The notes beneath the pieces are model-generated. The model ran no database searches. It was not told the DNA's origin and saw only the letters and a list, made by a program, of their open reading frames with translations. The position numbers were made by a program, and so were the translations under genes. From an uncultured Bacillales bacterium (GTDB taxonomy: Bacteria; Bacillota_I; Bacilli_A; RF39; UBA660), in the NCBI GenBank assembly GCA_946408655.1, contig CAMJTE010000001.1, positions 1-55,078 of the forward strand: DNA of 55,078 nt, written 5' to 3'. This document shows, in pieces, positions 1 through 55,078 of the stretch (positions within the stretch are counted from its first letter, which is position 1; the number at the start of each line of letters is the position of its first letter).

Positions 1-333
1 TGCTGGTGATCACTTATCTTAATTTATTTAAAATTTTAGTTACAGTTTTGTGACTATTATAAATTGTGATAATCCATTATAAATACTAGCATTTGCCTCG
101 ATTGATATTTTTAAGATAATTGGATAATTTATCAAAAAAATCCCATTTTTTCAATAAAAATATGTAATTTTATTAATGTTAATCCATACAAAGTGTTGGT
201 TTTATTAGTGTTTAAGTCACAAAACTGTAACAAATTTTAACGCTTTTTTTGGCGTCTTTTTAGCATGAACTAATTTATGCGAAGAAAAAAATATATGATT
301 ATTTTTTATCCAATATTCATATATTTTATCTTT

Positions 334-2457
334 TTAAATTAATTTACTCTTTTTTGCTGATTCATTATCTATAAGAAAATCTACTGTATGTTTTTCTTTT
401 GATGCTGCTTTAACTACCACTTTTATTGTGTCTCCTAATCTAAAGCCTCTTTTATTTCTTTTTCCTACTAATGAGAATGTATCCTCATTATATTCGTAAT
501 AATCTCCTTTAATATCTTCTACTCTAATTAATCCTTCTATTAAATTAGGTAATTCTACAAATATACCAAAACTCATTACTCCTGATATTACTCCCTCGAA
601 ATGCTCACCTATATGTTTTTCCATATATTCAGCTTTCTTCATATCATCTACTTCTCGTTCACATTCAATACTATTTCTTTCTTTTAATGAAGAATGTTCT
701 GCAACAAATGGCAATTTTGCTTCCCAATGTTTAATAGTTTCTTTATTTAAATTCTTATTAAATAAATATGTGTGTAATAATCTATGAACTGTTGTATCAG
801 GATATCTTCTAATCGGAGATGTAAAATGGGTATAACACTTACTTGCTAAGCCAAAGTGTCCAATATTTTTTGTATCATATACTGCTTTTTGCATACTTCT
901 TAAGAGTTCTTTAGACATCATAGAATACTCTTTGGCATCTTTTAATTGCTCTAATATTCCTTGCATAGCCTTAGGAGTAATCTTATTTATTTTACCTGTA
1001 ATTGTATAACCTAGAATACTTATATAATGCATAAATTTAGTAATCTTCTCTTCATTAGGTTCACCGTGCACACGATAGATAAACGGATATTCCATATAAA
1101 AGATATGTCTTGCAACAGTTTCATTAGCAGCTATCATAAAGTCTTCTATTAGTTTTTCTCCAGTACCTCTATCCCTTAAAGTTACATCAATAGCTTCTCC
1201 TGCTTCATTTACTATAATCTTAGATTCATCTAAATCAAAATCTATATAGCCTTTTTCTACTTTATTTTTTCTAAGAATATCTGCAAGTTTCTTCATATCT
1301 TTTAAAGTGTCCGCATACTTTTCATAACCCTCTGGTATTATATCTTCTTCTAATATTTTATTTACTTTCTTATAAGTCATTTGAATATTAGATTTAATTA
1401 CACTTTCAAAAATTTCGTATTCTACTACTTCTCCAGTAGAATCTATTTCCATTTCACATGAGATAGCAAGCCTATCTGCATTAGGATTTAATGAACAGAT
1501 TCCATTAGATAATTTATGGGGTAACATTGGTATTACTCTATCTGCTAAATATACACTAGTGCCTCTATCATACGCTTCTTTATCTAATTCAGTATCTTCT
1601 TTAACATAGTGAGAAACATCAGCAATATGTACTCCTAATTTATAATTACCATTAGATAGTATATCTAGTGATATTGCATCATCTATATCTTTAGTATCGT
1701 CACCGTCTATAGTAAATATCATCTTATTTCTTAAATCAGTTCTACCAATATATTCTTCTTCCATTACTTCACTAGGTAATTTATCTACTTCATACATTAC
1801 TTCTTCAGAAAAAATATCATTAATATCATGTTTTGCAGCAATAGATAATATATCAACTCCTGGATCATTAACATGTCCAATTATCTTAGTAACTTCACCA
1901 TTAAAGTTATGATTATCTATTCTATTTAATAGTTTAACAACTACTTTATGACCTTCTACTACATCTTTTAAACTATTCTTATCTAGTATTACATTAATGT
2001 TTAGCTTATCATCATCTAATTTGAGTTCTAAGTTGTTTTTATTCTTTACTATAGTTCCAACTACATTATCTATTTCTCTTTTAACAACTTTAAGAATTCT
2101 ACCTTCTAAGTCAAAACCTTTCTTAGAAGTAATTTCTGCAATAACTATATCTCCATGAATCGCACCATTCATGTTAGTTGCAGAAACATAGATATCATCC
2201 TTGCCTTCAATATCTACAAAACCATACCCTTTTTTATTTACTATTAATTTACCAGTCTTTAAATGACTATTATCAAATAACATATATTTATCTTTATTAG
2301 TATGGTATACCTTAAGTTCACTCTCTAATTCTTCTAGCTCTTTTAATAACTCTTGTAGGTCATTACTACTATTAAGTTTTAATAAATCATTTATTTCATA
2401 AATACTTAAAGCCTTATTCTCGTTTTTTAATATATCTATTATTCTATCTTTCATCAC
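334..2457 (-). CDS. rnr: Ribonuclease R (RNase II/R family 3'-5' exoribonuclease)
   Basis: 707 aa. RNB catalytic motifs (TIDGDDTKDIDDAISL; HFGLASKCYTHFTSPIRRYPD). Cold-shock-like N-terminal region, S1-like C-terminal domain, Lys-rich tail. Confidence 0.9.
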   Translation of the reverse strand: MMKDRIIDILKNENKALSIYEINDLLKLNSSNDLQELLKELEELESELKVYHTNKDKYMLFDNSHLKTGKLIVNKKGYGFVDIEGKDDIYVSATNMNGAIHGDIVIAEITSKKGFDLEGRILKVVKREIDNVVGTIVKNKNNLELKLDDDKLNINVILDKNSLKDVVEGHKVVVKLLNRIDNHNFNGEVTKIIGHVNDPGVDILSIAAKHDINDIFSEEVMYEVDKLPSEVMEEEYIGRTDLRNKMIFTIDGDDTKDIDDAISLDILSNGNYKLGVHIADVSHYVKEDTELDKEAYDRGTSVYLADRVIPMLPHKLSNGICSLNPNADRLAISCEMEIDSTGEVVEYEIFESVIKSNIQMTYKKVNKILEEDIIPEGYEKYADTLKDMKKLADILRKNKVEKGYIDFDLDESKIIVNEAGEAIDVTLRDRGTGEKLIEDFMIAANETVARHIFYMEYPFIYRVHGEPNEEKITKFMHYISILGYTITGKINKITPKAMQGILEQLKDAKEYSMMSKELLRSMQKAVYDTKNIGHFGLASKCYTHFTSPIRRYPDTTVHRLLHTYLFNKNLNKETIKHWEAKLPFVAEHSSLKERNSIECEREVDDMKKAEYMEKHIGEHFEGVISGVMSFGIFVELPNLIEGLIRVEDIKGDYYEYNEDTFSLVGKRNKRGFRLGDTIKVVVKAASKEKHTVDFLIDNESAKKSKLI

Positions 2458-3545
2458 TCAATCTCCTTTGTATCCATCTCTACTTGATTAATACTATTAA
2501 ATCTCTTAGTAATTTTATCAGTTGTAGTATGAATATCTTTAACGTCTTTACTAACAGTTTCTATACTTCTATATAATTTATCCCAACGTTCTTTATATCT
2601 TTTAAACTCTGTATCAAGTAGTATTAACTCATTATGAATTACTTTTGCATACTTATCTCTTTCAATATTTTTAATTATTACTTGAATAGTAGTTAAAGTA
2701 CTAATTAAAGTAGTAGGACTAGTTATCCACACTCTTTTTTTATAAGCATAATCAAGTATATCATTATGATATGCATTAACCTCGGCAAATAATGCTTCAG
2801 CAGGTAAAAACATAATAGCTTGATCACTAGTTACTCCTGGAATAATATACTTACTACTAATTGCATCAATATGTTTCTTCATATCTATTTTAAATTGTTT
2901 TTCTGCTTGTGTTCTTACATTAACACTATTGTTCTTATCAACCATGATTTGATAACTTTCTAAAGGAAACTTAGAATCAATCGCAATCATACCAAGTGGC
3001 TCTGGAGCAAACAATACTGAATCTGCAATAGTTCCATTTGGAAGTGTATATTGAGTTTGATATATAGTTTTATTATTAATTCCAAACACATTAGATAGGA
3101 TGTGCTCGAGATTTACCTCACCAAATATACCCCTAGTTTTCTTATCAGTAAGTACTCCTTGTAATGAAACAATATCTCCAGATAAACTATCTATCTTCTT
3201 CTGCGCCTCATCTATTTTCGACAATCTTTCAAGCACATTAGTAAATGTTTTATTAGTTCTTTCAAAGTTTTCATCTAATCTAGAATTTACTTTATCATTC
3301 ATTACATTGAGTTTTGTATCCATTCTATCATTTAATTTATCAAAATCTTCATTTATACTGCGTGCAAAATCACTCTTAAAATCACTAATTTCTTTTACTA
3401 CTTCTAATTCTAATCTATTTATCTTTTCTACTAAATCATTATTATTGTTCCTTCTAACTATTAAAACAACTACTAATATAAGTAATACAACTAACAAACC
3501 AATTATTAAATATTCCATCTTATCACCATCTTCATTATAGTACAT
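2454..3545 (-). CDS. rmuC: DNA recombination protein RmuC
   Basis: 363 aa. N-terminal TM helix, long coiled coil, then a RmuC-type nuclease-like core (IAIDSKFPLESY, MFLPAEALFAE). 4-nt overlap with the rnr start. Confidence 0.8.
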   Translation of the reverse strand: MYYNEDGDKMEYLIIGLLVVLLILVVVLIVRRNNNNDLVEKINRLELEVVKEISDFKSDFARSINEDFDKLNDRMDTKLNVMNDKVNSRLDENFERTNKTFTNVLERLSKIDEAQKKIDSLSGDIVSLQGVLTDKKTRGIFGEVNLEHILSNVFGINNKTIYQTQYTLPNGTIADSVLFAPEPLGMIAIDSKFPLESYQIMVDKNNSVNVRTQAEKQFKIDMKKHIDAISSKYIIPGVTSDQAIMFLPAEALFAEVNAYHNDILDYAYKKRVWITSPTTLISTLTTIQVIIKNIERDKYAKVIHNELILLDTEFKRYKERWDKLYRSIETVSKDVKDIHTTTDKITKRFNSINQVEMDTKEIE

Positions 3546-3579
3546 TTGTACATTTTAAGCAAGAAAAAAACAGAATATT

Positions 3580-3873
3580 TTACTCTGTTAAAATCCATGC
3601 TTCATACCCACCAATAATATTAATTAAATTATAACCTTTACTATTTAATATATTACATAATTGCATACTCTTTATACCCTTTTGACAATAGACATAATAT
3701 GCTTTATTAATATCTAAATACTTATCAGGATTATAAATCAATTTATTAAAGGGAATATTACAAGCATTTAATATATGATTATCATTATACTTTTCTTCAC
3801 TTCTTATATCTATAATATTAACACTACCTAATTTTCTTAAATCATTTACTGTAATACTATTCAATATAATCAC
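3580..3873 (-). CDS. Single-domain rhodanese-like sulfurtransferase
   Basis: 97 aa. Active-site loop YCQKGIKS and the GGYEAW motif typical of small rhodanese proteins. Confidence 0.75.
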   Translation of the reverse strand: MIILNSITVNDLRKLGSVNIIDIRSEEKYNDNHILNACNIPFNKLIYNPDKYLDINKAYYVYCQKGIKSMQLCNILNSKGYNLINIIGGYEAWILTE

Positions 3874-3897
3874 CCTTATATTATATGCAATTAAATA

Positions 3898-5736
3898 TTA
3901 TTTATTATAATTGGGTCTATAAAATCCATTAATTCTTTGCTTAGAACTTGCGTCACTTCCACAATAATCTGAGGAATATGTTCCTTTCGAAACAACGTTA
4001 CCTTTATTACCTTCAACAGTATGTATAGTTCCATCTTCTTCTACTTCAACAACAAATCCAATATGACTACTTAAATATTGATCACGATCATTAAATCCAG
4101 AAATAGGTGGATAAGACTCGGTAGTTCTTAAAGGATATGGAATGTACAAGCCAGAATAACCATATTCTGGATCAAAAACAATTAAATCACCCGGACGCGG
4201 CTTAGTATTTTTATCATAACATTCATCTTCATACCAAGTTCCTAATCCTTTTTTTACCGATTCCCTTACTATTCCATCTGCTGTAGCATCTTTAACAACT
4301 AATCCTTTTGTCCTACTATCTTGATTAAATAACCACCAAATAAACGCAGCACACCAGTCAGCATCACGTCCTATTTTTATTTCATCTTGATATAATGTGC
4401 CTCCATTCCCTATTTCGCCTTTTGCAATATAAATTAATTTATTTATAATTTCATTTGAATTTGGACTAGAAGATTCATAATTATTTTTCTTTGTAGCACT
4501 TATATAACATTGAGTGCCATCCAAGTTACCTACACTACATTTATAATTGTTTTCTTCAACAGGTTTTATATAACATCCTAATCCAATTAAACTTCCTTTT
4601 TCACATTTATAGTTAGAATTTTTTCTTGCATTTATATAACATTTACCATTGTATAAATCACCAAGACCACATTTATAATTGTTTTTTATATATGCATCTA
4701 TATAACATTGAGTGCCATCAACATTTCCAACACTACATTTATAGTTGTTTTCTTTACTTGCATTTGTATAACATCGTGTACCGTCCAAGTTCCCAACACT
4801 ACATTTATAATTGTTTTTCTCAGTAGCTTTTATATAACATCGAGTACCTTTTAAATTTCCTATACTACATTTATAATTGTTTTCTTTACTTGCATTTGTA
4901 TAACATTGTGTACCGTCCAAATTCCCGACACTACATTTATAATTGTTATTTACAATTAAATCTTTGTAACACATTTTGCCTTTTTTATCTCCACCAGAAG
5001 AACAAACATATTGATTTGTTGTACCAACAATTTTCGATGCGCTTCTAACACATTGATTGCCTTTTTTATCCCAGCCTGTTGGGCATTTGTATGTTGGGGT
5101 ATTGGTTGCAATACGATAACATTTAGAACTATATAATTTCCAACCCTTTGGACAACTATATTTTGGAGTACTAGTTGCACTCCTGTAACAATTACCGCCT
5201 TCTTTTCTCCAACCATCTGGGCATTTATATGATGGATAATTTACTGCACTTCTATAGCACTTAGAGCCATATAAACTCCAGCCTCTTGGGCAACTATATT
5301 TTGGAGTATTAGTTGCACTCCTGTAACACTTTGTAGCATATCTCCTCCACCCACTTGGGCAATCATATTCAGGTGTATTGGTTGCATTTCTATAACATTT
5401 TTCACCTAATAATCTCCAACCCTTTATACAACTATATGTAGTAGTGCTAGTTGCACTTTTATAACATTGATTACCTTTTCTTATCCAACCAGTTGGACAA
5501 TTATATGTTAGATTATTAGTTGCACTTCGATAACACTTAGTTCCTTTTTTATTCCAACCATCAGGACAAGAATAACCATCGAAATCAGAGATTGAGTCGT
5601 TTTTTAATAAATTATAATTATTTAGAAAATAAAGTGCGCCAAGAAGGATAAAAAAACAAACAATAATTATAGCAGTTGCTTTTTTACGTTTTTTTCCATT
5701 ATTTTCCATTAAGACATGAACAACTTTTCTTTTCAT
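3898..5736 (-). CDS. Membrane-anchored or secreted cell-wall hydrolase: 16 two-Cys mini-repeats plus a C-terminal CHAP amidase/peptidase domain
   Basis: 612 aa. N-terminal basic and TM segment. Residues 55-419 are 22-23 aa repeats (Y-x-C-P-x-G-W-x3-G-x-x-C-Y, then Y-K-C-S-V-G-N-L-D-G-T-x-C-Y). CHAP motifs DWCAAFIWWLFNQ, GDLIVFD, SHIGFVVEV..HTVEGN. GGAG RBS 8 nt upstream. Confidence 0.8.
   Translation of the reverse strand: MKRKVVHVLMENNGKKRKKATAIIIVCFFILLGALYFLNNYNLLKNDSISDFDGYSCPDGWNKKGTKCYRSATNNLTYNCPTGWIRKGNQCYKSATSTTTYSCIKGWRLLGEKCYRNATNTPEYDCPSGWRRYATKCYRSATNTPKYSCPRGWSLYGSKCYRSAVNYPSYKCPDGWRKEGGNCYRSATSTPKYSCPKGWKLYSSKCYRIATNTPTYKCPTGWDKKGNQCVRSASKIVGTTNQYVCSSGGDKKGKMCYKDLIVNNNYKCSVGNLDGTQCYTNASKENNYKCSIGNLKGTRCYIKATEKNNYKCSVGNLDGTRCYTNASKENNYKCSVGNVDGTQCYIDAYIKNNYKCGLGDLYNGKCYINARKNSNYKCEKGSLIGLGCYIKPVEENNYKCSVGNLDGTQCYISATKKNNYESSSPNSNEIINKLIYIAKGEIGNGGTLYQDEIKIGRDADWCAAFIWWLFNQDSRTKGLVVKDATADGIVRESVKKGLGTWYEDECYDKNTKPRPGDLIVFDPEYGYSGLYIPYPLRTTESYPPISGFNDRDQYLSSHIGFVVEVEEDGTIHTVEGNKGNVVSKGTYSSDYCGSDASSKQRINGFYRPNYNK
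4480..5574 (-). repeat. In-frame coding tandem repeat array (66/69-bp period, 16 units)
   Basis: Repeat units were counted from the translation. Some DNA copies are near-identical: about 4745-4815 versus 4877-4947 differ at 3 positions. Confidence 0.85.
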
Positions 5737-5759
5737 ATATACTCCTACTTTCTAAAAAT

Positions 5760-5788
5760 ATAATAACACATAATAACTATAATATCAA
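5760..5788 (-). promoter_or_regulatory. Candidate sigma-A promoter of the repeat-CHAP gene
   Basis: Minus strand reads TTGATA, a 17-nt spacer, then TATTAT with TG at the extended -10 position. It lies about 25 nt upstream of the start codon. Confidence 0.45.
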
Positions 5789-5808
5789 CAAATTTATTTA
5801 TTGTAAAA

Positions 5809-6989
5809 CTCATTATTTGCAGAGAGTGCCTAATTAATGTATAATAATTGATATAGTTATACATTGATGAGCAACTGTGCAATTATGACGTGGTGGTCCT
5901 CTGCATAGTTGTTCATCAATGTAGAGAGGATCACCAAATATGAAAATTAGAAATAAAATTGATAACTCAAGGAGAAAAACTCCTTGGGATGATAATGCAT
6001 CACTTACTGCTACGCAAAAATTTATTAAAATAAAATATGAAGAAAATTATTGTTTTAAGCATCCCAATTTGTTATTAACAAAGGAATTTGAACTATTAAA
6101 CTCTATAAAAATAGATGAATGCCGAAGATGTGGAACTAAAAACATCAGAAAAAAAGGTTTCTCTAGAAATAATGTTCAAATGTATTACTGTAATGAATGT
6201 GAGCGACACTTTGAACCAACAACTAATACTATTTTTGAAGAGCACAAAATTTCAATAACGGAGTGGATAGAGTTTTTGCTTGACTTATTTAATTACGGAA
6301 GCACGTCATTAGTATCTAAGGTTAACAAGAATTGTATTAATACTTCCAGATATTGGTTAACGAAAACCTTCTTAGTATTAAAAGATTATCAGCAATCTAT
6401 TCTTTTAAAAGGCACAGTATATGTTGATGAATTTTACTATAAAGTTATACAAAGTAAAATTATAACTAAAGATGGTAAGCAACTTAGAGGATTATCGAAA
6501 AATCAATTTTGTATTGGTTTAGGCTATGATAAAGAAAATATTATTGCTATTCTTGAAGGTGTTGGAAAACCAAGCGAAAATAAAACAAAATTAGCTTTTA
6601 TAGATCATATAAAAACTAATTCAAAACTAATTCATGATGAAGAGAAAAGTCATAAAGTATTAATTGATGAACTTAATCTTACAGATGAATCATATAATTC
6701 TAATGATTTGAAAAAACTTGATGATAAAAATAATCCTTTACAACCAATAAATCATATTTGTGATTTATTAAGAAAGTTTTTAAACTCACATAGTGGATTT
6801 GATAGAGACAATTTACAAGATTATCTTAATCTATTCTGTTTTATGCATAACGGTTATAAAAGTAATTTGGAAAGAATTGATAAACTATTGAATATAGCTT
6901 TAAATAAAAAAGTAAGGTTAAAATATCGTGAAATGTTTAAAAAACGTGATAATGATTGAGGTTGTCAGGCACTTTCTGCAAATAATGAG
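5809..6989 (+). mobile_element. IS1595-family insertion sequence
   Basis: 22-bp terminal inverted repeats (5809-5830 ctcattatttgcagagagtgcc; 6968-6989 is its reverse complement with 1 mismatch). Flanked by a perfect 12-bp direct repeat tttattgtaaaa (5797-5808 and 6990-7001). Single transposase ORF. Confidence 0.8.
5940..6959 (+). CDS. IS1595-family DDE transposase with N-terminal zinc ribbon
   Basis: 339 aa. CRRCG..x17..CNECERHF zinc ribbon followed by TNTIFEEHKISITEW, then a DDE-type core (VYVDEFYY). RBS GAGAGGA upstream. Confidence 0.8.
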   Translation: MKIRNKIDNSRRKTPWDDNASLTATQKFIKIKYEENYCFKHPNLLLTKEFELLNSIKIDECRRCGTKNIRKKGFSRNNVQMYYCNECERHFEPTTNTIFEEHKISITEWIEFLLDLFNYGSTSLVSKVNKNCINTSRYWLTKTFLVLKDYQQSILLKGTVYVDEFYYKVIQSKIITKDGKQLRGLSKNQFCIGLGYDKENIIAILEGVGKPSENKTKLAFIDHIKTNSKLIHDEEKSHKVLIDELNLTDESYNSNDLKKLDDKNNPLQPINHICDLLRKFLNSHSGFDRDNLQDYLNLFCFMHNGYKSNLERIDKLLNIALNKKVRLKYREMFKKRDND

Positions 6990-7109
6990 TTTATTGTAAA
7001 AGTTCTGTTCAATCTTTTGACTGATGATGTTATAAACAAGTTGTATTACCTATAAAACAATGTATTGATATATCTACTTATCAGTAATTTGCTTGAACAC
7101 AGCCATTGT

Positions 7110-7151
7110 AAAAAAAAGATTTACATATAGAAATTAACCTATATGTAAATC
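7110..7151 (-). terminator. Rho-independent terminator after the coupling-protein gene
   Basis: Perfect 13-bp stem (gatttacatatag / ctatatgtaaatc), 8-nt loop, followed on the minus strand by T8. Confidence 0.85.
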
Positions 7152-7156
7152 CTTTA

Positions 7157-9304
7157 TCACTCACTAAAGAAGTCATCAAAGAATTGATCATCTGTTACTC
7201 CACCATTCTGTTTTTCTTTTGTACTAGACTTATCAGGAGTAATAACTTCTTCGATATCAGCATCAATAACTTTTTTAGAATCATCCACACTCTTTTTTTC
7301 GTCAGATTTATTCTCAGATTTTTGTTCTTGTTCTTTTCTTTCTTCTTCTTCAAGTTCGGCAATTTTAGCATCTATTCTTTTTACCATTTCATCAATATTA
7401 AATGAATTATTATTAGGTTTTGATGATCCACCACCAAAAGGATTTGCACCCATTCCACCTAGTCCTGAAGGCATTCCATTCATTCCAGGAAGTCCAGGTA
7501 ATCCTGGTAGTCCTCCCGGCATCCCACCAAATCCACCAAGTGGTAATCCTCCACCAGTAGGATTAGGGCCACCGGAACCTAACATATTATTTATTTTATC
7601 TTCTCTTTTCTTTTCTACAAAACCTTTTAAATCAAAAACCTTCACAGGTAATTTTTCATGAACAGGATAAGTTGCCTTAGGATAATTAACTCCCCAATCC
7701 ATCTTAAAATTAGGTGTTAGTTTTGTTTTAAATGGCATCATACGAATTCTAAGAACAATAGTTTCCCACATTTTCATACGTTGTAAGTCACTTACAGTAA
7801 CTAACGGAGTTGATGAGGTTTTCTCTTTTTCCTTAGATTTAACTTCACCACACATTTTACTAATCTCTTCAAGTGCAGAAAGTTCAGAACTAATTAAATA
7901 AATAATATTACCACAGTTACCTTTTATAGTCTCTCCATTTTCTTTACCATAAACTTCATAAAGCTGAGCAAAGTTCTGAATAATAAAAGTAAATCTAATA
8001 TTTCTTGAACGAGCTGCAGTAACCATTGTAGTAACATCTTTTAAAGGAGGCATATTAGCAAACTCATCTAGAATAAAGTTAGTTCTATGAGGTAATTTTC
8101 CTCCACTTTCTTGTGCAACAGAAATCAACGTTTCATAACATTGCTTTAGAAATATTGTAACTAATGCATGATAAGTTTTCTTTTCATCTTGAATAACTAT
8201 AAATACAGCTGTTTTCTTTCTACCAATATCACGCATATCGAAGTCATTATGCGCAAGCATTTCAGATAAGTTTTCACGAGAAGCAAACAACTTTATTTTT
8301 TGTTTAAATACTGATAGTATACTTCCTCTAGTTTCATTCGGAGCCATAATTGTTGAAGATGCATTAACATATGCAGGACTAGCAGGATCTTTATAACTAA
8401 AATATTCATTAACATACTTAGTATTACCTATTTTTTCTTCACCAACAGTAGTCATCAAGTTAATACTATTTAAATTTATTTCATCTTCCGCGGCATCTTC
8501 AAACAATCCTAATGATAAACCAGCAAAATAGTCTGCAGAAGTGTTTTCCCAGAATGGATCTTGCCCTTTAGATGATTCATCATAAAGTATATTTTTAGCA
8601 AGGTCATCTAATAACTCATTAGCCTTATCTTGATTACCATTTTGATAAAACGAATATGGTAAACTCATCGGATTCCAAGAATTACCTTGTTGTGGGTCAC
8701 GAAAGTTTAAAAGAACTATGTTATAACCTAAGTCTCTTAACATCTCAGATGTATCTTCAAAAATTTCACCCTTTGGGTCTGTTATAATCATTGATTCATC
8801 ATGCTTACAAAGCAATTGTACCATAGGAAGTACAGTAGTCTGTGTTTTACCTGCACCAGTAGAACCAATAACTAGATTATGGTATCCTCCATCATCAACC
8901 CAAGCTTCCTTTTCATTCATTATGATAGGAATACCAGCAGCATCATTATGTTTAGCCTTAGGATCAACTTTTTTTAATTCCTCTTTCATCTCTTTATCTT
9001 TAGCCCAACGAGAATAGTTTTTTTCTTTTTTAGCACCCACTTCAATTCCAACGCCACTACTTCTTTCAAATATATATGATTTAACACTTATTAAACCAAT
9101 AATTATTCCAATAAAGAACCCTACAATGGTCATTGAAAACATAATTCCATTAGTAAATACTAAGAATATATTTGCAGTAAATGGTTCTTCCTCGACAAAT
9201 GCATTAATATTTACAACTAAAAGTTGTACAACAATAAGCCAAACAAAAGAAAAAATACAGAAAATCAATAAATCTTTAGGCTCGACTCTTAATCTTAGTT
9301 TCAT
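7157..9304 (-). CDS. Type IV coupling protein (VirD4/TraG/TcpA-like)
   Basis: 715 aa. Two N-terminal TM helices. Walker A GSTGAGKTQT, TDPKGE, Walker B-like NFILDEFANMPP. C-terminal Gly/Pro/Met-rich low-complexity segment and acidic-aromatic tail. GGAGG RBS. Confidence 0.85.
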   Translation of the reverse strand: MKLRLRVEPKDLLIFCIFSFVWLIVVQLLVVNINAFVEEEPFTANIFLVFTNGIMFSMTIVGFFIGIIIGLISVKSYIFERSSGVGIEVGAKKEKNYSRWAKDKEMKEELKKVDPKAKHNDAAGIPIIMNEKEAWVDDGGYHNLVIGSTGAGKTQTTVLPMVQLLCKHDESMIITDPKGEIFEDTSEMLRDLGYNIVLLNFRDPQQGNSWNPMSLPYSFYQNGNQDKANELLDDLAKNILYDESSKGQDPFWENTSADYFAGLSLGLFEDAAEDEINLNSINLMTTVGEEKIGNTKYVNEYFSYKDPASPAYVNASSTIMAPNETRGSILSVFKQKIKLFASRENLSEMLAHNDFDMRDIGRKKTAVFIVIQDEKKTYHALVTIFLKQCYETLISVAQESGGKLPHRTNFILDEFANMPPLKDVTTMVTAARSRNIRFTFIIQNFAQLYEVYGKENGETIKGNCGNIIYLISSELSALEEISKMCGEVKSKEKEKTSSTPLVTVSDLQRMKMWETIVLRIRMMPFKTKLTPNFKMDWGVNYPKATYPVHEKLPVKVFDLKGFVEKKREDKINNMLGSGGPNPTGGGLPLGGFGGMPGGLPGLPGLPGMNGMPSGLGGMGANPFGGGSSKPNNNSFNIDEMVKRIDAKIAELEEEERKEQEQKSENKSDEKKSVDDSKKVIDADIEEVITPDKSSTKEKQNGGVTDDQFFDDFFSE

Positions 9305-9315
9305 AATTCCTCCAT

Positions 9316-9762
9316 CTATCTAAAATCAACAGTATAGTTCATTACACCATTAGATTTAAATGTTACACGATTATTATTTCCATCAATAATAGAATAATAT
9401 GTATATTTACCCTTCTTATAATAATTTAATTTAGTAACTTTTGTACTAGATAAATCCATTTTACTTACATAACTTTTAAATTCTTCTATCGTATATAATT
9501 GTTTCATACTGTCTTTTTCAAATTTTGCGTAAGCCTTTTCAACATCAATGTGTATTAAGTTATAATAATTACTTAAATATATTGATGCCTGTTTATCAGC
9601 AGTTATGTAAGAACTATTATAAACATTATAATCATTTTTAGCAATACTACTTACTATTTTTTTATTATGAATTGTCATATATAGTACAACATCTAATCCA
9701 ACTAATACAACAACAACAAGCAAGATGATAGAATAATCTCTTTTACTTAATTCAAAATCCAT
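9316..9762 (-). CDS. Small N-terminally anchored protein of unknown function (possible VirB8/TcpC-like scaffold)
   Basis: 148 aa. One TM helix then a ~110-aa beta-rich domain. GGAGG RBS. The VirB8-like idea rests only on size, topology and position. Confidence 0.35.
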   Translation of the reverse strand: MDFELSKRDYSIILLVVVVLVGLDVVLYMTIHNKKIVSSIAKNDYNVYNSSYITADKQASIYLSNYYNLIHIDVEKAYAKFEKDSMKQLYTIEEFKSYVSKMDLSSTKVTKLNYYKKGKYTYYSIIDGNNNRVTFKSNGVMNYTVDFR

Positions 9763-10256
9763 TGTTCTACCTCCTTAAATGTTTTACCATTATCAGGAAC
9801 AATTGCAAAAGAACTATTTTTATTATCAACTAATACAATAATATAATAATCGCTAACTGTTTCATAACTATCCATTGAATTTTTTTCTATCATACCATAC
9901 ACATAAAATTTATTAATATTTTTACTAATTTTTTCATAATACATCTTTTCACCTACAAAAGATATATTGCTATCAGAATATTTATTAACATATTTAAAAA
10001 TATTACTTATATTAATTCTCTTTTGTGAAACATAGTTACCATCTAGTAATTTAATAATACTTTCTTTATTACTATCATTAGAATAATGAACAAATTTATT
10101 TACTATTCCCACAACATCATAATACTGAGTACTATTATCAACAATTTTTACATTTGAATAATCTTTTTTTTCATCATTATTAATCAAAATATATATAGTA
10201 GATACAATAAACATAAAAGCAATTATAAATAAAATATCCTTTAAATATATCTTCAT
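9747..10256 (-). CDS. Small N-terminally anchored protein of unknown function (possible VirB8/TcpC-like scaffold)
   Basis: 169 aa. One TM helix plus a ~140-aa extracytoplasmic domain. GGAGG RBS. Overlaps the next gene by 16 nt. Confidence 0.35.
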   Translation of the reverse strand: MKIYLKDILFIIAFMFIVSTIYILINNDEKKDYSNVKIVDNSTQYYDVVGIVNKFVHYSNDSNKESIIKLLDGNYVSQKRINISNIFKYVNKYSDSNISFVGEKMYYEKISKNINKFYVYGMIEKNSMDSYETVSDYYIIVLVDNKNSSFAIVPDNGKTFKEVEQWILN

Positions 10257-10265
10257 ATTTTCCTC

Positions 10266-11621
10266 CTAGTAATAGTGAATTGTACCTCCAAATCCTTTTG
10301 CGGTTTCTTCAACAATTTTAGCTAATTTAGATTTTTCATCATTTGGTACATTAAAATTACCTATACATTCTATATTTCCATCATCACTTTGTTGATCATG
10401 TGTTGTATATATTCCTGATGTAAATACCAACCATTCTGATTTTCTTCTTTTTATTAATCCCGGCCAAGTTATGCCATTACCATGAACATATTCACAAAAT
10501 GATTGAAATAATTTATATGTATATCCATATTTCTTGTAACCATCAATGACATTATATGTAAAACCAGCTCCACCATTATATTCACTCGACGTTAAAGCAA
10601 GAATTTGATTATTATTTAAGGTTACTCCGTTATCACTTAAAATTTTTTCAACAGATTTTCTATGTAGTTGCATTGCATAGAGATATACCCTATCTATATC
10701 TGCCTTAGGAACCCTAGAACCAACATATATTTGTGATGGATCAACGCCAGCAAGCCTAAATGCTTCAACTTCATGTGGTGTTATTCCAGGACCTATTGTC
10801 CAAACAACCCCATCTCCGCCATCATAAGCAACATAATACTCTCCTTCTTCAACACCACCTTCAAAATATCTAACCCAGTCTAATAATTCTTGTGGAATAA
10901 AACAATCATCTTCACTTGTGCCGCCTGGACCACTAGGCCTAGAATTTTCAGGATCTATATAATTTAAAGGATCGACTCTCGCCCCAAATTCATCTTGACC
11001 TTCTCTAACCTCAAAATGTAGATGTGTACCAGTTGAATGACCACTTGAACCAACTTTACCTATAACTTGTCCTTGTACAACCTTATCCCCAGCATTAACC
11101 TTAATAGTATTCTGATGAAGGTGTCCATAATATTGATAATTACCATCATTTGATTTAATAACAATGTGATTTCCATAAGAACCGCCACAACTATAATCTC
11201 CAAAAGAAACACATCCATTATAAGCTGATATAACTTCTCCAGATTGGGCAGCAATTACATTTACAACTCCAGCATCAGCTGCAGGAGCAATATCAAGACC
11301 ACCATGTCCATAATCATGAATCCCTGCCTCTGTTGCACCAAACGTTGATGATATATATACTGTATTAGGTTCTCCAGTAGCCATTTCTACTCCTTTTTCA
11401 TTGGTTACTTGATCGCTTCCAATAGGCCACATATATGACTTACTCCCACCACAGGCATCAGAATAACCCGAATCAGATCCACTATCTACTGGATATAAAT
11501 CATCAAAAAACTCTTTATAATCATATATATCTTGTCTTTCAAGTTCATACTCAGCAAAAATAATTGTAGGTATAATTAGCATTGTAATAATAAATAATAT
11601 ATATTTTTTCAAACTAATCAC
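10266..11621 (-). CDS. Bifunctional peptidoglycan hydrolase: M23/LytM metallopeptidase plus phage-type lysozyme domain
   Basis: 451 aa. Signal peptide. M23 motifs HGGLDI and GHSTGTHLHFEV. C-terminal lysozyme-like motifs (WVRYFEG, TIGPGIT, EYNGGAG, GLIKRRKSEW). The start is non-ATG: GTG at 11621, or TTG at 11612 preceded by AGGTGA. Confidence 0.8.
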   Translation of the reverse strand: MISLKKYILFIITMLIIPTIIFAEYELERQDIYDYKEFFDDLYPVDSGSDSGYSDACGGSKSYMWPIGSDQVTNEKGVEMATGEPNTVYISSTFGATEAGIHDYGHGGLDIAPAADAGVVNVIAAQSGEVISAYNGCVSFGDYSCGGSYGNHIVIKSNDGNYQYYGHLHQNTIKVNAGDKVVQGQVIGKVGSSGHSTGTHLHFEVREGQDEFGARVDPLNYIDPENSRPSGPGGTSEDDCFIPQELLDWVRYFEGGVEEGEYYVAYDGGDGVVWTIGPGITPHEVEAFRLAGVDPSQIYVGSRVPKADIDRVYLYAMQLHRKSVEKILSDNGVTLNNNQILALTSSEYNGGAGFTYNVIDGYKKYGYTYKLFQSFCEYVHGNGITWPGLIKRRKSEWLVFTSGIYTTHDQQSDDGNIECIGNFNVPNDEKSKLAKIVEETAKGFGGTIHYY

Positions 11622-11629
11622 CTCACAAC

Positions 11630-12271
11630 CTATATTTCATTACTAACTTTAATTTTTTTCATTACCATATATACTGCTAATAAAACAATAACAATTCCTG
11701 CACCTAAAATAATATAAATACTATATTTTGATAAAATAAAGCTTTTACTAGCTGTCCCTTTTGCAATCTTTATTTTAATACTAAAATCATTTTTATTCTC
11801 ATTAGTTAAATACCAAGTATATTTATTACCTTTAACTTTATCAGCATTATTACTTACAACTTTATTTTTAGTAATAATATTAATATTCAAATTATAATCA
11901 TACATACAATCTGTCATATCACTTAAATTTATTTCGTAATACTTTTCATCATCCATAATAACCTTTTTCTTAGTAAAGCATTGATTAATTGTATTAGCAT
12001 TTACAAAATCATATGGTTTATAAGTATATTTATAGATTGCAGAAATTATATTACCTTTTTTTTCTATTTTCTTTTCATACATTACATCATTATTAGCATG
12101 AAGAGGATACTGATTAGCATTTATTCTCTTCATGTTATCATCAGTATTTTCAACACTAATTCTAAACTCTTCTTTTATTGAAGAATCATTTATAAATAAA
12201 TAATATTCCTGTTTACATCCTGCTAACTCTAACAAAATTAGAATCAGCACCATAAACTTTATTTTCTTCAT
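11630..12271 (-). CDS. Lipoprotein with C-terminal TM anchor, unknown function
   Basis: 213 aa. Lipobox LLELAGC. C-terminal hydrophobic helix IYIILGAGIVIVLLAVYMV. Confidence 0.55.
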   Translation of the reverse strand: MKKIKFMVLILILLELAGCKQEYYLFINDSSIKEEFRISVENTDDNMKRINANQYPLHANNDVMYEKKIEKKGNIISAIYKYTYKPYDFVNANTINQCFTKKKVIMDDEKYYEINLSDMTDCMYDYNLNINIITKNKVVSNNADKVKGNKYTWYLTNENKNDFSIKIKIAKGTASKSFILSKYSIYIILGAGIVIVLLAVYMVMKKIKVSNEI

Positions 12272-12282
12272 ATTTCACCACA

Positions 12283-13566
12283 CTAATAATTAGGTCTAAA
12301 ATAACCATTTATTCCCTGTAATCCATAAGTTCCACAATGCGTTTTTCTATTATACTGTTTCTTTCTTACAGCATCCCCACTATTTCCTTCAACTGTATAA
12401 ACATATGTGTCATCTACCGCATATACATATCCAACGTGACTACTATAATATTTATCATTTCCATTAGCAGGCCAAGGAGTATATCCACCAACATATGGAT
12501 CAAATACGATGACATCTCCAGCAGCTGGAACTGTTCTTGGATCAGTACATTCATCTTCATACCAAGTTCCATAACCCGCTGCAACCGAAGCACGAGGAAT
12601 TTCACCTGCAATTAATGAACTTTTTATATACTTATCAATTCCTCCAATTTGATTAAATAACCAAGAAGTAAAAGCCGCACACCATTCAACTCTACCACCT
12701 GTATTAAACCAGCCCCAATATTTTGCTCCACCAGCATTAACTTGATCAGCTTCAGCAAGAGCAATTTCCGTCATTTTATCAATGGCTTCCTTACCAGTTT
12801 TAGAAACAACTGTACTAGCAGAATTATTTGGCCCTAATCCCGTAGAACAACTTTGAATCTCGGTTCCAGGAGTATGATATTTTAACTTAACATATTCTAT
12901 TAAAAAATCTTTATATTTTTTTAGGTCTAATTCATAACTTTCTTTTATAGATTCTTTATCATATTCACCATCTTCACACTTTAATGTTTCTTTAGAATAA
13001 TTAGATTTCTCAATGTCCTCTGCTTTTAACTCATCATTACTTTCTTCATTACTTTCTTCTTCATTTTTTTCTTCAGAATCATCTTTCTTACATTTATAGG
13101 TTATTGACTTTTTTACCATGTTCTTTGCAAGTATTTGCATATCATAAGAAAAATCATTAGCATTTAAATACGTATAACATGGATCATTTTTAAAATCATA
13201 TTCCCAATCCAAATTTGTAATCTGATTCTCATTTTTCAAAGAATTTCTATCATATCTATTTAAATTATTAGCAAAAACAGTAGGCAATTCTTCATTATTG
13301 TAATAAAGAGCAGCCATTATTAAAGGTAAATCTAGTGTTACTTTATATTTATTTTGATAAAGATAATATAGATCATACATTTTTAAATAAAATTTATATT
13401 CATTACCATTTCTACAATCATCATCTGAATTATCGTTTGTACAAGCTTTCATTGTTCCAAAATAGTCACTTAAATCAGATGAATCGTAATAATCAGATAT
13501 TTCATAAGCCCTATTTACTCCAACAAACATAAATATAATTAGAAATATTAATATTATCTTTTTCAT
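12283..13566 (-). CDS. Secreted CHAP-domain peptidoglycan hydrolase (paralog 2)
   Basis: 427 aa. Signal peptide, acidic linker. CHAP motifs EWCAAFTSWLFNQ, GDVIVFD, SHVGYVYAVDD..YTVEGN. C-terminal end INGYFRPNY. Confidence 0.8.
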   Translation of the reverse strand: MKKIILIFLIIFMFVGVNRAYEISDYYDSSDLSDYFGTMKACTNDNSDDDCRNGNEYKFYLKMYDLYYLYQNKYKVTLDLPLIMAALYYNNEELPTVFANNLNRYDRNSLKNENQITNLDWEYDFKNDPCYTYLNANDFSYDMQILAKNMVKKSITYKCKKDDSEEKNEEESNEESNDELKAEDIEKSNYSKETLKCEDGEYDKESIKESYELDLKKYKDFLIEYVKLKYHTPGTEIQSCSTGLGPNNSASTVVSKTGKEAIDKMTEIALAEADQVNAGGAKYWGWFNTGGRVEWCAAFTSWLFNQIGGIDKYIKSSLIAGEIPRASVAAGYGTWYEDECTDPRTVPAAGDVIVFDPYVGGYTPWPANGNDKYYSSHVGYVYAVDDTYVYTVEGNSGDAVRKKQYNRKTHCGTYGLQGINGYFRPNY

Positions 13567-13578
13567 AATTCCTCACTT

Positions 13579-14799
13579 TTAATAATTTGGTCTATAATAT
13601 CCGTTTATCATACAATCTTTTCTCTCATGCGTAACGAATACAACTCTTTCCGGATCATGGTTTCCTTCAACGGTATAAATATTTTTATCATCTACTGCAT
13701 AAACATATCCAACATGTCGACTGGAGTATCTATCCAAATAACAATCATCACCTGGCTTGCACGTATTCCAGTGAAGTACATCTCCCGACTTTGGAACTGT
13801 TTTAGAATCAGTACATTCGTCTTCATACCAAGTACCATATCCATTCGCAACAGCTCCTCTTGCACCAGGACCAGCTGCACCAGATTTTTCATAGTACTTA
13901 TCTAATCCATTTACTTGGTCAAAAAGCCATGAAACAAACATTCCACACCAATCAGCTTCAAGTCCATACCAATCTTGATATTTTCTTCTTCCAACTCCAT
14001 TTTCCGCTTCCTTTGTTGCAATTTCATTTATTTTATCAATAGTCTGATTACCAGTTTTAGGAACAGGAACAGGTGGTGTACTACTAGATGTTGACTCACC
14101 ATAATAATTAGAACCTTCTGAATTATTATTGCTGCTATTAGCATCATCGCCACTTTGATTACTATACCATTCAGTCAACTCTTCTTCTATTGGATTAGAT
14201 TTTGATGCAAGATATGCTTTACCACCAGAATCTGCAAGAGAAGAAACCATTATAACACAAAAGAAAATTGCCCCAACAAGAATACCTCCGCAAATAAAAA
14301 TAAATAAATATTTCATTTGCCTAGTTGTAATTGCTGTATATCTCGCCTCAGCAGCATCAGGTTTATATTCTTCTCCTAGCTGTTCTGCTCTATTAGCCTC
14401 TTCAACATCATCAGCACTAGCATTAGCTTTATCCCCAACTTTAGACATCAAGTTTTGAAAAAAACCCTTATTTCTAGTACTTTTAATTCTTTCAATCATT
14501 TTAGCCATTTTAGCATATTTGCGGGCTACTGGAATTCTTTCAGCAATCTTAATCGCTTTATCTATATTTTTTCCATTTTGCATCCTTCTAGTAGAATTTC
14601 TACTATTTATACCGGAAATACTACTAGAAGAACGGGTAGTAGAAGAAGTACTCCCACTTATTAATGAACTAGATGAAGATAATCCTCCTCCAGAATCTCG
14701 TTTACCAATGCTACTCCTACGTCCTTGTACAGCAGCATCTTTTCTTAACTGTCCCGTTTGTTTTGCAGTTGAAATTCCTTTAGCTACATTATCTTTCAT
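13579..14799 (-). CDS. Bitopic CHAP-domain peptidoglycan hydrolase (paralog 3) with Ser-rich cytoplasmic N-terminus
   Basis: 406 aa. Ser/Arg-rich N-terminal ~165 aa, then a TM helix (YLFIFICGGILVGAIFFCVIMV). CHAP motifs DWCGMFVSWLFDQ, RHVGYVYAVDD..YTVEGN. C-terminal end INGYYRPNY. Confidence 0.8.
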   Translation of the reverse strand: MKDNVAKGISTAKQTGQLRKDAAVQGRRSSIGKRDSGGGLSSSSSLISGSTSSTTRSSSSISGINSRNSTRRMQNGKNIDKAIKIAERIPVARKYAKMAKMIERIKSTRNKGFFQNLMSKVGDKANASADDVEEANRAEQLGEEYKPDAAEARYTAITTRQMKYLFIFICGGILVGAIFFCVIMVSSLADSGGKAYLASKSNPIEEELTEWYSNQSGDDANSSNNNSEGSNYYGESTSSSTPPVPVPKTGNQTIDKINEIATKEAENGVGRRKYQDWYGLEADWCGMFVSWLFDQVNGLDKYYEKSGAAGPGARGAVANGYGTWYEDECTDSKTVPKSGDVLHWNTCKPGDDCYLDRYSSRHVGYVYAVDDKNIYTVEGNHDPERVVFVTHERKDCMINGYYRPNY

Positions 14800-14816
14800 C
14801 TAAATCACCTCAATTC

Positions 14817-16604
14817 TTATAATCCTCCTCCACTACCAAACGATTCTAATTCAGCATCAGAAGCAATTACATTAATACGCATACGTCTTGATCCGCATAC
14901 AAAGAGTGCTTCTCCTTGTCCATATTGTTTAATACTTTCTGCCTCACTATCATTTAAATCAATCAACCTAGCAAGATCGAATACCGCCTGTTTCTTTAAT
15001 CCCATAACTAAATAATATGAAGCATTATCAAATATAGCTTTACCTTGAGTGATAACAGCAGGATCACTAAAGTCAGTCGGTTGTTGAGTTATTAACATAG
15101 TCCCTGTATTATACTTACGTGCACGTCTTTGCATTTGTGCAAGAAAATCTGCTCCCAACGTATTTCCACCACTTAATAGAACGTGTGCTTCATCAACCAT
15201 CATAACTGTATTAATTTTAGGATTTAAAGTAAGACCCCAAGCATATTTTAATATATTAAAGAATAATGCATTCTTAATATTAGAATCAGCATTCATAACT
15301 TCCCTAATGTTAAATACTATAAAATTACTATTAGGAGAAATTGTTGTATGACCATCAAAATAATACTTCAACTCTCTAACTATAGGTCTAATCTTTAACT
15401 CAAGTCTTTCAAGAACATCTTTTTCTTGTGTTTTTTCTGGCATTGCAAGAATACGACCTTTAATAGTAGCATATACATCTTTAAATGTTGGGTAATCTTC
15501 AGAAGAAAATCTAGTAAAATCACTATTATAGTCAATACCAAAACGTTTATAAGTCTCTTGTACTACTTCACTAAACATATTAACTAAATCCTCAGTAATA
15601 GAAGGATCATAATACTTTAAAAACGCCTTAATAGTTTGTAGAGTACGAGTTAAAACAGTATATCCTAACCCTTGTTTCATCTCCTCTTCATCAGCATCAA
15701 GTACAACCTCAAGTGGATTAATCATACCAAATTCTCCACCCTTACCAAGGTCAATAAAATCTCCTCCGTAAAGATTAACCATATCCTCAAGTTCACCTTC
15801 AGGATCGATTATAACTAACTGATGGCCATTTCTAATATGACTTCTTAACATTATCTTTGCAGCAGTAGATTTTCCACTACCAGAAGTACCTAAAATAATC
15901 ATATTAGCATTATTTCTATTACTTTCTTTTCTTATTTGATATAAGAATTGATTAAATAAAACTACACCACCAGAAAAATCTATACCAAGTAAAGTTCCCA
16001 ATCCTGGATCTTTAATACTATCAAATATAAAAGGATACATCGCAGCCATAGTAGGTGCTGGAATTGGAGTACCAATTCGATCTTCAATATCTTGTTTACC
16101 ATAAATAGGTAGACATGATTTTAAAACTTGATCTTGTTCAAAACGTAGAGGTATAGCCCTAAGTTCCATAGACTCTAAATAATTACGAACTTGTAACTTC
16201 TTTAATTCTAATTCTTCCTTAGTATCAGCAGTAATCATAATATGCATCTGAAAATCATATATCTTAGCTTGACTTGCAGCTAACTCACTTATAAATTGTT
16301 CCAAAGATTCATAATCTTGACGAATTCTTTCTTGAATAGTTCTATCATTTTCATCTTGATATCTTTGCTTTAAGTCAGCAAGTTCTTTATTAAGCATCTT
16401 ACTCATACTACTAAAAGGTAAAGGTATATGCTTAATAACTAACTTAATACCAGACATACTAGTTAAACTAGATAAATAACCTGGATAAATAAATTTTGGA
16501 TAAGAAATAACACTTAGTATAGTTGCATATTTATCACTAACAATAAACTCACTAGGTTTAAATTCAAGCCCCTTAGGAGCAATTTCAGCTTTAATATTAC
16601 TCAT
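14817..16604 (-). CDS. VirB4-type T4SS ATPase, central and C-terminal part
   Basis: 595 aa. Walker A GTSGSGKST, Walker B MMVDEAHVLL, ITQQPTDF. Its start overlaps the upstream stop as ATGA. Confidence 0.85.
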   Translation of the reverse strand: MSNIKAEIAPKGLEFKPSEFIVSDKYATILSVISYPKFIYPGYLSSLTSMSGIKLVIKHIPLPFSSMSKMLNKELADLKQRYQDENDRTIQERIRQDYESLEQFISELAASQAKIYDFQMHIMITADTKEELELKKLQVRNYLESMELRAIPLRFEQDQVLKSCLPIYGKQDIEDRIGTPIPAPTMAAMYPFIFDSIKDPGLGTLLGIDFSGGVVLFNQFLYQIRKESNRNNANMIILGTSGSGKSTAAKIMLRSHIRNGHQLVIIDPEGELEDMVNLYGGDFIDLGKGGEFGMINPLEVVLDADEEEMKQGLGYTVLTRTLQTIKAFLKYYDPSITEDLVNMFSEVVQETYKRFGIDYNSDFTRFSSEDYPTFKDVYATIKGRILAMPEKTQEKDVLERLELKIRPIVRELKYYFDGHTTISPNSNFIVFNIREVMNADSNIKNALFFNILKYAWGLTLNPKINTVMMVDEAHVLLSGGNTLGADFLAQMQRRARKYNTGTMLITQQPTDFSDPAVITQGKAIFDNASYYLVMGLKKQAVFDLARLIDLNDSEAESIKQYGQGEALFVCGSRRMRINVIASDAELESFGSGGGL

Positions 16605-17143
16605 GCAAACACCGTCCCAAAATTAGTGGTCTCTCCACCATTTAAAAAATTATCCAAAATCATTCTTAAATCATCATTACTAGTCTGCGTAGCAGTAAGA
16701 CCTGCAGCAGCAAAATTATTAATTAAATTTCTAATACGTTTCTGAATAATATCAGTATCTTTATGCTTAAACAAAAGATAATACTCAGTATCAACAACAC
16801 TATTTCTAACAAACATAGTAGCCTTATCCATATCCTCAGAAATAATCTTTCTTTGAACAGGCGATACACTAGAATTATATAGAACCTGAAGTTCAGACAA
16901 ATAGACATTAATATCTACCGGCCTATCAGCAGCAATAATCCAAAACTCATAATCAATAACATTATATACAGTCTTTAAATTAGTAATAATCGCACTCTGA
17001 GTAGCAGGATCAAGAATAAAAATATTCCTTGGCATAATCTTCACACCAGATACCTTCATCTTATTATCAAGTTCAATCATCCCACTTGCAATAGATTTAA
17101 CCGGAACATCAGTATATCTACTTTTTATCGTCTTCTTCGCCAT
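16601..17143 (-). CDS. Protein resembling the detached N-terminal domain of Gram-positive VirB4-type ATPases
   Basis: The probable start is MAKKTIK at 17143 (the ORF track start is 17203). The pattern VPVKSI..GMIELDN..VSGVKIMPRNIF.L....Q..II..L matches my recollection of the N-terminus of Tn916 Orf16, ConE and TcpF-type proteins. 181+595 aa is close to the usual ~800 aa. Confidence 0.5.
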   Translation of the reverse strand: MAKKTIKSRYTDVPVKSIASGMIELDNKMKVSGVKIMPRNIFILDPATQSAIITNLKTVYNVIDYEFWIIAADRPVDINVYLSELQVLYNSSVSPVQRKIISEDMDKATMFVRNSVVDTEYYLLFKHKDTDIIQKRIRNLINNFAAAGLTATQTSNDDLRMILDNFLNGGETTNFGTVFA

Positions 17144-17441
17144 CGTTATAACACCAACCTCTCCATATATATTTTTGTCTTGTAGTATAAAACTCCCAAG
17201 CAAGTTTGATCACAGTCCTAATATTATGATAATTAGGAACAGGAAAAACCAAAAATGCACTAATTACCCCCGGAGCCAAAGCAATAATCGCAAATAGAAA
17301 CCCCTCAATAGGTAATATCAGTAACATTAATAATGAAACACCTACACCAACAAGAAATAAAGCCAAATCAAACTTCGTAAACAAACCAAATAGTAACATC
17401 GACTTCTTCGAGTTAGCCGGTATCAAATACATATTATCCAT
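17118..17441 (-). CDS. Small two-TM T4SS membrane protein (VirB3/PrgI/TcpE-like)
   Basis: 107 aa. Two adjacent TM helices and a basic/aromatic C-terminal segment. It lies directly upstream of the VirB4 genes, as in Gram-positive T4SS loci. Confidence 0.5.
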   Translation of the reverse strand: MDNMYLIPANSKKSMLLFGLFTKFDLALFLVGVGVSLLMLLILPIEGFLFAIIALAPGVISAFLVFPVPNYHNIRTVIKLAWEFYTTRQKYIWRGWCYNDGEEDDKK

Positions 17442-17461
17442 ATAGTATCACATCCTTTTTA

Positions 17462-19462
17462 TTATCCAATAGTAGATTTATCAGCTTGAACTTTTCTTTG
17501 TTGTTTTCCAAGATCTTTGATTTTTTGCTCATTGTCTGCAATTTTTTCTCTATCCGAACTAATACTCTGTTCAAGTGCAAAATTATCATTTGTAAATTTA
17601 TTCTTATCCGCATCCAATCCTGCTGCATCCTTCGCAGCATTTGTTCCACGCATAGCAGCATATGCAGAATAATTATTCTTTAAATCATCATCAGTAGCCA
17701 AATTTGCATTTATCCAAGCATCACGTCCAGTTGTATTTGCATATGTTTCAGCATCAAATTTAAGTTCAGATGCCTTGGCACCACGTTCTTGATCATTAGA
17801 CCATTTATATATTTTTCCATTAACGGTTACACTTCCTTTAGAAGCTTTACTAGATAACAATCCATCAGCATTATTTAAATAATCTTTATAAATTTGTCCT
17901 GCTGCGCCACTACCTTGTTTAACTTTTTTTACACCTCGATCTTGGATTTTTTCAATATATCCTGATGCCTTATTATTCTCTGATATTTTTCTCTCGGTAG
18001 GAGCAATTTTTGCCTGCAAGTCTTTATTTTCATTTTCATATTGTTTAACTCGTCTTTCAACTCTAGATTCAGCACCACCAAATCCAGTCTTTTTTGCAAA
18101 TCTTGCACCTAATCTTCCATGCCAAGTTGATCCATTCATTCGAGCATCTCTTAATTTACTTGCATAATCAGCTTGATGTTTTGCAGCATCGCCAAAGCCT
18201 TTACCACTCATAAATCCCGCTGCTGCACCTCTAAGTCCTCTTCCATGCATTGCTCCAATCGCTAATCCACCTGCAGCTCCTGTAATTCTTTTTCCACCTA
18301 CTGCTCCTTCTTCTAATTTCTTAAGTGGATTAAGACTAAACTTACCATCACCTTCAATTTTAACCCCCATATTTTCAAGTATCTTTGGTAATTGTTTTAT
18401 GAACATTAATACTCCAATAATAACAAATATTTTAACCCAACCATTCGTTATTTGTGAACCATTAACTATATCATACATTCCCATATCTGCTACTTTAGTT
18501 ATAATATATATACCAAAGTATAGTGCAAGCAATCTAATAAATAAACTTAAAAATGTTGAAACACACATCTTATACCATTTTGAAAACATGCCATCTTTTC
18601 CACTTTTTGGATCCATATATGATATAACTGGTATTGGATATATTAATTGTAAGAAAGCGAGTTTTACACTTCTAACGCCAATATCTATACAGAATGATAT
18701 TAATAGTAAGCATACTACAACCGCAGTAACGGTTGATAATGGTTTTTTATAATCTATTATAAAGTGTTGATCTGATGGAGTGTCTTCATCTTCTGCATCA
18801 TTTGTAGTTGCTAAAGCTGTCGATGTTCTAAATGTAAGCCCAAGACTTTTATTTGCAATACCATAAGTATAATTTTCTAGATGAGGGCTATTAAGTCCAG
18901 CAGACTCTAAAGCATTAGTACAAGCCTCGCTAAAGTCACCATTTTCATCAACCATGTTCATACATTCTGAAAGACCTTCTACAGAATAATTTGGACTAAA
19001 GAAAGGCATCATTACATAAAATGCCATTCTATTACCCGCTGTATCAAGAATAGTCGATTCTCCTTCACCTTGTATCTTCTCACCTAAAAGGAGTTTAGCA
19101 AGTATATTATCATCTAACACTTTGGCTTGTAAACTAAATGCCATTTGAAAAATATATGGCACTAAAACTAAAAGCACAAGAGATATAACTGAACTTTGAA
19201 TAAGTTTACCAAAGCCTTTGCTTTTATCTGAAAATTCATCTGGATTAACCACATATGTAATCAACGAAAAAGAAACTTTGAACAGCATAAAAATTCCAAG
19301 TAATATTTCTATTCTAGCTGCAAAAGACGCTATATCTCCTTGAGATAATATAGACGTTCTTGAAATAGCTATTAATAAATCATATAGAGTTCCTATAAAA
19401 TTAAACAAAGTGGTATCTAATGACATAAAGAATCTAACCATTAATTTTTCAAACCACAACAT
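17462..19462 (-). CDS. Polytopic T4SS channel protein (VirB6/TrbL/TcpH/ConG-like)
   Basis: 666 aa. About 6-7 TM helices in the first ~370 aa, then a Gly-rich amphipathic stretch and a coiled-coil C-terminal region. The position is typical for a VirB6 analogue. Confidence 0.55.
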   Translation of the reverse strand: MLWFEKLMVRFFMSLDTTLFNFIGTLYDLLIAISRTSILSQGDIASFAARIEILLGIFMLFKVSFSLITYVVNPDEFSDKSKGFGKLIQSSVISLVLLVLVPYIFQMAFSLQAKVLDDNILAKLLLGEKIQGEGESTILDTAGNRMAFYVMMPFFSPNYSVEGLSECMNMVDENGDFSEACTNALESAGLNSPHLENYTYGIANKSLGLTFRTSTALATTNDAEDEDTPSDQHFIIDYKKPLSTVTAVVVCLLLISFCIDIGVRSVKLAFLQLIYPIPVISYMDPKSGKDGMFSKWYKMCVSTFLSLFIRLLALYFGIYIITKVADMGMYDIVNGSQITNGWVKIFVIIGVLMFIKQLPKILENMGVKIEGDGKFSLNPLKKLEEGAVGGKRITGAAGGLAIGAMHGRGLRGAAAGFMSGKGFGDAAKHQADYASKLRDARMNGSTWHGRLGARFAKKTGFGGAESRVERRVKQYENENKDLQAKIAPTERKISENNKASGYIEKIQDRGVKKVKQGSGAAGQIYKDYLNNADGLLSSKASKGSVTVNGKIYKWSNDQERGAKASELKFDAETYANTTGRDAWINANLATDDDLKNNYSAYAAMRGTNAAKDAAGLDADKNKFTNDNFALEQSISSDREKIADNEQKIKDLGKQQRKVQADKSTIG

Positions 19463-19516
19463 AGTTATTCACCGCTTCCTTTTTCATAATTTTTTACAAT
19501 AAATCATTCTGATAGA

Positions 19517-19545
19517 ATTATATCAAAAAAGGCATAAAAAAACAA
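19517..19545 (-). promoter_or_regulatory. Candidate promoter for the VirB6-to-VirD4 operon
   Basis: Minus strand reads TTGTTT, 17 nt, then TGaTATAAT (extended -10). The -35 overlaps the upstream terminator stem. Confidence 0.3.
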
Positions 19546-19559
19546 GCATGAAGCTTGCT
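19534..19559 (-). terminator. Intrinsic terminator (probably partial) after the fourth VirB2-like gene
   Basis: Minus strand reads agcaagc-ttcat-gcttgtt, a 7-bp stem that includes one G-U pair. It is followed by a T-rich run. Confidence 0.5.
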
Positions 19560-19565
19560 AAAAAA

Positions 19566-19958
19566 TTAATTACGTAATTGACAAGATGCCGATGTATTAT
19601 CACTTGCATTACCACTTACAAAGCAGTTAAAACAACTCATAATACTGTTTTCATCAGTTCCTGCAACAAATCTAACAACTAATTGAACTAATGATACTAC
19701 AAAGAATACGATAACTGCGGCAATTAATCTTTTTATAAAAGTAGTTTGATTTTTCTTAATTTCATCTTCCTTACCAGCAATAACCGCCTTAGCTAAGTCT
19801 AACATACCAAAAATAATTAATAAAATTGGAACAATAATTTTAATTAACATTACGATTGTAGATACTACATATGGAAACATACCACTAAATACAAAATTAT
19901 TAATATTTCCACAAGAATACTCTAACCCCATATCAACTTTTGCCAAAATTTCAAACAT
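19566..19958 (-). CDS. VirB2/TrbC-like two-TM protein, paralog 4 (no cleavable signal peptide)
   Basis: 130 aa. TM1 (IKIIVPILLIIFGMLDL), charged loop AGKEDEIKKNQTTFIKR, TM2, and a Cys-rich tail (SCFNCF...SC). It has its own promoter and terminator. Confidence 0.5.
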   Translation of the reverse strand: MFEILAKVDMGLEYSCGNINNFVFSGMFPYVVSTIVMLIKIIVPILLIIFGMLDLAKAVIAGKEDEIKKNQTTFIKRLIAAVIVFFVVSLVQLVVRFVAGTDENSIMSCFNCFVSGNASDNTSASCQLRN

Positions 19959-19982
19959 ATCTTTTCCTCCTAAACTAATTTA

Positions 19983-20011
19983 ATTATATATCTTAATAAC
20001 AATTTTGTCAA
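19983..20011 (-). promoter_or_regulatory. Consensus sigma-A promoter for paralog 4
   Basis: Minus strand reads TTGACA (20011-20006), an exact 17-nt spacer, then TATAAT (19988-19983). AGGAGG RBS downstream. Confidence 0.75.
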
Positions 20012-20017
20012 TATACG

Positions 20018-21100
20018 CTATTTTATTATATAAGGATCTTTTTCAGTTCCACTACCAGATATAAATAGCTCTTCTCCATCAATATAAATAACCCAATGAT
20101 ACTTTTGATATCTGCTTGTCTCTGCTAACTCTACACCAATAGAATTAATTAAATAAGCTACCGAATCATCTTCAGATACTGTATCAACTGTCCAACTATA
20201 ATCTATAAAATTAGCAATATAATTATAATTTGTACATGACAAATCACCAATTTTCTTACAATTTGCATCATAACTTGCCTGTAAGAAATCAGTTATACTT
20301 GGTAAAGTAATTAACTGTCCATCCAATGTTTCATTACATTCAGTAGTAATACCAAGACTTAAATCTTCTTTAGAACGTTTTCCTATACATACACTATGAG
20401 GAACAATTTTACCTCTAATATCATTATTCATTGTTTTATCATTTTTATAATCATATAGTAATCTATCTATAATTACACTATCTTTATAATTATTAATACC
20501 AGTATAAGAATTCTTATTTATATTATACTTATTATCCCAGTTAAAAGACATATCTTGAGCTTTTTCTTTAATAAGTTTTAAATTACCATTAGAATCTATC
20601 TTAATTATTCTATATATAGTTCCATAGAAAGATAAATAATTCTTAACCTTATTACCTTTAAAAATGTATTCATCCCCAATTTTATAAAGACCAGAACCAG
20701 CTTCAACAACATCTTTCATTAAATAATCTTTTAAGTACTCAGTCTTATAATTATCACATTCTAAATATGGAATATATGAATAATATTTACCTTCAGTAGT
20801 ACTATTATTCTTAACAACAACACTACCACTACAACTTGAATCCTTCAAAGCTTTATCTGGACTTTTTAATCCATCATCAATTAAATTATCAAGTTTTATA
20901 ATAGTACTCTTACCATTCTTAGGTAAGATTTTATGATTTTTAGCATAATTTTTTGCCCTATTCATCATCATTTCTTCATATTTAGAATATGATTTTTTAC
21001 TGCTACAACCTCTAAGAAGTGCCATAAGTAAAATAAACAGTAAGGGCAACGATATTAATACAACACACGTTACCAAAAATTTTGAATCTAACTTTTTCAT
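20018..21100 (-). CDS. Exported (possibly lipid-anchored) protein of unknown function
   Basis: Start reassigned to MKKLDSKF at 21100, where AGGTGA lies 4 nt upstream (track start 21130). Hydrophobic N-terminus ending LLRGC. About 320 aa extracytoplasmic with several Cys. Confidence 0.55.
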   Translation of the reverse strand: MKKLDSKFLVTCVVLISLPLLFILLMALLRGCSSKKSYSKYEEMMMNRAKNYAKNHKILPKNGKSTIIKLDNLIDDGLKSPDKALKDSSCSGSVVVKNNSTTEGKYYSYIPYLECDNYKTEYLKDYLMKDVVEAGSGLYKIGDEYIFKGNKVKNYLSFYGTIYRIIKIDSNGNLKLIKEKAQDMSFNWDNKYNINKNSYTGINNYKDSVIIDRLLYDYKNDKTMNNDIRGKIVPHSVCIGKRSKEDLSLGITTECNETLDGQLITLPSITDFLQASYDANCKKIGDLSCTNYNYIANFIDYSWTVDTVSEDDSVAYLINSIGVELAETSRYQKYHWVIYIDGEELFISGSGTEKDPYIIK

Positions 21101-21108
21101 TAAATCAC

Positions 21109-21549
21109 CTAGTCTTCTTGGGTTGCGCAAGTATCACCAGTACCATTAATAAAACAGTTAACACAATTTATCATGTCTTTAGATTTTCCAGAATCCGCAA
21201 CAAAACTTATAAGTAATTTAACTATTACAAAGACAAAGAATACAATTGCAGCGGCAATAAGTCTTTTTACAAAAGTCATCTGATTCTTTTTTATTTCGTC
21301 TTCTTTACCCGCAATAACAGCTTTAATTAAATCAATCATACCAAATACAACAAGAACAACTGGCACAACAATTTGAATAACCAAAAAAATTATATGAACT
21401 GTATCTGCAATTTTTGCATCAATTAAAAGTTCATGCTCACCTTTGGTTAAGAAATTATCACAACCAAGAATACTTTTAGTAGCATACACAGGACTTGCCA
21501 TAAGACAACACATAACAATTAACAATAAATAACTTAATTTCTTTTTCAT
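21109..21549 (-). CDS. VirB2/TrbC-like two-TM protein, paralog 3
   Basis: 146 aa. Signal peptide ending PVYA. TM1, loop AGKEDEIKKNQMTFVKR, TM2, tail NCVNCFINGTGDTC. Confidence 0.5.
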   Translation of the reverse strand: MKKKLSYLLLIVMCCLMASPVYATKSILGCDNFLTKGEHELLIDAKIADTVHIIFLVIQIVVPVVLVVFGMIDLIKAVIAGKEDEIKKNQMTFVKRLIAAAIVFFVFVIVKLLISFVADSGKSKDMINCVNCFINGTGDTCATQED

Positions 21550-21560
21550 AAATTCACTCC

Positions 21561-21968
21561 TTACTTACAATTACTTGCGTTATTTATAAAACATTCAACG
21601 CATCCCCAAATTCCATCACTATCTCCGCCTATCGCACTAATAAGCAGTTTAACAATTACAAAAACAAAGAACACAAGTGCACCCATTACTAATCTTTTAA
21701 TAAACATTCCTTGGGCTTTTTTAATATCATCATCTTTACTTGATGATACAGCTTTTAAAAAATCAATAGATCCCATTATTATTAATATAACTGGTACTGC
21801 TATTTGCAATACATTAATCACCGTGTTAGATAACTGTAAAACCTTATATGGTAAATTCTTAATACTACCACAGGTAACATAAGTACCTTTCGCATACACA
21901 GGCGTAGATAATATAAAAGCAATTATTAGTGTAATAATATATTTAAATTTATTTTTCATAATCACCAC
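21561..21968 (-). CDS. VirB2/TrbC-like two-TM protein, paralog 2
   Basis: 135 aa. Signal peptide ending PVYA. TM1, loop SSKDDDIKKAQGMFIKR, TM2, tail GCVECFINNASNC. Confidence 0.5.
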   Translation of the reverse strand: MVIMKNKFKYIITLIIAFILSTPVYAKGTYVTCGSIKNLPYKVLQLSNTVINVLQIAVPVILIIMGSIDFLKAVSSSKDDDIKKAQGMFIKRLVMGALVFFVFVIVKLLISAIGGDSDGIWGCVECFINNASNCK

Positions 21969-22436
21969 TTACTCAGTTACACAACTCTTATTATTTAAAA
22001 AGCAATTCGCACACTTCATAATATTTCCTTTATCACTCGCATCTGCAACCACACTAATTAACAATTTAACAATTACAAAGACAAAGAATACAAGCGCACC
22101 TACAATTAACTTTTTAACAAAAGCCATTTGTGCTTTTTTTATTTCATCTTCTTTACCAGCAGTAACAGATCTAATTAGTGTAATCATTCCCATTATAATT
22201 AATATTATTGGAACAACAACTTGAATAATATTATAAGCTATATTTACAGTCTTTACAATGCTCTTTGGGACATGCTTAACCATCCCTCCACCACAGCTTA
22301 CCTTATCCGTATTCAAGTTTTCATATGACTCACCAGATAAATCAACATTTTCATCTGCTGCATAAACAACATTTCTCACACCAAATTGTACCACAAATAA
22401 TGCGATAATTGCAAATAAAACATATATTTTCTTCAT
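21969..22436 (-). CDS. VirB2/TrbC-like two-TM protein, paralog 1
   Basis: 155 aa. Signal peptide ending VVYA. TM1, loop AGKEDEIKKAQMAFVKK, TM2, tail KCANCFLNNKSC. Confidence 0.5.
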   Translation of the reverse strand: MKKIYVLFAIIALFVVQFGVRNVVYAADENVDLSGESYENLNTDKVSCGGGMVKHVPKSIVKTVNIAYNIIQVVVPIILIIMGMITLIRSVTAGKEDEIKKAQMAFVKKLIVGALVFFVFVIVKLLISVVADASDKGNIMKCANCFLNNKSCVTE

Positions 22437-22445
22437 AAAATCACC

Positions 22446-23330
22446 CTATAGTTTCAATTTATCTATTAAATTATTTATCAAATCACTATTATGTCTTTCA
22501 TTTAACATTGGTAATACATAATATGCTTTTATATGTGATTCACTCTCAAATTCTTTTATCTCATCATTAGTTAAAGGACTTTTATTAAGTATTACCTTTT
22601 TATCTTTCAAAGAATTAAAAGTAGTAGGATCAACCATCATAGACTCATTTATTCGAATCATAGTTGGTTCAACCAAATAAATAATTTCATCACAATATTT
22701 TACCGCATTTTTAGAATTATTCAAGTCTATTAAGATAATATCTGTATTTCCATACTTTTCTAAAGTCATATCAATTGCATTATCTTGAATAGAAATCATC
22801 TCTTTATTGTAAAAAAAATTAAAATCTAACTTATCTATTTCTAAAGCTAGTACCTTACGTGCTTTATCTAAATGCTTTTTTAATATATATATTAAAGTAG
22901 TAGATCCTGCATGCTTAGTTACATTCTTAAATCCGATAGTTTTTGTTATTTTTTTACTTTTATTAACAAGTATAATTGCATCATCATAATTGTTAGGATT
23001 ACTATATAACTCTACTATATGTTCTGCAGTATAAGCAATATTATAAATACCAAGTTCAATAATACTATTTAAATATTCTATACTTATATTATCTTTACTT
23101 AATACTAATATTAAATTATCAGGTTTAATAAAACTAATAAGACTTTTAAGTACATTAATATCATTATAATTATTTAAAGAAGTAATATCTATAATAGCCT
23201 TCTCATAACTCAAAGAACTTATCTCATTAAATAATACACCAACATCATAAGTACCATTCAACCTTTTTACGGTTGCAATAGAAATACTATCAATAATACT
23301 ACTATTTAAATTCTCAATTACTATATTCAT
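22446..23330 (-). CDS. Possible TadZ/CpaE-like pilus localisation protein (degenerate ParA/MinD fold)
   Basis: 294 aa, cytoplasmic. N-terminal receiver-like ~120 aa, then a degenerate P-loop-like segment (GFKNVTKHAGSTTLIYIL). The position beside the pilin genes fits TadZ. Motif support is weak. Confidence 0.35.
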   Translation of the reverse strand: MNIVIENLNSSIIDSISIATVKRLNGTYDVGVLFNEISSLSYEKAIIDITSLNNYNDINVLKSLISFIKPDNLILVLSKDNISIEYLNSIIELGIYNIAYTAEHIVELYSNPNNYDDAIILVNKSKKITKTIGFKNVTKHAGSTTLIYILKKHLDKARKVLALEIDKLDFNFFYNKEMISIQDNAIDMTLEKYGNTDIILIDLNNSKNAVKYCDEIIYLVEPTMIRINESMMVDPTTFNSLKDKKVILNKSPLTNDEIKEFESESHIKAYYVLPMLNERHNSDLINNLIDKLKL

Positions 23331-23342
23331 ACATTCTCCTAA

Positions 23343-23855
23343 CTAATTGTAATATGTCCTAGTCTCTCCATAAACAGGAGTAGAAAACAAACTACCTATA
23401 CCAAGAACATTTATATTTAAATGACTAAAAGTAACAACAGTATAATAATATTCACTGCTACTTAAAGTAGTTTTATAAACACAATATCCATTATTACTAG
23501 AATTAGTATATACTGGTTCAGTCTTTGGATATTCAGCCTCTTCATCCGTATCTTTATCTAGTGCTTTCTTTTCTACTTTAGCAAATATCTTACCATTACA
23601 TAAATCAGAATCATTCAAATGATAACCCATGTTTTTTAAAGTACTCACAATACTATTAATACAAGAATCATCTTCAAAACAAGTTTTACCAGTACTACTA
23701 TTTACAATATAATATCTATCAAGTGCACTTATTATATTATTCTTAGCCTTATAAGCACTAGTATACATATTAGAAGCAATTAGTATAGCCCCAACTATAC
23801 CTACTACAATAATAACTATATATACAAGCATAGTACTTCCAACCGCATCTTTCAT
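23343..23855 (-). CDS. Pseudopilin/TadE-F-like protein with MKDAVG leader
   Basis: 170 aa. N-terminus is MKDAVG then STMLVYIVIIVVGIVGAILI. The globular domain has 4 Cys. Confidence 0.5.
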   Translation of the reverse strand: MKDAVGSTMLVYIVIIVVGIVGAILIASNMYTSAYKAKNNIISALDRYYIVNSSTGKTCFEDDSCINSIVSTLKNMGYHLNDSDLCNGKIFAKVEKKALDKDTDEEAEYPKTEPVYTNSSNNGYCVYKTTLSSSEYYYTVVTFSHLNINVLGIGSLFSTPVYGETRTYYN

Positions 23856-23869
23856 GCGTCACCTCCTAA

Positions 23870-24382
23870 TTAACAAGTAGAACCATAACAATTATACATA
23901 GTAGACGTACGAGAAGACATTTTGATAGGTACATTAAAATTAAATAAACCAAAATCTAAATTCATACCAGTAGTAACTTTATAACTATAATATTCATAAT
24001 CAGGTGCAGAATCACTAGATTTATCATTAATAATATATACACAGTATCCTCTATAACCTAATTCACTTGCACTAGCAGAATTATTATCATTAATAATAGA
24101 TCCATCAGCCTTAACAAGCCTTACCTTATTATTATTAAAATCATCATTTCCAACACTACATCCACTATTACTTCTGGTATAACCATAACTAGTAAGTCTC
24201 TTTTCAATTTCTTCCTTAGAATAGTCATTAAATCCACCATAGTCCTCAATAGCAGCCGTCAAACTATTATTAATCTTATAAGACTTATAATAACTCAAAG
24301 TAGATATAATAAATCCAAACATAATTATAACAAAAAAAATAACTACATAAATAGCAGAAACAGCCCCAGTACTTTCTTTCAT
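23870..24382 (-). CDS. Pseudopilin/TadE-F-like protein with MKESTG leader
   Basis: 170 aa. N-terminus is MKESTG then AVSAIYVVIFFVIIMFGFII. The globular domain contains Cys residues. Confidence 0.5.
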   Translation of the reverse strand: MKESTGAVSAIYVVIFFVIIMFGFIISTLSYYKSYKINNSLTAAIEDYGGFNDYSKEEIEKRLTSYGYTRSNSGCSVGNDDFNNNKVRLVKADGSIINDNNSASASELGYRGYCVYIINDKSSDSAPDYEYYSYKVTTGMNLDFGLFNFNVPIKMSSRTSTMYNCYGSTC

Positions 24383-24385
24383 AAA

Positions 24386-24601
24386 TTAGTTACACGCTCC
24401 ATCAGAGTCCATTGTACACTTTTGACCCAAATCATTATGACAACTGCCATCATAATAAGAATAACCAGCGTTTTCACAATTAGCTCTTTTGCTTTGATTA
24501 GACAATAGAGTTGTCATAATAACAACTAATGTCGCTATTACTCCTGCAATCAAAGTAATAGTTATAATTGTCATTGCAGATTCTCCAACTGCTTCTTTCA
24601 T
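24386..24601 (-). CDS. Small pilin-like protein (Flp-sized) with MKEAVG leader and 4-Cys C-terminus
   Basis: Start reassigned to the second ATG at 24601. GGAG abuts the first ATG and sits 9 nt before the second. 71 aa: MKEAVG then a hydrophobic helix. Tail is CENAGYSYYDGSCHNDLGQKCTMDSDGAC. Confidence 0.55.
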   Translation of the reverse strand: MKEAVGESAMTIITITLIAGVIATLVVIMTTLLSNQSKRANCENAGYSYYDGSCHNDLGQKCTMDSDGACN

Positions 24602-24685
24602 TAAAATCATCTCCTATTACATTTATATCAGAAGAAAAGTAATTAAAGTAATATACCTTTCTTCTAATACAAATATCATTTTGTA

Positions 24686-24886
24686 TTAGCTATTTTTTAC
24701 ACATTTTCCACTTGATAAAGTATATCCATCTGGACAAACATCTACTGGATTCTCACTAATATTGGCAGTGCTTGAATTTGCCTTATTAGTCATAATTAAT
24801 ACAATTGCTGCTGCTGCTGCCAATAGACCAACTATTACTACTATAGTGACAACTGTCATACTTCCTTCTCCTGTTGCTTCCTTCAT
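24686..24886 (-). CDS. Small pilin-like protein (Flp-sized) with MKEATG leader and 2-Cys C-terminus
   Basis: 66 aa. MKEATG then EGSMTVVTIVVIVGLLAAAAAIVLIM. Tail is CPDGYTLSSGKC. Strong AGGAGGTGA RBS. First gene after a consensus promoter. Confidence 0.6.
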   Translation of the reverse strand: MKEATGEGSMTVVTIVVIVGLLAAAAAIVLIMTNKANSSTANISENPVDVCPDGYTLSSGKCVKNS

Positions 24887-24915
24887 TTAAATATCACCTC
24901 CTGTATTTTTATTAG

Positions 24916-24944
24916 ATTATATCACATATTTCATTTGATATCAA
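24916..24944 (-). promoter_or_regulatory. Near-consensus sigma-A promoter of the pilin operon
   Basis: Minus strand reads TTGATA (24944-24939), a 17-nt spacer, then TGaTATAAT (-10 at 24921-24916). Confidence 0.7.
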
Positions 24945-24952
24945 TAAAGTAA

Positions 24953-25010
24953 ATGGTTTAACCGTATTTTTTTTGTTAAATTATGTAAAAATATTACGGT
25001 TTAACCGTAA
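24953..25010. promoter_or_regulatory. Operator-like sites upstream of the pilin promoter
   Basis: Perfect 8-1-8 palindrome ttacggtt-t-aaccgtaa at 24994-25010. A related imperfect copy (atggtttaaccgta) sits at 24953-24966, about 9 nt upstream of the -35. Confidence 0.4.
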
Positions 25011-25028
25011 TAAGGTATTATATTTAAT

Positions 25029-25069
25029 TAAAAAGTGCTATAAAAATTTTTTTGTAGCACTTTTTTTTA
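25029..25069. terminator. Bidirectional hairpin terminator
   Basis: aaagtgcta / tagcacttt stem, extendable through an A5/T5 segment. T8 follows on the plus strand and T-rich sequence follows on the minus strand. Confidence 0.65.
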
Positions 25070-25081
25070 TCTTTATGATTA

Positions 25082-25333
25082 TTATAGTTCCTCTATTTTT
25101 TCCTTAGATAATCCTGTAATACTTTCAATATCCAATATGTCAATTCCCTTTAATTTCATTTTCTTTGCCATATCTAAAGTATTTTTTTCAGTAACTTCCT
25201 TAATTACTTCTTCAGTAACCTTTTTCGTTGGTGCTTCTACTGCATACTCAATATTAGCTTCAAATACTTCTTTTAAATACTCTTCCCTATCATAAGCTAC
25301 TATTACATCATCTTCAAAACTATATCTCTTCAC
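25082..25333 (-). CDS. Hypothetical 83-aa protein, possibly a gene remnant
   Basis: GTG start with no convincing RBS. The C-terminal GIDILDIESITGLSKEKIEEL looks like an HTH tail. It may not be functional. Confidence 0.3.
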   Translation of the reverse strand: MKRYSFEDDVIVAYDREEYLKEVFEANIEYAVEAPTKKVTEEVIKEVTEKNTLDMAKKMKLKGIDILDIESITGLSKEKIEEL

Positions 25334-25516
25334 AATATCACTTATTTCTTTTAATAATTCGTTTCACTTGACGATTTTTTCTTACATTTCTACTTCATAA
25401 ATGACTATTACCATTATTAGAGCTATAGTATCTTACTAACTAAAAATGACTGCTTTTTATATATATTTTTTTTTATTATCTGATTAATATAATGATTCTA
25501 AACTATCTCAACATTA

Positions 25517-26338
25517 TTATACTTGAACAGTCTCTAAAGATTCAAAAAATAAAATTACACTAGTAATAACTTCATTTATTGGAATTTCAAGCCAATTACT
25601 TCTTGCGTTATCTAGTTTTGAGATAAATCTTTTATTTTTTAATATCATTTTTAATCGTAATACTATATTGTTTATACTATTCTGGTTTATATTCTTATCT
25701 TTAATAAGCAATAAATCTATATATTTAATTAGTTTATCTTTATTTAATATATTATTTTTTATTAAATAATAAAAATCAAATATATCTTTATATCTAGTAG
25801 AACGAATACCAAATTTTAATAATGAATTTAACTTTTCGCATACAATTTGTTCAGGTGAATTTATGAGCAAAGAAATGCTACCATCTAAAATGTTAAAATC
25901 AAATACATATTCATCTTGTTCTATTTCAAAATATTTATGAACGCCAATATCCAGCTTAGTTTCAAGAGAATTATTATATTTATCATTAATCAAAATATTT
26001 ACCCGCTTTCCATCATATAATTGATGATGCAAATTTTTTATATCACCGTTAATTTTTATCGTTGTCTCTCTATCACTTTTATTTAATTCATTTATAAAGT
26101 TTATTATGCTATCATCTTTAAGAGAATACTTGATAAAATCTAAATCTAAGTCACGAGTTGCACGTCTTCTATTTTTTCTTATATTATGCATTACAACTCC
26201 ACCTTTAATTGTAACATTATAATTATATTTAATTTTACCTATTTTATATAAAATTATATCTTGACAAACCTTTGACTGAGCATCGACTAGTTCATATCCA
26301 AATGACAAATAATTATTAACAAGTTCAATTAAATTCAT
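25517..26338 (-). CDS. AbiEii/AbiGii-family nucleotidyltransferase toxin
   Basis: 273 aa. IKGGVVMH..RATRDLDLDF nucleotidyltransferase motif. Start and stop are coupled with the upstream antitoxin gene. Confidence 0.75.
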   Translation of the reverse strand: MNLIELVNNYLSFGYELVDAQSKVCQDIILYKIGKIKYNYNVTIKGGVVMHNIRKNRRRATRDLDLDFIKYSLKDDSIINFINELNKSDRETTIKINGDIKNLHHQLYDGKRVNILINDKYNNSLETKLDIGVHKYFEIEQDEYVFDFNILDGSISLLINSPEQIVCEKLNSLLKFGIRSTRYKDIFDFYYLIKNNILNKDKLIKYIDLLLIKDKNINQNSINNIVLRLKMILKNKRFISKLDNARSNWLEIPINEVITSVILFFESLETVQV

Positions 26339-26877
26339 TAAAATACCTCATCTTGTATCATTTCAAACAGTCTATCTTCATACGGAAAAAAAGGTAAATA
26401 TCTTTCTATCTTTTCCATATCTAATTCATCAATTATTTTTCGATAATTTATAATTATTTCTTTATACATATCATATCCCATTTTATTTTTACTTCTAACG
26501 AGTTCAATAAGCATTCTTTCTTTATCATATATATTAAATTTTATTCCACTTATCTCCGTTTTTGTTATTCCTAAATTAAATAACTCATCAGTTAATCTAA
26601 CCTGCTTTATAAAATTGGATCTAATTGTATCATTTTTAGTAGTTGCTAGAATTATCTTTGGTGGAATAAAATCAGTTAAATTATGATAATAATATGCAGA
26701 ATCTCCATATAAAACAAAACTAGGATATTTTTTTGCAATTACTTCAATATAGTTTACATTAGGATTATCTGAGTATAATCCACCATCAACCTTAAAAAAC
26801 TTTTTTTCTTCAACTGCCTTCTGAATTTGATAATTAGACTTTAGTATTTCTTTTAATTCTTTATGAAAATATAACAT
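26338..26877 (-). CDS. AbiEi/AbiGi-family antitoxin/regulator
   Basis: 179 aa. Pattern GGLYSD...EVIAKKYP.FVLYGDSAYYYHNLTDFIPPKI is typical of AbiEi-type proteins. It lies directly upstream of the toxin gene. Confidence 0.65.
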   Translation of the reverse strand: MLYFHKELKEILKSNYQIQKAVEEKKFFKVDGGLYSDNPNVNYIEVIAKKYPSFVLYGDSAYYYHNLTDFIPPKIILATTKNDTIRSNFIKQVRLTDELFNLGITKTEISGIKFNIYDKERMLIELVRSKNKMGYDMYKEIIINYRKIIDELDMEKIERYLPFFPYEDRLFEMIQDEVF

Positions 26878-26898
26878 TATATCACCAGAATTAATTTT

Positions 26899-26944
26899 AC
26901 ACTAAATGACACACTTTATCAACGGTTAATGTGTCATTTAGTGT
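26899..26944. promoter_or_regulatory. Inverted repeat upstream of abiEi (candidate operator)
   Basis: 15-bp perfect arms acactaaatgacaca / tgtgtcatttagtgt separated by 16 nt. It sits 22 nt upstream of the abiEi start. Confidence 0.5.
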
Positions 26945-27009
26945 ATTTGGTATGTTTGTGATTTTAATTTTTGTATTTTTTTATTAATTGTACTTAAAAT
27001 CGCAACAAT

Positions 27010-27900
27010 CTATACCAACTCATATCTTCTTGCAATTATTCTCTCATCAGAACAATATTCAATTACACAACTATTTTCTTTCTTACAAATAATAATACCT
27101 ACTGTTTTATTATCATCAAGTTCTTTTACATTCTTATCTATATAATTCATATAGTTTTGTATTTGTCCTGTATGTTTAGAATTTATTTCAGTTACTTTTA
27201 ATTCAATAACTACATAACATCTAAATTTAATATTATAAAGTAGGATGTCAATATAATTATATCTATCTTTAAGTTTTATAGGATATTCACTCCCAATAAA
27301 AATAAATGAATTACCTAACTCTTTCATAAACGACTGTATATCCTCTAATATTAATTTTTGTAATACTTTTTCTGATATATCATCAAGGTTATTACTATTT
27401 CTAATACGTATAGGATTTTTAACAAAATCTACTATAGCAGTTTTTTTCTTAGTAATAAGTTTATTTTTAGAATCATCAGGTAACCTTTCATATTCATTTG
27501 ACTTTATTCTAGTTCTTAACTGTCTAACTGATAAGTTTTGTTGTTCGCATATTTTTATATAATATATAACTTTCTTAATATCATCGAATCTTAAAATTTC
27601 ATCATAGTGACTCCAAGATAATTTTGCCGACAGTGTCGGCAATTTTCCTTTTGAAATAAAATTATAATATTTTAGCATTTTATATAATAATCTAGCACTA
27701 TAACTTTTTCCTAAATCATTTTGCAACTTATGTGAGTATTCTTTTATAATCCCATCACCATAATGCTTACCTGCATCCATCAGCATTTTTCCAACATTAT
27801 AATAAGTATTTAAATCACTTTTATTAATTGAATAATTTTTTGCTCTTTTGTTTATTTCATTATTAATTAATTCATTCTTTATCTCATTATAATAATTCAT
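27010..27900 (-). CDS. PDDEXK nuclease-fold protein, YhcG/DUF1016 family
   Basis: 296 aa. LSWSHYDEILR motif. C-terminal FIGSEYPIKL..YIDILLYNIKFRCYVVIELKV..TGQIQNYMNY restriction-endonuclease-like core. Confidence 0.75.
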   Translation of the reverse strand: MNYYNEIKNELINNEINKRAKNYSINKSDLNTYYNVGKMLMDAGKHYGDGIIKEYSHKLQNDLGKSYSARLLYKMLKYYNFISKGKLPTLSAKLSWSHYDEILRFDDIKKVIYYIKICEQQNLSVRQLRTRIKSNEYERLPDDSKNKLITKKKTAIVDFVKNPIRIRNSNNLDDISEKVLQKLILEDIQSFMKELGNSFIFIGSEYPIKLKDRYNYIDILLYNIKFRCYVVIELKVTEINSKHTGQIQNYMNYIDKNVKELDDNKTVGIIICKKENSCVIEYCSDERIIARRYELV

Positions 27901-27972
27901 AATTACATCTATCCTCTCTACTATTATTATTCAACAAAACTTTTAAATTTCCTTCTTTTTTTACAAATTTAT

Positions 27973-27999
27973 AAAAAAAAATATCTGTTTTATCAGATA
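27973..27999 (-). terminator. Intrinsic terminator after the TadC-like gene
   Basis: Minus strand reads tatctg-ataaaa-cagata followed by T9. Confidence 0.6.
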
Positions 28000-28001
28000 C
28001 T

Positions 28002-28793
28002 TTATATCATGAGAGTCATTGACATGAAAAGCAACATCATTACTCCTCCACCTGTTGCGAATAACATTACCATGGTTTTCTTTTCCATCTTATCTAATCT
28101 TTCTTGATACTTTATTTCTCTTGCTTTATTTTGTAGTGTTGATACCATACGAGAGAATGCCATTACTTGTTCTTGTTTATTATCTTGTGAACCAAGACTT
28201 AATCTATATAATAGTCTCATCATTCTCATTGAATCTCTTACTGGGTATTCTTCTGCAAAATCTGTATATGGTTTTATTGATGAATCTCCAGAATCAATTT
28301 TAGCGACTAATTTTAAAAGTCCTCTTTTAAATACTTCTGGTGCGGTTTCTATGCTTCTTGATAAAGCAATAGGAACTGTATAGTGTTGAACAAGTATTTC
28401 TAGTCCTTTTAAATAGTATGGTAATAATAAATCTATAGTATGCAAATGCGCTTTATACATTCTCTTTAGTTTTGCATATGGCATTTTAAATACTAATAGA
28501 GCAAGTACTACAGCAAGAAATATAACGATAAAGGCAAATTTACCTGCTAGTATTGATAAGAATAATACTATTAGAAATGTTAATACTGCATTTCTAATTC
28601 TTTTTTCAAACATTTCTTCTAGATCTATATCTTCATCTTCATATCTTAATCTTACTAAGAATTCATAATCATCTTCTCCTATATTTCTAAATATAGGAGA
28701 TAATTCTTTAATAAATTTATTACCATCAAATACTTTATTATATATAAATATAAATACTAAAGTAGCAGTAACTAATACATATATTAATCCCAT
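28002..28793 (-). CDS. TadC-like pilus platform protein (T2SSF-type)
   Basis: 263 aa. N-terminal TM, a central TM pair, a ~120-aa cytoplasmic helical domain and a C-terminal TM. The topology and pairing with the upstream paralog match TadB/TadC. Confidence 0.6.
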   Translation of the reverse strand: MGLIYVLVTATLVFIFIYNKVFDGNKFIKELSPIFRNIGEDDYEFLVRLRYEDEDIDLEEMFEKRIRNAVLTFLIVLFLSILAGKFAFIVIFLAVVLALLVFKMPYAKLKRMYKAHLHTIDLLLPYYLKGLEILVQHYTVPIALSRSIETAPEVFKRGLLKLVAKIDSGDSSIKPYTDFAEEYPVRDSMRMMRLLYRLSLGSQDNKQEQVMAFSRMVSTLQNKAREIKYQERLDKMEKKTMVMLFATGGGVMMLLFMSMTLMI

Positions 28794-29692
28794 TATTCTG
28801 CACCTACATTCTCATTATAATATTTTTCTCCACTTAGCAAGAAATATGAATTCATAAATACTAATAAATGTATGAGTAATTTTAAATACCACATAGATAA
28901 TAGTTGTGAATAAGTGTCTCCTAATAACAACTGTATTAAAGCAATCATACCATAAAGCATAATACCAAATCTAATAAATTTCTTATGGAAGTTTGCTCTA
29001 TCTATTCTATCCCTATATACAGCCTCTACTAGCATATCTATATCAAGACTCATATTTTCTAGAGATTCTTGTGAATCTTTCGCACCTTCATTAGTTATTT
29101 GTAAGAATAACTGATGCATATTTTTAACCATGTAATAATCATACTTGTTTTGAAAATACTCAAGTGATTGATTAATAGTTCCATTTTTATAAGCTAAATC
29201 TATCATTACTTTAACATCGCTTTTTACCGGATCTTCTAATACACCTGATTCATATACACCTTCTAAAGATTTAACAAATGACTGGGATGTTTGAAAATCC
29301 AAGATAATATTTGTTGTATATGTTTGTACTTGTTCAAAGATAAATTCACTATATAACCTTTTGCATCTTAAGTATTCTAAGTATGGAATAAAAGCTATAG
29401 CTATACCTGCATATATTATCGCAACTACTATATCATAAAAATATAAAAATCCCATCGCACCTGCAATACCACCAAAGATAACTATTTGTCTTAAATAATC
29501 TTTAAATTTGTAGTTTTGACCTAACTGTCTTATTTTTACTCTAATCTCTTTATAAGTATAAGGTGCGATTTTATCATATACTGGGCCTAAACTTCCAGTA
29601 ATCTCTTTATATACATCTTTACCACCAGTACTTCTATAAAAAACTATAAACAATAGTATTACACCTACTAGTAAAAATATTATCTGTATCAT
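28793..29692 (-). CDS. TadB-like pilus platform protein (T2SSF-type)
   Basis: Start reassigned to MIQIIFLL at 29692, where AGGAGGTG lies 5 nt upstream (track start 29710). Same TM/cytoplasmic-domain/TM topology as TadB. Confidence 0.6.
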   Translation of the reverse strand: MIQIIFLLVGVILLFIVFYRSTGGKDVYKEITGSLGPVYDKIAPYTYKEIRVKIRQLGQNYKFKDYLRQIVIFGGIAGAMGFLYFYDIVVAIIYAGIAIAFIPYLEYLRCKRLYSEFIFEQVQTYTTNIILDFQTSQSFVKSLEGVYESGVLEDPVKSDVKVMIDLAYKNGTINQSLEYFQNKYDYYMVKNMHQLFLQITNEGAKDSQESLENMSLDIDMLVEAVYRDRIDRANFHKKFIRFGIMLYGMIALIQLLLGDTYSQLLSMWYLKLLIHLLVFMNSYFLLSGEKYYNENVGAE

Positions 29693-29702
29693 ATCGCACC
29701 TC

Positions 29703-30818
29703 CTATTCAAAAATTATTTGATTATTATTAATTGTTGAATTTACACTTTCTGTATTATTGTCATCTGTTGGAATAATAATATTCCTGTCCATTCTAACTC
29801 CTTGAGCTTCCAAATAATCAAATAAATACTTACTTGGATTTTTTCTAGTAATATGTCCATCTGGAGTCTTTCTATAAATAGTATTATACTTAGCCTCATT
29901 ATCTTCAGTTACATAAAACTCTGTTACTTCTGCAATTTCTCTTATCATTCTATGTGTAGTAGCATCTTGATAAGCACGAATATATACACCTAGTTGAATA
30001 TATCTATAAATAGATTTTAAGAATTGATCTATATCTTGATTAGTCTCAAGTAATGAATACATTCTGTTTGGTATAGATGCAGCCTTATCAGCATGTATTG
30101 TCGATAAAATGTAATGTCCAGATGATATTGAGTTTCTAACCGCCATTACAGCTTCTGCACTTCTTACCTCTGATAGTAATATCCATTTAGGATTCTGTCT
30201 CATACAAGTAACAAGAACATCTGAATAACTAGCAATGTTATTTGTCTTCATAGCTACTATATCTCGTTCTGGAAATATTCTATCAAGATGGAGTTCTAGA
30301 GTATCTTCAATTGTAATAATTTTCTCATCTACTTTAGTATTGGCAGCTAAATACTTAATAAATTCAGTCTTACCACTACCAGTTTCTCCACATACCATAA
30401 TATTAGTATGACCGTGCACACATTGTATTAAAAAGTTAAGAATATCTTCAGTAATATATTTTTCCTGTATTATTTTATTTCTCTCTAACCTTATTTTAGC
30501 TGGTGTCTTTCTTATAACACATGCAATACCATTTCTAGCTATTGAGTCGTGAACAAAATTAATACGAAGTTGTTCTGATTCACTATCCAAAAAAGGATGA
30601 GCTGCATTGAAACTTCTACCTACTACATTCGCACATTGAAAAGCTAGCTTGTCCATAAAATTATCATCAATACCAGGATTATTTACTCTAAATGTACCAT
30701 GGGATAATGTTCTAAGCCAAAGTTGTCCACCGTTATCATAAGATATATCTGTAACATCATCGTTATCTAGGTATTGCTGTAAAGGTCCAAAGTCCATTTC
30801 ATCAAAAACATTATCCAC
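29703..30818 (-). CDS. TadA/CpaF-type secretion ATPase (T2SSE/VirB11 superfamily)
   Basis: 371 aa. Walker A GETGSGKTE, Asp box ITIEDTLEL, Walker B ILLSEVRSAEA, His box STIHA. GTG start preceded by GAGGTG. Confidence 0.85.
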   Translation of the reverse strand: MDNVFDEMDFGPLQQYLDNDDVTDISYDNGGQLWLRTLSHGTFRVNNPGIDDNFMDKLAFQCANVVGRSFNAAHPFLDSESEQLRINFVHDSIARNGIACVIRKTPAKIRLERNKIIQEKYITEDILNFLIQCVHGHTNIMVCGETGSGKTEFIKYLAANTKVDEKIITIEDTLELHLDRIFPERDIVAMKTNNIASYSDVLVTCMRQNPKWILLSEVRSAEAVMAVRNSISSGHYILSTIHADKAASIPNRMYSLLETNQDIDQFLKSIYRYIQLGVYIRAYQDATTHRMIREIAEVTEFYVTEDNEAKYNTIYRKTPDGHITRKNPSKYLFDYLEAQGVRMDRNIIIPTDDNNTESVNSTINNNQIIFE

Positions 30819-30852
30819 AAGTCACACCTCGATTTCCTTTTTATTCTTCTAA

Positions 30853-31719
30853 TTATCCAACTAGATTTCTACTATTATTTGTTGTATTTGTTGTATCAGT
30901 AGTATTAGTTGTAGTTTCACTATTTTGTGCTTTTACAAATTCTTCAACTGCTTCATCACTAACTGTACTTGTTGCATTATTTATATAGTCTTGTAATGTT
31001 TTACTGCTAACAAGTGTTCCTGCTTTAGAAACGTATTTTTGTCCTTTAGGTTCTATAACTAAATCAATTCCTTGTCCTTTTAAATATTCAGCACGTTTTA
31101 ATAATTTATAATTATCACGTGATAATCCAAATGCTAAATATGATGGACTACCAATATTAGCAGGATCGGCAAAAACGTTATGTCCTGCATTATCATGTAC
31201 AGCAAGTACTTTTATACTACTAAATAATTTACCATACATAATATTACCATTAGCATCACGAGCTGACATATATATATCTATATGTGAATCAGGAAGTATT
31301 GAGTTACCAAAAGTTGATACCATATCAACCTTGTAGTAATATGCTTCTTCTCCTTTAGATATATCTATCTTTTCAATCCAATTACCTGGAATTGAATCTT
31401 CAGTAGCTAACCATTCTGCATAAATCATTGAACCTGCAGGTATAGTTACATTAATATTAGTATACTTACCTACTATTAAAGATGCATTTCTAACTACATT
31501 TTCTGTAAGTCCTACTTTCGATATTTTCTTAATCTGTAACATATCACCTGTAATCTTAGTTTGTGCAGGAATTGTTTTTTTGGCAACCGGTATACTTACT
31601 GGATTTACTGTTTGATTAATCGTTACATTAAACCCAATAAATAGCAAAAATACTATTAATATAATTCCTAATATAGTTACTGTATTTTTATTTCTTAAAA
31701 ATTTACTTAATCCTCTCAT
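30853..31719 (-). CDS. CpaB/RcpC-like Flp pilus assembly protein
   Basis: Start reassigned to MRGLSKF at 31719, where AAGGAG lies 5 nt upstream. N-terminal TM, SAF-like segment (IPAQTKITGDMLQIKKI...IPAGSMIY), RcpC-like segment (DIYMSA...IKVLAV). Thr/Asn-rich tail. Confidence 0.7.
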   Translation of the reverse strand: MRGLSKFLRNKNTVTILGIILIVFLLFIGFNVTINQTVNPVSIPVAKKTIPAQTKITGDMLQIKKISKVGLTENVVRNASLIVGKYTNINVTIPAGSMIYAEWLATEDSIPGNWIEKIDISKGEEAYYYKVDMVSTFGNSILPDSHIDIYMSARDANGNIMYGKLFSSIKVLAVHDNAGHNVFADPANIGSPSYLAFGLSRDNYKLLKRAEYLKGQGIDLVIEPKGQKYVSKAGTLVSSKTLQDYINNATSTVSDEAVEEFVKAQNSETTTNTTDTTNTTNNSRNLVG

Positions 31720-31730
31720 ATTAACTCCTT

Positions 31731-32123
31731 TCAATTCTTAGTTTCTAATATAGCATCTACTTTATTAACTAGATCAAATTTTAATACATCACTAGTTCCT
31801 TTTTCAGTAGAAGATACTTTAATACTTACCTTAGGTGGTTCTTCATTAATATCATATATATCTATTTGATAATTTCTAGATAAAGATGCATTTTCCGCAA
31901 ATCTTCTTAAAAATATTTCAATAAATTTATCTTTATCTATTTTTACAATTCCATTTTCTAGTGATTCTTTATCTACTGCATCATACATTGCAGCCTCAGT
32001 AGTTTCCCGAAGAAGTGTGTAATTATGTTGATCAGCAGTAGAAACACGTTGCATAAAGAAGATAAATACTATCGCAATTATCCCAAACATTATTATGAAA
32101 TATGCCCAAATCGAATCTTTCAT
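31731..32123 (-). CDS. Small N-terminally anchored protein (possible minor pilin or TadE/G-like)
   Basis: 130 aa. MKDSIW then a hydrophobic helix. Its start abuts the stop of the upstream 828-aa gene. Confidence 0.35.
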   Translation of the reverse strand: MKDSIWAYFIIMFGIIAIVFIFFMQRVSTADQHNYTLLRETTEAAMYDAVDKESLENGIVKIDKDKFIEIFLRRFAENASLSRNYQIDIYDINEEPPKVSIKVSSTEKGTSDVLKFDLVNKVDAILETKN

Positions 32124-34610
32124 CTAGTCCCCCTTCTTCCAAACATTGTCAAGGTCACATATACCATTAGTTGTAACACTAGATTTACATAAACCACCAA
32201 TATTATTTTCCTTAATATATGTATTAATAAACTCATTAATAGAACTACTAGAAGATGAGTATCCGCCTTGATTTTTATTATATTCTCTAATATTTTTAAT
32301 ATCGGATGGTTCTAATTTAATACTATATAACGGCCCATCAACACTCTTTTCAACATTATTAGCAGTCATATATTTACCATTTGCATTAGGTCTTTGCTTT
32401 ATATACTTTTGAATTCTAAAATTGTTTGCGCCACATCCGTTATTATTATCTGCATCTGAAGTTTTATCTTCATAACTTACAGTTATACCTTCAGAAGCAG
32501 ACTCTCCATATAATGATGCAATCATCTGTTGTACTAAAGTAGCATCATTTGTATCAACATTACCATTTGAATCTACATCCGCACAATTTAAACTAATCTT
32601 CATTCCTTGAAAATTATTAGCATCTACAGCGCCACTTCCCCCAGCAGCCTGAATTTTTTGAATTAAAACCACATCTTCATCATCTAAATTTCCATTTCCA
32701 TTAACATCTCCAAGAAGTTGACAAATTTCTTTATTGGCTTCTGCTTCTTCATCACCAGTTTCACACCAGTTAAAGCCAGTATCTCTTTCCTCACCATAAT
32801 ACTTAACAAAAGGTTTATCGTAATTTATAGTTCTATATAAGTACTCAACATCCCCATTTACAACACCATATTTACATTCTGTATTTCGACCATTTTCACC
32901 AAAACTTACATTTTTAAACACTGTATCAGTTAAATCAAAATCAATATGAGATTTATTATTATTTGATACCTCGGCATCATTAGGGACTGTAAAACCATTC
33001 ATACTGTCAGGGTATTTATATTGAACTTTTGCAACAAATCCCCAACCAAAACCTTTTTTAACATCATTAGTATAATTATTACATAAAACGTTCCCATTAC
33101 TTTTTCTACATAAATTACTATCATTATAATTCTCAATTTTTGTAATACTACCATTAATTGTTATTTCATTATTTCCTACTTTCATCTTTAACTTCGGCGT
33201 AATTAAACTGCTATGTATTTCTTTTTCCGCTGCTTTAGGATTATTATATAATATAGGTACATTGCAATCATAAACAACCGTTGCCTCACCAATTACACCA
33301 TTATCAACTTTATATATTTTTCCGCCTTTTTTTGTATATTTATCTTTTACAGCATTGTTTTCAAATGAAAATCTAGCAGAACAATATGCATTAAATTTAC
33401 CAGATTCAATTTCTAAATTATTATCAATCCAACTATATGAAATATCTGTTTTATCACAATCAATCTTTCCTGGATTATTAGATATATATCCACAACTTGT
33501 ATCATTAATATCTAAAAGTTTCTCACCATAATCATTATTCCCTGAATGATTTATATATAATTCTGCATTAGAAACTGGATTATCTGTAATTTGTTGTTCA
33601 CATGGTTTAGATGTATCATTAATATTAAATACACCATTCCATTCTACTGGTGATAAATTATATGTACCTTCCATTAACATATTTGGCACAATCGATTGAT
33701 ATTTAGTCGTATATTCTTTACCACATGCATATCTTTTCGATTTATAAGTTTTTGCAGTATTATTAATACTTATTTCTATATAATTATTTACTCCTAAAGA
33801 TTCATTAATGTTATTAGAAATATCTGCAGTAATTAATGCAGTCCCATCATTATTTTTATCAACATTATAATTTATTGAATTCTTATGATTTTCATCACCA
33901 ACAGATATATTATTTACCGTTGCATCATCACAATTTTTATCAGAACAGTTTAACAAAATTTTAAGTTGATAATTAGACGATTGAGATTTATTTATAGAAG
34001 TATTTTGTGTTCCTATAACAACATTATTAACCTTAATATTTTTTATTTTTATTGTACTCTCCTTGCTTGAGTACTTATTATAATAATCTTCAATTTTTTT
34101 TCGATATGTCTCACTTATCGATAGATTAGGTTCGTGGAAAACAGCATGATTTGATGAATTACGAATATTATTTACATCTTCATGATAGTGCTGATAGAGA
34201 AAATCATTTATAGCCATTTCCCCATAAAAATAGTCTCTTTCACTTATTCCGTTTTCTCCACGCAAATCATATATAAAATGCCCTATACTTGCACTCACTA
34301 TTTCGTTTTCCGTATCATTATTTTTAACCCAAGGTTCTGACTCACATCCTAAGTAATACCATGGAACTTTATATCCCCACTCAGTACAAAAAGCACGTCC
34401 AGAAATTGTTTCATTTCCAACCTTAGCTTCATATGTTTTATTAACAATTCGATCTGGATAAATAGTAATTCCTGAATAATCAGAGCTTTTATTATAGTCA
34501 TAATATCTTTTAAGCTGTAATTTTTCTGGAAAATAACTAACCGCATATACATCTATTCCATATATAATTGTTACAATTGCAATTATCAATAATCCGTATT
34601 TCCTTTTCAT
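32124..34610 (-). CDS. Large secreted protein with an internal dockerin-type Ca-binding module (candidate adhesin or pilus-associated protein)
   Basis: 828 aa. Signal peptide ending DVYA. Asn/Cys-rich extracellular region. Duplicated DxNxNGxxDxxD-helix segments near the C-terminus. First gene of the Tad operon. Confidence 0.6.
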   Translation of the reverse strand: MKRKYGLLIIAIVTIIYGIDVYAVSYFPEKLQLKRYYDYNKSSDYSGITIYPDRIVNKTYEAKVGNETISGRAFCTEWGYKVPWYYLGCESEPWVKNNDTENEIVSASIGHFIYDLRGENGISERDYFYGEMAINDFLYQHYHEDVNNIRNSSNHAVFHEPNLSISETYRKKIEDYYNKYSSKESTIKIKNIKVNNVVIGTQNTSINKSQSSNYQLKILLNCSDKNCDDATVNNISVGDENHKNSINYNVDKNNDGTALITADISNNINESLGVNNYIEISINNTAKTYKSKRYACGKEYTTKYQSIVPNMLMEGTYNLSPVEWNGVFNINDTSKPCEQQITDNPVSNAELYINHSGNNDYGEKLLDINDTSCGYISNNPGKIDCDKTDISYSWIDNNLEIESGKFNAYCSARFSFENNAVKDKYTKKGGKIYKVDNGVIGEATVVYDCNVPILYNNPKAAEKEIHSSLITPKLKMKVGNNEITINGSITKIENYNDSNLCRKSNGNVLCNNYTNDVKKGFGWGFVAKVQYKYPDSMNGFTVPNDAEVSNNNKSHIDFDLTDTVFKNVSFGENGRNTECKYGVVNGDVEYLYRTINYDKPFVKYYGEERDTGFNWCETGDEEAEANKEICQLLGDVNGNGNLDDEDVVLIQKIQAAGGSGAVDANNFQGMKISLNCADVDSNGNVDTNDATLVQQMIASLYGESASEGITVSYEDKTSDADNNNGCGANNFRIQKYIKQRPNANGKYMTANNVEKSVDGPLYSIKLEPSDIKNIREYNKNQGGYSSSSSSINEFINTYIKENNIGGLCKSSVTTNGICDLDNVWKKGD
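32514..32711 (-). other. Dockerin type I-like duplicated EF-hand module inside the 828-aa protein
   Basis: GDVNGNGNLDDEDVVLIQKIQ, a spacer, then ADVDSNGNVDTNDATLVQQMIAS. Confidence 0.7.
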
Positions 34611-34673
34611 AGTAATATCCTCTCATATTCTTACTTAATTTTAGCATACATTTTATTTTTTGTATATAATTTA

Positions 34674-34702
34674 TTGAAAAAAAAGTATAAAAATATTATA
34701 AT
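34674..34702 (+). promoter_or_regulatory. Candidate scpA promoter
   Basis: TTGAAA, 17 nt, then TATAAT. It lies 20 nt upstream of the scpA start. Confidence 0.5.
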
Positions 34703-34722
34703 GAATAGGTATTGGTGATTGT

Positions 34723-35436
34723 ATGGAATATGAAGTTAAAATAAGTGAATTTGAAGGTCCACTTGATTTATTACTGCACTTAATCAAGAAAGAAAATATT
34801 AGTATTTTTGATATAAGTATTGAAGAAATAATTAAACAATATTTAAGTTATATAAATAAAATGAAAGAAGAAAATTTAGATATTACAAGTGAATATTTAG
34901 TAATGGCTTCTGAATTAATAGAATTAAAATCAAAAATGTTACTACCTAATAAAACTGAGGAAATTGAAGAAGAAATAGAAGAAGCTACAAACGATTTAAT
35001 TAATAGATTACTTGAATATGATAAATATAAAAATATGACTAGTGAATTTAGAAATTTAGAAAATACTAGACGACAAATATATACAAGAGATTCAGAAGAA
35101 CTATTAAATTATGCAAATAAGGATGATATTGATTATGGAATAGATCTAGATGATTTAGTTAATGCTTTTAAGAAATTCTTAGAATATAAAGAATCTACAA
35201 AACCACTAAATACAAAAATAGAAAAAAAAGAATTTTCAGTTGGTGAAAGATGTCAAGAAATTCGAAATAAAATAAAATTAAAAGGGAAATTAAATTTTGA
35301 AGACTTGTTTGAAGTAGTAACTAAAGAATATGTAGTTGTTACATTTCTTGCAATTTTATCTCTGGCTAAGAAACAAGAAATTTCAATTAAACAAGATAAT
35401 AACTTTAATAATATTACAATCGAGGTAAGGAAGTGA
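34723..35436 (+). CDS. scpA: Segregation and condensation protein A (kleisin)
   Basis: 237 aa. Hallmark N-terminus FEGPLDLLLHLIKK. Followed by scpB. Confidence 0.9.
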   Translation: MEYEVKISEFEGPLDLLLHLIKKENISIFDISIEEIIKQYLSYINKMKEENLDITSEYLVMASELIELKSKMLLPNKTEEIEEEIEEATNDLINRLLEYDKYKNMTSEFRNLENTRRQIYTRDSEELLNYANKDDIDYGIDLDDLVNAFKKFLEYKESTKPLNTKIEKKEFSVGERCQEIRNKIKLKGKLNFEDLFEVVTKEYVVVTFLAILSLAKKQEISIKQDNNFNNITIEVRK

Positions 35437-35439
35437 GTT

Positions 35440-35988
35440 ATGAAAGCCGCATTAGAAGGATTACTTTTTGTAATTGGTGATGAAGGGTTAACTTTAAAAG
35501 ACATAGTAACCATTTTAGAGATTAGTGAAGATGATGCTAAGAAACTAATAAAAAATTTATATAATGAATTAAATGAAGATAATAGAGGAATAAAATTAGA
35601 ATATTTAGGTGAAAGATTTAAACTAACTACAAAAGCTGAACATGCAAAATATTTTGAGAAACTAGTTCAAAACGAACAGAATAATAAATTATCAGATTCT
35701 GCTTTAGAAGTGTTGTCAATAATTGCATATAGCGGTCCTATTACTAGAGTTGATATTGATAAAATAAGAGGAGTATCTAGTGCATATATAGTAAGAAAGT
35801 TAGTTTTAAAAAACTTAATTGAAGAATGTGGAAAATCAGAAGATGCTGGTAGACCTATGCTATATAGAATTACTAATCAATTTTTAAATTATTTTGGTTT
35901 AGGGAGCGCAAAAGAATTACCTGAAATAAAAGAAATAGAAAAAACATCTGATAATGAAAATTTATTTGAAACAAAATATCACGAATAG
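35440..35988 (+). CDS. scpB: Segregation and condensation protein B
   Basis: 182 aa. LEGLLFVIGDEGL start. Tandem winged-helix pattern (ALEVLSIIAYSGPITRVDIDKIRGV). Confidence 0.9.
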   Translation: MKAALEGLLFVIGDEGLTLKDIVTILEISEDDAKKLIKNLYNELNEDNRGIKLEYLGERFKLTTKAEHAKYFEKLVQNEQNNKLSDSALEVLSIIAYSGPITRVDIDKIRGVSSAYIVRKLVLKNLIEECGKSEDAGRPMLYRITNQFLNYFGLGSAKELPEIKEIEKTSDNENLFETKYHE

Positions 35989-35991
35989 TCT

Positions 35992-36020
35992 TTGAAATTA
36001 TAGTAGATGTGTGCTATAAT
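35992..36020 (+). promoter_or_regulatory. Promoter of tRNA-Leu
   Basis: TTGAAA, 17 nt, then TGcTATAAT (extended -10). It ends 9 nt before the tRNA 5' end. Confidence 0.6.
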
Positions 36021-36029
36021 TGTTTTGTT

Positions 36030-36116
36030 GCTCGTGTGATGAAATTGGTAGACGTGCGAGACTCAAAATCTCGTGGTAGCAATACCGTATCGGTTCGAGT
36101 CCGATCACGAGCACCA
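36030..36116 (+). tRNA. tRNA-Leu (anticodon CAA), CCA encoded
   Basis: Acceptor stem gctcgtg/cacgagc. Anticodon stem cgaga/tctcg with loop ctCAAaa. Long variable arm. T-arm ggttcgagtcc. 3' CCA. Confidence 0.9.
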
Positions 36117-36133
36117 ACTTATATAATATCTAT

Positions 36134-36160
36134 CCTACTTTTTAGTAGGCTTTTTATTTT
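36134..36160 (+). terminator. Terminator after tRNA-Leu
   Basis: cctact-tttt-agtagg stem-loop followed by c-ttttt-a-tttt. Confidence 0.6.
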
Positions 36161-36223
36161 ATTAATCAAAGAGTAAAATTATATGTTATAATAAGTTGTA
36201 AGCTAATGAAAGGAAAATTAATT

Positions 36224-37393
36224 ATGGAACTATTTAACAAATCTGTTAATAATAATGCCGAAATATTAAACAATATAGATAACACTTGTGAAGCAAATGA
36301 AAATGATAGTAGCATTATAAATAACGCAAACTATACTCTTGTAAATGTCCAAAAAGATAAAATTGAAGAAAATAGTATAACTATTTCTTTAGATGATATT
36401 GCAACTGTAACAAATGAAATCAAAGAATTTATTAATATTTTAAAGAATAAATGTGATAATAAAGATAATATGTACCAAATAGAAAGATTTAGTGACCCAA
36501 AAGCGATTATTTCATTCTTTAATGAACCTGAAAATAAAATTAAAGATTTAAAAAAATTAGGTTTTAATCCGGCAACTATAATGATAACTGTTTCTTTATA
36601 TGAAATAGAAAAAGAAATTTTAGAAATAAAAAGTATCTGTAATAATATTTTAAGTTTTTTGGAAAATGATAAAGAAGCACAAATAGAAGCAGATGTTAAA
36701 ACATTAATTAGGGTTGTAACAGAATATAAATACAATTGGCAGGATGAGCAATATATTGATAATAATCATAAACTAATAATGGATATTCAAAGAACAGCAA
36801 TAACAAATATTAGTTTTTATCAAAAACAGATTAATATTAATATAAAAAAGAGTAAAATTTTTATGACTAATAAAGGAATTGATGAAGACCAAAACAAATT
36901 AGATAAATTATTCAAGTATTACAAACTAACCCTGTATGTATATAGTTTTGCAACATTCTTAGAAATAATGCTCCTAGAAAACTTTCAAAAAGAATTCTTG
37001 AAAATAAAAGAAGAAGAATTAAAAAAACTTAGCGATGAATATATAAATTATTATCAAGAAGCATTAAAACACGTAAAAAAAGAAGCGTGCAAATCTATTC
37101 AAGGTAATTTATTATCAGGTATTGGAAGTGCTGGAAAGGCAATCGGAGATATTGCTGAAAAAGTACAAGTTATTAAAGATAAAAAAATTGATACATGGTT
37201 CAATAAAAATGGAGAAAACTTAAAAAATATAAGTCAAAATATGAAAAACAACTTTTCATTAAAATTTGAAGAAATGAGCGATCCTAATACTAAAATATTT
37301 ATTGAAAAGATTAAACTTATTAATAATATATACAATAACATAAAAAATATATACTTTGATAAAGATAAAATATATTTAGAAATAATGAAATAA
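36224..37393 (+). CDS. Hypothetical coiled-coil protein
   Basis: The probable start is the second ATG at 36224, where AAGGAAA lies 8 nt upstream (track start 36206). No motif recognised. Confidence 0.5.
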   Translation: MELFNKSVNNNAEILNNIDNTCEANENDSSIINNANYTLVNVQKDKIEENSITISLDDIATVTNEIKEFINILKNKCDNKDNMYQIERFSDPKAIISFFNEPENKIKDLKKLGFNPATIMITVSLYEIEKEILEIKSICNNILSFLENDKEAQIEADVKTLIRVVTEYKYNWQDEQYIDNNHKLIMDIQRTAITNISFYQKQININIKKSKIFMTNKGIDEDQNKLDKLFKYYKLTLYVYSFATFLEIMLLENFQKEFLKIKEEELKKLSDEYINYYQEALKHVKKEACKSIQGNLLSGIGSAGKAIGDIAEKVQVIKDKKIDTWFNKNGENLKNISQNMKNNFSLKFEEMSDPNTKIFIEKIKLINNIYNNIKNIYFDKDKIYLEIMK

Positions 37394-37430
37394 AACTGAT
37401 TTCAAATTTAATGAAACCAGTTTTATTTTT
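37394..37430. terminator. Bidirectional terminator between convergent genes
   Basis: 11-bp stem aactgatttca / tgaaaccagtt (1 mismatch) followed by a T-run. Confidence 0.5.
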
Positions 37431-37800
37431 TCCATGGAATAAATTTTTTCATTATAGCTAATCTCTTTTGTTTCTTCTTTTCATCATTTATTTGTTGTTC
37501 TCTTATTCTAGTTAAAGCATCTCTACTCCACTCTGGACAATACTTTATATCCACAAACATTTTTCTTAGTATTTCATCTTCATTATTTTTTAAGTAGTTT
37601 AGTAACTTAAGAGAATTACACTCTTCATATTTCACTCTTTTACTTGACGTAAACAACAACATATTAAATATATTTTTATATCTATTGAAATCTGAAGTAG
37701 CAAATATTTCTACACACCAAGGATAAATATTAGTTTTAAAATTACTATTAGATAATCTTATATTAGAAGAATACTGTTCTCGATAGTCCTTTAATTCCAT
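37423..37800 (-). CDS. Hypothetical protein
   Basis: 125 aa, basic C-terminus, no recognised motif. Confidence 0.4.
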   Translation of the reverse strand: MELKDYREQYSSNIRLSNSNFKTNIYPWCVEIFATSDFNRYKNIFNMLLFTSSKRVKYEECNSLKLLNYLKNNEDEILRKMFVDIKYCPEWSRDALTRIREQQINDEKKKQKRLAIMKKFIPWKK

Positions 37801-37830
37801 AAACTTATCATATAATTCAGATACCTCATT

Positions 37831-38181
37831 TCATATTAATATCATTATTTTTTCTTTATCGCATATCTGACTTGACAATATATATAAATCATTGTTTTTC
37901 TTAGAAAATATTACATTATAATGTTCTTTATAAATGTCCAAATCTATCGTAAGACAATCTTTTTCATAATCGAAATTATCTATATCAATGTGTACATTTA
38001 CAAAGTTATCATAAAGCAAATGTTCAAAAATGTTTGCATAATCATTTATTAAACTATTATATTCATTATATTTATCTTTAATTAAATTAAATACATCATA
38101 TAAACTTACACAACTTAAATCCATATTTATATCTTGTTTTAACACTTTATCTATTTCATCTATAATTTTATTATTTTCCAT
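37831..38181 (-). CDS. Hypothetical protein
   Basis: Start reassigned to MENNKIID at 38181, where AAAGGAG lies 5 nt upstream. 116 aa. Confidence 0.4.
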   Translation of the reverse strand: MENNKIIDEIDKVLKQDINMDLSCVSLYDVFNLIKDKYNEYNSLINDYANIFEHLLYDNFVNVHIDIDNFDYEKDCLTIDLDIYKEHYNVIFSKKNNDLYILSSQICDKEKIMILI

Positions 38182-38261
38182 ACGAGCTCCTTTTGAATTA
38201 CTATTATAGCAAACTTCTAAAAGAATGCAACCAAAAAACGAACTGATTGTTCGCACTTATT

Positions 38262-39059
38262 CTATAAAAATATTACAACTAATATTCCTACTATAAAACA
38301 ATAGACTGAAAAATATATTAGTTTACCTTCATTTACAATCTTTCTAAACCACTTCGTAACAAGAAATGTAACTATTGCAGCAACCACTACTGCTAAAACA
38401 TAATGAATTATCAATGATTTATCTAAATTAATCTTGGTAATTTCAAGTGCCATTGCTGCTAAACTCATTGGAATATATAACATAAATGAATATTTAAATG
38501 CTGTATCTCTTTTTAAATCACTAAACATTCCACCAACAATAGTAGAACCACTTCTACTTATTCCAGGAAATAGTCCTAGTATTTGGAAACAACCTACTGC
38601 AAGGGCATCTTTAATAGTTAAATCTTCATCTTTCTTATGTCCTTTAAAATTACGAATTAAATATAAAAGAATTGCCGTTATCATTAATGATAATCCAACT
38701 ATTTTTACATTATCTTCTATTTTATCGAATAAATCAAGCTTACTAACTATTAGTCCCGCTAATCCTGCTGGAATGCACCCTATAACAATAAGCCATGCAT
38801 ACCTAAATTCACTTTTATACTTCCTATCTTTAGTACCAATATATTTGAAAAAACCAGATATAATATCCATAATATCATTACGAAACAAGATAATTATCGC
38901 AATTAAACTACCAAAATTAGTAAGAATTGCAATCGTATCAAAATCTACTTTAACATCCATAAGTGTTTTAAATATCATTAAATGTCCTGATGATGAAACT
39001 GGTATTGTTTCTGTAAATCCTTGAATAAAACCTAAAAATATATATTTTAATAATTCCAT
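38262..39059 (-). CDS. uppP: Undecaprenyl-diphosphate phosphatase
   Basis: 265 aa polytopic protein. Signature GFIQGFTETIPVSSSGHL and PGISRSGSTI. Confidence 0.9.
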   Translation of the reverse strand: MELLKYIFLGFIQGFTETIPVSSSGHLMIFKTLMDVKVDFDTIAILTNFGSLIAIIILFRNDIMDIISGFFKYIGTKDRKYKSEFRYAWLIVIGCIPAGLAGLIVSKLDLFDKIEDNVKIVGLSLMITAILLYLIRNFKGHKKDEDLTIKDALAVGCFQILGLFPGISRSGSTIVGGMFSDLKRDTAFKYSFMLYIPMSLAAMALEITKINLDKSLIIHYVLAVVVAAIVTFLVTKWFRKIVNEGKLIYFSVYCFIVGILVVIFL

Positions 39060-39146
39060 ATACTCACCTACCTATTCAATTATATACTAAAATTTAAATT
39101 TAATAAATAAAATTTGATTAATTTAATAAAATTTAATGGAGATATT

Positions 39147-39362
39147 ATGATTAGATTATTTTTCTTTTTAGTAGGTTTTGGTCTTACTGTAATAGGATCA
39201 GTATATATAATTAGTTATTTAAACCTACTATCCATTGGGTATAATTTTTTAGAATATGTACATTATGTTATTAGACATATAGAATGTTTAAATGCGCTTA
39301 TAGGTATAATTATAATGTTTCTTGCGCTTTACAAAGGAGAGAAAAATGACATACATATATGA
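39147..39362 (+). CDS. Small two-TM membrane protein
   Basis: ATG at 39147 preceded by GGAG. The track start at 39114 is a TTG without an RBS. Confidence 0.4.
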   Translation: MIRLFFFLVGFGLTVIGSVYIISYLNLLSIGYNFLEYVHYVIRHIECLNALIGIIIMFLALYKGEKNDIHI

Positions 39363-39972
39363 TGTAACACTAAATTTTAATGAAGTTTTATATGATTTTT
39401 TTGAATGGAATAATAATGATAACTTAATACACGTAAGAAAAATCCCTATATTTAAAGTTAGTAATGATACTTTTTTAAATGTGTTAACGTATGAGGTACA
39501 ATTATCAGATGAGATATTATATAAGATAAAAGATAAAACTGATACATATGGTAAGAAGACTAAAAGTTTTACATCTTGTCTAATTAGAAATGAAGATAAT
39601 ATTATTGCTTTAAAATTTGATGATAATGGTATTTCTAAACAAGTTAGTAGTATTATTATCGAAGAAGAACTTGATATATTAGAAATTAGAGTAAAATTAA
39701 CAAAATCATTTGAATATAAAACTTTGACTAAAAGAAAATTTTTAACATCAACTAGATATGATAGTTTAAATAGAACGTATTTGCAAAATCAAATTAATAA
39801 TTTAAGTATTGACAATGATAGAGAAAAGATTAAGTACTTATATTTCGAATACTTTGGTAAATATATAAATGATGAGAAAACTGCCTTAAATAAATTAAAG
39901 AAAGAAGTAATTAAAGATAATTATAATAATAATTTAAAAGATTTCTTTAAACTATCAACCAATAAATATTAA
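39346..39972 (+). CDS. Conserved hypothetical protein (possibly YqhG/DUF3603-like; from memory only)
   Basis: Start MTYIYDV at 39346 preceded by AAAGGAGAG. The N-terminal pattern YIYDVTLNFNE..YDFFEW....I.H.RKIP resembles a Bacillota-conserved family. Confidence 0.45.
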   Translation: MTYIYDVTLNFNEVLYDFFEWNNNDNLIHVRKIPIFKVSNDTFLNVLTYEVQLSDEILYKIKDKTDTYGKKTKSFTSCLIRNEDNIIALKFDDNGISKQVSSIIIEEELDILEIRVKLTKSFEYKTLTKRKFLTSTRYDSLNRTYLQNQINNLSIDNDREKIKYLYFEYFGKYINDEKTALNKLKKEVIKDNYNNNLKDFFKLSTNKY

Positions 39973-40000
39973 ATCATGGTAAAATGTAGTTGGTGGTTTT

Positions 40001-41173
40001 ATGCAAATTGTAAAGATGGATAATCAAGGAAGAGGAATTACTTATTATAATGATAAAATTGTATTTGTTAATAATGCTTTACCTTTAGAAGATGTTGATA
40101 TAAGTATTACACTTGATAAGAAGAAGTATAGTGTTGCGAGTGTTACTAAGTATAATAAGATAAGCAATTTTAGAATTAAACCTAAATGTAAGTATTATGG
40201 TATATGTGGTGGGTGTCAACTTGAACATATAACATATACCGATGAGCTTGATTATAAAACTAATTATTTAAATGATATATTTAAAAGTCTTGGTGTTAAA
40301 ACAGATAGAATTATTACAAATAAAGATTATAATTACAGAGATAAAATAACTTTAAAAGTTAATAAATGTATTGGATTTTACAAACTTAACAGTAATGATA
40401 TTATTAGTATTGATAAATGTATAATTGCAGATAATCTTATTAATGATAAAATTAAGTATCTAAAGTTAATTGATACTACTAATATAAAAGAGATAATTAT
40501 CAAGTCTTTTGATAGTAAATCTATGCTCGTTTTAAATGGAAGTAATGATATAGACATATCTAAAATTTCTAAATACTTTGATACTATTTATATCAATAAC
40601 AGGTTAGTAAGTGGTAATAGAATAATTGCAACTATCGATAATATAAAGTATTATATTGCTCCTAATGGCTTCTTTCAAGTAAACATATCGATTGCAGAGA
40701 TGATGTTTAAATATATTAAAAAACTATGTGTTAATAAGAAAGTAGAAAGAATTCTTGATTTATACTGCGGTTGTGGAAGTATATCTTTATTTATTGCAGA
40801 CAGTGTTAAATATGTTTATGGGGTTGAATTAAATAAAGAATCTATTAAGGATGCTAATAATAATAAGAAACTAAACAATATAACTAATGTAGATTTTTCG
40901 TGTGATACCACAGATAATATTGATAACATTAGTTCATTTGATACAGTAATTGTTGATCCACCTAGAAGTGGTTTATCTAAAAAAGTAATTCAGAAATTAC
41001 TTAGTAGTAAAATAAAAAATATAATCTATGTATCATGTGATCCAATTACCCTAAAAAGAGATCTTACATATTTAAAAGATAAATATAATATAGAAAGTAT
41101 TACTACATTTGACATGTTTCCTAATACATATCATGTTGAAAATGTTGTAACCTTAACTAGAATATCACCTTAA
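40001..41173 (+). CDS. SAM-dependent RNA (uracil-5)-methyltransferase, RumA/RlmD/TrmA family
   Basis: 390 aa. TRAM-like N-terminus, 4-Cys cluster (C..CKYYGICGGCQLEH), SAM motif LDLYCGCGS, VDPPRSG, and catalytic Cys context YVSCDP. Confidence 0.85.
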   Translation: MQIVKMDNQGRGITYYNDKIVFVNNALPLEDVDISITLDKKKYSVASVTKYNKISNFRIKPKCKYYGICGGCQLEHITYTDELDYKTNYLNDIFKSLGVKTDRIITNKDYNYRDKITLKVNKCIGFYKLNSNDIISIDKCIIADNLINDKIKYLKLIDTTNIKEIIIKSFDSKSMLVLNGSNDIDISKISKYFDTIYINNRLVSGNRIIATIDNIKYYIAPNGFFQVNISIAEMMFKYIKKLCVNKKVERILDLYCGCGSISLFIADSVKYVYGVELNKESIKDANNNKKLNNITNVDFSCDTTDNIDNISSFDTVIVDPPRSGLSKKVIQKLLSSKIKNIIYVSCDPITLKRDLTYLKDKYNIESITTFDMFPNTYHVENVVTLTRISP

Positions 41174-41279
41174 AATAGGATGATATTTTTTTACATTATT
41201 TACTAAATATCACTTGCGATATAAACATTCGTTTGTTATAATATATATGTTCGTTTGTAAATGTGGAGGTAGAGGTAAT

Positions 41280-42311
41280 ATGAAAAACGAAGTAATCGAA
41301 AAAAATAATTCAGAATTAGTTATTTATGAATCCAAAGAAGGTGATATTAAATTAGATGTTAATCTTGAAAATGAAACAGTATGGTTATCTTTAGAACAAA
41401 TGTCAAGGTTATTTGGTAGAGATAAATCAGTTATTTCAAGACATATAAAACATGTATTTGATGAAGGAGAATTAGAAAGAGAAAAGGTTGTTGCAAATTT
41501 TGCAACAACCACTAAACACGGCGCAATTCAAGGAAAAAAACAAACTCATTTTGTTGATTATTATAACTTAGATGTAGTAATAAGCGTGGGATATCGTGTT
41601 AAATCATTAGAAGGTGTTCGTTTTAGAAAATGGGCGACAGAAAGAATTAAGGAATATATTATCAAAGGATATACTATGGATGATGAAAGGCTTAAAAATC
41701 TTGGCGGAGGAAAATATTTCTATGAACTATTAAACCGTATAAAAGATATAAGATCATCAGAAAAAGTATTATATAGGCAAGTTCTTGATTTATATGCAAC
41801 TGCAATTGATTATAATCCTAAAGCCGAAGAAACTATAAAATTCTTTAAAATAGTCCAAAATAAATTTCATTATGCTGCTCATGGTAATACAGCTGCCGAA
41901 GTTATATATAATAGAGTAGATTCAAACAAACTATTTATGGGACTAACTAGTTTTAAAGGAGAACTACCTAGTATAAATGATATTGAAATTGCTAAGAATT
42001 ATTTAACTGAAGAAGAATTAATAATGTTAAATAATCTAGTTTCAGGATATTTTGATTTTGCAGAATTTCAAGCAATGAAGCATAAACCTATGAGAATGAA
42101 AGATTATATTAATCAATTAGATAAAATACTAAATTCTATTGATGCCAAAGTATTAAAAAACTCAGGAAGCATTAGTCATAAAGATGCAATTGATAAAGCA
42201 AAAATAGAGTATAAAAAATATCAGGTTAAAGAATTAAGTCCTATAGAAAAAGAGTATTTAAATTCTATTAACAAGATAAATGAAATTGCAAAAAGCTTAG
42301 ATAATAAATAA
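41280..42311 (+). CDS. RhuM-family protein
   Basis: Start MKNEVIEK at 41280, after GGAGGTAGAGG. Sequence is typical of RhuM-like proteins (WLSLEQMSRLFGRDKSVISRHIKHVF, VISVGYRVKS..GVRFRKWAT). Confidence 0.7.
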   Translation: MKNEVIEKNNSELVIYESKEGDIKLDVNLENETVWLSLEQMSRLFGRDKSVISRHIKHVFDEGELEREKVVANFATTTKHGAIQGKKQTHFVDYYNLDVVISVGYRVKSLEGVRFRKWATERIKEYIIKGYTMDDERLKNLGGGKYFYELLNRIKDIRSSEKVLYRQVLDLYATAIDYNPKAEETIKFFKIVQNKFHYAAHGNTAAEVIYNRVDSNKLFMGLTSFKGELPSINDIEIAKNYLTEEELIMLNNLVSGYFDFAEFQAMKHKPMRMKDYINQLDKILNSIDAKVLKNSGSISHKDAIDKAKIEYKKYQVKELSPIEKEYLNSINKINEIAKSLDNK

Positions 42312-42444
42312 TTCTTCTTGAAAGGATTGTAACTGCATAGTAACCTACTTTACTCTTTTTAACACTATTTTAGTGTTTTTTTACAATTTTCAACATATTT
42401 TTTAAAAAATCATGATATAATACACATGAATGGTAGGTGTTTAT

Positions 42445-43239
42445 ATGTTGACAGTTAAAGAAACTAATCAAAAACTAGTTAAGGATACAATTGATAAACT
42501 TATTAAAAGTGGTGCTTACAAAAATATTAGTGAAATCAGAAAACGTAATCCTTCACTACAAGAATTTTGTTTTAATAACAAACTTAATTTCATTATGTAT
42601 TCTTTTTCATCACAATTTACTAATGAAGATTATCTAAATTTATTAAATAAATTAGAAAAAGAAATGCAGATGAATAAAGATAACAAGAATGAAATTGTTC
42701 AAACAAATATCAATGGTAATGTATTTGTTGATTATAACAATAGCAATGATAATAAAACTTTGGTAGGAGTTGAGGAAGTTAATAAACAAGATACTGATAG
42801 TAAAACATATGAGCAAGAACAAAAATTTGAAAAAAGGGAAGCAAATTTTCAAAATATAAGCGATATAGATACTAGTAAATTAAATAATGAACAACTACAA
42901 GACTTTAGCGTTATTGCTGCCAATGCAGAAGCAAGAGATAATAAAGAAAATACAGAGGTGTATTTTGATGAAAATGGTAATATGACAAATACAGTTGCAA
43001 TAAATCAAGATGGTGAAAGAAGTTATTATACTGTTGATGAGATTAATGGAAGTAAAGATTTAGTAGGACATGAGGCAAGCAAAGCTAACTCTGCTCCTGA
43101 AAAATCCAAAGTTTATGTAAAAACACTAAGTAATGGTCATAAAAGTGCTGGATTTACTAATACTTTAATACTATCATTTATAATAGGATCATTTTTTGGT
43201 ATAGTTTTTCTTGCAATTTATACTAAAATAATGCATTAA
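42445..43239 (+). CDS. Tail-anchored hypothetical protein
   Basis: Start at the second ATG, after GGTAGGTG. An extended -10 TGaTATAAT lies at 42412-42420. Single C-terminal TM helix. Confidence 0.45.
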   Translation: MLTVKETNQKLVKDTIDKLIKSGAYKNISEIRKRNPSLQEFCFNNKLNFIMYSFSSQFTNEDYLNLLNKLEKEMQMNKDNKNEIVQTNINGNVFVDYNNSNDNKTLVGVEEVNKQDTDSKTYEQEQKFEKREANFQNISDIDTSKLNNEQLQDFSVIAANAEARDNKENTEVYFDENGNMTNTVAINQDGERSYYTVDEINGSKDLVGHEASKANSAPEKSKVYVKTLSNGHKSAGFTNTLILSFIIGSFFGIVFLAIYTKIMH

Positions 43240-43250
43240 AAGGAGGTAAT

Positions 43251-43616
43251 ATGAACAATAATATTGTATTTGATAATGATAATAATTCTGATTCAAATGC
43301 AGAGTTATTAAAGAATAATACTCCTAATACTGTAGATTATAACAGCTTATATAATAGTAAAAATAATGCAAATATAAATAATGTTATTAATCAAACTAAT
43401 AATATGCAAAATCAAAATATGAATAACAATACAAATAGTATTGCTACAAATAATAATATTTCAAATATGCAGACTCCAATTGATAATCAAGATATAAATA
43501 ACACTAAAAAAAAGAAAGGCATGGATAGTCTTCTATTTGTATTTTTATTATTTATAATAATAATGGGAATAATTCTATTCTTATTTCCATTATTAAGTAA
43601 GTACTTATTAGGATAA
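43251..43616 (+). CDS. Tail-anchored Asn-rich low-complexity protein
   Basis: 121 aa. AAAGGAGG RBS. About 85 aa of N/Q-rich sequence, then KKKK and one TM helix. Confidence 0.45.
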   Translation: MNNNIVFDNDNNSDSNAELLKNNTPNTVDYNSLYNSKNNANINNVINQTNNMQNQNMNNNTNSIATNNNISNMQTPIDNQDINNTKKKKGMDSLLFVFLLFIIIMGIILFLFPLLSKYLLG

Positions 43617-44393
43617 TTACTGAATAATTAATTCTTGATCTATACTTAACAAATTACTAGTTAAATTGTTAAGTTTTTTTATTGTATCAACAGTGGTATT
43701 AAATGCATTGGCAATAGAATATAGAGTATCTCCTATTTTAACAATATATTTATTAATAGTAGAATCTTTTAATTTAAGTCTTTGACCTATACTTAATATA
43801 TCACTTGTAAGATTATTTATTTCTTTCAATCTATCAACAGTTATATTGTTATTTCTAGCTATAGAATATAAAGTATCTCCTGATTTAACAATGTAGGTAT
43901 CTGTTTCAGTTGGTACAAATAAATCAGTTCCTACTTTTAATAGATTAGTTGATAAATTGTTTAATCTTTTTATCTCATTCACTGTTGTATTAAACTTTTT
44001 AGCAATACTCCATAATGTATCACCACTAACTACTTTATACGTACCAGAATTATTAGTTGGAGATTCATTATTATTTTTAGTATATGGAATATTTAGATAC
44101 TCTGCAATAGACTTAACAACTGCTTCAGCATAATCTGGCCAATTATTCTTTAATTGCTTAACATCATCTATTTTACTATCTAAAAACCCATATTCAACAA
44201 TTATAGCATCAGTATTCCCTGTATTTCTTAACATATAATAGTAATCTTTAGTTTGAGCAGATGGTAATCTTCTTTGATATGCTCTTCTTATATTTTGGCC
44301 TTCATCTTTTAAGTTATTTAGTATTAGATTAGGAAGTTCATCTGTTCCACGTAGAGCATATATTACTTCCGCTCCATCCCCACCTGCCGATAG
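43617..44393 (-). pseudogene. 3' fragment of an N-acetylmuramoyl-L-alanine amidase (Amidase_3) gene with three LysM repeats, truncated by element insertion
   Basis: The frame stays open upstream of the track ORF as far as the in-frame TGA at 44394-44396 (..LSAGGDGAEVIYALRGTD..YYYMLRNTG..AIIVEYGFLD). The N-terminal third of the amidase domain is absent. Three YxVxxGDTLxSIA LysM units. Confidence 0.7.
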
Positions 44394-44708
44394 TCAATGT
44401 GTAACTATTTTTAAAGTGTGACAAAATGTCACGTTTTTAATCTATTCAGTCGGTAACAAATTGTAACCAACTGAGTATTTAATTGTCCGAAAAAATCGGA
44501 CATTACGTTATTTTTTACTATTTTGGTGTAAACACCAAAATAGTAAATTTACTTTGTTTTCAAAGTTAATATTATCTTAGAGTTCAATTTCAATTGTCTA
44601 GTATTCCTAGACAATTGAAAAAATCCTTCTTTAATTTATTTTTTAATCAATTATACAGATTACTATCATTAACAAAAATACTTTTACATATTATTAGTAA
44701 CTTTAAAT

Positions 44709-45536
44709 TTAATTATTTCCAATCTTTTGAAGTTCTTCTTTCTCTAATTCTTTAATAGACTTTTCAGGAGTTGGTAATGTTTCAGGCATATTACCGCCAA
44801 GTTCTTCAATAGCCTTTCTCACTGTTTTTCCAACATTATAATGAGTTAAGCAAGCATCATCTTCATTATCAATATTATCTTTTTTTAATTTAGCTTCTGT
44901 TTGTGTAATACGGAATAAATTAGCACCCAATTCCTCACTACCCATATAATCAAGAATATCTTCGTTTTCTTTTATATTCTTACGTTTTGCAATTTGCTTT
45001 GCTGTTTCACCATTATATAGTCCTTTATATCCATAATTATTAAATTTACCAAAATTTTCTACCCCAGCTTCTCTTGCAGTTTTAAACAAATATTTATTTT
45101 TATTATTAACAAGAATTCTAGTATATAATCTTTTTTCATCTTCTGATAATCTTGAATATTCTAATTCAGTAATTTCCTGTTTTCTAGTTTGTACTGCAAA
45201 ATATGTTTGTCCAAGAGCTACTGATTTTTTTCTAGGATTTGCATTTTGAACTACTAAATAACAAGCATATCTAGATAAATGATAGTCAATTACATTTTGA
45301 ATATTACCTTTACCACCTACTATCGGTTTCCTGAATTCAGGAAAGTGATCTAAAACATTGTTATTACTAGTTTCACAAGCAATCATTGCTCTTTTTATAA
45401 CTTTATGAAAATTTTCCCACTTACTATATTCAAGTAGTGGCATTAACTCTCTTGCTTCCCAGTATTCATTTCCTAATTCATCTATATGTTTTATATTTTC
45501 AAAAGTCTTTTCTGTATATTCTTCTATATTACTCAT
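44709..45536 (-). CDS. dinD: DNA damage-inducible protein D-like
   Basis: 275 aa. The pattern GNEYWEARELMPLLEYSKWENF...DYHLSRYACYLVVQNANPRK matches DinD-family proteins. Confidence 0.7.
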   Translation of the reverse strand: MSNIEEYTEKTFENIKHIDELGNEYWEARELMPLLEYSKWENFHKVIKRAMIACETSNNNVLDHFPEFRKPIVGGKGNIQNVIDYHLSRYACYLVVQNANPRKKSVALGQTYFAVQTRKQEITELEYSRLSEDEKRLYTRILVNNKNKYLFKTAREAGVENFGKFNNYGYKGLYNGETAKQIAKRKNIKENEDILDYMGSEELGANLFRITQTEAKLKKDNIDNEDDACLTHYNVGKTVRKAIEELGGNMPETLPTPEKSIKELEKEELQKIGNN

Positions 45537-45651
45537 TTATTTAACCTCCTTTCCTGTATATATTATATCAAACATTTGTTCTGACTGCAACAGTTGTATA
45601 AGTAGTTTATCAATTTTTTATGTACACCTTGTCGAAAGTTGCGACAAAGTT

Positions 45652-55078: not shown

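Follow-up and report, generated by a model that had tools for sequence, protein, structure and literature searches.

Patescibacteria carry chromosomal type IV secretion systems (T4SSs) that have pilin arrays and usually no relaxase (PMC12102498, PMC12857230); a 2025 review called the Patescibacteria T4SS unique among monoderms, and epibiotic growth requires it for reasons other than DNA uptake (PMC12857230). Among plasmids, the pLS20 family, B. thuringiensis pBMB68, E. faecium pZB18 and a Paraclostridium plasmid, all relaxase-bearing, carry a composite set in which Tad-like genes (DUF5411, CpaB-like, a CpaF-type ATPase, two platform proteins and DUF4320-type pseudopilins) adjoin VirD4, VirB6, VirB3, TrsD, VirB4 and a hydrolase set, with a VirB2-like pilin in three of these four plasmids or families.

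The window (the whole stretch of 55,078 nucleotides that was analyzed) contains a 31-kb chromosomal block (Table 1), and HMM searches and profile comparison bear out the inventory of a Tad-like set and a T4SS set given in an earlier sequence-only reading, as well as its housekeeping flanks (scpA and scpB on one side; rnr, rmuC and rhodanese on the other, from HMM searches). That reading had also taken the two machineries to be normally separate, a premise that is not supported, since the same composite set is present in near-identical order on the relaxase-bearing Gram-positive conjugative plasmids named above. Annotated plasmid maps give nearly the same gene order as the block, plus relaxases. 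The best plasmid matches of the Tad ATPase, VirD4 and VirB4 fall on pLS20-family, pBMB68-type, enterococcal and clostridial plasmids, and at the sequence level gene-by-gene homology and near-colinearity of block and plasmids are shown. In pLS20/pBMB67-type machinery the T4SS would have the type IV filament module of Tad-like type as a built-in partner and not as a later addition. We give about an even chance to the proposal that the block is a chromosomal, vertically inherited descendant of this Gram-positive conjugation machinery with no relaxase gene inside. The Patescibacteria chromosomal T4SS is the closest described analogue, with pilin arrays and the (usual) absence of a relaxase as common features.

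Table 1. Features of the block, in order of position in the window
Feature	Position	Strand	Basis
Membrane-anchored CHAP protein	3898..5736	-	Pfam CHAP
IS1595-like transposase	5940..6959	+	NCBIfam E 1.2e-16, below cutoff
VirD4-type coupling protein, CD1115 family	7157..9304	-	NCBIfam 304.8 bits vs cutoff 250
Cell-wall module	9316..14799	-	Pfam; N-terminal signal peptides or anchors
Two small TM-anchored proteins	9747-10256 and 9316-9762	-	
M23+lysozyme protein	10266-11621	-	Pfam
Lipoprotein of cell-wall module	11630-12271	-	
Secreted CHAP protein	12283-13566	-	Pfam
TM-anchored CHAP protein	13579-14799	-	Pfam
VirB4 ATPase	14817..16604	-	Pfam AAA_10 + P-loop_TraG
TrsD-like protein, 200 aa	16601..17203	-	NCBIfam VirB4_plasma positions 103-276, E 9.4e-13
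VirB3/PrgI-like membrane protein	17118..17441	-	hhalign 92.4%, PrgI/DUF5592 of four plasmids
VirB6/TrbL-like channel protein	17462..19462	-	PF19597, 34.1 bits vs cutoff 27
VirB2-like pilin, 130 aa	19566..19958	-	Perfect sigma-70 consensus at 20011-19983
Cys-rich putative surface lipoprotein	20018..21130	-	Lipobox-like GC, invariant Cys residues
Three VirB2-like T4SS pilin paralogs, 155, 135, 146 aa	21109..22436	-	Weak PF18895 matches
TadZ/CpaE-like protein, degenerate Walker A	22446..23330	-	Weak assignment
Two pseudopilin-like paralogs, 170 aa each	23343..24382	-	DUF4320-related (pLS20 p40)
Second Flp-sized pilin, 74 aa	24386..24610	-	Sequence + leader motif
Flp-sized pilin, 66 aa	24686..24886	-	Sequence + leader motif
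AbiEii toxin + putative AbiEi partner	25517-26877	-	Pfam (AbiEii); AbiEi by position only, no family match
YhcG PD-(D/E)XK nuclease	27010-27900	-	Pfam
TadC-like platform protein	28002..28793	-	hhalign 96.9%, E 1.6e-10, to p39 family
TadB-like platform protein	28793..29710	-	hhalign 87% (87.3%) to pLS20 p38 family
CpaF/TadA-type secretion ATPase	29703..30818	-	T2SSE, E 3.8e-26
CpaB/RcpC-like pilus assembly protein	30853..31734	-	TIGR03177, E 1.9e-11, below cutoff
DUF5411 protein, pLS20 p36 homologue	31731..32123	-	Pfam DUF5411, E 1.1e-45
Large secreted Cys-rich surface protein, 828 aa	32124..34610	-	Signal peptide

The Tad-like filament module

The DUF5411 protein begins with a prepilin-like short leader (MKDSIW..) and aligns to the pLS20 p36 family (hhalign 92.3%), p36 itself matching DUF5411 weakly, while the CpaB/RcpC-like protein has weak SAF and RcpC matches in Pfam and aligns to the SAF/RcpC protein of pBMB68 (hhalign 99.7%). 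For the CpaF/TadA-type ATPase (intact Walker A, GETGSGKT) NCBIfam is ambiguous, with VirB11 at 109 bits and the TadA-type family at 96 bits, both below cutoff; among solved structures CpaF is nearest (69.9 bits, query residues 2-258) and FlaI next, followed by VirB11 with 55 bits over the core only. The TadB-like gene probably has its real start at 29692, giving 299 aa; its product aligns to the pBMB68 neighbour (hhalign 81%) and has no match in a Pfam search, and the top four Foldseek matches of its AlphaFold model (pLDDT 66) are PilC and EpsF at a non-significant E of about 1. The TadC-like protein is matched by tblastn in loci L083 and L085.

The Flp-like pilins and the pseudopilins have a common leader, M-[KR]-[ED]-[AS]-x-G, which reads MKEATG in the 66-aa pilin, with a hydrophobic helix after it, and MKESTG and MKDAVG in the pseudopilin-like pair. 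The latter two align to each other at hhalign 100% and are thus paralogs, and align to the DUF4320 family at 80% and 67%. The canonical G/XXXXEY motif is absent from the Flp-like proteins, and a Pfam search gives no Flp match for the second of them. The TadZ-like protein is without a match in Pfam, NCBIfam and the PDB and aligns to the pBMB68 AAA_31 protein over only 46 columns around the P-loop; its gene is conserved in 65 of the 81 loci recovered with the Tad ATPase.

The T4SS core and the cell-wall module

The VirB2-like family has a two-helix topology with a conserved Cys at both ends. PF18895 is matched weakly, below threshold, by three of the four paralogs in the window, and by 28 of the 54 members of the family alignment (best E 1.4e-6). 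The small proteins of the plasmids belong to T4SS_pilin or TrbC, those of pLS20 type exceeding the Pfam T4SS_pilin cutoff, and their link to the window pilin family is weak (hhalign 33%, with a second comparison giving no match). The 130-aa protein is the candidate major pilin; it is the most conserved VirB2-like paralog (median identity 53%) and its gene has a terminator-like hairpin at 19559-19541. The promoter upstream of its orthologue scores at least 11/12 in 47 of 59 related loci, compared to about 8.4 for control genes. The 66-aa Flp-sized pilin gene has its own promoter-like site at 24944-24916 (11/12 positions, extended -10), and a site of at least 10/12 precedes the Flp-like gene in 49 of 61 related loci. 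One VirB2-like and one Flp-like pilin gene have dedicated, conserved, strong near-consensus promoter-like sites.

The VirB6/TrbL-like protein has a long C-terminal extension and a weak NCBIfam match to the Mycoplasma ICE MMCAP2_0566 family, and the best NCBIfam match of VirB4 (intact Walker A, GTSGSGKS) is the Mycoplasma ICE VirB4 at 342 bits, below cutoff. The TrsD-like protein is homologous to the N-terminal domain of VirB4, has a gene of its own, and matches the ORF upstream of pBMB68 virB4 (28% identity, E 4e-16; hhalign 67%). VirB4 has more than 7000 homologues, and in the top 120 clusters the length is 594-595 aa in all but four (582-597 aa). What the sequence-only reading called a "split VirB4" is a conserved TrsD-plus-VirB4 arrangement, and it agrees with the layout that has been described in pGO1-type and Patescibacteria systems (PMC12102498). 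VirD4 carries the Pfam domains T4SS-DNA_transf and TraG-D_C and an intact Walker A motif (GSTGAGKT), so that the motif is intact in all three ATPases.

HMM searches find three CHAP proteins in the block plus one M23+lysozyme protein, and the wall module of relatives consists of one 640-1012-aa multidomain hydrolase with one or two ~220-aa lipoproteins. A VirB8-like role of the 169-aa TM-anchored protein is unproven (hhalign E 9e-4). The block may serve contact-dependent delivery, but all of its peptidoglycan hydrolases have a signal peptide or membrane anchor and so look like Sec-exported VirB1-type wall openers, not toxins delivered by VirD4.

The Cys-rich putative surface lipoprotein within the pilin array is conserved, and its AlphaFold model (pLDDT 91.5, pTM 0.84) has no fold match in the PDB (best E 0.78). 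The membrane-anchored CHAP protein at the rhodanese end, with about eight Cys-containing repeats (CPxGW...CYRSAT), is a lineage-specific accessory; of 47 VirD4-centred loci, only two give a tblastn match to it (L086, 51%; L093, 26%). A dockerin domain, claimed earlier for the 828-aa protein, is not established (21.2 bits, cutoff 22.9). The family to which this protein belongs has a conserved C-terminal module, and the protein is one of its variable members: it is found in 3 of 80 loci at only 26-28% identity, its C-terminus is similar to large secreted proteins of L051, and plasmid loci L082-L084 have adhesin, thioester or SpaA-type proteins at its position.

Conservation among relatives and the search for a relaxase

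Related stretches were confirmed 555 times in a one-genome-per-species collection and 540 times in metagenome contigs, and the relatives compared are the best-matching 80 of about 550 in each of the two scans, as loci of 21 kb; all genomes involved are uncultured MAGs. The related loci recovered, from uncultured gut Bacilli, occupy the same chromosomal site between scpAB and rhodanese-rmuC-rnr. The one classified locus belongs to a genus assigned to the GTDB order RF39. RF39 is an uncultured, small-genome gut lineage. The Tad and T4SS halves are not accidentally adjacent, as they co-occur in related loci: the pilin array, VirB6 and VirB4 come after the ATPase in Tad-ATPase-recovered loci that reach far enough, and in VirD4-recovered loci of at least 9 kb VirB4 to VirB6 lie upstream in 41 of 47 and rhodanese follows VirD4 in 33 of 47. 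In one genome, L065, pcrA- and ligA-like genes come after the Tad core in place of pilins and the T4SS.

Median identity across related loci is 79% for VirB4, 77% for the Tad ATPase and 64% for VirD4, compared to 57%, 55% and 63% for scpA, scpB and rnr. The block's ATPases are under strong constraint and more conserved than the housekeeping neighbours.

Two insertions lie outside the machine. The IS1595-like transposase, missing from the closest relative (L086), is a recent one, and its + strand contradicts the earlier statement that all genes are co-oriented. The AbiE pair and YhcG (25517..27900) are a strain-specific insertion interrupting the block, with AbiE in 3 and YhcG in 0 of 80 related loci; in other relatives this TadC-to-pseudopilin region holds insertions of different content. 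A large serine recombinase (45652-47298) is located in a separate defence island away from the block.

As the sequence-only reading had stated, the block yielded no relaxase, integrase or prepilin peptidase: Pfam on the main ORFs along the window gave no relaxase and no prepilin peptidase, NCBIfam on 20 cluster ORFs gave no relaxase, and no recombinase was recognised inside the block. In the gene maps of 16 related loci, the interval from VirB4 to rhodanese has no conserved gene of relaxase size. A relaxase or non-canonical nickase may be encoded elsewhere in the genome, as the related loci examined span 21 kb. That the block is a conjugative element with a distant DNA-processing module is not supported, given that it keeps to a single chromosomal site in the related loci recovered and diverges in step with the housekeeping neighbours.

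Proposed mechanism and substrate

In the mechanism we propose, the CpaF-type ATPase, the TadB/C-like platform, CpaB and DUF5411 would polymerise the Flp-like pilins and pseudopilins into a Tad-like filament, which would find a partner cell or draw it in. The cell wall would be opened by the Sec-exported CHAP, M23 and lysozyme enzymes, and VirD4 would pass a cytoplasmic substrate into an envelope conduit formed by VirB4 with TrsD, VirB3, VirB6 and the VirB2-like pilin assembly. The least secure step is the substrate. We lean towards DNA, which would allow chromosomal exchange without the need for a cluster-encoded relaxase, because the close functional relatives are all DNA conjugation systems and the operon has kept its coupling protein; this is weakened by the Patescibacteria T4SS being essential for reasons other than DNA uptake (PMC12857230). 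The block may be a domesticated exchange or uptake apparatus.

Our reading is that the block is a domesticated apparatus, derived from conjugation, that serves contact-dependent transfer. Since one chromosomal site is kept across the relatives recovered, it looks like an organelle of the host with a role in contact and transfer between cells rather than a mobile element.

Gene content of the block

The gene inventory proposed in the sequence-only reading is largely borne out by Pfam, NCBIfam and profile comparisons. In a window with a G+C content of about 27%, Pfam and NCBIfam identify the flanking genes as RNase R, RmuC and rhodanese on the left and ScpA and ScpB on the right. The co-orientation described earlier holds for nearly all genes from the left of the window to the end of the block, and fails for an IS1595-like transposase on the opposite strand.

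Coordinates of the block, of features in its neighbourhood and of features in related loci
Feature	Locus	Coordinates	Strand	Remark
Run of genes almost all on one strand	window	334-34610	minus
Block	window	3898-34610
612-aa CHAP protein	window	3898-5736		about 8 tandem Cys-containing repeats (C-P-x-G-W ... C-Y-R-S-A-T) between membrane anchor and CHAP domain
IS1595-like transposase	window	5940-6959	+	below NCBIfam cutoff; between VirD4 and the 612-aa CHAP gene; absent from the closest relative (L086)
VirB2-like paralogs	window	19566-22436
370-aa Cys-rich putative lipoprotein	window	20018-21130
AbiEii gene, putative AbiEi partner, YhcG PD-(D/E)XK nuclease	window	25517-27900		between TadC-like and Flp-like genes
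395-aa ORF	window	36206-37393	+	next to scpB; no Pfam match
Integrated defence island	window	41214-54634
Large serine recombinase	window	45652-47298		in the defence island; sole recombinase found in the window
Two additional cluster-start genes	L051 (relative)	1129-3364
Tad core, DUF5411 through TadC-like, and the pcrA- and ligA-like genes after it	L065 (relative; JAQVKM010000002.1)	12900-21119
Plasmid pilin-type protein	L082 (plasmid locus)	14977-15213
Plasmid pilin-type protein	L083 (plasmid locus)	23941-24168
Plasmid pilin-type protein	L084 (plasmid locus)	23458-23736

Transcription runs from 34610 downwards, and in that direction the block begins with an 828-aa secreted protein, followed by a DUF5411 protein, a CpaB/RcpC-like protein, a T2SSE-family ATPase and two polytopic membrane proteins (TadB-like and TadC-like). 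The first of these had been called dockerin-bearing; it is secreted and Cys-rich, but its dockerin match falls below the Pfam cutoff. After the insert carrying the YhcG and AbiE genes come two Flp-sized proteins (66 and 74 aa), two pseudopilin-like paralogs of 170 aa each, a 294-aa protein with a degenerate P-loop (TadZ-like), three T4SS_pilin-like proteins, the 370-aa Cys-rich protein and a fourth T4SS_pilin-like protein. These are followed by TrbL/VirB6, a 107-aa membrane protein (VirB3-like), a 200-aa protein matching the N-terminal part of a mycoplasma VirB4 (TrsD-like), VirB4, a wall module of two CHAP proteins, a lipoprotein and an M23+lysozyme protein, two small anchored proteins, a CD1115-family VirD4, the transposase and an additional CHAP protein at the distal end. 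VirD4, VirB4 and the T2SSE ATPase all keep an intact Walker A motif. The window ORFs searched (Pfam, with NCBIfam on the cluster ORFs) yielded no relaxase, no Rep protein and no prepilin peptidase, including none of the A24 family (TadV/CpaA). The earlier statement that no relaxase, integrase or prepilin peptidase is in sight stands for the block; the window does hold a serine recombinase, in a separate defence island.

Among solved structures the ATPase is nearest to CpaF (69.9 bits, residues 2-258), in a match that spans both the N-terminal and core domains, then to FlaI and then to VirB11 (55 bits, core only), while its NCBIfam scores are ambiguous and all below cutoff. The CpaB-like protein matches TIGR03177 at E 1.9e-11, below cutoff, with weak RcpC and SAF matches, and the similarity of the TadZ-like protein is confined to the P-loop region. 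The TadB-like protein has an AlphaFold model with a pLDDT of 66 whose four best Foldseek matches are to PilC and EpsF and are not significant (E 0.85-2). Neither the TadB-like nor the TadC-like protein has a PDB sequence match, and PDB profile searches with the TadB-like, TadZ-like, 370-aa and 213-aa families returned nothing significant. Across relatives the Flp-like, pseudopilin and DUF5411 proteins start with M-[KR]-[ED]-[AS]-x-G followed by a hydrophobic helix; the DUF5411 leader is mostly MKESFWG, and the Flp-like leader is MKEA[AT]G, followed by E-A/G-x-M-T. Such a class-III-like short leader with a hydrophobic helix was found in five protein families. The block resembles Tad/Flp (type IVc) systems in its CpaF-like ATPase and CpaB/RcpC-like protein, in a pair of platform-like membrane proteins, in the size of its pilins (66-74 aa), in its two pseudopilins and in a possible TadZ. 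It differs from them in giving no Pfam T2SSF (TadB/TadC-like), Flp or TadE matches, in having no prepilin peptidase nearby, and in its leader, with Glu at +1, where Tad/Flp has G/XXXXEY (the Flp-like proteins show neither this processing motif nor an EY). DUF5411 and DUF4320 proteins stand where Tad/Flp has TadE/F.

On the T4SS side, VirD4 scores 304.8 bits against NF045973 (CD1115 family; cutoff 250) and VirB6 34.1 bits against TrbL_4 (cutoff 27). VirB4 matches Pfam AAA_10 and P-loop_TraG, and two NCBIfam VirB4 families at E 4.6e-102 and 3e-51, both below equivalog cutoffs. It has more than 7000 homologues, of which the 120 best clusters are 84-98% identical, with a length of 594-595 aa in all but four (546-597 aa in the others), and this near-uniform length means that the split VirB4 is a conserved arrangement. 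A 169-aa protein aligns with plasmid VirB8-like proteins at a hhalign E of 9e-4 and a probability of 22%.

The four VirB2-like paralogs share 38-46% mutual identity and have the VirB2 topology of two hydrophobic helices linked by a charged loop; PF18895 is matched by 28 of the 54 members of their family alignment. All the paralogs keep a Cys immediately ahead of helix 1 and, after helix 2, a motif with Cys that is often CxNCF. These N- and C-terminal Cys residues may form a disulfide tying both termini together, which recalls the known head-to-tail cyclisation of TrbC and VirB2. For the 130-aa paralog, a perfect TTGACA-17-TATAAT lies upstream of the gene and a terminator-like hairpin follows it, and the orthologues have a promoter-like site of at least 11/12 in 47 of 59 loci. 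At the Flp-like gene a site of at least 10/12 is present in 49 of 61 loci, compared with a mean of about 8.4 of 12 for control genes. Conserved promoter-like sites at these two pilin genes are as expected for abundant filament subunits.

Lipobox-like motifs occur in the 213-aa family and in the 370-aa protein. The latter has a confident AlphaFold model (pLDDT 91.5) with no significant PDB match, and PF19789 is present in a few of its distant homologues; we considered it as a VirB8/TcpC-like component and rejected this assignment, since it is not NTF2-like and the confident model is without a PDB match.

The wall hydrolases raise the question of whether the block serves contact-dependent interbacterial killing, with hydrolases or other toxins delivered to competitors. 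Several fast-diversifying hydrolases do lie between virB4 and virD4, together with an extra CHAP protein bearing Cys repeats, and VirD4 is present; all peptidoglycan hydrolases, however, carry signal peptides or membrane anchors, so that delivery as toxins through VirD4 was judged unlikely. The VirB1-type wall openers of Gram-positive T4SSs have this same set of domains (M23, lysozyme/SLT-like, CHAP), a single multidomain enzyme is the rule among relatives, and general family annotation brought no cognate immunity genes to light. We regard a killing system as decidedly unlikely.

Conservation and chromosomal setting

A scan for the Tad-type ATPase with one genome per species gave 555 confirmed stretches. 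The best 80 of these are nearly all MAGs labelled uncultured Bacilli, Tenericutes, Mollicutes or similar, with a minority under other labels, and include one Candidatus Fimihabitans (a genus assigned to GTDB order RF39) and one MAG that is a 1.20-Mb circular contig. This contig (JBAMOY010000001.1) and CAJUTK010000001.1 are examples of complete or nearly complete RF39 genomes with the block. In these 80 loci the Tad-like genes are followed, where the DNA is long enough, by the pseudopilins, the 294-aa protein, the pilin paralogs, VirB6, VirB3-like, TrsD-like and VirB4, and in 28 of them scpAB lies on the opposite side of the Tad-like genes. The VirD4 scan of metagenome contigs gave 540 confirmed stretches; among the recovered loci of at least 9 kb, VirB4 lies upstream of VirD4 in 41 of 47 and VirB6 in 35, while rhodanese lies downstream in 33, often followed by rmuC (24) and rnr (18). 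Gene maps of 16 loci show VirB6, VirB3-like, TrsD-like, VirB4, one large hydrolase, one or two lipoproteins of about 220 aa and VirD4, with no relaxase-sized gene conserved between VirB4 and rhodanese across the 16. Most relatives (e.g., L051) start the cluster with two more conserved genes upstream of DUF5411. They encode a membrane protein (about 525 aa, beginning MILRKPYAF..) and a secreted protein (about 218 aa); Pfam has no match for either, and both are missing from the window and its closest relatives.

With close relatives left out, the median identity to the window is 79% for VirB4 and 77% for the Tad-type ATPase, followed by VirD4 (64%), rnr (63%), TadB-like (62%), scpA (57%) and scpB (55%). 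The higher values of the motor ATPases indicate stronger constraint on them than on the adjacent housekeeping genes. Divergence is fast in the surface parts (pilins, pseudopilins, the 370-aa protein and VirB6), whose medians are 28-53%. As judged by these comparisons among the relatives recovered, the block is shown to be under purifying selection and to be inherited vertically at a fixed chromosomal site.

This setting bears directly on the option, raised in the sequence-only reading, that the block is a conjugative element with its DNA-processing module elsewhere or of an unrecognised type, and on the related reading of an active ICE whose relaxase, oriT and integrase lie outside the block or are of an unrecognised type. 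All T4SS parts are intact, including a bona fide coupling protein, and the best NCBIfam matches of VirB4 (342 bits) and VirB6 are to Mycoplasma ICE families (Mbov_0397 VirB4, MMCAP2_0566 family), though below the family cutoffs of 590 and 90. Both systems have hosts within the Bacilli/Mollicutes radiation. The Mycoplasma ICEs are mobile elements, and they have no hydrolases because their hosts lack a wall; to our knowledge, no Tad-like module has been described for them. The serine recombinase lies 11 kb from the block, but within the defence island and past scpAB, bacA and a tRNA methyltransferase gene, and it was rejected as the block's integrase on these grounds. The recovered loci that reach the flanks have the same flanking genes, the divergence of the block is comparable to that of the flanking housekeeping genes, and its GC content is not sharply distinct from that of the flanks. 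The mobile-element option is left unsupported, and an active ICE, largely refuted by synteny, is very unlikely.

The defence island also encodes RhuM, a 3xLysM protein, Bro-N, HTH_36, a 792-aa Mrr_cat+nSTAND3 protein, AAA_21 with an OLD-type TOPRIM, GmrSD_N+HNH, an EcoRI-type adenine methylase and T5orf172. Within the block, the AbiE/YhcG insert and the IS element are strain- or clade-specific. Two relatives (L027 and L051) have other genes inserted in the same TadC-to-pseudopilin region, and these differing insertions mark it as an insertion hot spot and a likely operon boundary.

Relation to conjugative plasmids

The premise that the block combines two normally separate machineries proved wrong. 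The same families, in nearly the same order, are found together in one operon on at least four relaxase-bearing plasmid families from different orders. Searches with the ATPase, VirD4 and VirB4 gave their best plasmid matches, at just 23-32% identity, in the pLS20 family of Bacillus, in pBMB67/68-type plasmids of B. thuringiensis and in enterococcal, lactococcal and clostridial plasmids. Their common order begins with an adhesin, a protein of about 125 aa, a CpaF/VirB11-family ATPase, two membrane proteins, DUF4320 and small hydrophobic proteins, and goes on with VirD4, an extended VirB6, DUF5592, a protein of about 190 aa, VirB4, a VirB8-like protein and a hydrolase, with the relaxase farther on. 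Plasmid pBMB68 has a MobP3 relaxase, VirD4, TrbL, PrgI, a 227-aa protein, VirB4 and an NlpC/P60 protein, and a few genes farther DUF5411, SAF/RcpC, AAA_31, a T2SS/T4P ATPase, two membrane proteins and DUF4320.

The window VirD4, VirB4, TrsD-like, CpaB, TadB-like and TadC-like proteins are tied to the plasmids by tblastn (TrsD-like against its pBMB68 counterpart at E 4e-16). In hhalign comparisons of RF39 alignments with four-plasmid alignments, where signals were weak with three plasmids and became clear once pBMB68 was added, the CpaB-like family pairs with the SAF/RcpC protein at 99.7%, TadC-like with pLS20 gene product p39 at 96.9%, VirB3-like with PrgI/DUF5592 at 92.4%, DUF5411 with p36 at 92.3%, TadB-like with p38 at 87.3%, the pseudopilins with DUF4320 (p40) at 80% and 67%, and TrsD-like with its plasmid counterpart at 67%. 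The comparison is specific, since TadB-like against the TadC type gives just 2.4%. By these profile and tblastn comparisons the block is shown to be homologous to the plasmid conjugation apparatus.

For the pilins, the VirB2-like family aligns with the four-plasmid pilin alignment at 33% and gives no match to the single pLS20 p45 sequence. Two of the small plasmid proteins, the 78-aa one of the pLS20 type and its Paraclostridium counterpart, exceed the Pfam T4SS_pilin cutoff, and a small pZB18 protein matches TrbC/VirB2 with 53.7 bits. Three of the four plasmids thus have a T4SS_pilin/TrbC protein, and none was recognised on pBMB68. In pLS20, p36 has a weak DUF5411 match. In the paper on the pLS20 family, p37 is a VirB11 homologue, p36 and p38-p45 are listed as unknown, and it is stated that there are no pilus components and no VirB2 homologue (PMC8557374), so the Tad-like and pilin nature of this segment is not spelled out there.

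The block has the same protein families in nearly the same order as the pLS20-family, pBMB67, pBMB68 and pZB18 systems (MPF_FATA with a "VirB11-like" ATPase): a large surface protein or adhesin, DUF5411/p36, the CpaF/VirB11 ATPase, p38/p39-type proteins, DUF4320/p40, small hydrophobic proteins, a CD1115-family VirD4, VirB6, PrgI/DUF5592, TrsD-like, VirB4 and a wall hydrolase. Like the block, pBMB68 has an SAF/RcpC (CpaB-like) gene, and it also has a ParA-like AAA_31 gene. The differences lie in the MobP-type relaxases and the replication/partition and surface exclusion or regulation genes of the plasmids, none of which is in the chromosomal fixed-site block, in the position of VirD4 (at the distal operon end in the block, upstream of VirB6 on plasmids), in the pilins (four VirB2-like paralogs and a lipoprotein as opposed to one plasmid pilin), and in sequence, with an identity of just 20-32%.

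It could be argued that a Tad-like adhesion pilus and a separate T4SS are two independent systems that happen to be neighbours. The TadC-to-pseudopilin hot spot is probably a transcription-unit boundary, and L065 has pcrA- and ligA-like housekeeping genes after its Tad core in place of pilins and the T4SS. L065 is, however, the single case in which the two halves are not adjacent; they are together in every other sufficiently long locus as well as on the plasmids, and the Flp-like pilins, pseudopilins and TadZ-like gene are on the T4SS side of the junction, beside the VirB2-like genes. Chance adjacency is unlikely, and we take the two halves as belonging together. The association of Tad-like and T4SS halves is ancestral to a whole class of Gram-positive conjugation systems.

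Comparison with host-organelle systems and proposed function

Cooperation of a type IV filament with a T4SS, as proposed for the block, is known from conjugation by the IncI plasmid R64 and the PAPI-1 island; these systems differ in being diderm, in having filament and T4SS in separate clusters, in their type IVb pilus and in the presence of a relaxase. The closer parallel is with Patescibacteria, which have a chromosomal MPF_FATA-related T4SS, mostly without relaxase, with TrsD, PrgI, VirB6 and 2-11 divergent VirB2-like pilins in arrays that a non-pilin gene sometimes breaks, and in Southlakia (S. epibionticum) with peptidase and lysozyme genes downstream of virB4 (PMC12102498, PMC12857230). 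This T4SS is essential for epibiotic growth (PMC12857230), and its VirD4 is seldom linked to virB4 and was non-essential in the one species tested (PMC12102498). A December 2025 review has Patescibacteria as the sole monoderms with VirB2-like pilins in a T4SS that is a host organelle rather than a mobile-element function. The block shares with this system its chromosomal location, its lineage-wide presence in a reduced-genome lineage with no relaxase detected in the block, TrsD together with VirB4, PrgI/VirB3, VirB6, a divergent VirB2-like pilin array broken by a non-pilin gene, and M23/peptidase and lysozyme genes downstream of virB4. It differs in its host (Bacilli, RF39), in having VirD4 within the operon, and in the physically joined Tad-like module; the Patescibacteria T4SS paper makes no mention of Tad (PMC12102498). 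As the host here belongs to Bacilli, it is unlikely that the RF39 VirB4 is a member of the Patescibacteria clade by descent, and a sister relationship of the two is possible. In the literature that was searchable, we found no paper that connects RF39 with a T4SS or a Tad system.

We read the block, in the gut Bacilli lineage RF39, as a conjugation machine of the pLS20/pBMB67 type that has been domesticated and is an analogue of the Patescibacteria T4SS. In its operation, the Tad-like filament would make or tighten contact, the hydrolases would open the cell wall, VirB4 with TrsD, VirB3, VirB6 and the VirB2-like pilins would form the conduit, and VirD4 would load a cytoplasmic substrate. We favour DNA as this substrate by analogy, since DNA is what every functional relative transfers and the coupling protein has been kept.

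A serious rival is a partner-dependence function of the Patescibacteria type, in which the Tad-like filament attaches, the T4SS and VirB2-like array exchange proteins, signals or metabolites needed for growth, and DNA is not the relevant cargo. It accords with the close match in features just described, with the reduced genomes (including the 1.20-Mb circular contig), with a system kept in every relative recovered (the best 80 of about 550 per scan) whose ATPases are more constrained than housekeeping genes, and with the variability of the large surface proteins and of the pilins, which partner recognition would predict. Against it, an epibiont habit of RF39 is an assumption, and VirD4 is well conserved here and lies in the operon, whereas in Patescibacteria it is seldom linked to virB4. 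We rate this rival as possible and place it behind the domesticated conjugation machine with DNA as its preferred substrate.

As a gene set the composite is not new; compared with the Patescibacteria system, the chromosomal block of RF39 adds an operon-linked VirD4 and a joined Tad-like module. For the plasmids, it has been overlooked that the "VirB11" operon segment of pLS20, pBMB67 and pZB18 is a Tad-like filament module, accompanied in pLS20 and pZB18 by a VirB2-like pilin, and the module of pLS20 is directly testable in B. subtilis. RF39 is a prevalent uncultured gut lineage with reduced genomes. With the block, a conjugation-derived machine appears to be a core chromosomal trait of a second monoderm lineage, one common in the guts of humans and animals. 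We also put forward, as a doubtful proposal, that RF39 depends on physical contact with other bacteria, with the Tad-plus-T4SS organelle as its contact and transfer device; if true, this would be a second case of the Patescibacteria strategy, independent or evolutionarily connected, inside Bacilli and with a type IV filament module in the same locus. The block may in this way offer a testable handle on the resistance of RF39 to cultivation, by asking whether a partner organism or gene exchange is what the machine serves.

Follow-up and report, generated by a model that had tools for sequence, protein, structure and literature searches.

A predicted membrane-anchored CHAP hydrolase with a two-cysteine repeat rod, encoded beside a type IV secretion cluster

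What is the purpose of a wall hydrolase that carries 32 regularly spaced cysteines between its membrane anchor and its enzyme head, and does the gene next to it tell us where the enzyme works? This question is raised by a gene in the window, by which we mean the whole 55,078-nt stretch of DNA analysed here. Positions 3898-5736 (minus strand) hold one uninterrupted ORF for a 612-aa protein, P0001, according to the ORF list and its translation. From N- to C-terminus, the protein consists of a membrane anchor, 16 two-Cys units (32 Cys) and a CHAP hydrolase. The original prediction had pictured a wall hydrolase on a stalk; its CHAP enzyme and its repeats stand, but it missed that the gene ends a type IV secretion system (T4SS) cluster and that the repeat is also found in TraN. 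With moderate confidence, we propose that P0001 is a type-II anchored peptidoglycan hydrolase with an out-and-back rod, encoded by the accessory last gene of a Gram-positive-type T4SS cluster.

Gene architecture and repeat units

The features of the locus are as follows, the roles of the parts being predicted.

3898..5736, minus strand: whole gene for the membrane-anchored repeat-rod CHAP hydrolase P0001 (single ORF)
5737..5808, minus strand: upstream region of the hydrolase gene with promoter-like site and RBS (consensus matches only)
5623..5685, minus strand: N-terminal signal-anchor helix, about residues 18-38 (AlphaFold helix at residues 18-36)
5011..5574, minus strand: A arm, units 1-8, residues 55-242, YxCPxGWxxxGxxCYRSATNTP, Cys spacing 11, net charge +26
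5011..5031, minus strand: hinge and putative tip loop IVGTTNQ, residues 236-242 (alignment A2 and both AlphaFold models)
4480..5010, minus strand: putative return arm, transitional unit 9 and B units 10-16, residues 243-419, YKCSxGNLxGTxCY..NN, Cys spacing 10-11
4745..4815, minus strand: near-identical DNA copy 1, unit 12 region (3/71 nt mismatches against 4877-4947)
4877..4947, minus strand: near-identical DNA copy 2, unit 10 region (Tandem Repeats Finder period 132)
4402..4479, minus strand: Cys-free linker between rod and enzyme, residues 420-445 (AlphaFold helix 427-440, low pLDDT at 409-425)
3901..4401, minus strand: CHAP peptidoglycan hydrolase head, residues 446-612 (PF05257, phrog_21357)
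5940-6959, plus strand: 339-aa transposase ORF of an IS element that lies between the coupling-protein gene and the hydrolase gene (ORF list)
7157..9304, minus strand: VirD4/TraG-type T4SS coupling protein, the conserved upstream neighbour (PF02534, E 1.6e-56)

Reading the anchor from the sequence, we found a strongly basic cytoplasmic head, MKRKVVHVLMENNGKKRKK, ahead of a helix whose hydrophobic run is ATAIIIVCFFILLGALYFL. By the positive-inside rule, P0001 is predicted to be oriented N-in and C-out (type II). Inspection of the sequence revealed no AxA-type cleavage site. Upstream of the gene, a promoter-like TTGATA-17-TATTAT with an extended -10 TG lies at 5788-5760 and the RBS reads AGTAGGAG, both as consensus matches only. 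The enzyme head matched PF05257 (CHAP) with 31.8 bits against a cut-off of 26 over residues 458-577, and it also matched the PHROG endolysin family phrog_21357 (E 1e-12). The orthologs P0004 and P0005 match PF05257 too. Candidate catalytic residues are Cys462 (DWCAAF) and His558 (SSHIG), which are kept in all CHAP-type orthologs in alignment A1. The genome assembly holds this one full-length copy of the rod-CHAP gene and no other; a contig scan with P0001 returned one distant relative, L004.

Residues 55-419 divide into 16 units, in agreement with the predicted count of 16 two-Cys mini-repeats and 32 Cys. Units 1-7 are each exactly 23 aa long (YxCPxGWxxxGxKCYRSATNTPx), unit 9 is transitional (23 aa, CSSGG) and units 10-16 are each exactly 22 aa long (YKCSxGNLxGTxCYIxAxxxNN). 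The anticipated series of eight 23-aa units, a transitional unit and seven 22-aa units was thus correct except at unit 8, which has 27 aa and ends in the IVGTTNQ hinge. The Cys-Cys distance is 11 within and 12 between units in the first half of the rod, and 10 and 12, respectively, in the second half. The net charge of the rod is about +36 in P0001 and ranges from +34 to +38 across four orthologs.

At the DNA level, Tandem Repeats Finder reported a period 69 array at 5079-5561 (score 315) and period 66/132 arrays at 4496-4971 (scores 330-406), a tandem periodicity far beyond chance. The three differences described earlier between 4745-4815 and 4877-4947 proved exact, with 3 mismatches in 71 positions; these segments correspond to units 12 and 10, which share 94% of their nucleotides. 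Every other unit pair shows 39-80% DNA identity, so that the description as near-identical copies applies to this pair and not to the rest of the array. Because a single unit pair is near-identical, and this pair is non-adjacent (132 bp apart) while the remaining units have diverged, the array argues only weakly for the slipped-strand change that had been proposed, and a slipped-strand contingency mechanism for the rod is unlikely. A search for same-species sequence found none: the closest relative is ~88-90% identical in flanking DNA and therefore represents another species.

The original prediction had named the repeat as none of the known wall-binding modules and had taken its eukaryote-like look for probable convergence, and both statements were upheld. 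Neither Pfam nor NCBIfam gave any match to the rod at E<=1, LysM, SH3b, CW_binding_1, GW, SLH, PG_binding and SPOR included. With phmmer, the rod weakly matched the CPxxW...CY N-terminal hairpin of C-type lectins (6kzr and 5b1w, E 0.02-0.09), in alignments that cover ~30-40 residues and the first hairpin only. A C-type lectin-like domain was rejected, as the whole ~120-residue fold is unmatched and Foldseek lectin matches had TM <= 0.24 and E > 1. An EGF, cEGF or furin-like repeat was likewise rejected, since P0001 gave no match and its unit has two Cys, not six or more; cEGF scores in relatives were 17-24 bits, short of the 26.6 cut-off, and Sushi matches were also sub-threshold. The likeness is thus confined to the motif level, and the EGF/lectin resemblance is probably convergent or too old to trace. 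Foldseek with the rod model found no solved structure resembling the rod. Literature searches for a cysteine-rich repeat with T4SS and hydrolase returned no description of this protein type, and those for CPxGY/CPxGW-type motif strings returned EGF/Notch papers only.

Many bacterial proteins do carry the repeat. A phmmer search with the rod matched 932 representative proteins (50% identity clusters) at E<=1e-3, among them giant proteins, Ser/Thr kinases and LCP enzymes. Since kinases, LCP, LysM and dockerin proteins bear it, the repeat itself is not conjugation-specific. PF06986 (F_T4SS_TraN) was carried by 11 of the best 68 of these 932 matches, and the rod aligned with TraN proteins at E 1e-50 to 1e-75 (for example P0026, E 1.5e-75). 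In addition, the NCBIfam TraN subfamily model NF009017 (positions 152-288) matched the repeat region of the relative P0035. P0001 as a TraN itself was rejected, because PF06986 is unmatched and CHAP stands in place of the TraN C-terminal domain.

Topology of the rod

Structure models of P0001 were obtained with AlphaFold from alignments of 5-6 sequences. Their pTM was 0.34-0.39, and four of five segment models were poor (pLDDT 51-63); the segment model of residues 124-353 had a mean pLDDT of 87.3 and an identical three-strand pattern in every unit. Both arms, and nearly all orthologs, keep a distance of 12 from Cys2 to the following Cys1, while the flaps range from 10 to 15. Each ortholog of the A/hinge/B type has as many A units as transitional plus B units (8=8, 6=6, 6=6, 9=9), a parity that rests on three independent rods. 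DSSP assignments showed mirrored integrity of the 7-residue link strands in both models when unit k was compared with unit 16-k: U5 (EE--EEE) stands opposite U11 (EEE--EE) in the segment model, and the strand is missing in both U2 and U14 in the full-length model. The DSSP evidence lies in these mirrored breaks only, as the plain agreement matrix is uninformative for a periodic pattern. Both models show the hinge as a 7-residue coil flanked by two short (2-residue) strands that pair with each other.

Because the arm counts are equal and the strand patterns are mirrored about the hinge, an out-and-back rod is probable. Judged from the DSSP symmetry and the unit counts, the sole basis for this topology, the hinge loop would be the tip and the enzyme would lie near the membrane. 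The hinge is also the most conserved non-Cys motif of the rod, reading IPGTTNQ in orthologs and IVGTTNQ in the window; columns I113, G115, T117 and N118 of alignment A2 are invariant, as are all 20 of its Cys columns. A scan of 401 family genomes with a hinge DNA pattern (PGTTNQY) gave chance-level matches only, yielded no further ortholog and missed the window, where V replaces P.

The first rival is a simple extended stalk, as originally predicted, in which 16 units follow each other in one row and carry CHAP at the far end, their number tuning the reach to the outer wall or a partner cell. This would suit a unit number that ranges from 12 to 18, and a low pTM alongside good local pLDDT would be expected of an elongated chain that lacks long-range contacts. 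The positive charge of both arms is unfavourable to close pairing, and in L028 and P0170 a Cys-free Lys-rich spacer takes the place of the second arm and could not zip likewise onto the first. The extended stalk, however, leaves unexplained both the equal arm numbers in all A/hinge/B orthologs and the mirrored strand breaks in two models, and a single arm gives the fully hydrogen-bonded 7-residue link strands no partner. Given the arm parity and the mirrored strands, the far-end enzyme is probably wrong, and we keep the stalk as a tentative alternative.

Genomic setting and divergence of orthologs

At the window locus, the IS element interrupts the adjacency of the VirD4 and hydrolase genes; its 339-aa transposase ORF (5940-6959) had no match in Pfam. 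The orthologous loci are without the IS, and in L023-L028 and L053 the hydrolase gene immediately follows VirD4. Overall, we found the hydrolase gene, or a twin pair with one rod type and CHAP and M23 heads, directly downstream of a VirD4-like gene in eight loci (L023, L024, L025, L026, L027, L028, L053 and L054). The T4SS cluster of the window also encodes a VirB4-like protein, an M23+lysozyme protein and two further CHAP proteins. These three other hydrolases, at 10266-14799, may already fill the core wall-opening role. VirD4-like orthologs are present in 60 of the 61 genomes sampled in the family (61 genera), while the hydrolase gene is absent from most genera of the family, in which the T4SS is present. 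The one pointer to a T4SS role for the hydrolase is this gene order.

The rod differs strongly between loci. Syntenic orthologs have 12, 12, 16 and 18 units, as expected for the expandable array of the original prediction. The best unit pair within an array shares 94% of nucleotides in the window against 68-80% in orthologs; the window's array is thus the most homogenised, a sign of recent duplication or gene conversion. When the window is compared with L027, identity is 93% for VirD4, 94% for rhodanese and 98.6% for RmuC, but only about 50% for the rod and 40% for the N-terminus. At the DNA level the rod cannot be aligned, against 88-90% identity in the flanks. Two cases show swapped heads. 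In L053, twin genes share 98% of their residues across 411 aa, with 3 nt differences in 1144 nt, and then split into M23 and CHAP heads, and the rods of L027 (CHAP) and P0002 (M23) are 100% identical over about 370 aa.

These data bear on a second rival, a housekeeping autolysin for cell separation or wall turnover, whose cationic repeats bind the wall (e.g. teichoic acids) and for which the T4SS is merely a neighbour. The T4SS-rhodanese-RmuC gene order is a chromosomal trait of the whole family, and in the window the hydrolase gene is preceded by a promoter-like site of its own, while a terminator-like hairpin lies 3' of VirD4. A charge of +36 is typical of wall-binding modules, and this CHAP head is also found together with Flg_new surface repeats. 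However, absence from most genera of the family would be odd for a housekeeping gene, and the L028 gene stays with VirD4 though its downstream neighbours differ. In L027 the gap to VirD4 is only 52 bp, with no evident hairpin, and the extreme divergence relative to the flanks also speaks against this role. We consider an autolysin unlikely.

Cysteine chemistry, proposed role and known systems

A Cys1-Cys2 disulfide within each unit is probable. Disulfide formation is not assured, because no DsbA, DsbB, VKOR or Thioredoxin_4 gene turned up in the genome, which is 84% complete, and the setting is probably an anoxic gut. The same two points would favour metal-binding repeats, in which unit pairs jointly offer four Cys to zinc or iron, as would suit an anaerobe lacking a Dsb system. 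This reading is set against an extracytoplasmic repeat region that holds neither CxxC nor His knuckles, and against the constant 10-11 spacing of the two Cys in each unit, the single-disulfide hairpin pattern of EGF and C-type lectins. Moreover, the genome encodes a membrane-anchored, exported protein with two CxxC thioredoxin-like domains, and all TraN Cys are predicted to be disulfide-bonded (PMC9246713). Metal binding therefore appears improbable. Least plausible of all, and very unlikely in our view, is a contact-dependent weapon whose surface rods with swappable lytic heads (CHAP, M23) attack neighbour walls in a polymorphic-toxin-like arms race: interchangeable heads on an identical rod, twin genes, rapid rod divergence, and small family genomes (0.4-1.7 Mb) with a universally kept T4SS, which could fit dependence on other cells, would suit it, but no variable immunity-like gene adjoins (the neighbour is the conserved rhodanese), PADLOC gave no match, and the head would be unexposed at the tip if the rod folds back.

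For the preferred out-and-back hydrolase, we propose the following mechanism. Each unit would form a flap of variable length, Cys1-x9/10-Cys2, which carries the CPxGW or CSxGN motif and is held together at the base by the probable Cys1-Cys2 disulfide, and links of constant length (Cys2 to next Cys1, 12 positions) would join the units. The chain would run outward via eight A units, turn at I-V/P-GTTNQ and return via the transitional and seven B units, with links from opposite arms pairing in antiparallel fashion, unit k against unit 16-k. The product would be a strongly cationic (about +36) two-armed rod whose length depends on how many unit pairs it has (6, 8 or 9 in known orthologs), with a rough estimate of 18-32 nm for 8 pairs. 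The CHAP head would thereby be returned close to the membrane anchor and could cut peptide links of the wall locally, beside the secretion apparatus. As to the wall, the genome encodes PBP transpeptidases. The rod itself may span or bind the anionic wall with its tip at the surface, like the cysteine-rich TraN stalk in Gram-negative mating. It would be the fast-evolving, recombining part, its unit number shifting by unit duplication or loss together with gene conversion, and one rod type can end in either of two heads, CHAP or M23, encoded by twin genes or by a single gene.

A bolder version of this model, which we offer as speculation and hold to be doubtful, is a length-coded out-and-back dipstick of the family-wide core T4SS. 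Its IPGTTNQ tip would make contact with the surface of the wall or with a partner cell, and the number of pairs (6, 8, 9) would match envelope thickness. Gene conversion would maintain CHAP and M23 heads on identical rods, so that both act at the same depth, and the fast-changing arms would set partner or strain specificity. Such a protein would be the Gram-positive equivalent of a TraN joined to an enzyme.

Several consequences follow for other proteins and systems. The repeat, with two Cys, a variable flap and a 12-residue link, is a widespread bacterial extracellular repeat without a family name, and a family name would bring annotation to many surface proteins now listed as hypothetical. 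Through this repeat, the variable stalk of the Gram-negative TraN is connected with a component of a Gram-positive-type T4SS, for which surface contact factors are poorly known. The equal-arm rule makes a simple, testable prediction of an out-and-back rod with its length counted in unit pairs. One rod with two heads in twin genes is natural swapping of enzyme heads on a conserved scaffold, which is useful for lysin engineering. Finally, nearly every genome of the family keeps the T4SS despite strong genome reduction, and its accessory parts bear on the lifestyle of these uncultured gut bacteria.

Among known systems, EGF-like/cEGF (PF12662) modules, Sushi and the C-type lectin hairpin have a local motif in common with P0001, C-P-x-G-[YW]-x-x-x-G-x-x-C-[YF], a disulfide-tied beta-hairpin. 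The EGF module, however, has six Cys in ~40 residues, compared with two in about 22 residues for the P0001 unit. The choline-binding/CW_binding_1 repeats of lysins are ~20-residue tandem hairpins (G-W ... G-x-x-aromatic) on wall hydrolases, and their unit number is variable. They resemble P0001 in placing tandem hairpin units on a wall hydrolase, but they are Cys-free and form a solenoid, whereas the P0001 units contain Cys, have no Pfam match at E<=1 and would build a two-armed rod.

Peptidoglycan hydrolases of Gram-positive conjugation are T4SS-encoded and include PrgK (pCF10), TraG (pIP501), CwlT (ICEBs1), Orf14 (Tn916) and TcpG (pCW3). Their heads are of the CHAP or NlpC/P60 type, in some cases joined to M23/LytM-like or lysozyme-like domains; several of the proteins are membrane anchored, and their presumed task is to open the wall locally for the channel. 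To our knowledge, none of these five carries a cysteine-repeat rod. The P0001 gene differs from them in being lineage-specific and hypervariable and in encoding such a rod.

The closest likeness of the rod is to the long F-type TraN mating-pair stabilisation proteins (PF06986; TIGR02750 / NF009013-NF009019), which contain arrays of the P0001-type unit, YxCPxG[YW]xLxGxxC, with a link of ~12. TraN is likewise encoded in a conjugative T4SS cluster, is surface exposed and has a variable region. In the TraN protein P0026, we counted 11 + 11 units around a central insert; such crude counts, here and in other relatives, are too rough for testing arm parity. TraN is described as rising with its N-terminal part to a variable tip, below which the C-terminal part folds back (PMC9246713), a description that favours an out-and-back rod in P0001. 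In contrast to P0001, which combines a membrane anchor with a CHAP head and lies near a T4SS of the Gram-positive type, TraN sits in the outer membrane in Gram-negative F-type systems and has a PF06986 C-terminal domain and no enzyme.

Repeat anatomy and relatives of the rod

We observed that the rod hydrolase (P0001) is encoded by one reading frame, and that cutting at every Y-x-C divides residues 55-419 into 16 units, in which A units (1-8) and B units (10-16) are joined by a hinge, IVGTTNQ, and a transitional unit.

3898-5736, minus strand: rod hydrolase gene, single 612-aa ORF
Units 1-7: exactly 23 aa each, consensus YxCPxGWxxxGxKCYRSATNTPx
Unit 8: 27 aa, ending SKIVGTTNQ
Unit 9, transitional: begins YVCSSGGDKKGKMC
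Units 10-16: exactly 22 aa each, consensus YKCSxGNLxGTxCYIxAxxxNN

The rod holds 32 Cys, whose spacing alternates between 11 and 12 over the first half and between 10 and 12 over the second, and Tandem Repeats Finder reported arrays of period 69 and 66/132 in its gene. Unit splitting and these arrays bear out the original prediction of 16 two-Cys units. The near-identical DNA copies that it also described are confined to units 10 and 12, the sole near-identical unit pair (94% at the nucleotide level; 3 mismatches over 71 positions in the two stretches originally compared); the remaining unit pairs of this rod share 39-80% nucleotide identity.

No Pfam or NCBIfam model matched the repeat at E ≤ 1, either in P0001 or in relatives made almost wholly of units, in agreement with the view that it is not a named wall-binding module. 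Among PDB sequences, only C-type lectins were matched, at their CPxxW...CY first hairpin (E 0.02-0.09), and cEGF and Sushi matches in repeat relatives fell below threshold. Since the lectin matches are weak and the others sub-threshold, the eukaryote-like look noted earlier holds at the motif level and not beyond it.

The two-Cys repeat is far from rare. A phmmer search with residues 55-421 against 1.84 billion representative proteins returned 932 proteins with E ≤ 1e-3, of which 55 reached E ≤ 1e-30; some of the matching proteins exceed 4000 aa. The spacing-11 (CPxGY) and spacing-10 (CSxGxL) flavours both occur in distant phyla, and 11 of the 68 best hits carry PF06986 (F-type TraN) at the C-terminus and are named TraN by NCBIfam. 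In same-family relatives, fusions join the unit to Ser/Thr kinases, one LCP enzyme, LysM and dockerin, and the lineage appears to use it as a general surface module.

In relatives (L010, L015, L012, L014, L009, L004 and L016), two-Cys units make up the extracellular part of Ser/Thr kinases, an LCP (LytR-Cps2A-Psr-like) protein and anti-sigma-like proteins; they recur in a protein family whose N-terminal domain (…FTNERLPK…) is conserved and whose C-terminus bears the motif YKWS..GW..TG.TR. Three strong hits (P0031, P0034 and P0108) have a eukaryotic look: a signal peptide, units recurring about every 25-27 aa, and a tail rich in Lys. The animal FOG_N model was matched by two rod hits and CBM_14 by one. 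The range of the unit may extend beyond bacteria.

Variation and predicted fold

The expandable stalk of the original prediction called for repeat number to vary among relatives, and it does: syntenic orthologs have 12 units in L023, 12 in L024, 16 in the window and 18 in L026/L027. In each of them the A units come first, followed by the hinge, the transitional unit and the B units. The window units are more regular than ortholog units and more alike one another than to any of these, which fits a probable recent duplication or gene conversion in the window lineage. The protein collections searched contained no same-species sequence. At L027, from another species of the genus, the flanks share 88-90% DNA identity with the window, and VirD4 (93%), rhodanese (94%) and RmuC (98.6%) are far closer than the rod (only about 50%), N-terminus (40%) and CHAP head (75%). 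Net rod charge is +38 in the window, +36 in L023, +34 in L024 and +36 in L027; this near-constancy despite 12 to 18 units suggests selection on total charge.

The same rod can carry different heads. The CHAP-headed L027 protein and an M23-headed relative (P0002) are 100% identical over about 370 residues of rod. L053:463-4287 holds tandem twin genes with a common N-terminus, anchor and rod and with M23 (660 aa) and CHAP (602 aa) heads; their first 1144 nt show 3 nt differences and the sequences split beyond that point, a pattern that indicates gene conversion or very recent duplication as the probable origin of the twins. Single-head loci could be products of twin recombination or deletion, or of assembly collapse. 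Elsewhere, the same CHAP head occurs with Flg_new repeats, or with Cys units of long flap (Cys1 to Cys2) plus a Lys-rich spacer. In P0169 and P0174 (L054, L055), orthologous CHAP heads (58-62% identical) directly follow the anchor and precede Flg_new (PF09479) repeats; domain order is reversed relative to the rod hydrolase, at the same locus beside rhodanese and RmuC.

The full-length structure model had a pLDDT of 61 overall and 72-83 across residues 130-330. A model of the hinge-centred residues 124-353, from a clean five-sequence alignment with all 20 Cys columns invariant, reached a best mean pLDDT of 87.3 (the other four 51-63; pTM 0.39). Modelled units consist of a loop (C-P-x-G-W), a 3-residue strand, a 2-residue turn, a 5-residue strand, a kink and a 7-residue strand.

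Two independent lines, arm parity and mirrored DSSP strings, favour a predicted out-and-back topology for the rod, in which our confidence is moderate. In every ortholog the A units are as many as the transitional and B units together (8/8, 6/6, 6/6 and 9/9, drawn from three independent rods), so the two arms must have changed in step. DSSP strings are mirrored about the hinge in both models: the 7-residue link strands that follow units k and 16-k agree in integrity, the full-length model lacks this strand in U2 and U14 only, and the segment model gives EE--EEE in U5 and EEE--EE in U11, as expected of antiparallel partners sharing a bulge. The hinge is modelled as a 7-residue loop flanked by two short paired strands. 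Moreover, 7-residue strands need 7-residue partners, and a single arm offers none. Folding back would also account for a Cys2-to-Cys1 link that stays at 12, in both arms and in nearly all orthologs, next to a flap that ranges from 10 to 15. Against it stand the shallow alignments behind the models, the low pTM, the cationic charge on both arms and the replacement of the second arm by a Cys-free spacer in some relatives. In TraN, an N-terminal beta-rich part leads to a variable tip, the C-terminal part folds back, and disulfides are predicted for all Cys (PMC9246713).

A structure search found no solved structures resembling the rod model; local matches to it came from three predicted large-virus proteins (BFVD A0A8F8KL79, A0A6M6DDH0 and E5EQ87) at E 1e-5 to 1e-4 and about 17-19% identity, one of which is labelled as a Clandestinovirus hemagglutinin. 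Cys-hairpin arrays of a similar kind may occur on viral surface proteins.

Predicted disulfides and anchor, and the CHAP head

The rod is extracytoplasmic, has two invariant Cys per unit and lacks both CxxC and His knuckles; these features favour a predicted single disulfide in each unit. No DsbA, DsbB, VKOR or Thioredoxin_4 was found in the 84%-complete genome (G000); a candidate extracytoplasmic thiol-disulfide oxidoreductase or oxidase is encoded at L081, with two thioredoxin-like domains of one CxxC each (CSYC, CSHC).

G000:C45:454-1293, minus strand: thioredoxin-like protein, 279 aa, N-terminal membrane anchor

Residues 1-19 of the rod hydrolase are strongly basic. In the structure model a hydrophobic helix spans about residues 18-38, with no obvious signal-peptidase site; we infer an N-in/C-out membrane anchor. 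Residues 458-577 match CHAP (PF05257) above cut-off, the head also matches a phage endolysin family, and the predicted catalytic pair, Cys462 and His558, is conserved among orthologs. Several PBP transpeptidases are encoded in the genome, so the organism has a wall as substrate. Our confidence is high that the protein is a genuine hydrolase bearing an extracellular module clamped by repeats.

Linkage to a type IV secretion system

In every related contig found, the rod hydrolase is linked to VirD4, lying immediately downstream of it in L023, L024, L025, L026, L027, L028, L053 and L054. Rhodanese and RmuC usually follow; L028 has different downstream genes and retains the linkage. In the window, an IS element separates the two genes, and the rod hydrolase gene retains a promoter-like site and RBS. 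The neighbourhood also encodes an M23+lysozyme protein, two further CHAP proteins and a VirB4-like ATPase.

7157-9304, minus strand: VirD4-type coupling protein
7105-7150, minus strand: terminator-like hairpin directly past the VirD4 stop codon, GGATTTACATATAG...CTATATGTAAATC, then a T run

The corresponding intergenic region of L027 is only 52 bp, and no terminator-like hairpin was seen there.

A full-length coupling-protein ortholog (49-73% identity) is present in 60 of 61 sampled family genomes (61 genera; 0.4-1.7 Mb) and in all 49 of the high-quality ones, with RmuC, and usually rhodanese, downstream in most genera. This breadth makes the T4SS a core trait of the lineage and not a sporadic mobile element; it resembles a core organ passed on by vertical descent. 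Twenty other genera have either nothing or unrelated genes in the position that follows VirD4, which marks the rod hydrolase as a lineage-specific accessory.

Our confidence that the protein serves the T4SS rather than housekeeping autolysis is moderate. As a putative T4SS accessory that hydrolyses the wall from a membrane anchor, it would span or bind the wall with a cationic rod of two arms (net charge +34 to +38 in every ortholog, at any unit number). For 8 pairs the rod would measure roughly 18-32 nm, an estimate that allows each pair 7 to 12 residues of 3.3 Å. The rod would present a conserved tip, and the head, CHAP or M23, either of which can be mounted, would act near the membrane next to the channel. 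By analogy with the variable region of TraN, the rod may be the rapidly evolving, recombining part.

We found no description, in the literature searched, Pfam or NCBIfam, of the two-Cys unit as a family, the A/hinge/B equal-arm layout on an enzyme, the twin-head arrangement on a rod or the place of a two-Cys rod in a family-wide T4SS. T4SS-linked hydrolases and the cysteine-rich stalks of TraN are already known. TraN and the rod hydrolase have cysteine-rich two-Cys units in common, whereas TraN ends in the PF06986 C-terminus and the rod hydrolase in a CHAP head.

Follow-up and report, generated by a model that had tools for sequence, protein, structure and literature searches.

The window, the whole stretch of 55,078 nt, carries four peptidoglycan hydrolase genes (slots A to D), a lipoprotein gene and the gene pair p169/p148, located around the virB4 and virD4 genes of a type IV secretion system (T4SS). 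The features are as follows.

3898..5736, minus strand: slot D hydrolase, 612 aa, with a signal anchor, 16 two-cysteine repeats and a CHAP domain (Pfam E 2e-7)
5806..6992, plus strand: IS1595-family insertion sequence (IS) with 26-nt terminal inverted repeats (5806-5831 and 6967-6992), between the slot D gene and virD4
7157..9304, minus strand: VirD4 coupling protein (Pfam T4SS-DNA_transf, E 2e-57), the downstream limit of the hydrolase block
9316..9762, minus strand: p148, an N-terminal TM helix and an ectodomain of ~115 aa; partner of p169, co-occurring with the M23 form of slot C
9747..10256, minus strand: p169, an N-terminal TM helix and an ectodomain of ~140 aa; in 17 of 17 loci it follows, together with p148, an M23(+GH24) hydrolase
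10266..11621, minus strand: slot C hydrolase, 451 aa, with a signal peptide, the conserved leader motif ELERQDIYDYKEFFD, an M23 domain (Pfam E 5e-22) and a GH24 domain (Phage_lysozyme, E 4e-9)
11630..12271, minus strand: lipoprotein, 213 aa, with a LAGC lipobox, a beta-rich ectodomain and a C-terminal TM helix
12283..13566, minus strand: slot B hydrolase, 427 aa, with a signal peptide, a conserved alpha/beta N-domain of ~210 aa and a CHAP domain (Pfam E 6e-9)
13579..14799, minus strand: slot A hydrolase, 406 aa, with a Ser-rich cytoplasmic N-terminus (1-164), a TM helix (165-183), a linker and a CHAP domain (Pfam E 4e-7)
14817..16604, minus strand: VirB4 ATPase (Pfam AAA_10 and TraG P-loop), whose gene immediately precedes the hydrolase block; marker of the family-wide T4SS

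Architecture of the hydrolases and their partner genes

All four hydrolase genes are intact minus-strand ORFs, lying where an earlier note on this DNA had placed them, and the M23 plus lysozyme protein, the secreted CHAP protein, the bitopic Ser-rich CHAP protein and the third CHAP protein past the IS that it described are borne out by Pfam and hydropathy. From virB4 to the p169/p148 pair the genes form a co-oriented block with spacings of 8-17 bp; the genes of p169 and p148 share 16 bp, and 11 bp separate the end of p148 from virD4. The membrane anchor characteristic of VirB1-like proteins is seen by hydropathy in slot A, in which a Ser/Lys/Arg-rich N-terminus of 164 aa is followed by a single TM helix, and in slot D, whereas slots B and C depart from it with cleavable-type signal peptides.

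The CHAP domains of slots A, B and D score 31.0-36.8 bits against PF05257 (cut-off 26) and share 47-53% pairwise identity. The catalytic Cys (WC), the His (SxH) and the EGN motif are invariant in all three, as is the common ending ING[FY][YF]RPNY. Their paralogy, as proposed earlier, agrees with the CHAP phylogeny, in which they appear as products of a genus-level duplication. One CHAP clade with 100/99 support unites slot A of genomes G000 and G002 with slot B of G004; as it spans slots A and B, the CHAP domain has moved between scaffolds. The shared C-terminal motif is the final strand of the CHAP fold, general to the CHAP subfamily, and no secretion tag. In slot C, the M23 domain (PF01551) scores 78.3 bits against a cut-off of 28.7, and its zinc ligand motifs HxxxD (HGGLD) and HxH (HLH) align with those of solved M23 enzymes. 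The GH24 domain (PF00959) scores 37.2 bits against a cut-off of 22.3, with the catalytic Glu of the (F/L/W)EG motif retained in 12 of 13 locus homologues. Intact motifs are no proof of activity, since M23 and CHAP domains of T4SS hydrolases can be inactive regulators, as in PrgK (PMC11323569).

The N-terminal modules of the hydrolases are locus-specific, with no further copies elsewhere in the genome, and carry different catalytic domains in related loci. Slot A, which retains the N-terminal half of the ancestral PrgK-like hydrolase adjacent to virB4, has a module that in sister species bears GDSL/SGNH plus CHAP, GDSL/SGNH plus YkuD, M23, or nothing. The AF2 model of slot B (pLDDT 81.5) predicts a CHAP part similar to Ly7917 and Gsp amidase; fold comparison of the same model gave no match for the ~210-aa N-domain, which is coupled to M23, C39-like/C70 or CHAP in metagenomes. 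Slot C is swapped for SpoIID plus CHAP behind the same leader in G004, G007 and G005 (cut by the contig end in G005). The slot D stalk, composed of repeats of 22-23 aa in one 23-aa and one 22-aa array, bears M23 in place of CHAP in metagenomes. The slot D orthologue adjoins virD4 in G004 with no IS between them, a 140-aa remnant of it occurs in G003, and the IS is not found at the corresponding place in G004, G003 or G007. Slot D is thus part of the locus, its gene being parted from virD4 by the IS insertion alone. The transposase of this IS matches the NCBIfam IS1595 model with E 1e-16 and 61.3 bits, under the model's 75-bit cut-off.

The lipoprotein has no match in Pfam or NCBIfam and no sequence-profile match among solved structures. 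The best fold match of its AF2 model (pLDDT 84.6) is a weak one to M. tuberculosis LppM (Foldseek E 5e-5, TM 0.43/0.52, 10% identity), and the fold comparison revealed no likeness to any known hydrolase inhibitor. The lipoprotein profile gave 96 matches among the proteins of 92 fetched blocks, with 89 distinct lipoproteins in 86 species. Its clades track the type of the upstream hydrolase and not position, and few proteins of the locus evolve as fast, its identity within the genus being 35-45% as against 95-98% for VirB4. The earlier suggestion of a partner role therefore holds as far as a specific partner is concerned; its tie to the extra hydrolase copies does not, since the lipoprotein occurs in almost every locus, single-hydrolase loci included. 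It appears to be cognate to the hydrolase module upstream of it, and is a nearly universal part of the locus.

p169 has no family match in Pfam or NCBIfam, and its sole PDB match is marginal (TarM N-terminal domain, E 5e-4). p148, with no PDB sequence match, is weakly similar to p169 (hhalign probability 80%). The gene arrangements suggest that each hydrolase gene travels with a cognate partner, either the lipoprotein or p169 plus p148; as the VirB4 tree implies no more than about 3-6 independent switches of cassette, this co-variation is suggestive and not statistically firm.

Conservation of the T4SS and exchange of its wall enzymes

The family comprises gut Bacilli with genomes of 0.6-1.6 Mb, most likely of the order RF39. 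Of its 299 genomes sampled, 285 carry the virB4 gene of this T4SS, invariably at one chromosomal site. The order virB4-hydrolase(s)-lipoprotein-virD4-rhodanese-rmuC is common to the sister species and 20 other genera, and the synteny of virD4 is kept in every surveyed locus. The locus encodes four pilin-like paralogues, and a Tad-like pilus is joined to the T4SS. The relaxase profiles PF03432 and PF02486 gave no match within the window. Two PF03432 matches were found in the whole genome, on contigs C15 and C19, the latter carrying a separate ICE-like set, in which a relaxase accompanies a single M23 hydrolase and a VirB4 with 28% identity. The amino-acid identity of VirB4 within the genus is 94-98%; as dS is saturated along the entire locus and the dN/dS of VirB4 is only 0.03-0.04, the conservation is due to purifying selection and not to recent transfer. 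The T4SS is a chromosomal, vertically inherited, relaxase-less trait and not a mobile element, in contrast to the ordinary conjugative locus presupposed by the earlier note. It is of the monoderm type, without an outer-membrane core. The organism has its own wall to open, as evident from the PBPs and Mur ligases it encodes.

In most of the 86 species with the same T4SS, virB4 is followed by one PrgK-like anchored multidomain hydrolase and the lipoprotein. The PrgK architecture, with the TM helix of the first hydrolase at residue 100-300 (median 167), is seen in 54 of 85 species. Hydrolase genes between virB4 and virD4, a position fixed across the 86 species, number one in 48 species, two in 33 and three in 3, these counts being lower bounds because the local profile survey misses some domains. 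The three species with three such genes all belong to the window's genus, so against this baseline the hydrolase load is high, in line with the earlier claim. With four hydrolase genes and five catalytic domains the window stands at the upper end; two sister species also reach five domains, in three genes.

Catalytic domains from at least 10 enzyme families are swapped on the conserved scaffolds. The dN/dS of the hydrolase block is 0.2-0.7 as compared to 0.03-0.1 in the core, and its dS against the nearest species is 0.95-0.99 as compared to 0.14-0.48. The hydrolase alleles predate the split from the nearest species. The hydrolases are, as judged from these comparisons, the fastest-changing part of the T4SS core; their modules pass between species, and the gene of a small membrane partner moves along with them. 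This swapping of enzymes and partners suggests that the machine faces varying cell walls, perhaps those of other bacteria.

Role of the hydrolase-partner cassettes

The genes are best explained as the wall-opening (VirB1-like) module of a chromosomal, relaxase-less T4SS of the Gram-positive type with a Tad-like pilus, the full explanation being given a probability of about 0.6. Comparison across the family shows that the ancestral state was one PrgK-like gene right after virB4, followed by the lipoprotein gene. The ancestral protein combined a cytoplasmic tail of ~150-200 aa and a single TM helix with an ectodomain that is conserved but non-enzymatic, and with between one and three wall-enzyme domains. 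The same comparison shows three changes on the window's lineage: a subclade gained another hydrolase slot, equipped with partner genes of its own; the first gene broke up into slot A, which kept the anchor, and slot B, which is secreted, with a CHAP domain in each; and the stalked CHAP protein (slot D) was gained beside virD4. The spreading and duplication of a PrgK-like repertoire noticed earlier is accounted for by this fission of an ancestral anchored multidomain hydrolase and by the genus-level CHAP duplication.

All four products are predicted from their signal peptides or anchors to be exported via Sec, two of them remaining membrane-anchored and two being freed into the wall. The conserved N-terminal modules may dock the enzymes onto the machine, and the variable catalytic tips would jointly cleave glycan strands and peptide stems to let the channel and the pilus cross the wall. 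The membrane-pinned partner, whether the lipoprotein or p169 plus p148, may position or restrain the enzyme near the producer's membrane. That enzyme tips and partners are freely exchanged while the rest of the machine is highly conserved speaks for diversifying selection at the cell surface, which would most plausibly arise if the enzymes also meet foreign walls at cell-cell contact. It counts against an opening of the own wall alone that the chemistry of this wall should be constant within a genus, which leaves the frequent exchange of bond specificity without an obvious reason.

The alternative that survives best, although considered unlikely, is that the hydrolases, or some of them, attack in trans the wall of a bacterium held by the Tad-like pilus and adhesins, a wall that is opened for T4SS delivery or uptake or for muropeptide release, with the lipoprotein and p169/p148 providing immunity for the producer's nascent wall. 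Such a role would fit the exchange of tips within an almost invariant machine, the hydrolase alleles older than the nearest-species split, and the fast-evolving, membrane-pinned extracytoplasmic partner that follows every hydrolase gene and switches along with it. Two of the enzymes are released, and the long cysteine-repeat stalk of another could extend past the producer's wall. A relaxase-less, family-wide T4SS in such small genomes also recalls the epibiotic Saccharibacteria, whose T4SS is essential, as reportedly are the peptidase and lysozyme genes that directly follow virB4 (PMC10633639, PMC12102498), and RF39 is predicted to lack some steps of peptidoglycan precursor synthesis and is possibly a muropeptide scavenger (PMC10868615). 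However, an anchored hydrolase beside VirB4 is the norm in conjugative Gram-positive T4SSs (PMC12857230), and swapping could also result from relaxed constraint, if any wall cutter suffices. Furthermore, the target or partner organism is so far hypothetical, the rest of the genome yielded no orphan genes for partners or immunity proteins, and the fold of the lipoprotein is unlike those of known hydrolase inhibitors. Of about the same probability is the picture of the cassettes as a polymorphic kit to breach the walls of other bacteria, in which RF39-type cells would attach by the T4SS and the Tad-like pilus, open their neighbours, and move macromolecules or harvest muropeptides they cannot make, the partners protecting the producer.

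It is highly improbable that the enzymes are housekeeping autolysins that just happen to lie in the operon and serve cell separation, wall turnover or sporulation. Division and sporulation also employ SpoIID-, SpoIIQ-like M23 and CHAP domains, and the RF39 ancestor is predicted to have shed most lyt/cwl endopeptidases (PMC10868615), making a takeover by these enzymes conceivable; but the tightly spaced virB4-virD4 placement is fixed across the surveyed species, the N-terminal modules are confined to the locus, and the content varies far too much among sister species. The earlier note considered the extra copies as possible translocated effectors. In the manner of X-Tfe/X-Tfi, such effectors would be recognised by VirD4 and injected into rivals, with the lipoprotein as immunity protein. 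They are disfavoured and very improbable: although VirD4 is encoded, the lipoprotein gene adjoins the hydrolase genes and peptidoglycan hydrolases are typical of X-T4SS effectors (PMC6759196, PMC8740702), the N-terminal Sec signals or anchors on all four proteins point to co-translational export and not to cytoplasmic handover to VirD4, no additional C-terminal VirD4-recognition domain follows the last CHAP strand, and the T4SS has no outer-membrane core.

Relation to known systems and biological meaning

The wall-opening module proposed here resembles PrgK of pCF10 (VirB1-like, DELTA class), TraG of pIP501 (ALPHA) and Orf14 of Tn916 (BETA) in that a hydrolase is encoded within a monoderm T4SS cluster. 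CwlT of ICEBs1 is a further VirB1-like example in a monoderm T4SS. The PrgK layout, in which a cytoplasmic N-terminal domain and one TM helix precede extracellular wall enzymes, among them M23/LytM, a muramidase and CHAP, is shared by the family's ancestral first gene and slot A. Unlike in PrgK, the repertoire of the window is spread over four genes, two of whose products have cleavable signal peptides, the muramidase is GH24 and not SLT-like, catalytic domains are exchanged between sister species of the lineage, and the T4SS is chromosomal, family-wide and relaxase-less. PrgK binds a small bitopic neighbour, PrgL, which targets it to the machine (PMC11323569, PMC12857230), whereas the partner in the window is a lipoprotein, which has a further anchor at its C-terminus.

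The chromosomal T4SS of the Patescibacteria (Ca. Southlakia epibionticum ML1; PMC10633639, PMC12102498) is likewise monoderm-type and lineage-wide in reduced genomes, with no relaxase nearby, a VirB2-like pilin array and hydrolase genes immediately downstream of virB4, of which the peptidase and lysozyme genes are reported to be essential for epibiotic growth. The window's system belongs to another phylum, keeps VirD4, which is absent from Southlakia, is fused to a Tad-like pilus module, and shows hydrolase-lipoprotein pairing. X-Tfe/X-Tfi of Xanthomonas and Stenotrophomonas (PMC6759196, PMC8740702, PMC11253643) are also T4SS-associated peptidoglycan hydrolases beside small lipoprotein genes; the X-Tfe, however, are Sec-independent, have a C-terminal VirD4-recognition domain and act on diderm prey, while the window's proteins are predicted to be Sec-exported and have no such domain. 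The Brucella autolysin SagA with its inhibitor PhiA (PMC8334348) is a T4SS-associated hydrolase with a dedicated partner, and a precedent for a regulator in cis, although it is a single lysozyme-like enzyme of a diderm and the pair has no sequence or fold relation to the window's lipoprotein or to p169/p148.

The roles of Gram-positive T4SSs beyond conjugation are described in a review as a long-standing open question (PMC12857230). Here almost all members of a large, uncultured gut family carry the T4SS on the chromosome in strongly conserved form, and the only fast-evolving part of its core is the wall enzymes, which swap catalytic modules together with partner genes; the wall-cutting step is thus where the machine adapts. 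The locus supplies concrete, testable enzyme-partner pairs. It also calls for caution in trait prediction, as SpoIID and SpoIIQ-like M23 matches in these genomes may stem from the T4SS cassette and not from sporulation genes. If foreign walls are cut, RF39-type bacteria would seem to depend on cell contact in their way of life; they are frequent inhabitants of human and animal guts, no member has ever been grown in culture, and the finding could aid the search for their partners. A wall-breaching kit, if true, would give the Bacillota their first T4SS-linked attack on the walls of other bacteria, and the epibiotic apparatus of the Saccharibacteria a Gram-positive counterpart.

Organization of the hydrolase block

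The source metagenome-assembled genome (1.44 Mb, 84% complete, ∼27% G+C), of which the window is one entire contig, encodes PBPs and Mur ligases, and the organism is therefore walled. Every gene within 7157-34610 lies on the minus strand, and the virB4-virD4 interval holds six closely packed genes. The intergenic gaps from virB4 through p169 are 8-17 bp, the p169 and p148 genes share 16 bp, and 11 bp separate the end of p148 from virD4. The features are as follows.

14817-16604, minus strand: virB4, upstream border of the hydrolase block
13579-14799, minus strand: slot A, 406-aa CHAP protein
12283-13566, minus strand: slot B, 427-aa CHAP protein
11630-12271, minus strand: lipoprotein, 213 aa
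10266-11621, minus strand: slot C, 451-aa M23 + GH24 lysozyme protein
9747-10256 and 9316-9762, minus strand: p169 and p148, two small bitopic proteins
7157-9304, minus strand: virD4, downstream border of the hydrolase block
3898-5736: slot D, 612-aa CHAP protein, beyond virD4 and an IS1595-family element

All hydrolase domains named in the earlier note were recovered by Pfam, and the topologies it gave were upheld by hydropathy, which predicts signal peptides in slots B and C, a Ser-rich, basic N-terminus of 164 aa followed by one helix in slot A, and a lipobox plus an additional C-terminal helix in the lipoprotein. In slot D, sixteen two-cysteine repeats of 22-23 aa come after an anchor. The three CHAP domains are 47-53% identical to one another, keep the Cys, the His and the EGN motif, and all end in ING[FY][YF]RPNY. 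In slot C, both the zinc motifs of M23 and the Glu motif of GH24 are intact.

The slot D stalk (residues 55-420) follows the pattern Y-x-C-x2-G-x5-7-C-Y, for which there is no Pfam entry; the repeat recurs in metagenomic proteins fused to M23 or Ser/Thr kinase domains, and one weak metagenomic match is annotated as a TraN mating-pair stabilisation protein.

Chromosomal setting and growth of the hydrolase load

The chromosomal neighbours of the locus are scpAB at one end and rnr, rmuC and a rhodanese gene at the other. Among the sister species of the genus, synteny of the block and its flanks covers both sides in G003 and G007 and the scpAB side in G004, and is seen on partial contigs in G005 and in the nearest species, G002. 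In 20 other genera, virB4 is invariably followed by the hydrolase gene(s), the lipoprotein gene and virD4, with rhodanese and/or rmuC next in most of them. Of 299 genomes sampled from the family (0.6-1.6 Mb in size), 285, from 121 of 127 genera, encode this VirB4; the matches that were listed are at least ∼70% identical. Within the genus, VirB4 identity is 94-98% as compared to 80-87% for RNase R, and VirB4 is also more conserved than ScpA. The dS values of VirB4 and of the flanking housekeeping genes are alike (∼1 against G003 and G007; 0.6-0.9 against G004), which, together with a VirB4 dN/dS of 0.03-0.04, indicates strong purifying selection; this match in dS rules out recent horizontal transfer as the cause of the 95-98% VirB4 identity. 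VirB4 conservation and the presence in 285 of 299 genomes establish the T4SS + Tad-like locus (7157-34610) as a core, vertically inherited trait of the family. An ordinary ICE is ruled out by the constant chromosomal flanks across genera and by the lack of a relaxase or integrase; the window has no relaxase, and the two PF03432 matches of the genome lie on other contigs.

A second, ICE-like T4SS set is present in the same genome (contig C19, ∼18500-22800; L151). Its VirB4, 28% identical to that of the window, is followed directly by a single M23 hydrolase gene, and the set, which also includes a PF03432 relaxase, exemplifies the usual one-hydrolase conjugative layout. A description of a T4SS in RF39 was not found in the literature; Acholeplasma sp. 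CAG:878, which carries a related locus, corresponds to GTDB genus CAG-878 of the order RF39 (PMC8035907).

At 25517-27900, between pilin-like genes and a TadC-like gene, lie three genes (273, 179 and 296 aa) for which no sister species has a counterpart at that position; they resemble an inserted cassette of the toxin-antitoxin or nuclease type. An integrated island probably occupies 45652-54634, where a gene for a large serine recombinase (548 aa) precedes several that resemble defence or restriction functions (candidate NTPase-like 792-aa, ATPase-like 397-aa, HNH-containing 397-aa and methyltransferase-like 373-aa proteins).

The hydrolase load was surveyed in 86 species with locally built profiles, checked by Pfam on cluster representatives. 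GH73, C39-like, NlpC/P60 and ELLD domains, missed by the local profiles alone, were recovered in this way; the counts are lower bounds, that of GH73 being still low. A scan with the slot A protein as query gave no match to related loci, which were retrieved with VirB4. One hydrolase gene lies between virB4 and virD4 in 48 loci and two in 33, while three occur in only three loci, all of this genus. Judged by what is usual for this system, the load is thus unusual, as the earlier note claimed. Across the loci, ten or more enzyme families are represented: CHAP (two deep clades), M23, SpoIID, C39-like, GH24, NlpC/P60, GH73, the endolysin-like domain (ELLD), SGNH and YkuD.

The TM helix of the first hydrolase falls between residues 100 and 300 in 54 of 85 species (median 167), and in a subset of these the N-domain of slot B comes next, followed by enzymes; this N-domain is found in 43 block proteins. 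The typical first gene of the family thereby matches the architecture of PrgK (DELTA-class; PMC11323569, PMC12857230), and such genes in relatives identify slots A and B as halves of a split ancestral gene. The second slot (C) occurs in one VirB4 clade of 28 species and, elsewhere on the tree, in two scattered loci (L112, L137), and near relatives already hold three to four catalytic domains in two genes. In the CHAP tree, all CHAP domains of the genus ending in ING..RPNY fall in one clade (support 81/75), which makes the three copies of the window genus-level duplicates, and a 100/99 clade uniting slot A of this genome and of G002 with slot B of G004 shows that a domain moved between scaffolds. 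The load has thus risen by steps to four genes with five catalytic domains. The CHAP alignment and tree also rule out the common C-terminal motif as a secretion signal.

Exchange of enzyme tips and pairing with partners

Comparison of the sister species revealed that the N-terminal modules (scaffolds) are kept, and that the catalytic domains behind them (tips) differ.

Scaffolds and tips by slot (G000, this genome)
Slot A. Scaffold: Ser-rich tail, TM helix, YLAS..NPTEEE motif. Tips: CHAP (G000); GDSL/SGNH+CHAP (G002); GDSL/SGNH+YkuD-like (G003, G004); M23 (G005); none (G007)
Slot B. Scaffold: signal peptide and ∼210-aa N-domain. Tips: CHAP, M23, or in G005 an unassigned region (SGNH-like by eye, no Pfam match) + CHAP
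Slot C. Scaffold: signal peptide and ELERQDIYDYKEFFD. Tips: M23+GH24 (G000, G003); SpoIID+CHAP (G004, G007, G005)
Slot D. Scaffold: anchor and cysteine-repeat stalk. Whole in G004, 140-aa remnant in G003

The slot D gene of G004 directly adjoins virD4 without the IS. Among metagenomic homologues, C39-like/C70 peptidases also occur behind the slot B N-domain, and M23 behind the slot D stalk. Identity to the sister species is 31-66% for the hydrolase block as compared to 82-98% for VirB4/VirD4 (lower for other core genes), and dN/dS is 0.2-0.7 as compared to 0.03-0.1 for the core. Against G002, the dS of the block (∼0.95-0.99) exceeds that of the core (0.14-0.48), which means that the block alleles either predate the species split or came by recombination.

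SpoIID-domain and SpoIIQ-like M23 matches arise from the T4SS cassette (10266-11621, and L016:5018-6406 and L019:643-2097 in related loci), the NCBIfam SpoIIQ match (E 4e-12) being far under the model cut-off. Sporulation surveys of RF39 scoring spoIID/spoIIQ (PMC10868615) may therefore be counting T4SS cassette genes.

The lipoprotein is near-universal, with 96 profile matches among the block proteins of 92 fetched blocks and 89 distinct lipoproteins in 86 species. Its presence in single-hydrolase loci shows that it is not a partner peculiar to the extra hydrolase copies. A partner gene typically comes after each hydrolase gene, and clades of the lipoprotein tree track the upstream hydrolase type and not gene position; lipoproteins after SpoIID+CHAP cluster together, whether in the first or second pair of a locus. 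Downstream of M23(+GH24), p169 and p148 are found in 17 of 17 loci, and the lipoprotein follows the slot C SpoIID enzymes in 13 of 13. On the VirB4 tree of the genus, one slot C cassette alternates with the other, and every change of enzyme is matched by a change of partner. In G002 the slot B tip is M23 and not CHAP, though the core is 95-98% identical; the start of its lipoprotein (a 56-residue fragment) is 18.5% identical to that of the window and closest to that of G005, which shares this M23 subtype. As the independent switch events are few, this co-variation is suggestive of a lipoprotein that behaves as the cognate partner of its hydrolase. A search of the rest of the genome revealed no further copies of the lipoprotein, p148 or p169, and hence no orphan immunity arrays.

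In its AF2 model (pLDDT 84.6), the lipoprotein is predicted to form a beta-rich domain tethered at both ends; among known folds, LppM of M. tuberculosis matches best, and the fold search showed no resemblance to known hydrolase inhibitors. The slot B N-domain, also predicted with a confident fold, has no fold or profile match: with a VirB8/NTF2-like fold under consideration, the whole-protein search identified the CHAP half alone. When solved structures were searched with sequence profiles, no usable match emerged for p148, p169, the lipoprotein or the slot B protein; a marginal match of p169 to TarM was the sole one, and the searches run gave no informative matches for p148 and p169.

Multidomain hydrolases linked to T4SS are already well known; new are the stepwise growth of the load, the scaffold-and-tip exchange within a walled Bacilli family and the grammar of hydrolase-partner pairs.

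Role of the hydrolases

The best-supported interpretation is that the hydrolases open the wall for a chromosomal T4SS/Tad machine as its VirB1-like module, in which docking scaffolds would bear exchangeable enzyme tips and each enzyme would be paired with a cognate membrane-pinned partner.

The enzymes might also act in trans, on the wall of a contacted cell beyond that of the producer. Some trans action is favoured by the varied bond specificities among sister species, the age of the hydrolase alleles, the fast evolution of the partners, the presence of two released enzymes and a stalked one, and the fact that further surface parts are hypervariable too. The parts that vary in this way among sister species are an 828-aa dockerin-bearing protein (32124-34610; 26-52% identity), the C-terminal half of a VirB6/TrbL-like protein (17462-19462) and one pilin-like paralogue (21109-21549), and their dS is raised even against the nearest species. 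Translocation through the T4SS as effectors, proposed in the earlier note for the extra copies, is unlikely, since all four proteins have a Sec signal or anchor and no extra C-terminal domain.

The closest functional parallel to this T4SS is the chromosomal T4SS of Patescibacteria, which is essential for epibiotic growth and whose virB4 is immediately followed by peptidase and lysozyme genes that are likewise reported to be essential (PMC10633639, PMC12102498); VirD4, however, is missing from the Patescibacteria system and present here. For RF39, gaps in the making of peptidoglycan precursors are predicted, and muropeptides may be scavenged (PMC10868615). As a speculation, a harvesting role would fit these predictions.

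Follow-up and report, generated by a model that had tools for sequence, protein, structure and literature searches.

The window analysed here, a stretch of 55,078 nucleotides from an uncultured gut bacterium of the Bacillales, contains four genes for small membrane proteins with two hydrophobic helices and four cysteines, and the question raised by this locus is what such proteins do beside the genes of a type IV secretion system (T4SS). In regard to the setting, a T4SS context is supported by VirB6-like, PrgI-like, VirB4 and VirD4 genes in the window (Table 1). We consider it moderately probable that the four genes encode VirB2-like, pilin-like subunits of a monoderm T4SS.

Table 1. The four hairpin genes and neighbouring features of the window.
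Feature	Position	Strand	Description
Paralog 1	21969..22436	minus	155 aa; signal peptide, cleavage after VYA26; acidic linker; C48-G motif; core of TM1, KEDEIKK loop, TM2 and tail C142-x2-C145-F...C152
Paralog 2	21561..21968	minus	135 aa from GTG; signal peptide, common core, four Cys
Paralog 3	21109..21549	minus	146 aa; signal peptide, common core, four Cys
Interposed 360-aa gene	20018..21100	minus	N-terminal membrane helix (residues 6-29), beta-rich, Cys-containing ectodomain; AF2 pLDDT 92
Paralog 4	19566..19958	minus	130 aa; without signal peptide; directly upstream of VirB6-like gene
VirB6-like polytopic membrane protein	17462..19462	minus	666 aa; PF19597 TrbL_4 2.4e-8; NF045848 MMCAP2_0566 family 6e-10
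PrgI/VirB3-like small membrane protein	17118..17441	minus	107 aa; PF12666 weak, E 0.14
VirB4 ATPase, two overlapping genes	16601-17203 and 14817-16604	minus	NF045975 VirB4_plasma, 9e-13 and 4.6e-102
Cell-wall hydrolases and 213-aa protein	10266..14799	minus	M23 plus lysozyme; two CHAP proteins; 213-aa protein of unassigned function
VirD4-type coupling protein	7157..9304	minus	PF02534 1.6e-56; NF045973 9.6e-91
Tad-like module, adjacent, co-conserved	22446..31734	minus	Includes 294-aa protein without family match
Four small prepilin-like proteins of Tad-like module	23343-24886	minus	
Nuclease/AbiE insertion in Tad-like module	25517-27900		
T2SSE ATPase of Tad-like module	29703-30818	minus	
CpaB-like protein of Tad-like module	30853-31734	minus	

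The four open reading frames are all present on the minus strand where they had been placed, and their paralogy is borne out by identities and HMM scores far above chance: paralogs 2, 3 and 4 share 45%, 47% and 39% identity with paralog 1, 26 columns are invariant, and all four score 144-196 bits against the family HMM. At the DNA level, three of the four genes are 71-73% identical across 219 nt (family D3). The motifs read from the sequence beforehand were also found, namely the N-terminal SCGGG, TCGS, GCDN and SCGN, VPI or VPV in TM1, and a tail with CxxCF and one further Cys, and the loop AGKEDEIKK[AN]Q..F[VI]K[KR] had been given correctly; paralog 2 has the variant SSKDDDIKKAQ. Paralogs 1, 3 and 4 each have a Shine-Dalgarno-like site, as do the 360-aa and VirB6-like genes; no such site was seen upstream of the GTG of paralog 2, which follows directly on the stop codon of paralog 1, and an alternative ATG at 21959, 9 nt downstream of this GTG, is the probable start. 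For the 360-aa gene, the mechanical reading frame begins with TTG at 21130, and the ATG at 21100 assumed earlier is the likely start given its Shine-Dalgarno site.

With regard to topology, signal peptides had been claimed for all four proteins, which holds for paralogs 1-3, with canonical V-Y-A signal-peptidase sites, and fails for paralog 4, which has none, as is also the case for its orthologues. Two hydrophobic helices separated by a loop of net charge +3 are indicated by hydropathy in all four paralogs. The single-chain AF2 model presents a helical hairpin (residues 58-93 and 96-130), with an N-terminal beta-hairpin, a tail helix and a terminal strand grouped outside of it, and in one relative a Dockerin_1 domain is located inside the N-extension. 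Because the signal-peptidase sites, the two helices with their charged loop, the AF2 hairpin and the dockerin-bearing N-extension agree, the four Cys are placed outside the cell, in line with the initial proposal that the N-terminal Cys and the three C-terminal Cys share one extracytoplasmic side; an external N-segment and C-tail in all four paralogs is therefore supported by these predictions. The mature proteins would comprise approximately 104-130 aa. The possibility that the N-terminal Cys is a lipoprotein Cys was rejected, as it is situated 8-22 residues beyond the canonical SPase I site and paralog 1 has no lipobox.

Kinship with VirB2/TrbC by sequence or fold, as originally suggested, was not demonstrated. 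The profile PF04956 matched neither the window paralogs nor the relatives tested, the PDB search with the family profile gave nothing relevant (best match a de novo designed protein, E 1.1), and no pilin appeared in the Foldseek PDB search of the AF2 model, where the matches were unspecific TM hairpins (best HtrII, E~0.9), although for a two-helix fold such a search is uninformative. Against PrgF, hhalign gave a probability of 0.4% for PrgF alone and 0.1% for the PrgF family profile. Weak matches were obtained with T4SS_pilin (PF18895), where paralogs 1, 3 and 4 scored 17.6, 16.9 and 20.3 bits, under the gathering score of 26.6, and paralog 2 had no match; among 58 relatives, 22 matched at E<=0.01 (best 1.6e-6) in consistent register, compared to 0/58 reversed sequences. 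Unspecific matches to TM families are of rival strength (DUF621 4e-7, MamI 8e-5, DUF973 1.6e-5 with reversed sequences), and MamI, likewise spurious and matching the hairpin, prevailed in the NCBIfam scan with 43 of the 58 members. The Mbov_0395 pilin-like family NF045849 was matched by paralogs 1 and 2 with 11.3 and 10.7 bits (cut-off 40; E 0.2-0.3) and by 4 of the 58 members (best E 1.2e-3), and further weak matches to membrane families of Mycoplasma ICEs were found.

Architecture and synteny fit the VirB2-like class proposed for Gram-positive T4SSs, which is described by hairpin architecture, proximity to virB6, and a multimer pilus model on a VirB6 pentamer with ipTM > 0.65 (ter Beek et al., bioRxiv 10.64898/2025.12.18.695078). 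The PrgF_B2 architecture, i.e. two TM helices joined by a short charged loop, with external termini, is found here according to single-chain AF2, hydropathy, signal peptides and the dockerin, and in terms of proximity paralog 4 lies near the virB6-like gene. Precursor length (130-155 aa) falls at the top of the 50-150 aa range. PrgF of pCF10 is experimentally essential (bioRxiv 10.64898/2025.12.18.695078), and its loop residues were labelled from the cell exterior after assembly. Like the window proteins, PrgF is small, spans the membrane twice and has both termini outside and its short charged loop in the cytoplasm, and the pCF10 order prgF, prgG, prgH(B6), prgI(B3), prgJ(B4) matches the window succession of hairpin genes, VirB6-like, PrgI-like, VirB4, hydrolases and VirD4. 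However, PrgF has 75 aa, is single copy, lacks a signal peptide and a Cys cap, and has no detectable sequence relation to the window family, whose members are 130-155 aa long, mostly Sec-dependent, and present as four position-specific paralogs with four conserved Cys and an interposed ectodomain gene.

Related to this, the window VirB6-like and VirB4 proteins find their best matches in Mycoplasma ICE families, where a small hairpin, Mbov_0395/MMCAP2_0565 (NF045849), lies directly upstream of a MMCAP2_0566-family VirB6-like gene and a Mbov_0397-type VirB4; the Mycoplasma protein has ~80 aa, and its match to the window hairpins is marginal. Patescibacteria carry arrays of VirB2-like pilins with T4SS_pilin PF18895 (PMC12102498; PMC12857230), to which the subthreshold PF18895 matches provide a likeness, whereas the hosts differ (gut MAGs of Bacilli/Mycoplasmatota here) and descriptions of the Patescibacteria arrays make no mention of a four-Cys signature.

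The hairpin family is unnamed and large, with 8,918 clusters at 50% identity, mainly from MAGs of uncultured gut Bacilli/Mycoplasmatota. Four paralogs in one locus, together with the interposed gene, had been regarded as unusual, but within the family such a 3+1 array is the modal layout, with three hairpin genes, the ~360-aa gene, one hairpin gene, and then VirB6-like, VirB3-like and VirB4 genes in 39 of 85 loci, and arrays of VirB2-like proteins had already been described in Patescibacteria (PMC12102498). In the 47 loci with at least three hairpin copies, VirB6-like genes are present in 44, VirB4 in 41-42 and the interposed gene in 46. The fourth position is the most conserved, its orthology being kept in 1480/1482 best matches with a mean identity of 68%. 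No family match was found by tblastn in 72,556 plasmids and no relative in 2.9 million viral contigs, and neither att repeats nor tRNA genes turned up when the flanks of the cluster were searched.

As for the genes in between and downstream, the sole significant Foldseek match of the 360-aa protein is the T. ramosa IgA peptidase 9qa6 (E 3.6e-6), and its assignment as a VirB8/TcpC-type protein was rejected by the fold search. The VirB6-like gene begins 104 nt after the end of paralog 4. Orthologues of the PrgI/VirB3-like protein show a weak PF26592 PrgI_like match, and VirB4 is likewise split in related loci (L001 and L003-L005).

Several alternatives have to be weighed against a pilin. The best of them, which we still hold to be somewhat unlikely, is that the hairpins are T4SS-associated subunits remaining in the membrane as anchors or a collar around the VirB6-like channel, with variable extracellular domains (adhesins, dockerin) and the disulfide cap as a docking surface. 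Large ectodomains, reaching ~300 aa, are indeed present at the N- or C-terminus of many relatives, position 4 is followed in some loci by proteins of 370-470 aa sharing the C-terminal hairpin only, the dockerin fusion fits such a role, and significant similarity to solved pilins is lacking. Nevertheless, short forms predominate, the near-invariant loop suits repeated homotypic or lumen-lining contact, the genes occupy the prgF/virB2 position, and a pilus could well bear surface decorations, since both termini are on the outside in solved conjugative pili.

It is markedly improbable that the hairpins are part of the neighbouring Tad-like pilus module, e.g. as assembly platform or accessory membrane subunits. 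The array sits at the junction of the T4SS and Tad modules, and the 294-aa protein and the small prepilin-like genes accompany it in 46-47 of the 47 multi-copy loci, yet conjugation-specific profile matches are to T4SS or ICE families only, position 4 always adjoins the VirB6-like gene, and Tad/Flp systems are not known to contain a two-TM hairpin subunit of this type.

The cysteines offer a separate line of evidence. Their conservation in orthologues, a point on which the initial annotation could have failed, amounts to 97, 100, 99.6 and 97% at the four positions (268 sequences). The number of extracytoplasmic Cys is even in 470/498 members and, in 467/498, odd in both the N-segment and the C-tail, while at least eight natural two-Cys variants keep the equivalents of C48 and C142 and have lost C145 and C152 together. 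Parity and two-Cys variants argue for an N-to-C staple C48-C142 and a local bond C145-C152, which we infer as the disulfide partners, and against a Zn(Cys)4 site; the previously raised idea of disulfide stapling between the termini thus gains independent backing from Cys parity and co-loss patterns. That the four Cys form a metal (Zn/Fe) site or redox sensor instead of structural disulfides is very improbable: C...CxxC...C is a classical Cys4 ligand pattern and neither the window nor the 85 loci have a linked Dsb-like oxidase, but the Cys are extracytoplasmic, the two-Cys variants retain one in the N-segment and one in the C-tail, and added Cys come in pairs, preserving the odd/odd parity. The earlier statement that the window holds no Dsb/VKOR oxidase is correct, as Dsb, VKOR and thioredoxin-like proteins are absent among its ORFs of 90 aa or more, and a scan of the 85 loci for Dsb/thioredoxin-type CxxC motifs found one cytoplasmic-looking thioredoxin only and no thiol oxidase.

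RP4 TrbC and Ti plasmid VirB2 are head-to-tail cyclic pilins, closed by a TraF-type peptidase/cyclase. For RP4, the cyclic TrbC subunit is confirmed by the pilus structure (PMC13434634). The window family differs in its proposed Cys-Cys link, its monoderm envelope, the missing PF04956 match and the missing TraF signal-peptidase-like cyclase, for which no gene was found among the scanned window ORFs; the N-to-C staple could take the place of head-to-tail cyclisation with equal function. Disulfides stabilise other exported filament subunits as well, for example in the D-region of type IV pilins, with Bacillus ComGC being oxidised by BdbDC. There the likeness ends, since type IV pilins have one N-terminal helix and a globular head and a T2SS-like assembly, and fold and machinery are unrelated. 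A conserved disulfide tying the outer ends appears not to have been described for tube-building subunits of T4SSs.

Finally, that the proteins are holins, bacteriocin/immunity or entry-exclusion proteins unrelated to the channel is hardly credible, as small hydrophobic proteins and nearby lytic enzymes would suit it but the viral contigs hold no relatives, and signal peptides, strict synteny with VirB6, VirB3 and VirB4, and the size and position-specific orthology of the family speak against it.

Returning to the reading as pilin-like T4SS subunits, gene order, hairpin architecture, PF18895 matches, Cys parity, position-specific orthology and absence from viral contigs and plasmids count in its favour. 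Counted against it are the non-significant homology to any proven pilin, the mature size exceeding that of known VirB2 or PrgF, the ectodomains of 200-300 aa in some relatives, which may be poorly suited to a tightly packed pilus, the absence of a thiol oxidase in window or loci in hosts that are gut anaerobes, and the equally tight linkage of the array to the Tad-like module.

Under the pilin-like reading, the subunits would be inserted as N-out/C-out two-helix hairpins, three via a cleaved Sec signal peptide and paralog 4 via N-tail translocation. The short N-segment and C-tail would form a small extracytoplasmic cap locked by two disulfides where, if the pairing derived from evolutionary Cys counts is correct, C48-C142 would link the N-segment to the C-tail, making the subunit topologically pseudo-cyclic, and C145-C152 would close a local loop. 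By analogy with VirB2 and PrgF, the VirB6-like platform and the VirB4 ATPase could recruit the subunits into a tube or short pilus across the cell wall. The KEDEIKK loop would then point into the cytoplasm before assembly, while the subunits are in the membrane pool, and into the lumen afterwards. The staple could confer stability against proteases and shear, as head-to-tail cyclisation does for TrbC and VirB2. The paralogs would be non-redundant, position 4 possibly being a conserved core or adapter subunit beside VirB6, and positions 1-3 probably the exposed part, because they diverge and bear added surface domains in relatives.

A review from December 2025 described VirB2 and VirB5 subunits as absent from Gram-positive T4SSs, Patescibacteria being the only exception, and a preprint of the same month proposed that VirB2-like subunits are widespread in them (bioRxiv 10.64898/2025.12.18.695078). 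The hairpin family, with roughly 8,900 clusters at 50% identity from uncultured gut bacteria, would extend these by a branch that is large and unnamed, with directly testable features in its invariant charged loop, Sec-dependent precursor, and a four-Cys signature predicting exact disulfide partners. If true, the N-to-C staple would be a convergent answer to the problem met by cyclisation in TrbC/VirB2, and the 3+1 array, in which one paralog is conserved and three vary, could serve as a model of how monoderm conjugative filaments have major, minor and adhesive subunits. The most far-reaching possibility, which as a whole is rather unlikely, is that a cell-walled monoderm builds a heteropolymeric pilus of conjugative type, disulfide-locked ("pseudo-cyclic"), from one conserved core and three variable subunits, and that this pilus belongs to a relaxase-less T4SS-plus-Tad supercluster chromosomally fixed in reduced-genome gut Bacilli/Mycoplasmatota, where it would act in cell-cell interaction or uptake, like the essential T4SS of Patescibacteria, and not in ICE transfer.

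The four hairpin genes were found on the minus strand, exactly at the coordinates given in the initial annotation (table). Paralogs 2, 3 and 4 share 45%, 47% and 39% identity with paralog 1, and 26 columns are invariant across all four, including P76, G83, K95, D97, I99, K100, K101, Q103, F117, F118, C142, C145, F146 and C152, while DNA identity is still 71-73% over 219 nt common to three of the four genes. SD-like sites are present upstream of paralogs 1, 3 and 4, the interposed 360-aa gene, which most likely starts at ATG 21100, and the VirB6-like gene. The GTG start of paralog 2 has no such site and directly abuts the stop codon of paralog 1; the true start is probably an ATG located 9 nt within this ORF. 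Paralogs 1-3 carry a canonical signal peptide ending in V-Y-A, and paralog 4 has none.

Features of the hairpin array, the T4SS cluster and the Tad-like module
Feature	Location	Remarks
Paralog 1	21969-22436	minus strand
Paralog 2	21561-21968	minus strand
Paralog 3	21109-21549	minus strand
Interposed gene	20018-21100	360 aa
Paralog 4	19566-19958	minus strand
VirB6-like protein	downstream of array, same strand	TrbL_4 2.4e-8; MMCAP2_0566 family 6e-10
PrgI-like protein	downstream of array, same strand	
VirB4, two genes	14817-17203, same strand as array	best model Mycoplasma ICE VirB4, 342 bits
Peptidoglycan hydrolases, three or four	downstream of array, same strand	
VirD4 coupling protein	downstream of array, same strand	
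Four small prepilin-like proteins	23343-24886	Tad-like module; 66, 74, 170, 170 aa
Two membrane proteins	28002-29710	Tad-like module; no assignment
T2SSE ATPase	29703-30818	Tad-like module
CpaB-like protein	30853-31734	Tad-like module
DUF5411	31731-32123	Tad-like module
Dockerin-containing protein	32124-34610	Tad-like module; 828 aa

In regard to topology, the AF2 model of paralog 1 (pLDDT 77) opens with a signal helix and a small N-terminal beta-hairpin at residues 45-57; a long helical hairpin with arms 58-93 and 96-130 follows, then a tail helix at 136-148 and finally a terminal strand. The hairpin loop holds 6 K/R against 3 D/E, the tails are neutral or acidic, and in one relative the stretch from the signal peptide to the first conserved Cys contains a Dockerin_1 domain (30.7 bits, above the cut-off). 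Together, these features assign the loop to the inside of the cell and both the N-segment and the tail to the outside, which gives independent comparative support to the topology proposed earlier.

The four cysteines C48, C142, C145 and C152 (paralog 1 numbering) are conserved in 97, 100, 99.6 and 97% of 268 sequences, respectively. The extracytoplasmic Cys count is even in 470 of 498 non-identical members, the remainder being mostly errors from the crude signal-peptide cut, and 467 of the 498 combine an odd count in the N-segment with an odd count in the C-tail (1+3 in 276, 3+3 in 49, 7+3 in 48, 5+3 in 24, 1+5 in 22 and 1+1 in 9). Such odd/odd parity is the pattern expected from one inter-segment disulfide plus local pairs. 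Natural minimal two-Cys variants keep exactly the equivalents of C48 and C142, with C145 and C152 lost together; the parity and these variants lead us to pair C48 with C142 and C145 with C152. The same two observations argue against a Cys4 metal site, and by comparative inference they support the previously suggested stapling of the N- and C-terminal segments. Neither the window nor the flanks of the 85 relative loci encode a Dsb, VKOR or exported thioredoxin.

A word-indexed search retrieved 166 relatives, none meaningfully named, and an exhaustive profile search 8,918 clusters (50% identity) at E<=1e-3, including 4,338 at E<=1e-10. In many members a Cys-rich extension separates the signal peptide from the core, and C-terminal extensions occur in some. 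Nearly all genome matches are uncultured gut MAGs (human, rabbit, ruminant, chicken) labelled Bacilli, Tenericutes or Erysipelotrichaceae, including Ca. Pelethosoma (Mycoplasmatota at NCBI); no relatives were found in the plasmid and viral collections searched.

The 85 loci carry between 1 and 7 copies, most commonly four (33 loci), and 39 loci present three genes, a gap of ~1.1 kb with a ~360-aa gene, and then one gene, with VirB6-like, PrgI-like and split-VirB4 genes following the array. Array positions are orthologous between loci: position 4 has its best match in position 4 in 1480/1482 comparisons (mean identity 68%), and the cross-locus identity of positions 1-3 is 49-55%. Of the 47 loci with at least three copies, 44 have the VirB6-like gene, 41-42 have VirB4, 46 have the 360-aa gene and 46-47 have the Tad-like genes. 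VirB4/VirB6 are absent within 8 kb in 14 of 21 single-copy loci, and long "orphan" forms of 300-450 aa are also found as single copies at a distance from T4SS genes. Some loci (L020, 11371-12495; L024, 11399-12523; L070, L072 and others) have, after position 4, proteins of 370-470 aa that combine a large Cys-rich ectodomain with just the family's C-terminal hairpin and lack the Cys tail.

The VirB4 genes overlap by 4 nt and encode products of 200 and 595 aa; the split (180 + 595 aa) recurs in L001 and L003-L005, which rules out a sequencing frameshift. The Tad-like module (22446-34610) lies upstream of the array, joined to the T4SS cluster. Its four small proteins, with a single hydrophobic helix behind an MK(E/D)-x-x-G leader and even Cys counts (2, 4, 4, 4), resemble prepilins of the Flp/TadE type; the window showed no prepilin peptidase. 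An insertion in the module (25517-27900; YhcG-type PD-(D/E)XK nuclease, AbiEii toxin and a 179-aa partner) is missing at the same place in L003 and L004. The whole T4SS and Tad-like block (3898-34610) is bordered at one end by rmuC and a rhodanese gene and at the other by scpA/scpB, scpA also being the neighbour in L003/L004. Searches for a recognisable relaxase or integrase, for att repeats and for a flanking tRNA gave nothing; the system may be fixed in the chromosome and not an ICE. Window G+C is 23-33%. In the gene of a CHAP-domain protein (3898-5736), long tandem repeats of 66 and 69 nt keep the reading frame (4473-5589), and an IS1595-family transposase insertion on the opposite strand (5940-6959) separates the VirD4 gene from the last CHAP gene. 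A separate island (44709-54634) holds a serine recombinase, Bro-N and HTH proteins and defence genes (nSTAND3-Mrr fusion, OLD-like ATPase/TOPRIM, GmrSD-HNH, EcoRI-type methyltransferase, T5orf172).

AF2 models the interposed protein with confidence (pLDDT 92), showing a membrane helix at the N-terminus and an ectodomain rich in beta structure. The sole significant PDB structural match is a segment of the IgA peptidase of Thomasclavelia ramosa (9qa6, E 3.6e-6), followed by weak, C-type-lectin-like matches; some homologues contain DUF6273. The fold search gave no VirB8/TcpC-like match, and an adhesin or tip-like component would be our guess.

Sequence evidence for the hairpin proteins as VirB2 is weak. 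Three of the four window paralogs match PF18895 (T4SS_pilin) at 17-20 bits, under the 26.6 cut-off. The same family is matched by 22 of the 58 relatives scanned, with E down to 1.6e-6, and unrelated TM families match equally strongly (DUF621 at 4e-7; MamI in 43/58 members). Reversed sequences never match PF18895, yet they give spurious matches to other families at 1.6e-5. PF04956 was not matched, the PDB returned nothing by family profile search and nothing specific by Foldseek, and PrgF of pCF10, an experimentally supported Gram-positive VirB2-like protein, showed no relation to the family (0.1% probability). The case for VirB2 therefore rests on architecture, gene position and the only function-bearing weak matches, which are to T4SS/ICE pilin-like and membrane families. 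According to a December 2025 review, Gram-positive T4SSs are without VirB2 and VirB5 subunits, with Patescibacteria, where an array of six VirB2-like genes is essential, as the sole exception (PMC12857230). A preprint of the same month reports that PrgF is essential for conjugation and suggests that the majority of Gram-positive conjugative plasmids encode VirB2-like proteins with two TM helices close to virB6 (bioRxiv 10.64898/2025.12.18.695078). Neither a Cys-stapled family nor the present host group is described in this literature. The array has the same gene position as prgF in pCF10. Although the VirB2/TrbC membership proposed in the initial annotation is unproven, the hairpin proteins fit, by architecture and gene position, the emerging VirB2-like class of monoderm T4SSs.

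Follow-up and report, generated by a model that had tools for sequence, protein, structure and literature searches.

A putative Tad-like pilin module with a non-canonical prepilin-type head beside a type IV secretion system of an uncultured Bacillales bacterium

Results

In the window, the whole stretch of 55,078 nucleotides (55 kb) from an uncultured Bacillales bacterium analysed here, four consecutive genes on the minus strand begin with MKEATG, MKEAVG, MKESTG and MKDAVG, each head being followed by a hydrophobic helix of ~20-23 residues (Table 1). The first-pass annotation had described four MK[ED]xxG starts with a ~20-residue hydrophobic helix behind them, and both descriptions hold, with one start corrected: small pilin 2 is listed as an ORF of 74 aa whose ATG abuts AGGAG, and the corrected ATG lies 9 nt downstream, as in its orthologues in three related loci (L005, L006 and L009), which start with MKEAVG or MKESVG. 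The pattern ATG-AAR-GAN-NNN-NNN-GGN occurs five times in the window DNA against 0.34 times expected, a count reached by 0 of 100 shuffles, and four of the five matches are the start codons of these genes.

Table 1. Features of the pilin-like locus and its surroundings in the window
Feature	Position	Strand	Description
T4SS region	7157..22436	minus	VirB2-like x4, VirB6, VirB4, VirD4, CHAP and M23/lysozyme hydrolases
VirD4 coupling protein	7157-9304	minus	T4SS region
VirB4-like	14817-16604	minus	T4SS region
VirB6/TrbL-like	17462-19462	minus	T4SS region
Four VirB2-like genes	19566-22436	minus	Hairpin in all four; weak PF18895 match in three
294-aa soluble protein, TadZ position	22446..23330	minus	Degenerate Walker-A-like K..T...G[AS]TT, hhhhD / hhhEP motifs
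Minor-pilin-like protein B	23343..23855	minus	170 aa, MKDAVGSTMLVYIV; MKDAVG/STMLVYIV...; paralogue of protein A
Minor-pilin-like protein A	23870..24382	minus	170 aa, MKESTGAVSAIYVV; MKESTG/AVSAIYVV...
Small pilin 2	24386..24601	minus	71 aa from corrected start, MKEAVGESAMTII; MKEAVG/ESAMTII...; Cys-rich tail
23-bp stem-loop	24619..24676	minus	10 nt past small pilin 1 stop; no U-tract
Small pilin 1	24686..24886	minus	66 aa, MKEATGEGSMTVV; MKEATG/EGSMTVV...; one TM helix
Predicted Sigma-A-type promoter	24916..24944	minus	TTGATA-17-TATAAT, extended -10 TG; ~30 nt upstream of small pilin 1
Insertion	25517..27900	minus	AbiEii toxin, 179-aa partner, YhcG PDDEXK nuclease; not part of machine
TadC-like polytopic membrane protein, candidate platform	28002..28793	minus	263 aa
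TadB-like polytopic membrane protein, candidate platform	28793..29710	minus	305 aa, four TM segments
VirB11/TadA-like secretion ATPase	29703..30818	minus	371 aa; T2SSE 92 bits
CpaB/RcpC-like protein	30853..31734	minus	293 aa; SAF and RcpC domains
DUF5411 protein	31731..32123	minus	130 aa, MKDSIWAYF... head and TM helix; DUF5411 E = 1e-45
828-aa secreted protein	32124..34610	minus	Sec-type signal, dockerin-like repeat; first gene of module

Proteins A and B align in hhalign over residues 1-87 (probability 95%, E = 3.8e-8) and have their N-terminal 77-87 residues in common. Small pilin 2 is orthologous to a widespread small pilin, MKEAAGEANMTV..., and small pilin 1 is a lineage-specific paralogue. 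The C-terminal parts of the pilin-like families contain conserved Cys pairs, for instance Cys51/Cys62 in the tail of small pilin 1; one small-pilin subfamily contains no Cys at all. Small pilin 1 is a candidate for an over-expressed major subunit. Its predicted promoter, a consensus match alone, is the best match within positions 22300-25600 (11/12 positions), and the stem-loop behind the gene (dG -25.4 kcal/mol, z = -4.8) recurs as a hairpin in that place in L004, L005, L006 and L009 (z between -3.2 and -6.2), with terminator-like hairpins there instead in L015 and L058. The stem-loop is probably an attenuator or an mRNA stabiliser, and a strong predicted promoter of its own together with a long hairpin would fit over-production of a major subunit.

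The genes upstream of the pilin-like ones encode a putative assembly machine. The 828-aa secreted protein, a candidate adhesin, carries neither an LPXTG motif nor a C-terminal anchor; L004-L009 and L013-L015 likewise have a large secreted protein in this place, its sequence being kept only in the closest loci. The DUF5411 protein has an MK[DE]S head like that of the pilin-like proteins but Trp at position 6, and may be a fifth pilin-like component. The CpaB/RcpC-like protein, a mark of Tad systems, matches TIGR03177 with E = 1.9e-11, under the curated cut-off, and SAF and RcpC weakly in Pfam; the L058 orthologue scores 34.4 bits against Pfam RcpC, over the cut-off. For the ATPase, the NCBIfam scores are 109 bits for VirB11 (the best), 96 for the TadA type and 86 for FlaI, all below the family cut-offs. 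The two polytopic proteins always adjoin the ATPase gene in related loci (tblastn presence map). The TadB-like one has no Pfam or NCBIfam family match, and the TadC-like one has >6800 homologues (protein clusters) in gut and rumen metagenomes. In a Foldseek search of 350,542 PDB chains with the all-helical AlphaFold model of the TadC-like protein, GspF-family cytoplasmic domains take rank 1 (GspF/OutF, probability 0.84) and rank 3 (EpsF), a similarity that is not significant (E = 0.74), and the T2SSF HMM matches none of 40 members of the platform-candidate families. For both polytopic proteins, the platform assignment is only suggestive.

An AbiEii/YhcG insertion splits the operon and parts the pilin genes from the assembly genes; L005, L006, L007 and L009 lack it and have their pilin genes directly 3' of the TadC-like gene. 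On the other side, the 294-aa gene comes after the pilin genes in most of the loci whose sequence extends far enough downstream. Its product had been called weakly TadZ-like: its position and its degenerate MinD/ParA-like motifs speak for this, and no TadZ, ParA or MinD match was obtained in Pfam, NCBIfam or a PDB sequence search, even with profile A4, so that homology to TadZ is at most suggested. Beyond it lie the genes of the type IV secretion system (T4SS), among whose scanned ORFs no relaxase was found; the Tad-like pilin module is embedded in a relaxase-less chromosomal T4SS. Of the related loci, 33 extend 9 kb or more downstream, and 29 of these carry T4SS genes; four loci (L049, L058, L088 and L091) have the module with no T4SS genes in the 10 kb downstream.

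How well is the head conserved among relatives? In minor-pilin representatives (n = 139, <=50% identity), position 6 is Gly in 108, Ser in 25, Ala in 5 and Thr in 1, Gly6 being replaced in 22%, and residues 1-36 contain no indel; the same holds for residues 1-36 across the 707 representative clusters of the protein A family. The head is in register in 139/142 minor-pilin representatives and its length is invariant. MKESTG is nearly invariant in 55 homologues of protein A. Gly6 is found in 50/51 distinct small pilins, with E7 and T11 essentially invariant, and M1, K2, E3, A4, G6, E7 and M10 are invariant in 16 homologues of small pilin 1; an MKAATGE subfamily has Ala instead of E3. Positions 2-6 of the minor pilins reach 2.8-3.4 bits against 1.35-2.3 bits for +1 to +5, the opposite of what canonical pilins show.

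As in type IV pilins, a short leader with Gly at -1 precedes a ~20-residue hydrophobic helix in all four proteins; the combination of a hydrophobic +1 (Phe/Met) and Glu +5 is absent from them. Counted from Gly6, the four have E, E, A and S at +1 and T, T, I and V at +5, with Val/Ile at +6 in the small pilins and Tyr at +6 in the two 170-aa proteins only. Family-wide, +1 to +5 vary in the minor pilins, and the small pilins carry Glu +1 and Thr +5. These residues leave neither the Flp hallmark G/xxxxEY nor the type IVa motif GFTLxE, as the first-pass annotation had also read them, and its description of the head as non-canonical agrees with our profile searches: N_methyl (PF07963)/TIGR02532, Flp, Flp_Fap and TadE (Pfam, NCBIfam) give no match to the four proteins even at E<=1, whereas an L058 protein starting MNKRGFTLVE, our positive control for N_methyl, scores 22.9 bits and passes the cut-off. 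With K2 and E3 cancelling out, the head has a net charge of ~0 and is not basic, and there is no K/R at -2. The FlaFind rule for archaeal class III signal peptides asks for a charged -2 (K/R/D/E) before G/A, where the four proteins have T, V, T and V, and the family I, V or T. The traits of VirB2/TrbC pilins (Sec signal, two-helix hairpin, PF04956/PF18895) are likewise absent from the four proteins, which have one TM segment each. The AlphaFold model of protein A (pLDDT 70) has a helix from 5 to 47, followed by an alpha/beta domain with four strands; Foldseek with the 170-aa model against the PDB returned no pilin and nothing at E<1, with weak NTF2-like matches far down.

No A24 prepilin peptidase is encoded in the window, as had been noted before, nor in ~95 related loci (~1 Mb). 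The polytopic ORFs in six frames are the VirB6-like, VirB2-like, two platform-like and UppP/BacA ones; the others, unannotated and mostly opposite or overlapping called genes, were left out of the scan, and the GxGDx[KR] motif occurs in no membrane ORF of the window. As no A24 gene is seen, cleavage after Gly6 is wholly inferred, and two models of the heads remain live: a distant peptidase or no processing. In Firmicutes, leaders as short as that of Bacillus ComGC (MNEKG/F) are nothing unusual, and both the Com system and the Tad system of Bifidobacterium rely on a peptidase whose gene is unlinked. Moreover, vertical inheritance of comG loci has been reported in Erysipelotrichales (PMC12786226). 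Such loci imply a need for a ComC-type peptidase, and we count them in favour of an A24 enzyme of the host lineage.

A variant locus, L058/L062, bears on this choice. It retains the module of DUF5411, CpaB, ATPase, TadB, TadC and small pilin, and carries canonical prepilins at its flanks (MNKRG/FTLVELIG, the N_methyl control named above, and ...MG/FTLIELL). No peptidase is encoded in the 20 kb around the L058 locus (10 kb per side), and a genome with canonical prepilins and no local peptidase must use an unlinked A24 enzyme. The L058 evidence therefore favours a model in which the four proteins are cleaved after Gly6, and tilts the balance towards a distant peptidase over no processing.

Discussion

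Here, we describe four pilin-like genes which, we infer, belong to an undescribed Tad-like pilus module beside a Gram-positive T4SS. Several lines of evidence support the pilin- or pseudopilin-like character first proposed for their products: the surrounding genes, the architecture of the N-termini, conservation across the families, the AlphaFold model, and a promoter and hairpin in the style of a major pilin. The four proteins would build a Tad-like fibre akin to a type IV filament, those of 66 and 71 aa as Flp-sized small pilins and the two of 170 aa as TadE/TadF-sized minor pilins. Assembly would be the task of the machine encoded upstream (ATPase, TadB/TadC-like pair, CpaB/RcpC-like and DUF5411 proteins), probably with the 294-aa protein. 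The M-K-[E/D]-x-x-G head most likely acts as a class III (prepilin) signal peptide of minimal, non-canonical form: the proteins would insert N-in/C-out, and a chromosomal A24 aspartyl peptidase (ComC/PilD type) encoded elsewhere would cut after Gly6, with the invariant Glu +1 and Thr +5 of the cut small pilins replacing the usual Phe1/Glu5. The fibre may serve the nearby relaxase-less T4SS in cell-cell contact, in wall crossing or in display of the anchor-less 828-aa protein. A Tad-like fibre with a non-canonical prepilin signal that an unlinked peptidase of the host cuts after Gly6 is the reading that we favour, with slightly better than even confidence.

What if the head is never removed? 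The same fibre and machine might work with pilins that keep all six residues (deformylation being possible) as their functional N-terminus, with K2, E/Q3, a small residue 6 and, in the small pilins, E7 as its conserved parts and an N-terminal acidic residue replacing Glu5; such a system would need no prepilin peptidase at all. We regard this as a serious, if rather doubtful, possibility. The A24 gene missing beside the system across the window and the ~95 loci, the invariant head length, conservation of the head beyond that of +1 to +5, its near-zero charge, the tolerance of S, A or T at position 6 and the DUF5411 head with Trp at that position all argue for it, and so do the analogues on pLS20, pXO2, Enterococcus faecium and Listeria plasmids, whose fixed short heads have no Gly; no prepilin peptidase occurs in the examined stretches of these plasmids, nor is one reported in the parts consulted of a paper on the pLS20 family. 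However, the plasmid proteins show no detectable homology to the small pilins, Ala takes the place of E3 in the MKAATGE subfamily, and the near-invariance of Gly6 in small pilins is what a cleavage site predicts. Furthermore, L058 pairs the same machine with canonical cleavable prepilins, and to our knowledge no type IV filament works without a prepilin peptidase.

It is improbable, in our judgement, that the four proteins are not fibre subunits but bitopic components of the T4SS channel (VirB8/VirB10-like or a Gram-positive-specific scaffold), with the ATPase as VirB11. Their genes do lie inside the T4SS cluster, VirB11 is the best NCBIfam score of the ATPase, the homology of the membrane proteins to T2SSF is unproven, and the Foldseek search with the 170-aa model yields no pilin, with weak NTF2-like matches far down. 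Nonetheless, the four loci with the module and no T4SS genes in 10 kb downstream, the canonical N_methyl prepilins alongside the module in L058 and the CpaB/RcpC link point away from a channel, as do the polymer-subunit look of 50-90-aa single-helix proteins with their own predicted promoter and attenuator and the pilin-like way in which the paralogues have only the N-terminal helix in common. That the two small ORFs are Cys-rich, bacteriocin-like secreted peptides with no structural role is barely credible: the YxzE-like match of the 71-aa protein (E = 9e-4) stays below threshold (20.6 bits vs a cut-off of 40) and owes its score to the TM segment and the Cys content, a leader of the double-glycine or Sec type is lacking, the Cys residues are missing from one subfamily, and in dozens of loci the genes keep the same place, flanked by platform genes on one side and minor-pilin genes on the other.

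Such a Tad-like module would matter in several ways. Gram-positive T4SSs have been stated not to develop pili (PMC8092201) and to lack pilus components (PMC8557374), and for pLS20 it is an open question how an adhesin that is LPXTG-less and sortase-independent stays on the cell (PMC8092201); a Tad-like fibre module between adhesin and T4SS genes is a concrete candidate for this retention. More speculatively, and with considerable reserve, the module might represent a new class of type IV filament that is a conserved, built-in part of a large monoderm T4SS family (to which, by architecture, the conjugative plasmids pLS20 and pXO2 and those of Enterococcus and Listeria would belong), with a fixed five-residue head, no dedicated prepilin peptidase and possibly no cleavage; it might then be the "missing" pilus of Gram-positive conjugation, or its device for spanning the wall, and might anchor sortase-independent adhesins, TIE of pLS20 among them. 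The >6800 TadC-like clusters from gut and rumen metagenomes imply a widespread surface machine of uncultured small-genome Bacilli that is now annotated as hypothetical. These pilins would also extend the range of sequences known as class III signals: a fixed short head with Glu +1 and Thr +5 escapes the Pfam and NCBIfam pilin HMMs; presumably it fits no PilFind- or FlaFind-style rule. If the head is uncleaved, this would be, as far as we know, the first type IV filament to work without a prepilin peptidase. Finally, a VirB11-like ATPase paired with platform-like proteins and pilins bears on the evolution of T4SS VirB11 and type IV filament ATPases.

Comparison with known systems

The ComG pseudopilus of Firmicutes likewise has a monoderm host. 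Com leaders are very short and end in Gly (B. subtilis ComGC MNEKG/F), much like the MK[ED]xxG head, the comC peptidase gene is unlinked from the Com pilin operon, and some Com minor pilins lack Glu5. Unlike the proteins described here, however, Com pilins match N_methyl and retain F/L/E motifs, and the system has one PilC-like ComGB instead of two TadB/C-like proteins, no CpaB and no link to a T4SS.

Tad/Flp (type IVc) pili, known from Aggregatibacter, Caulobacter and Bifidobacterium and including the tad operon of Bulleidia (PMC12786226), resemble the present module in their two Flp-sized small pilins and two ~170-aa pseudopilins (TadE/TadF pattern), in a TadA-like ATPase with two separate polytopic proteins encoded after it (TadB/TadC pattern), in a CpaB/RcpC homologue and in a protein at the TadZ position. 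In contrast to them, our locus shows Glu +1 and Thr +5 in the small pilins in place of G/xxxxEY, a non-basic leader fixed at five residues, no tadV within it or nearby, no Flp, TadE, T2SSF or TadZ HMM match, a DUF5411 protein, and a physical junction with a T4SS.

Pili of the R64/PAPI-1 type have their own prepilin peptidase (PilU in R64). They are canonical type IVb pili of diderm hosts with canonical leaders, unlike the pilins described here. The likeness is that genes for a type IV filament accompany those of a T4SS, with a presumed role in mating-pair formation, the IncI (R64) thin pilus and the PAPI-1 island being cases in which type IV pili assist or replace T4SS pili in diderms (PMC12857230). 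The relaxase-less T4SSs of Patescibacteria with their VirB2-like arrays (PMC12102498) are, like the one in the window, chromosomal and of monoderm type, with arrays of VirB2-like paralogues in small-genome hosts; they belong to another phylum, and no Tad-like module has been reported in their clusters (PMC12102498).

Genes 36-42 of pLS20, listed as of unknown function (PMC8557374), and their equivalents in pXO2, Enterococcus faecium and Listeria follow the same order as our locus, from adhesin to T4SS. The pLS20-type plasmids differ in lacking CpaB and the 294-aa protein, in heads (MLDQN[TA]DR / MLEGSVM) with no conserved Gly, position 6 of their tiny proteins being T, A or V, and in being self-transmissible with relaxases. 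Profile comparison finds no similarity between these tiny proteins and the small pilins, and the product of pLS20 gene 40 reaches a probability of 10.7% against the minor-pilin profile. The product of gene 36 matches DUF5411 (E = 6e-5), and the pLS20-type ATPase is ~30% identical to that of the window. In full, the plasmid order reads adhesin, DUF5411-like protein, VirB11/TadA-like ATPase, two membrane proteins, the pseudopilin-sized DUF4320 protein, tiny single-helix proteins, VirB2 and the T4SS.

Results

The finding of four consecutive pilin-like genes is real and reaches well beyond the window. The window has a G+C of ~26% and holds five matches to the DNA pattern of M-K-[E/D]-x-x-G against 0.34 expected, four of the five being the start codons of these genes; the fifth, at 54634, is the start of a soluble 218-aa protein and coincidental. 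The corrected start that the first-pass annotation gave to the second gene is borne out, as the rejected ATG abuts an AGGAG box, the ATG of MKEAVG lies 9 nt past that box, and orthologues at other loci begin with MKEAVG or MKESVG. Counted from Gly6, the small pilins (66 and 71 aa) carry Glu at +1 and Thr at +5, and the two 170-aa minor-pilin-like proteins, A and B, carry Ile or Val at +5 and Tyr at +6. The Flp motif G/xxxxEY and the GFTLxE motif, both reported earlier to be missing, are indeed present in none of the four, and N_methyl, Flp and TadE models gave no match to them at E<=1. With their defining motifs tested and absent, the four proteins are not members of these families; cleavage, fibre formation and function are what we infer for them. 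We rejected a Sec-type signal peptide, since the n-region lacks basic character and the hydrophobic segment, at ~23 residues, is too long for one, and likewise a bacteriocin identity for the small pilins.

Protein A has 55 close homologues with a nearly invariant MKESTG, and an exhaustive profile search extended its family to 707 representative clusters. Among 139 minor-pilin representatives with a mutual identity of at most 50%, the first 36 residues are free of indels; positions 2-6 carry 2.8-3.4 bits (K/R, E/Q, S/A/G, I/V, then G in 108, S in 25, A in 5 and T in 1), and positions 7-11 only 1.35-2.3 bits. The N-terminal parts of proteins A and B identify the two as paralogues (hhalign 95%). 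The small pilins, with 51 distinct sequences from 80 metagenomic loci, share the consensus MK[EA][AS][ATS]G-E-x-[NS]-[LM]-T-[VI], in which G6 is found in 50 of 51 and E7 and T11 are essentially invariant. Across loci L019-L098 their tails are of two types, one Cys-rich (..KKACC.DAGG.W..G.C..) and one found in proteins of 48-62 aa, mostly Cys-free, with a C-terminal FFWIMWP.I...IN.QW; small pilins of the latter type look like bare Flp-like helices. MAGs labelled Erysipelotrichaceae, Bacilli or Firmicutes show the gene order of the window again, one carrier being named Candidatus Coprosoma intestinipullorum, as does a 1.54-Mb circular metagenomic chromosome.

Features of the Tad-like module and the type IV secretion cluster, in 5' to 3' order on the minus strand, followed by the variant loci
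Feature	Coordinates	Strand	Details
828-aa secreted protein	34610-32124	minus	first in order; no LPXTG motif
DUF5411		minus	next after the 828-aa gene; E = 1e-45
CpaB/RcpC-like protein		minus	after DUF5411; TIGR03177 E = 1.9e-11
VirB11/TadA-like ATPase		minus	after CpaB/RcpC-like gene; T2SSE 92 bits
Polytopic TadB-like (305 aa) and TadC-like (263 aa) proteins		minus	after ATPase; no family match
Insertion: AbiEii toxin, 179-aa partner, YhcG-type PDDEXK nuclease	25517-27900	minus	between TadC-like gene and pilin genes
Small pilin 1	24886-24686	minus	66 aa, MKEATGEGSMTVV
Small pilin 2	24601-24386	minus	71 aa, MKEAVGESAMTII
Minor-pilin-like protein A	24382-23870	minus	170 aa, MKESTGAVSAIYVV
Minor-pilin-like protein B	23855-23343	minus	170 aa, MKDAVGSTMLVYIV
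294-aa protein		minus	after the four pilin-like genes
VirB2-like array	19566-22436	minus	155, 135, 146, 130 aa; common motif AGKEDEIKK.Q..F.KRL
VirB6/TrbL-like, VirB3-sized and VirB4-like genes		minus	after VirB2-like array and 370-aa gene
CHAP and M23/lysozyme hydrolases, VirD4 coupling protein		minus	last in order
Stand-alone module variant	L058 1-20744; L062 1-5982

The AbiE/YhcG block is a secondary insertion, because in four related loci that have no insert (L005, L006, L007, L009) nothing separates the TadC-like gene from the pilin genes; in L004 the site holds a different one. In L008 (7295-9856) and L030 (from 10910), the run of pilin genes is interrupted by a membrane protein of ~810-850 aa with ~12 TM segments that may, by its look, be a YfhO-type glycosyltransferase. 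Just upstream of small pilin 1 lies the sequence that best matches a promoter in this region, TTGATA-17-TATAAT with TG, and the gene is followed by a 23-bp hairpin (dG -25.4 kcal/mol, z = -4.8); other loci have hairpins or terminators at the equivalent place. Downstream, the VirB2-like array, three of whose four members give weak PF18895 matches, is broken by a 370-aa protein without a family match.

Is this machine an assembler of type IV filaments? The ATPase family (T2SSE) and the CpaB/RcpC link speak for it, as does the pattern of two small and two medium subunits, which is typical of Flp plus TadE/TadF. The CpaB/RcpC orthologue of the variant locus L058 exceeds the Pfam cut-off, and the two polytopic proteins invariably adjoin the ATPase. 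The negative searches speak against it: T2SSF, pilin and TadZ HMMs gave no match to the module proteins, 40 TadC-like members scanned with Pfam at E<=10 showed no sign of T2SSF, and nothing relevant came from PDB sequence searches, whether with the TadB-like, TadC-like and 294-aa proteins themselves or with profiles A3 and A4 (the latter for the 294-aa protein). Also in its favour, the AlphaFold model of the TadC-like protein, a family with >6800 homologous clusters, is all-helical (pLDDT 70), and against the PDB its first and third ranks are cytoplasmic domains of the GspF family, those of OutF (probability 0.84, but E = 0.74) and EpsF (probability 0.63, but E = 1.6). The model of the 170-aa protein is pilin-like, with a helix at 5-47 followed by a beta-sheet domain (pLDDT 70); on the negative side, Foldseek against the PDB gave nothing at E<1 for it, the best matches being phage coat proteins and antibody chains, and no pilin fold. 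Taken together, the system is best filed under the type IV filament (Tad-like) kind. The C-terminal ~50 residues of 7 of the 40 TadC-like proteins, P0115 and P0163 among them, match PF23067 (uncharacterised protein MG280 of Mycoplasma genitalium; best E = 5.7e-7), which may reflect real homology or a composition effect of TM and coiled-coil segments. Aligned by hhalign to the TadC-like profile, the TadB-like protein and the pLS20 gene 39 product each reached a probability of ~12%.

The first-pass annotation had found no prepilin peptidase in the window, and our six-frame scan agrees: the polytopic ORFs scanned are the VirB6-like, VirB2-like and two platform-like proteins and UppP/BacA, the other hits being unannotated ORFs, mostly opposite or overlapping called genes. 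The A24 prepilin peptidase signature GxGDx[KR] is in no membrane ORF of the window, and the motif is in no ORF of ~95 related loci (~1 Mb), whose polytopic ORFs in the range of 110-320 aa comprise little besides TadB-like and TadC-like proteins. The missing peptidase is thus a family-wide property and not peculiar to the window. One TadC-like member gave an isolated Peptidase_A24 match (E = 0.061); since this protein lacks a GxGD motif and contains a soluble helical domain of ~100 residues, we dismissed the match as noise.

Two variant loci, L058 and L062, carry the module in the order DUF5411-CpaB-ATPase-TadB-TadC-small pilin, with the small pilin MKEAAGEANMTV followed by a terminator; MKESIG-type minor pilins are absent, and there are no T4SS genes downstream in the sequence present (10 kb in L058). 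Flanking it are proteins of 511 and 893 aa with canonical GFTL[IV]E prepilin N-termini, one MNKRG|FTLVELIG (N_methyl 22.9 bits, above the cut-off), the other ...MG|FTLIELL (20.0 bits, with a Big_3 domain). In L062 the sole start codon before GFTLIE leaves a leader of only Met-Gly. Evidently, the machine of the module handles canonical class III substrates. Locus L063 was set aside as a source of alternative pilin heads, its downstream genes resembling by eye SepF and DivIVA (cell division) and a TasA-type secreted protein.

The type IV secretion cluster (3898-34610), whose hydrolases are three CHAP and one M23/lysozyme, is chromosomal: RNase R, rmuC and rhodanese-like genes lie on one side, scpA/scpB-like genes and uppP on the other. 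Of these, only uppP is Pfam-confirmed and the rest were judged by eye from translations. In L009 the cluster has the same neighbours, the gene order again adjoining scpAB/uppP. At the edge of the cluster, a 612-aa protein (3898-5736) with many tandem Cys-containing repeats (C..GW...G..CYRSATN) and then a CHAP domain adjoins an unannotated 339-aa plus-strand ORF with a zinc-ribbon-like CxxC motif. A second island (44709-54634) holds a large serine recombinase (45652-47298) and several defence-like-looking genes. Among the 33 related loci whose downstream sequence reaches 9 kb or more, T4SS genes are present in 29 and absent from L049, L058, L088 and L091. The Tad-like module can thus be separated from a T4SS, to which it is usually coupled. 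There, a fibre might help the T4SS through cell contact, wall crossing or display of the upstream secreted protein.

Discussion

What happens to the MK[E/D]xxG head? A distant, unlinked peptidase would cut it after Gly6. In Erysipelotrichales, comG loci are reported to be vertically inherited (Bulleidia paper, PMC12786226). Since canonical prepilins flank the L058 module and no peptidase is found in the 20 kb around it (10 kb per side), that genome must encode an unlinked A24 peptidase. The Com pilins of Firmicutes have short leaders, and their comC is unlinked. On the strength of the L058 variant, the comG report and these Com pilin traits, we regard cleavage after Gly6 by a distant peptidase as the most likely reading, at slightly more than an even chance.

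Alternatively, the proteins could be leaderless pilins whose head is never cleaved, a less likely but serious rival reading. Several features fit such proteins: the head is constant in length, has no basic character, tolerates S, A or T at position 6 and, in contrast to canonical pilins, shows stronger conservation than the residues that follow Gly6. The DUF5411 protein, whose N-terminus MKDSIWAYF plus TM helix resembles the pilin heads, likewise has an MK[DE]S head, yet Trp at position 6. In the plasmid analogues (pLS20, pXO2, Enterococcus faecium, Listeria), both the DUF4320 proteins and the tiny proteins also have fixed short heads, MLEGSVM..., MLDQN[TA]DR... or MLENNVFR..., without Gly, and no prepilin peptidase was found in the plasmid stretches examined. 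As hhalign detected no similarity between the small pilins and the tiny plasmid proteins, the plasmid argument is by analogy only.

In hhalign the minor-pilin profile reached 10.7% against DUF4320 (pLS20 gene 40 product). With tblastn against a plasmid collection, the TadB-like protein and DUF5411 were unmatched, and the TadC-like protein gave one weak Priestia match. In the papers we found, including PMC12857230, no Tad-like module is described for Gram-positive T4SSs, and we found no paper on DUF4320; the one paper found to mention DUF5411, a machine-learning study, flagged it alongside CpaF and PilC-like genes of Clostridia as a putative secretion-related operon (PMC9523054). In a further source, pLS20 genes 36-47 are listed as of unknown function and the plasmid family is stated to be without pilus components (PMC8557374). 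How the sortase-independent adhesin TIE, encoded just upstream in pLS20, attaches to the cell was left open (PMC8092201). The ORFs that we scanned within the T4SS cluster include no relaxase and no integrase, and in this, as a chromosomal cluster, it recalls the relaxase-less T4SS of Patescibacteria (PMC12102498). In architecture, the module of the window is equivalent to that of the pLS20, pXO2, Enterococcus faecium and Listeria plasmids, which combines pseudopilin-sized DUF4320 proteins with tiny proteins of 47-56 aa.
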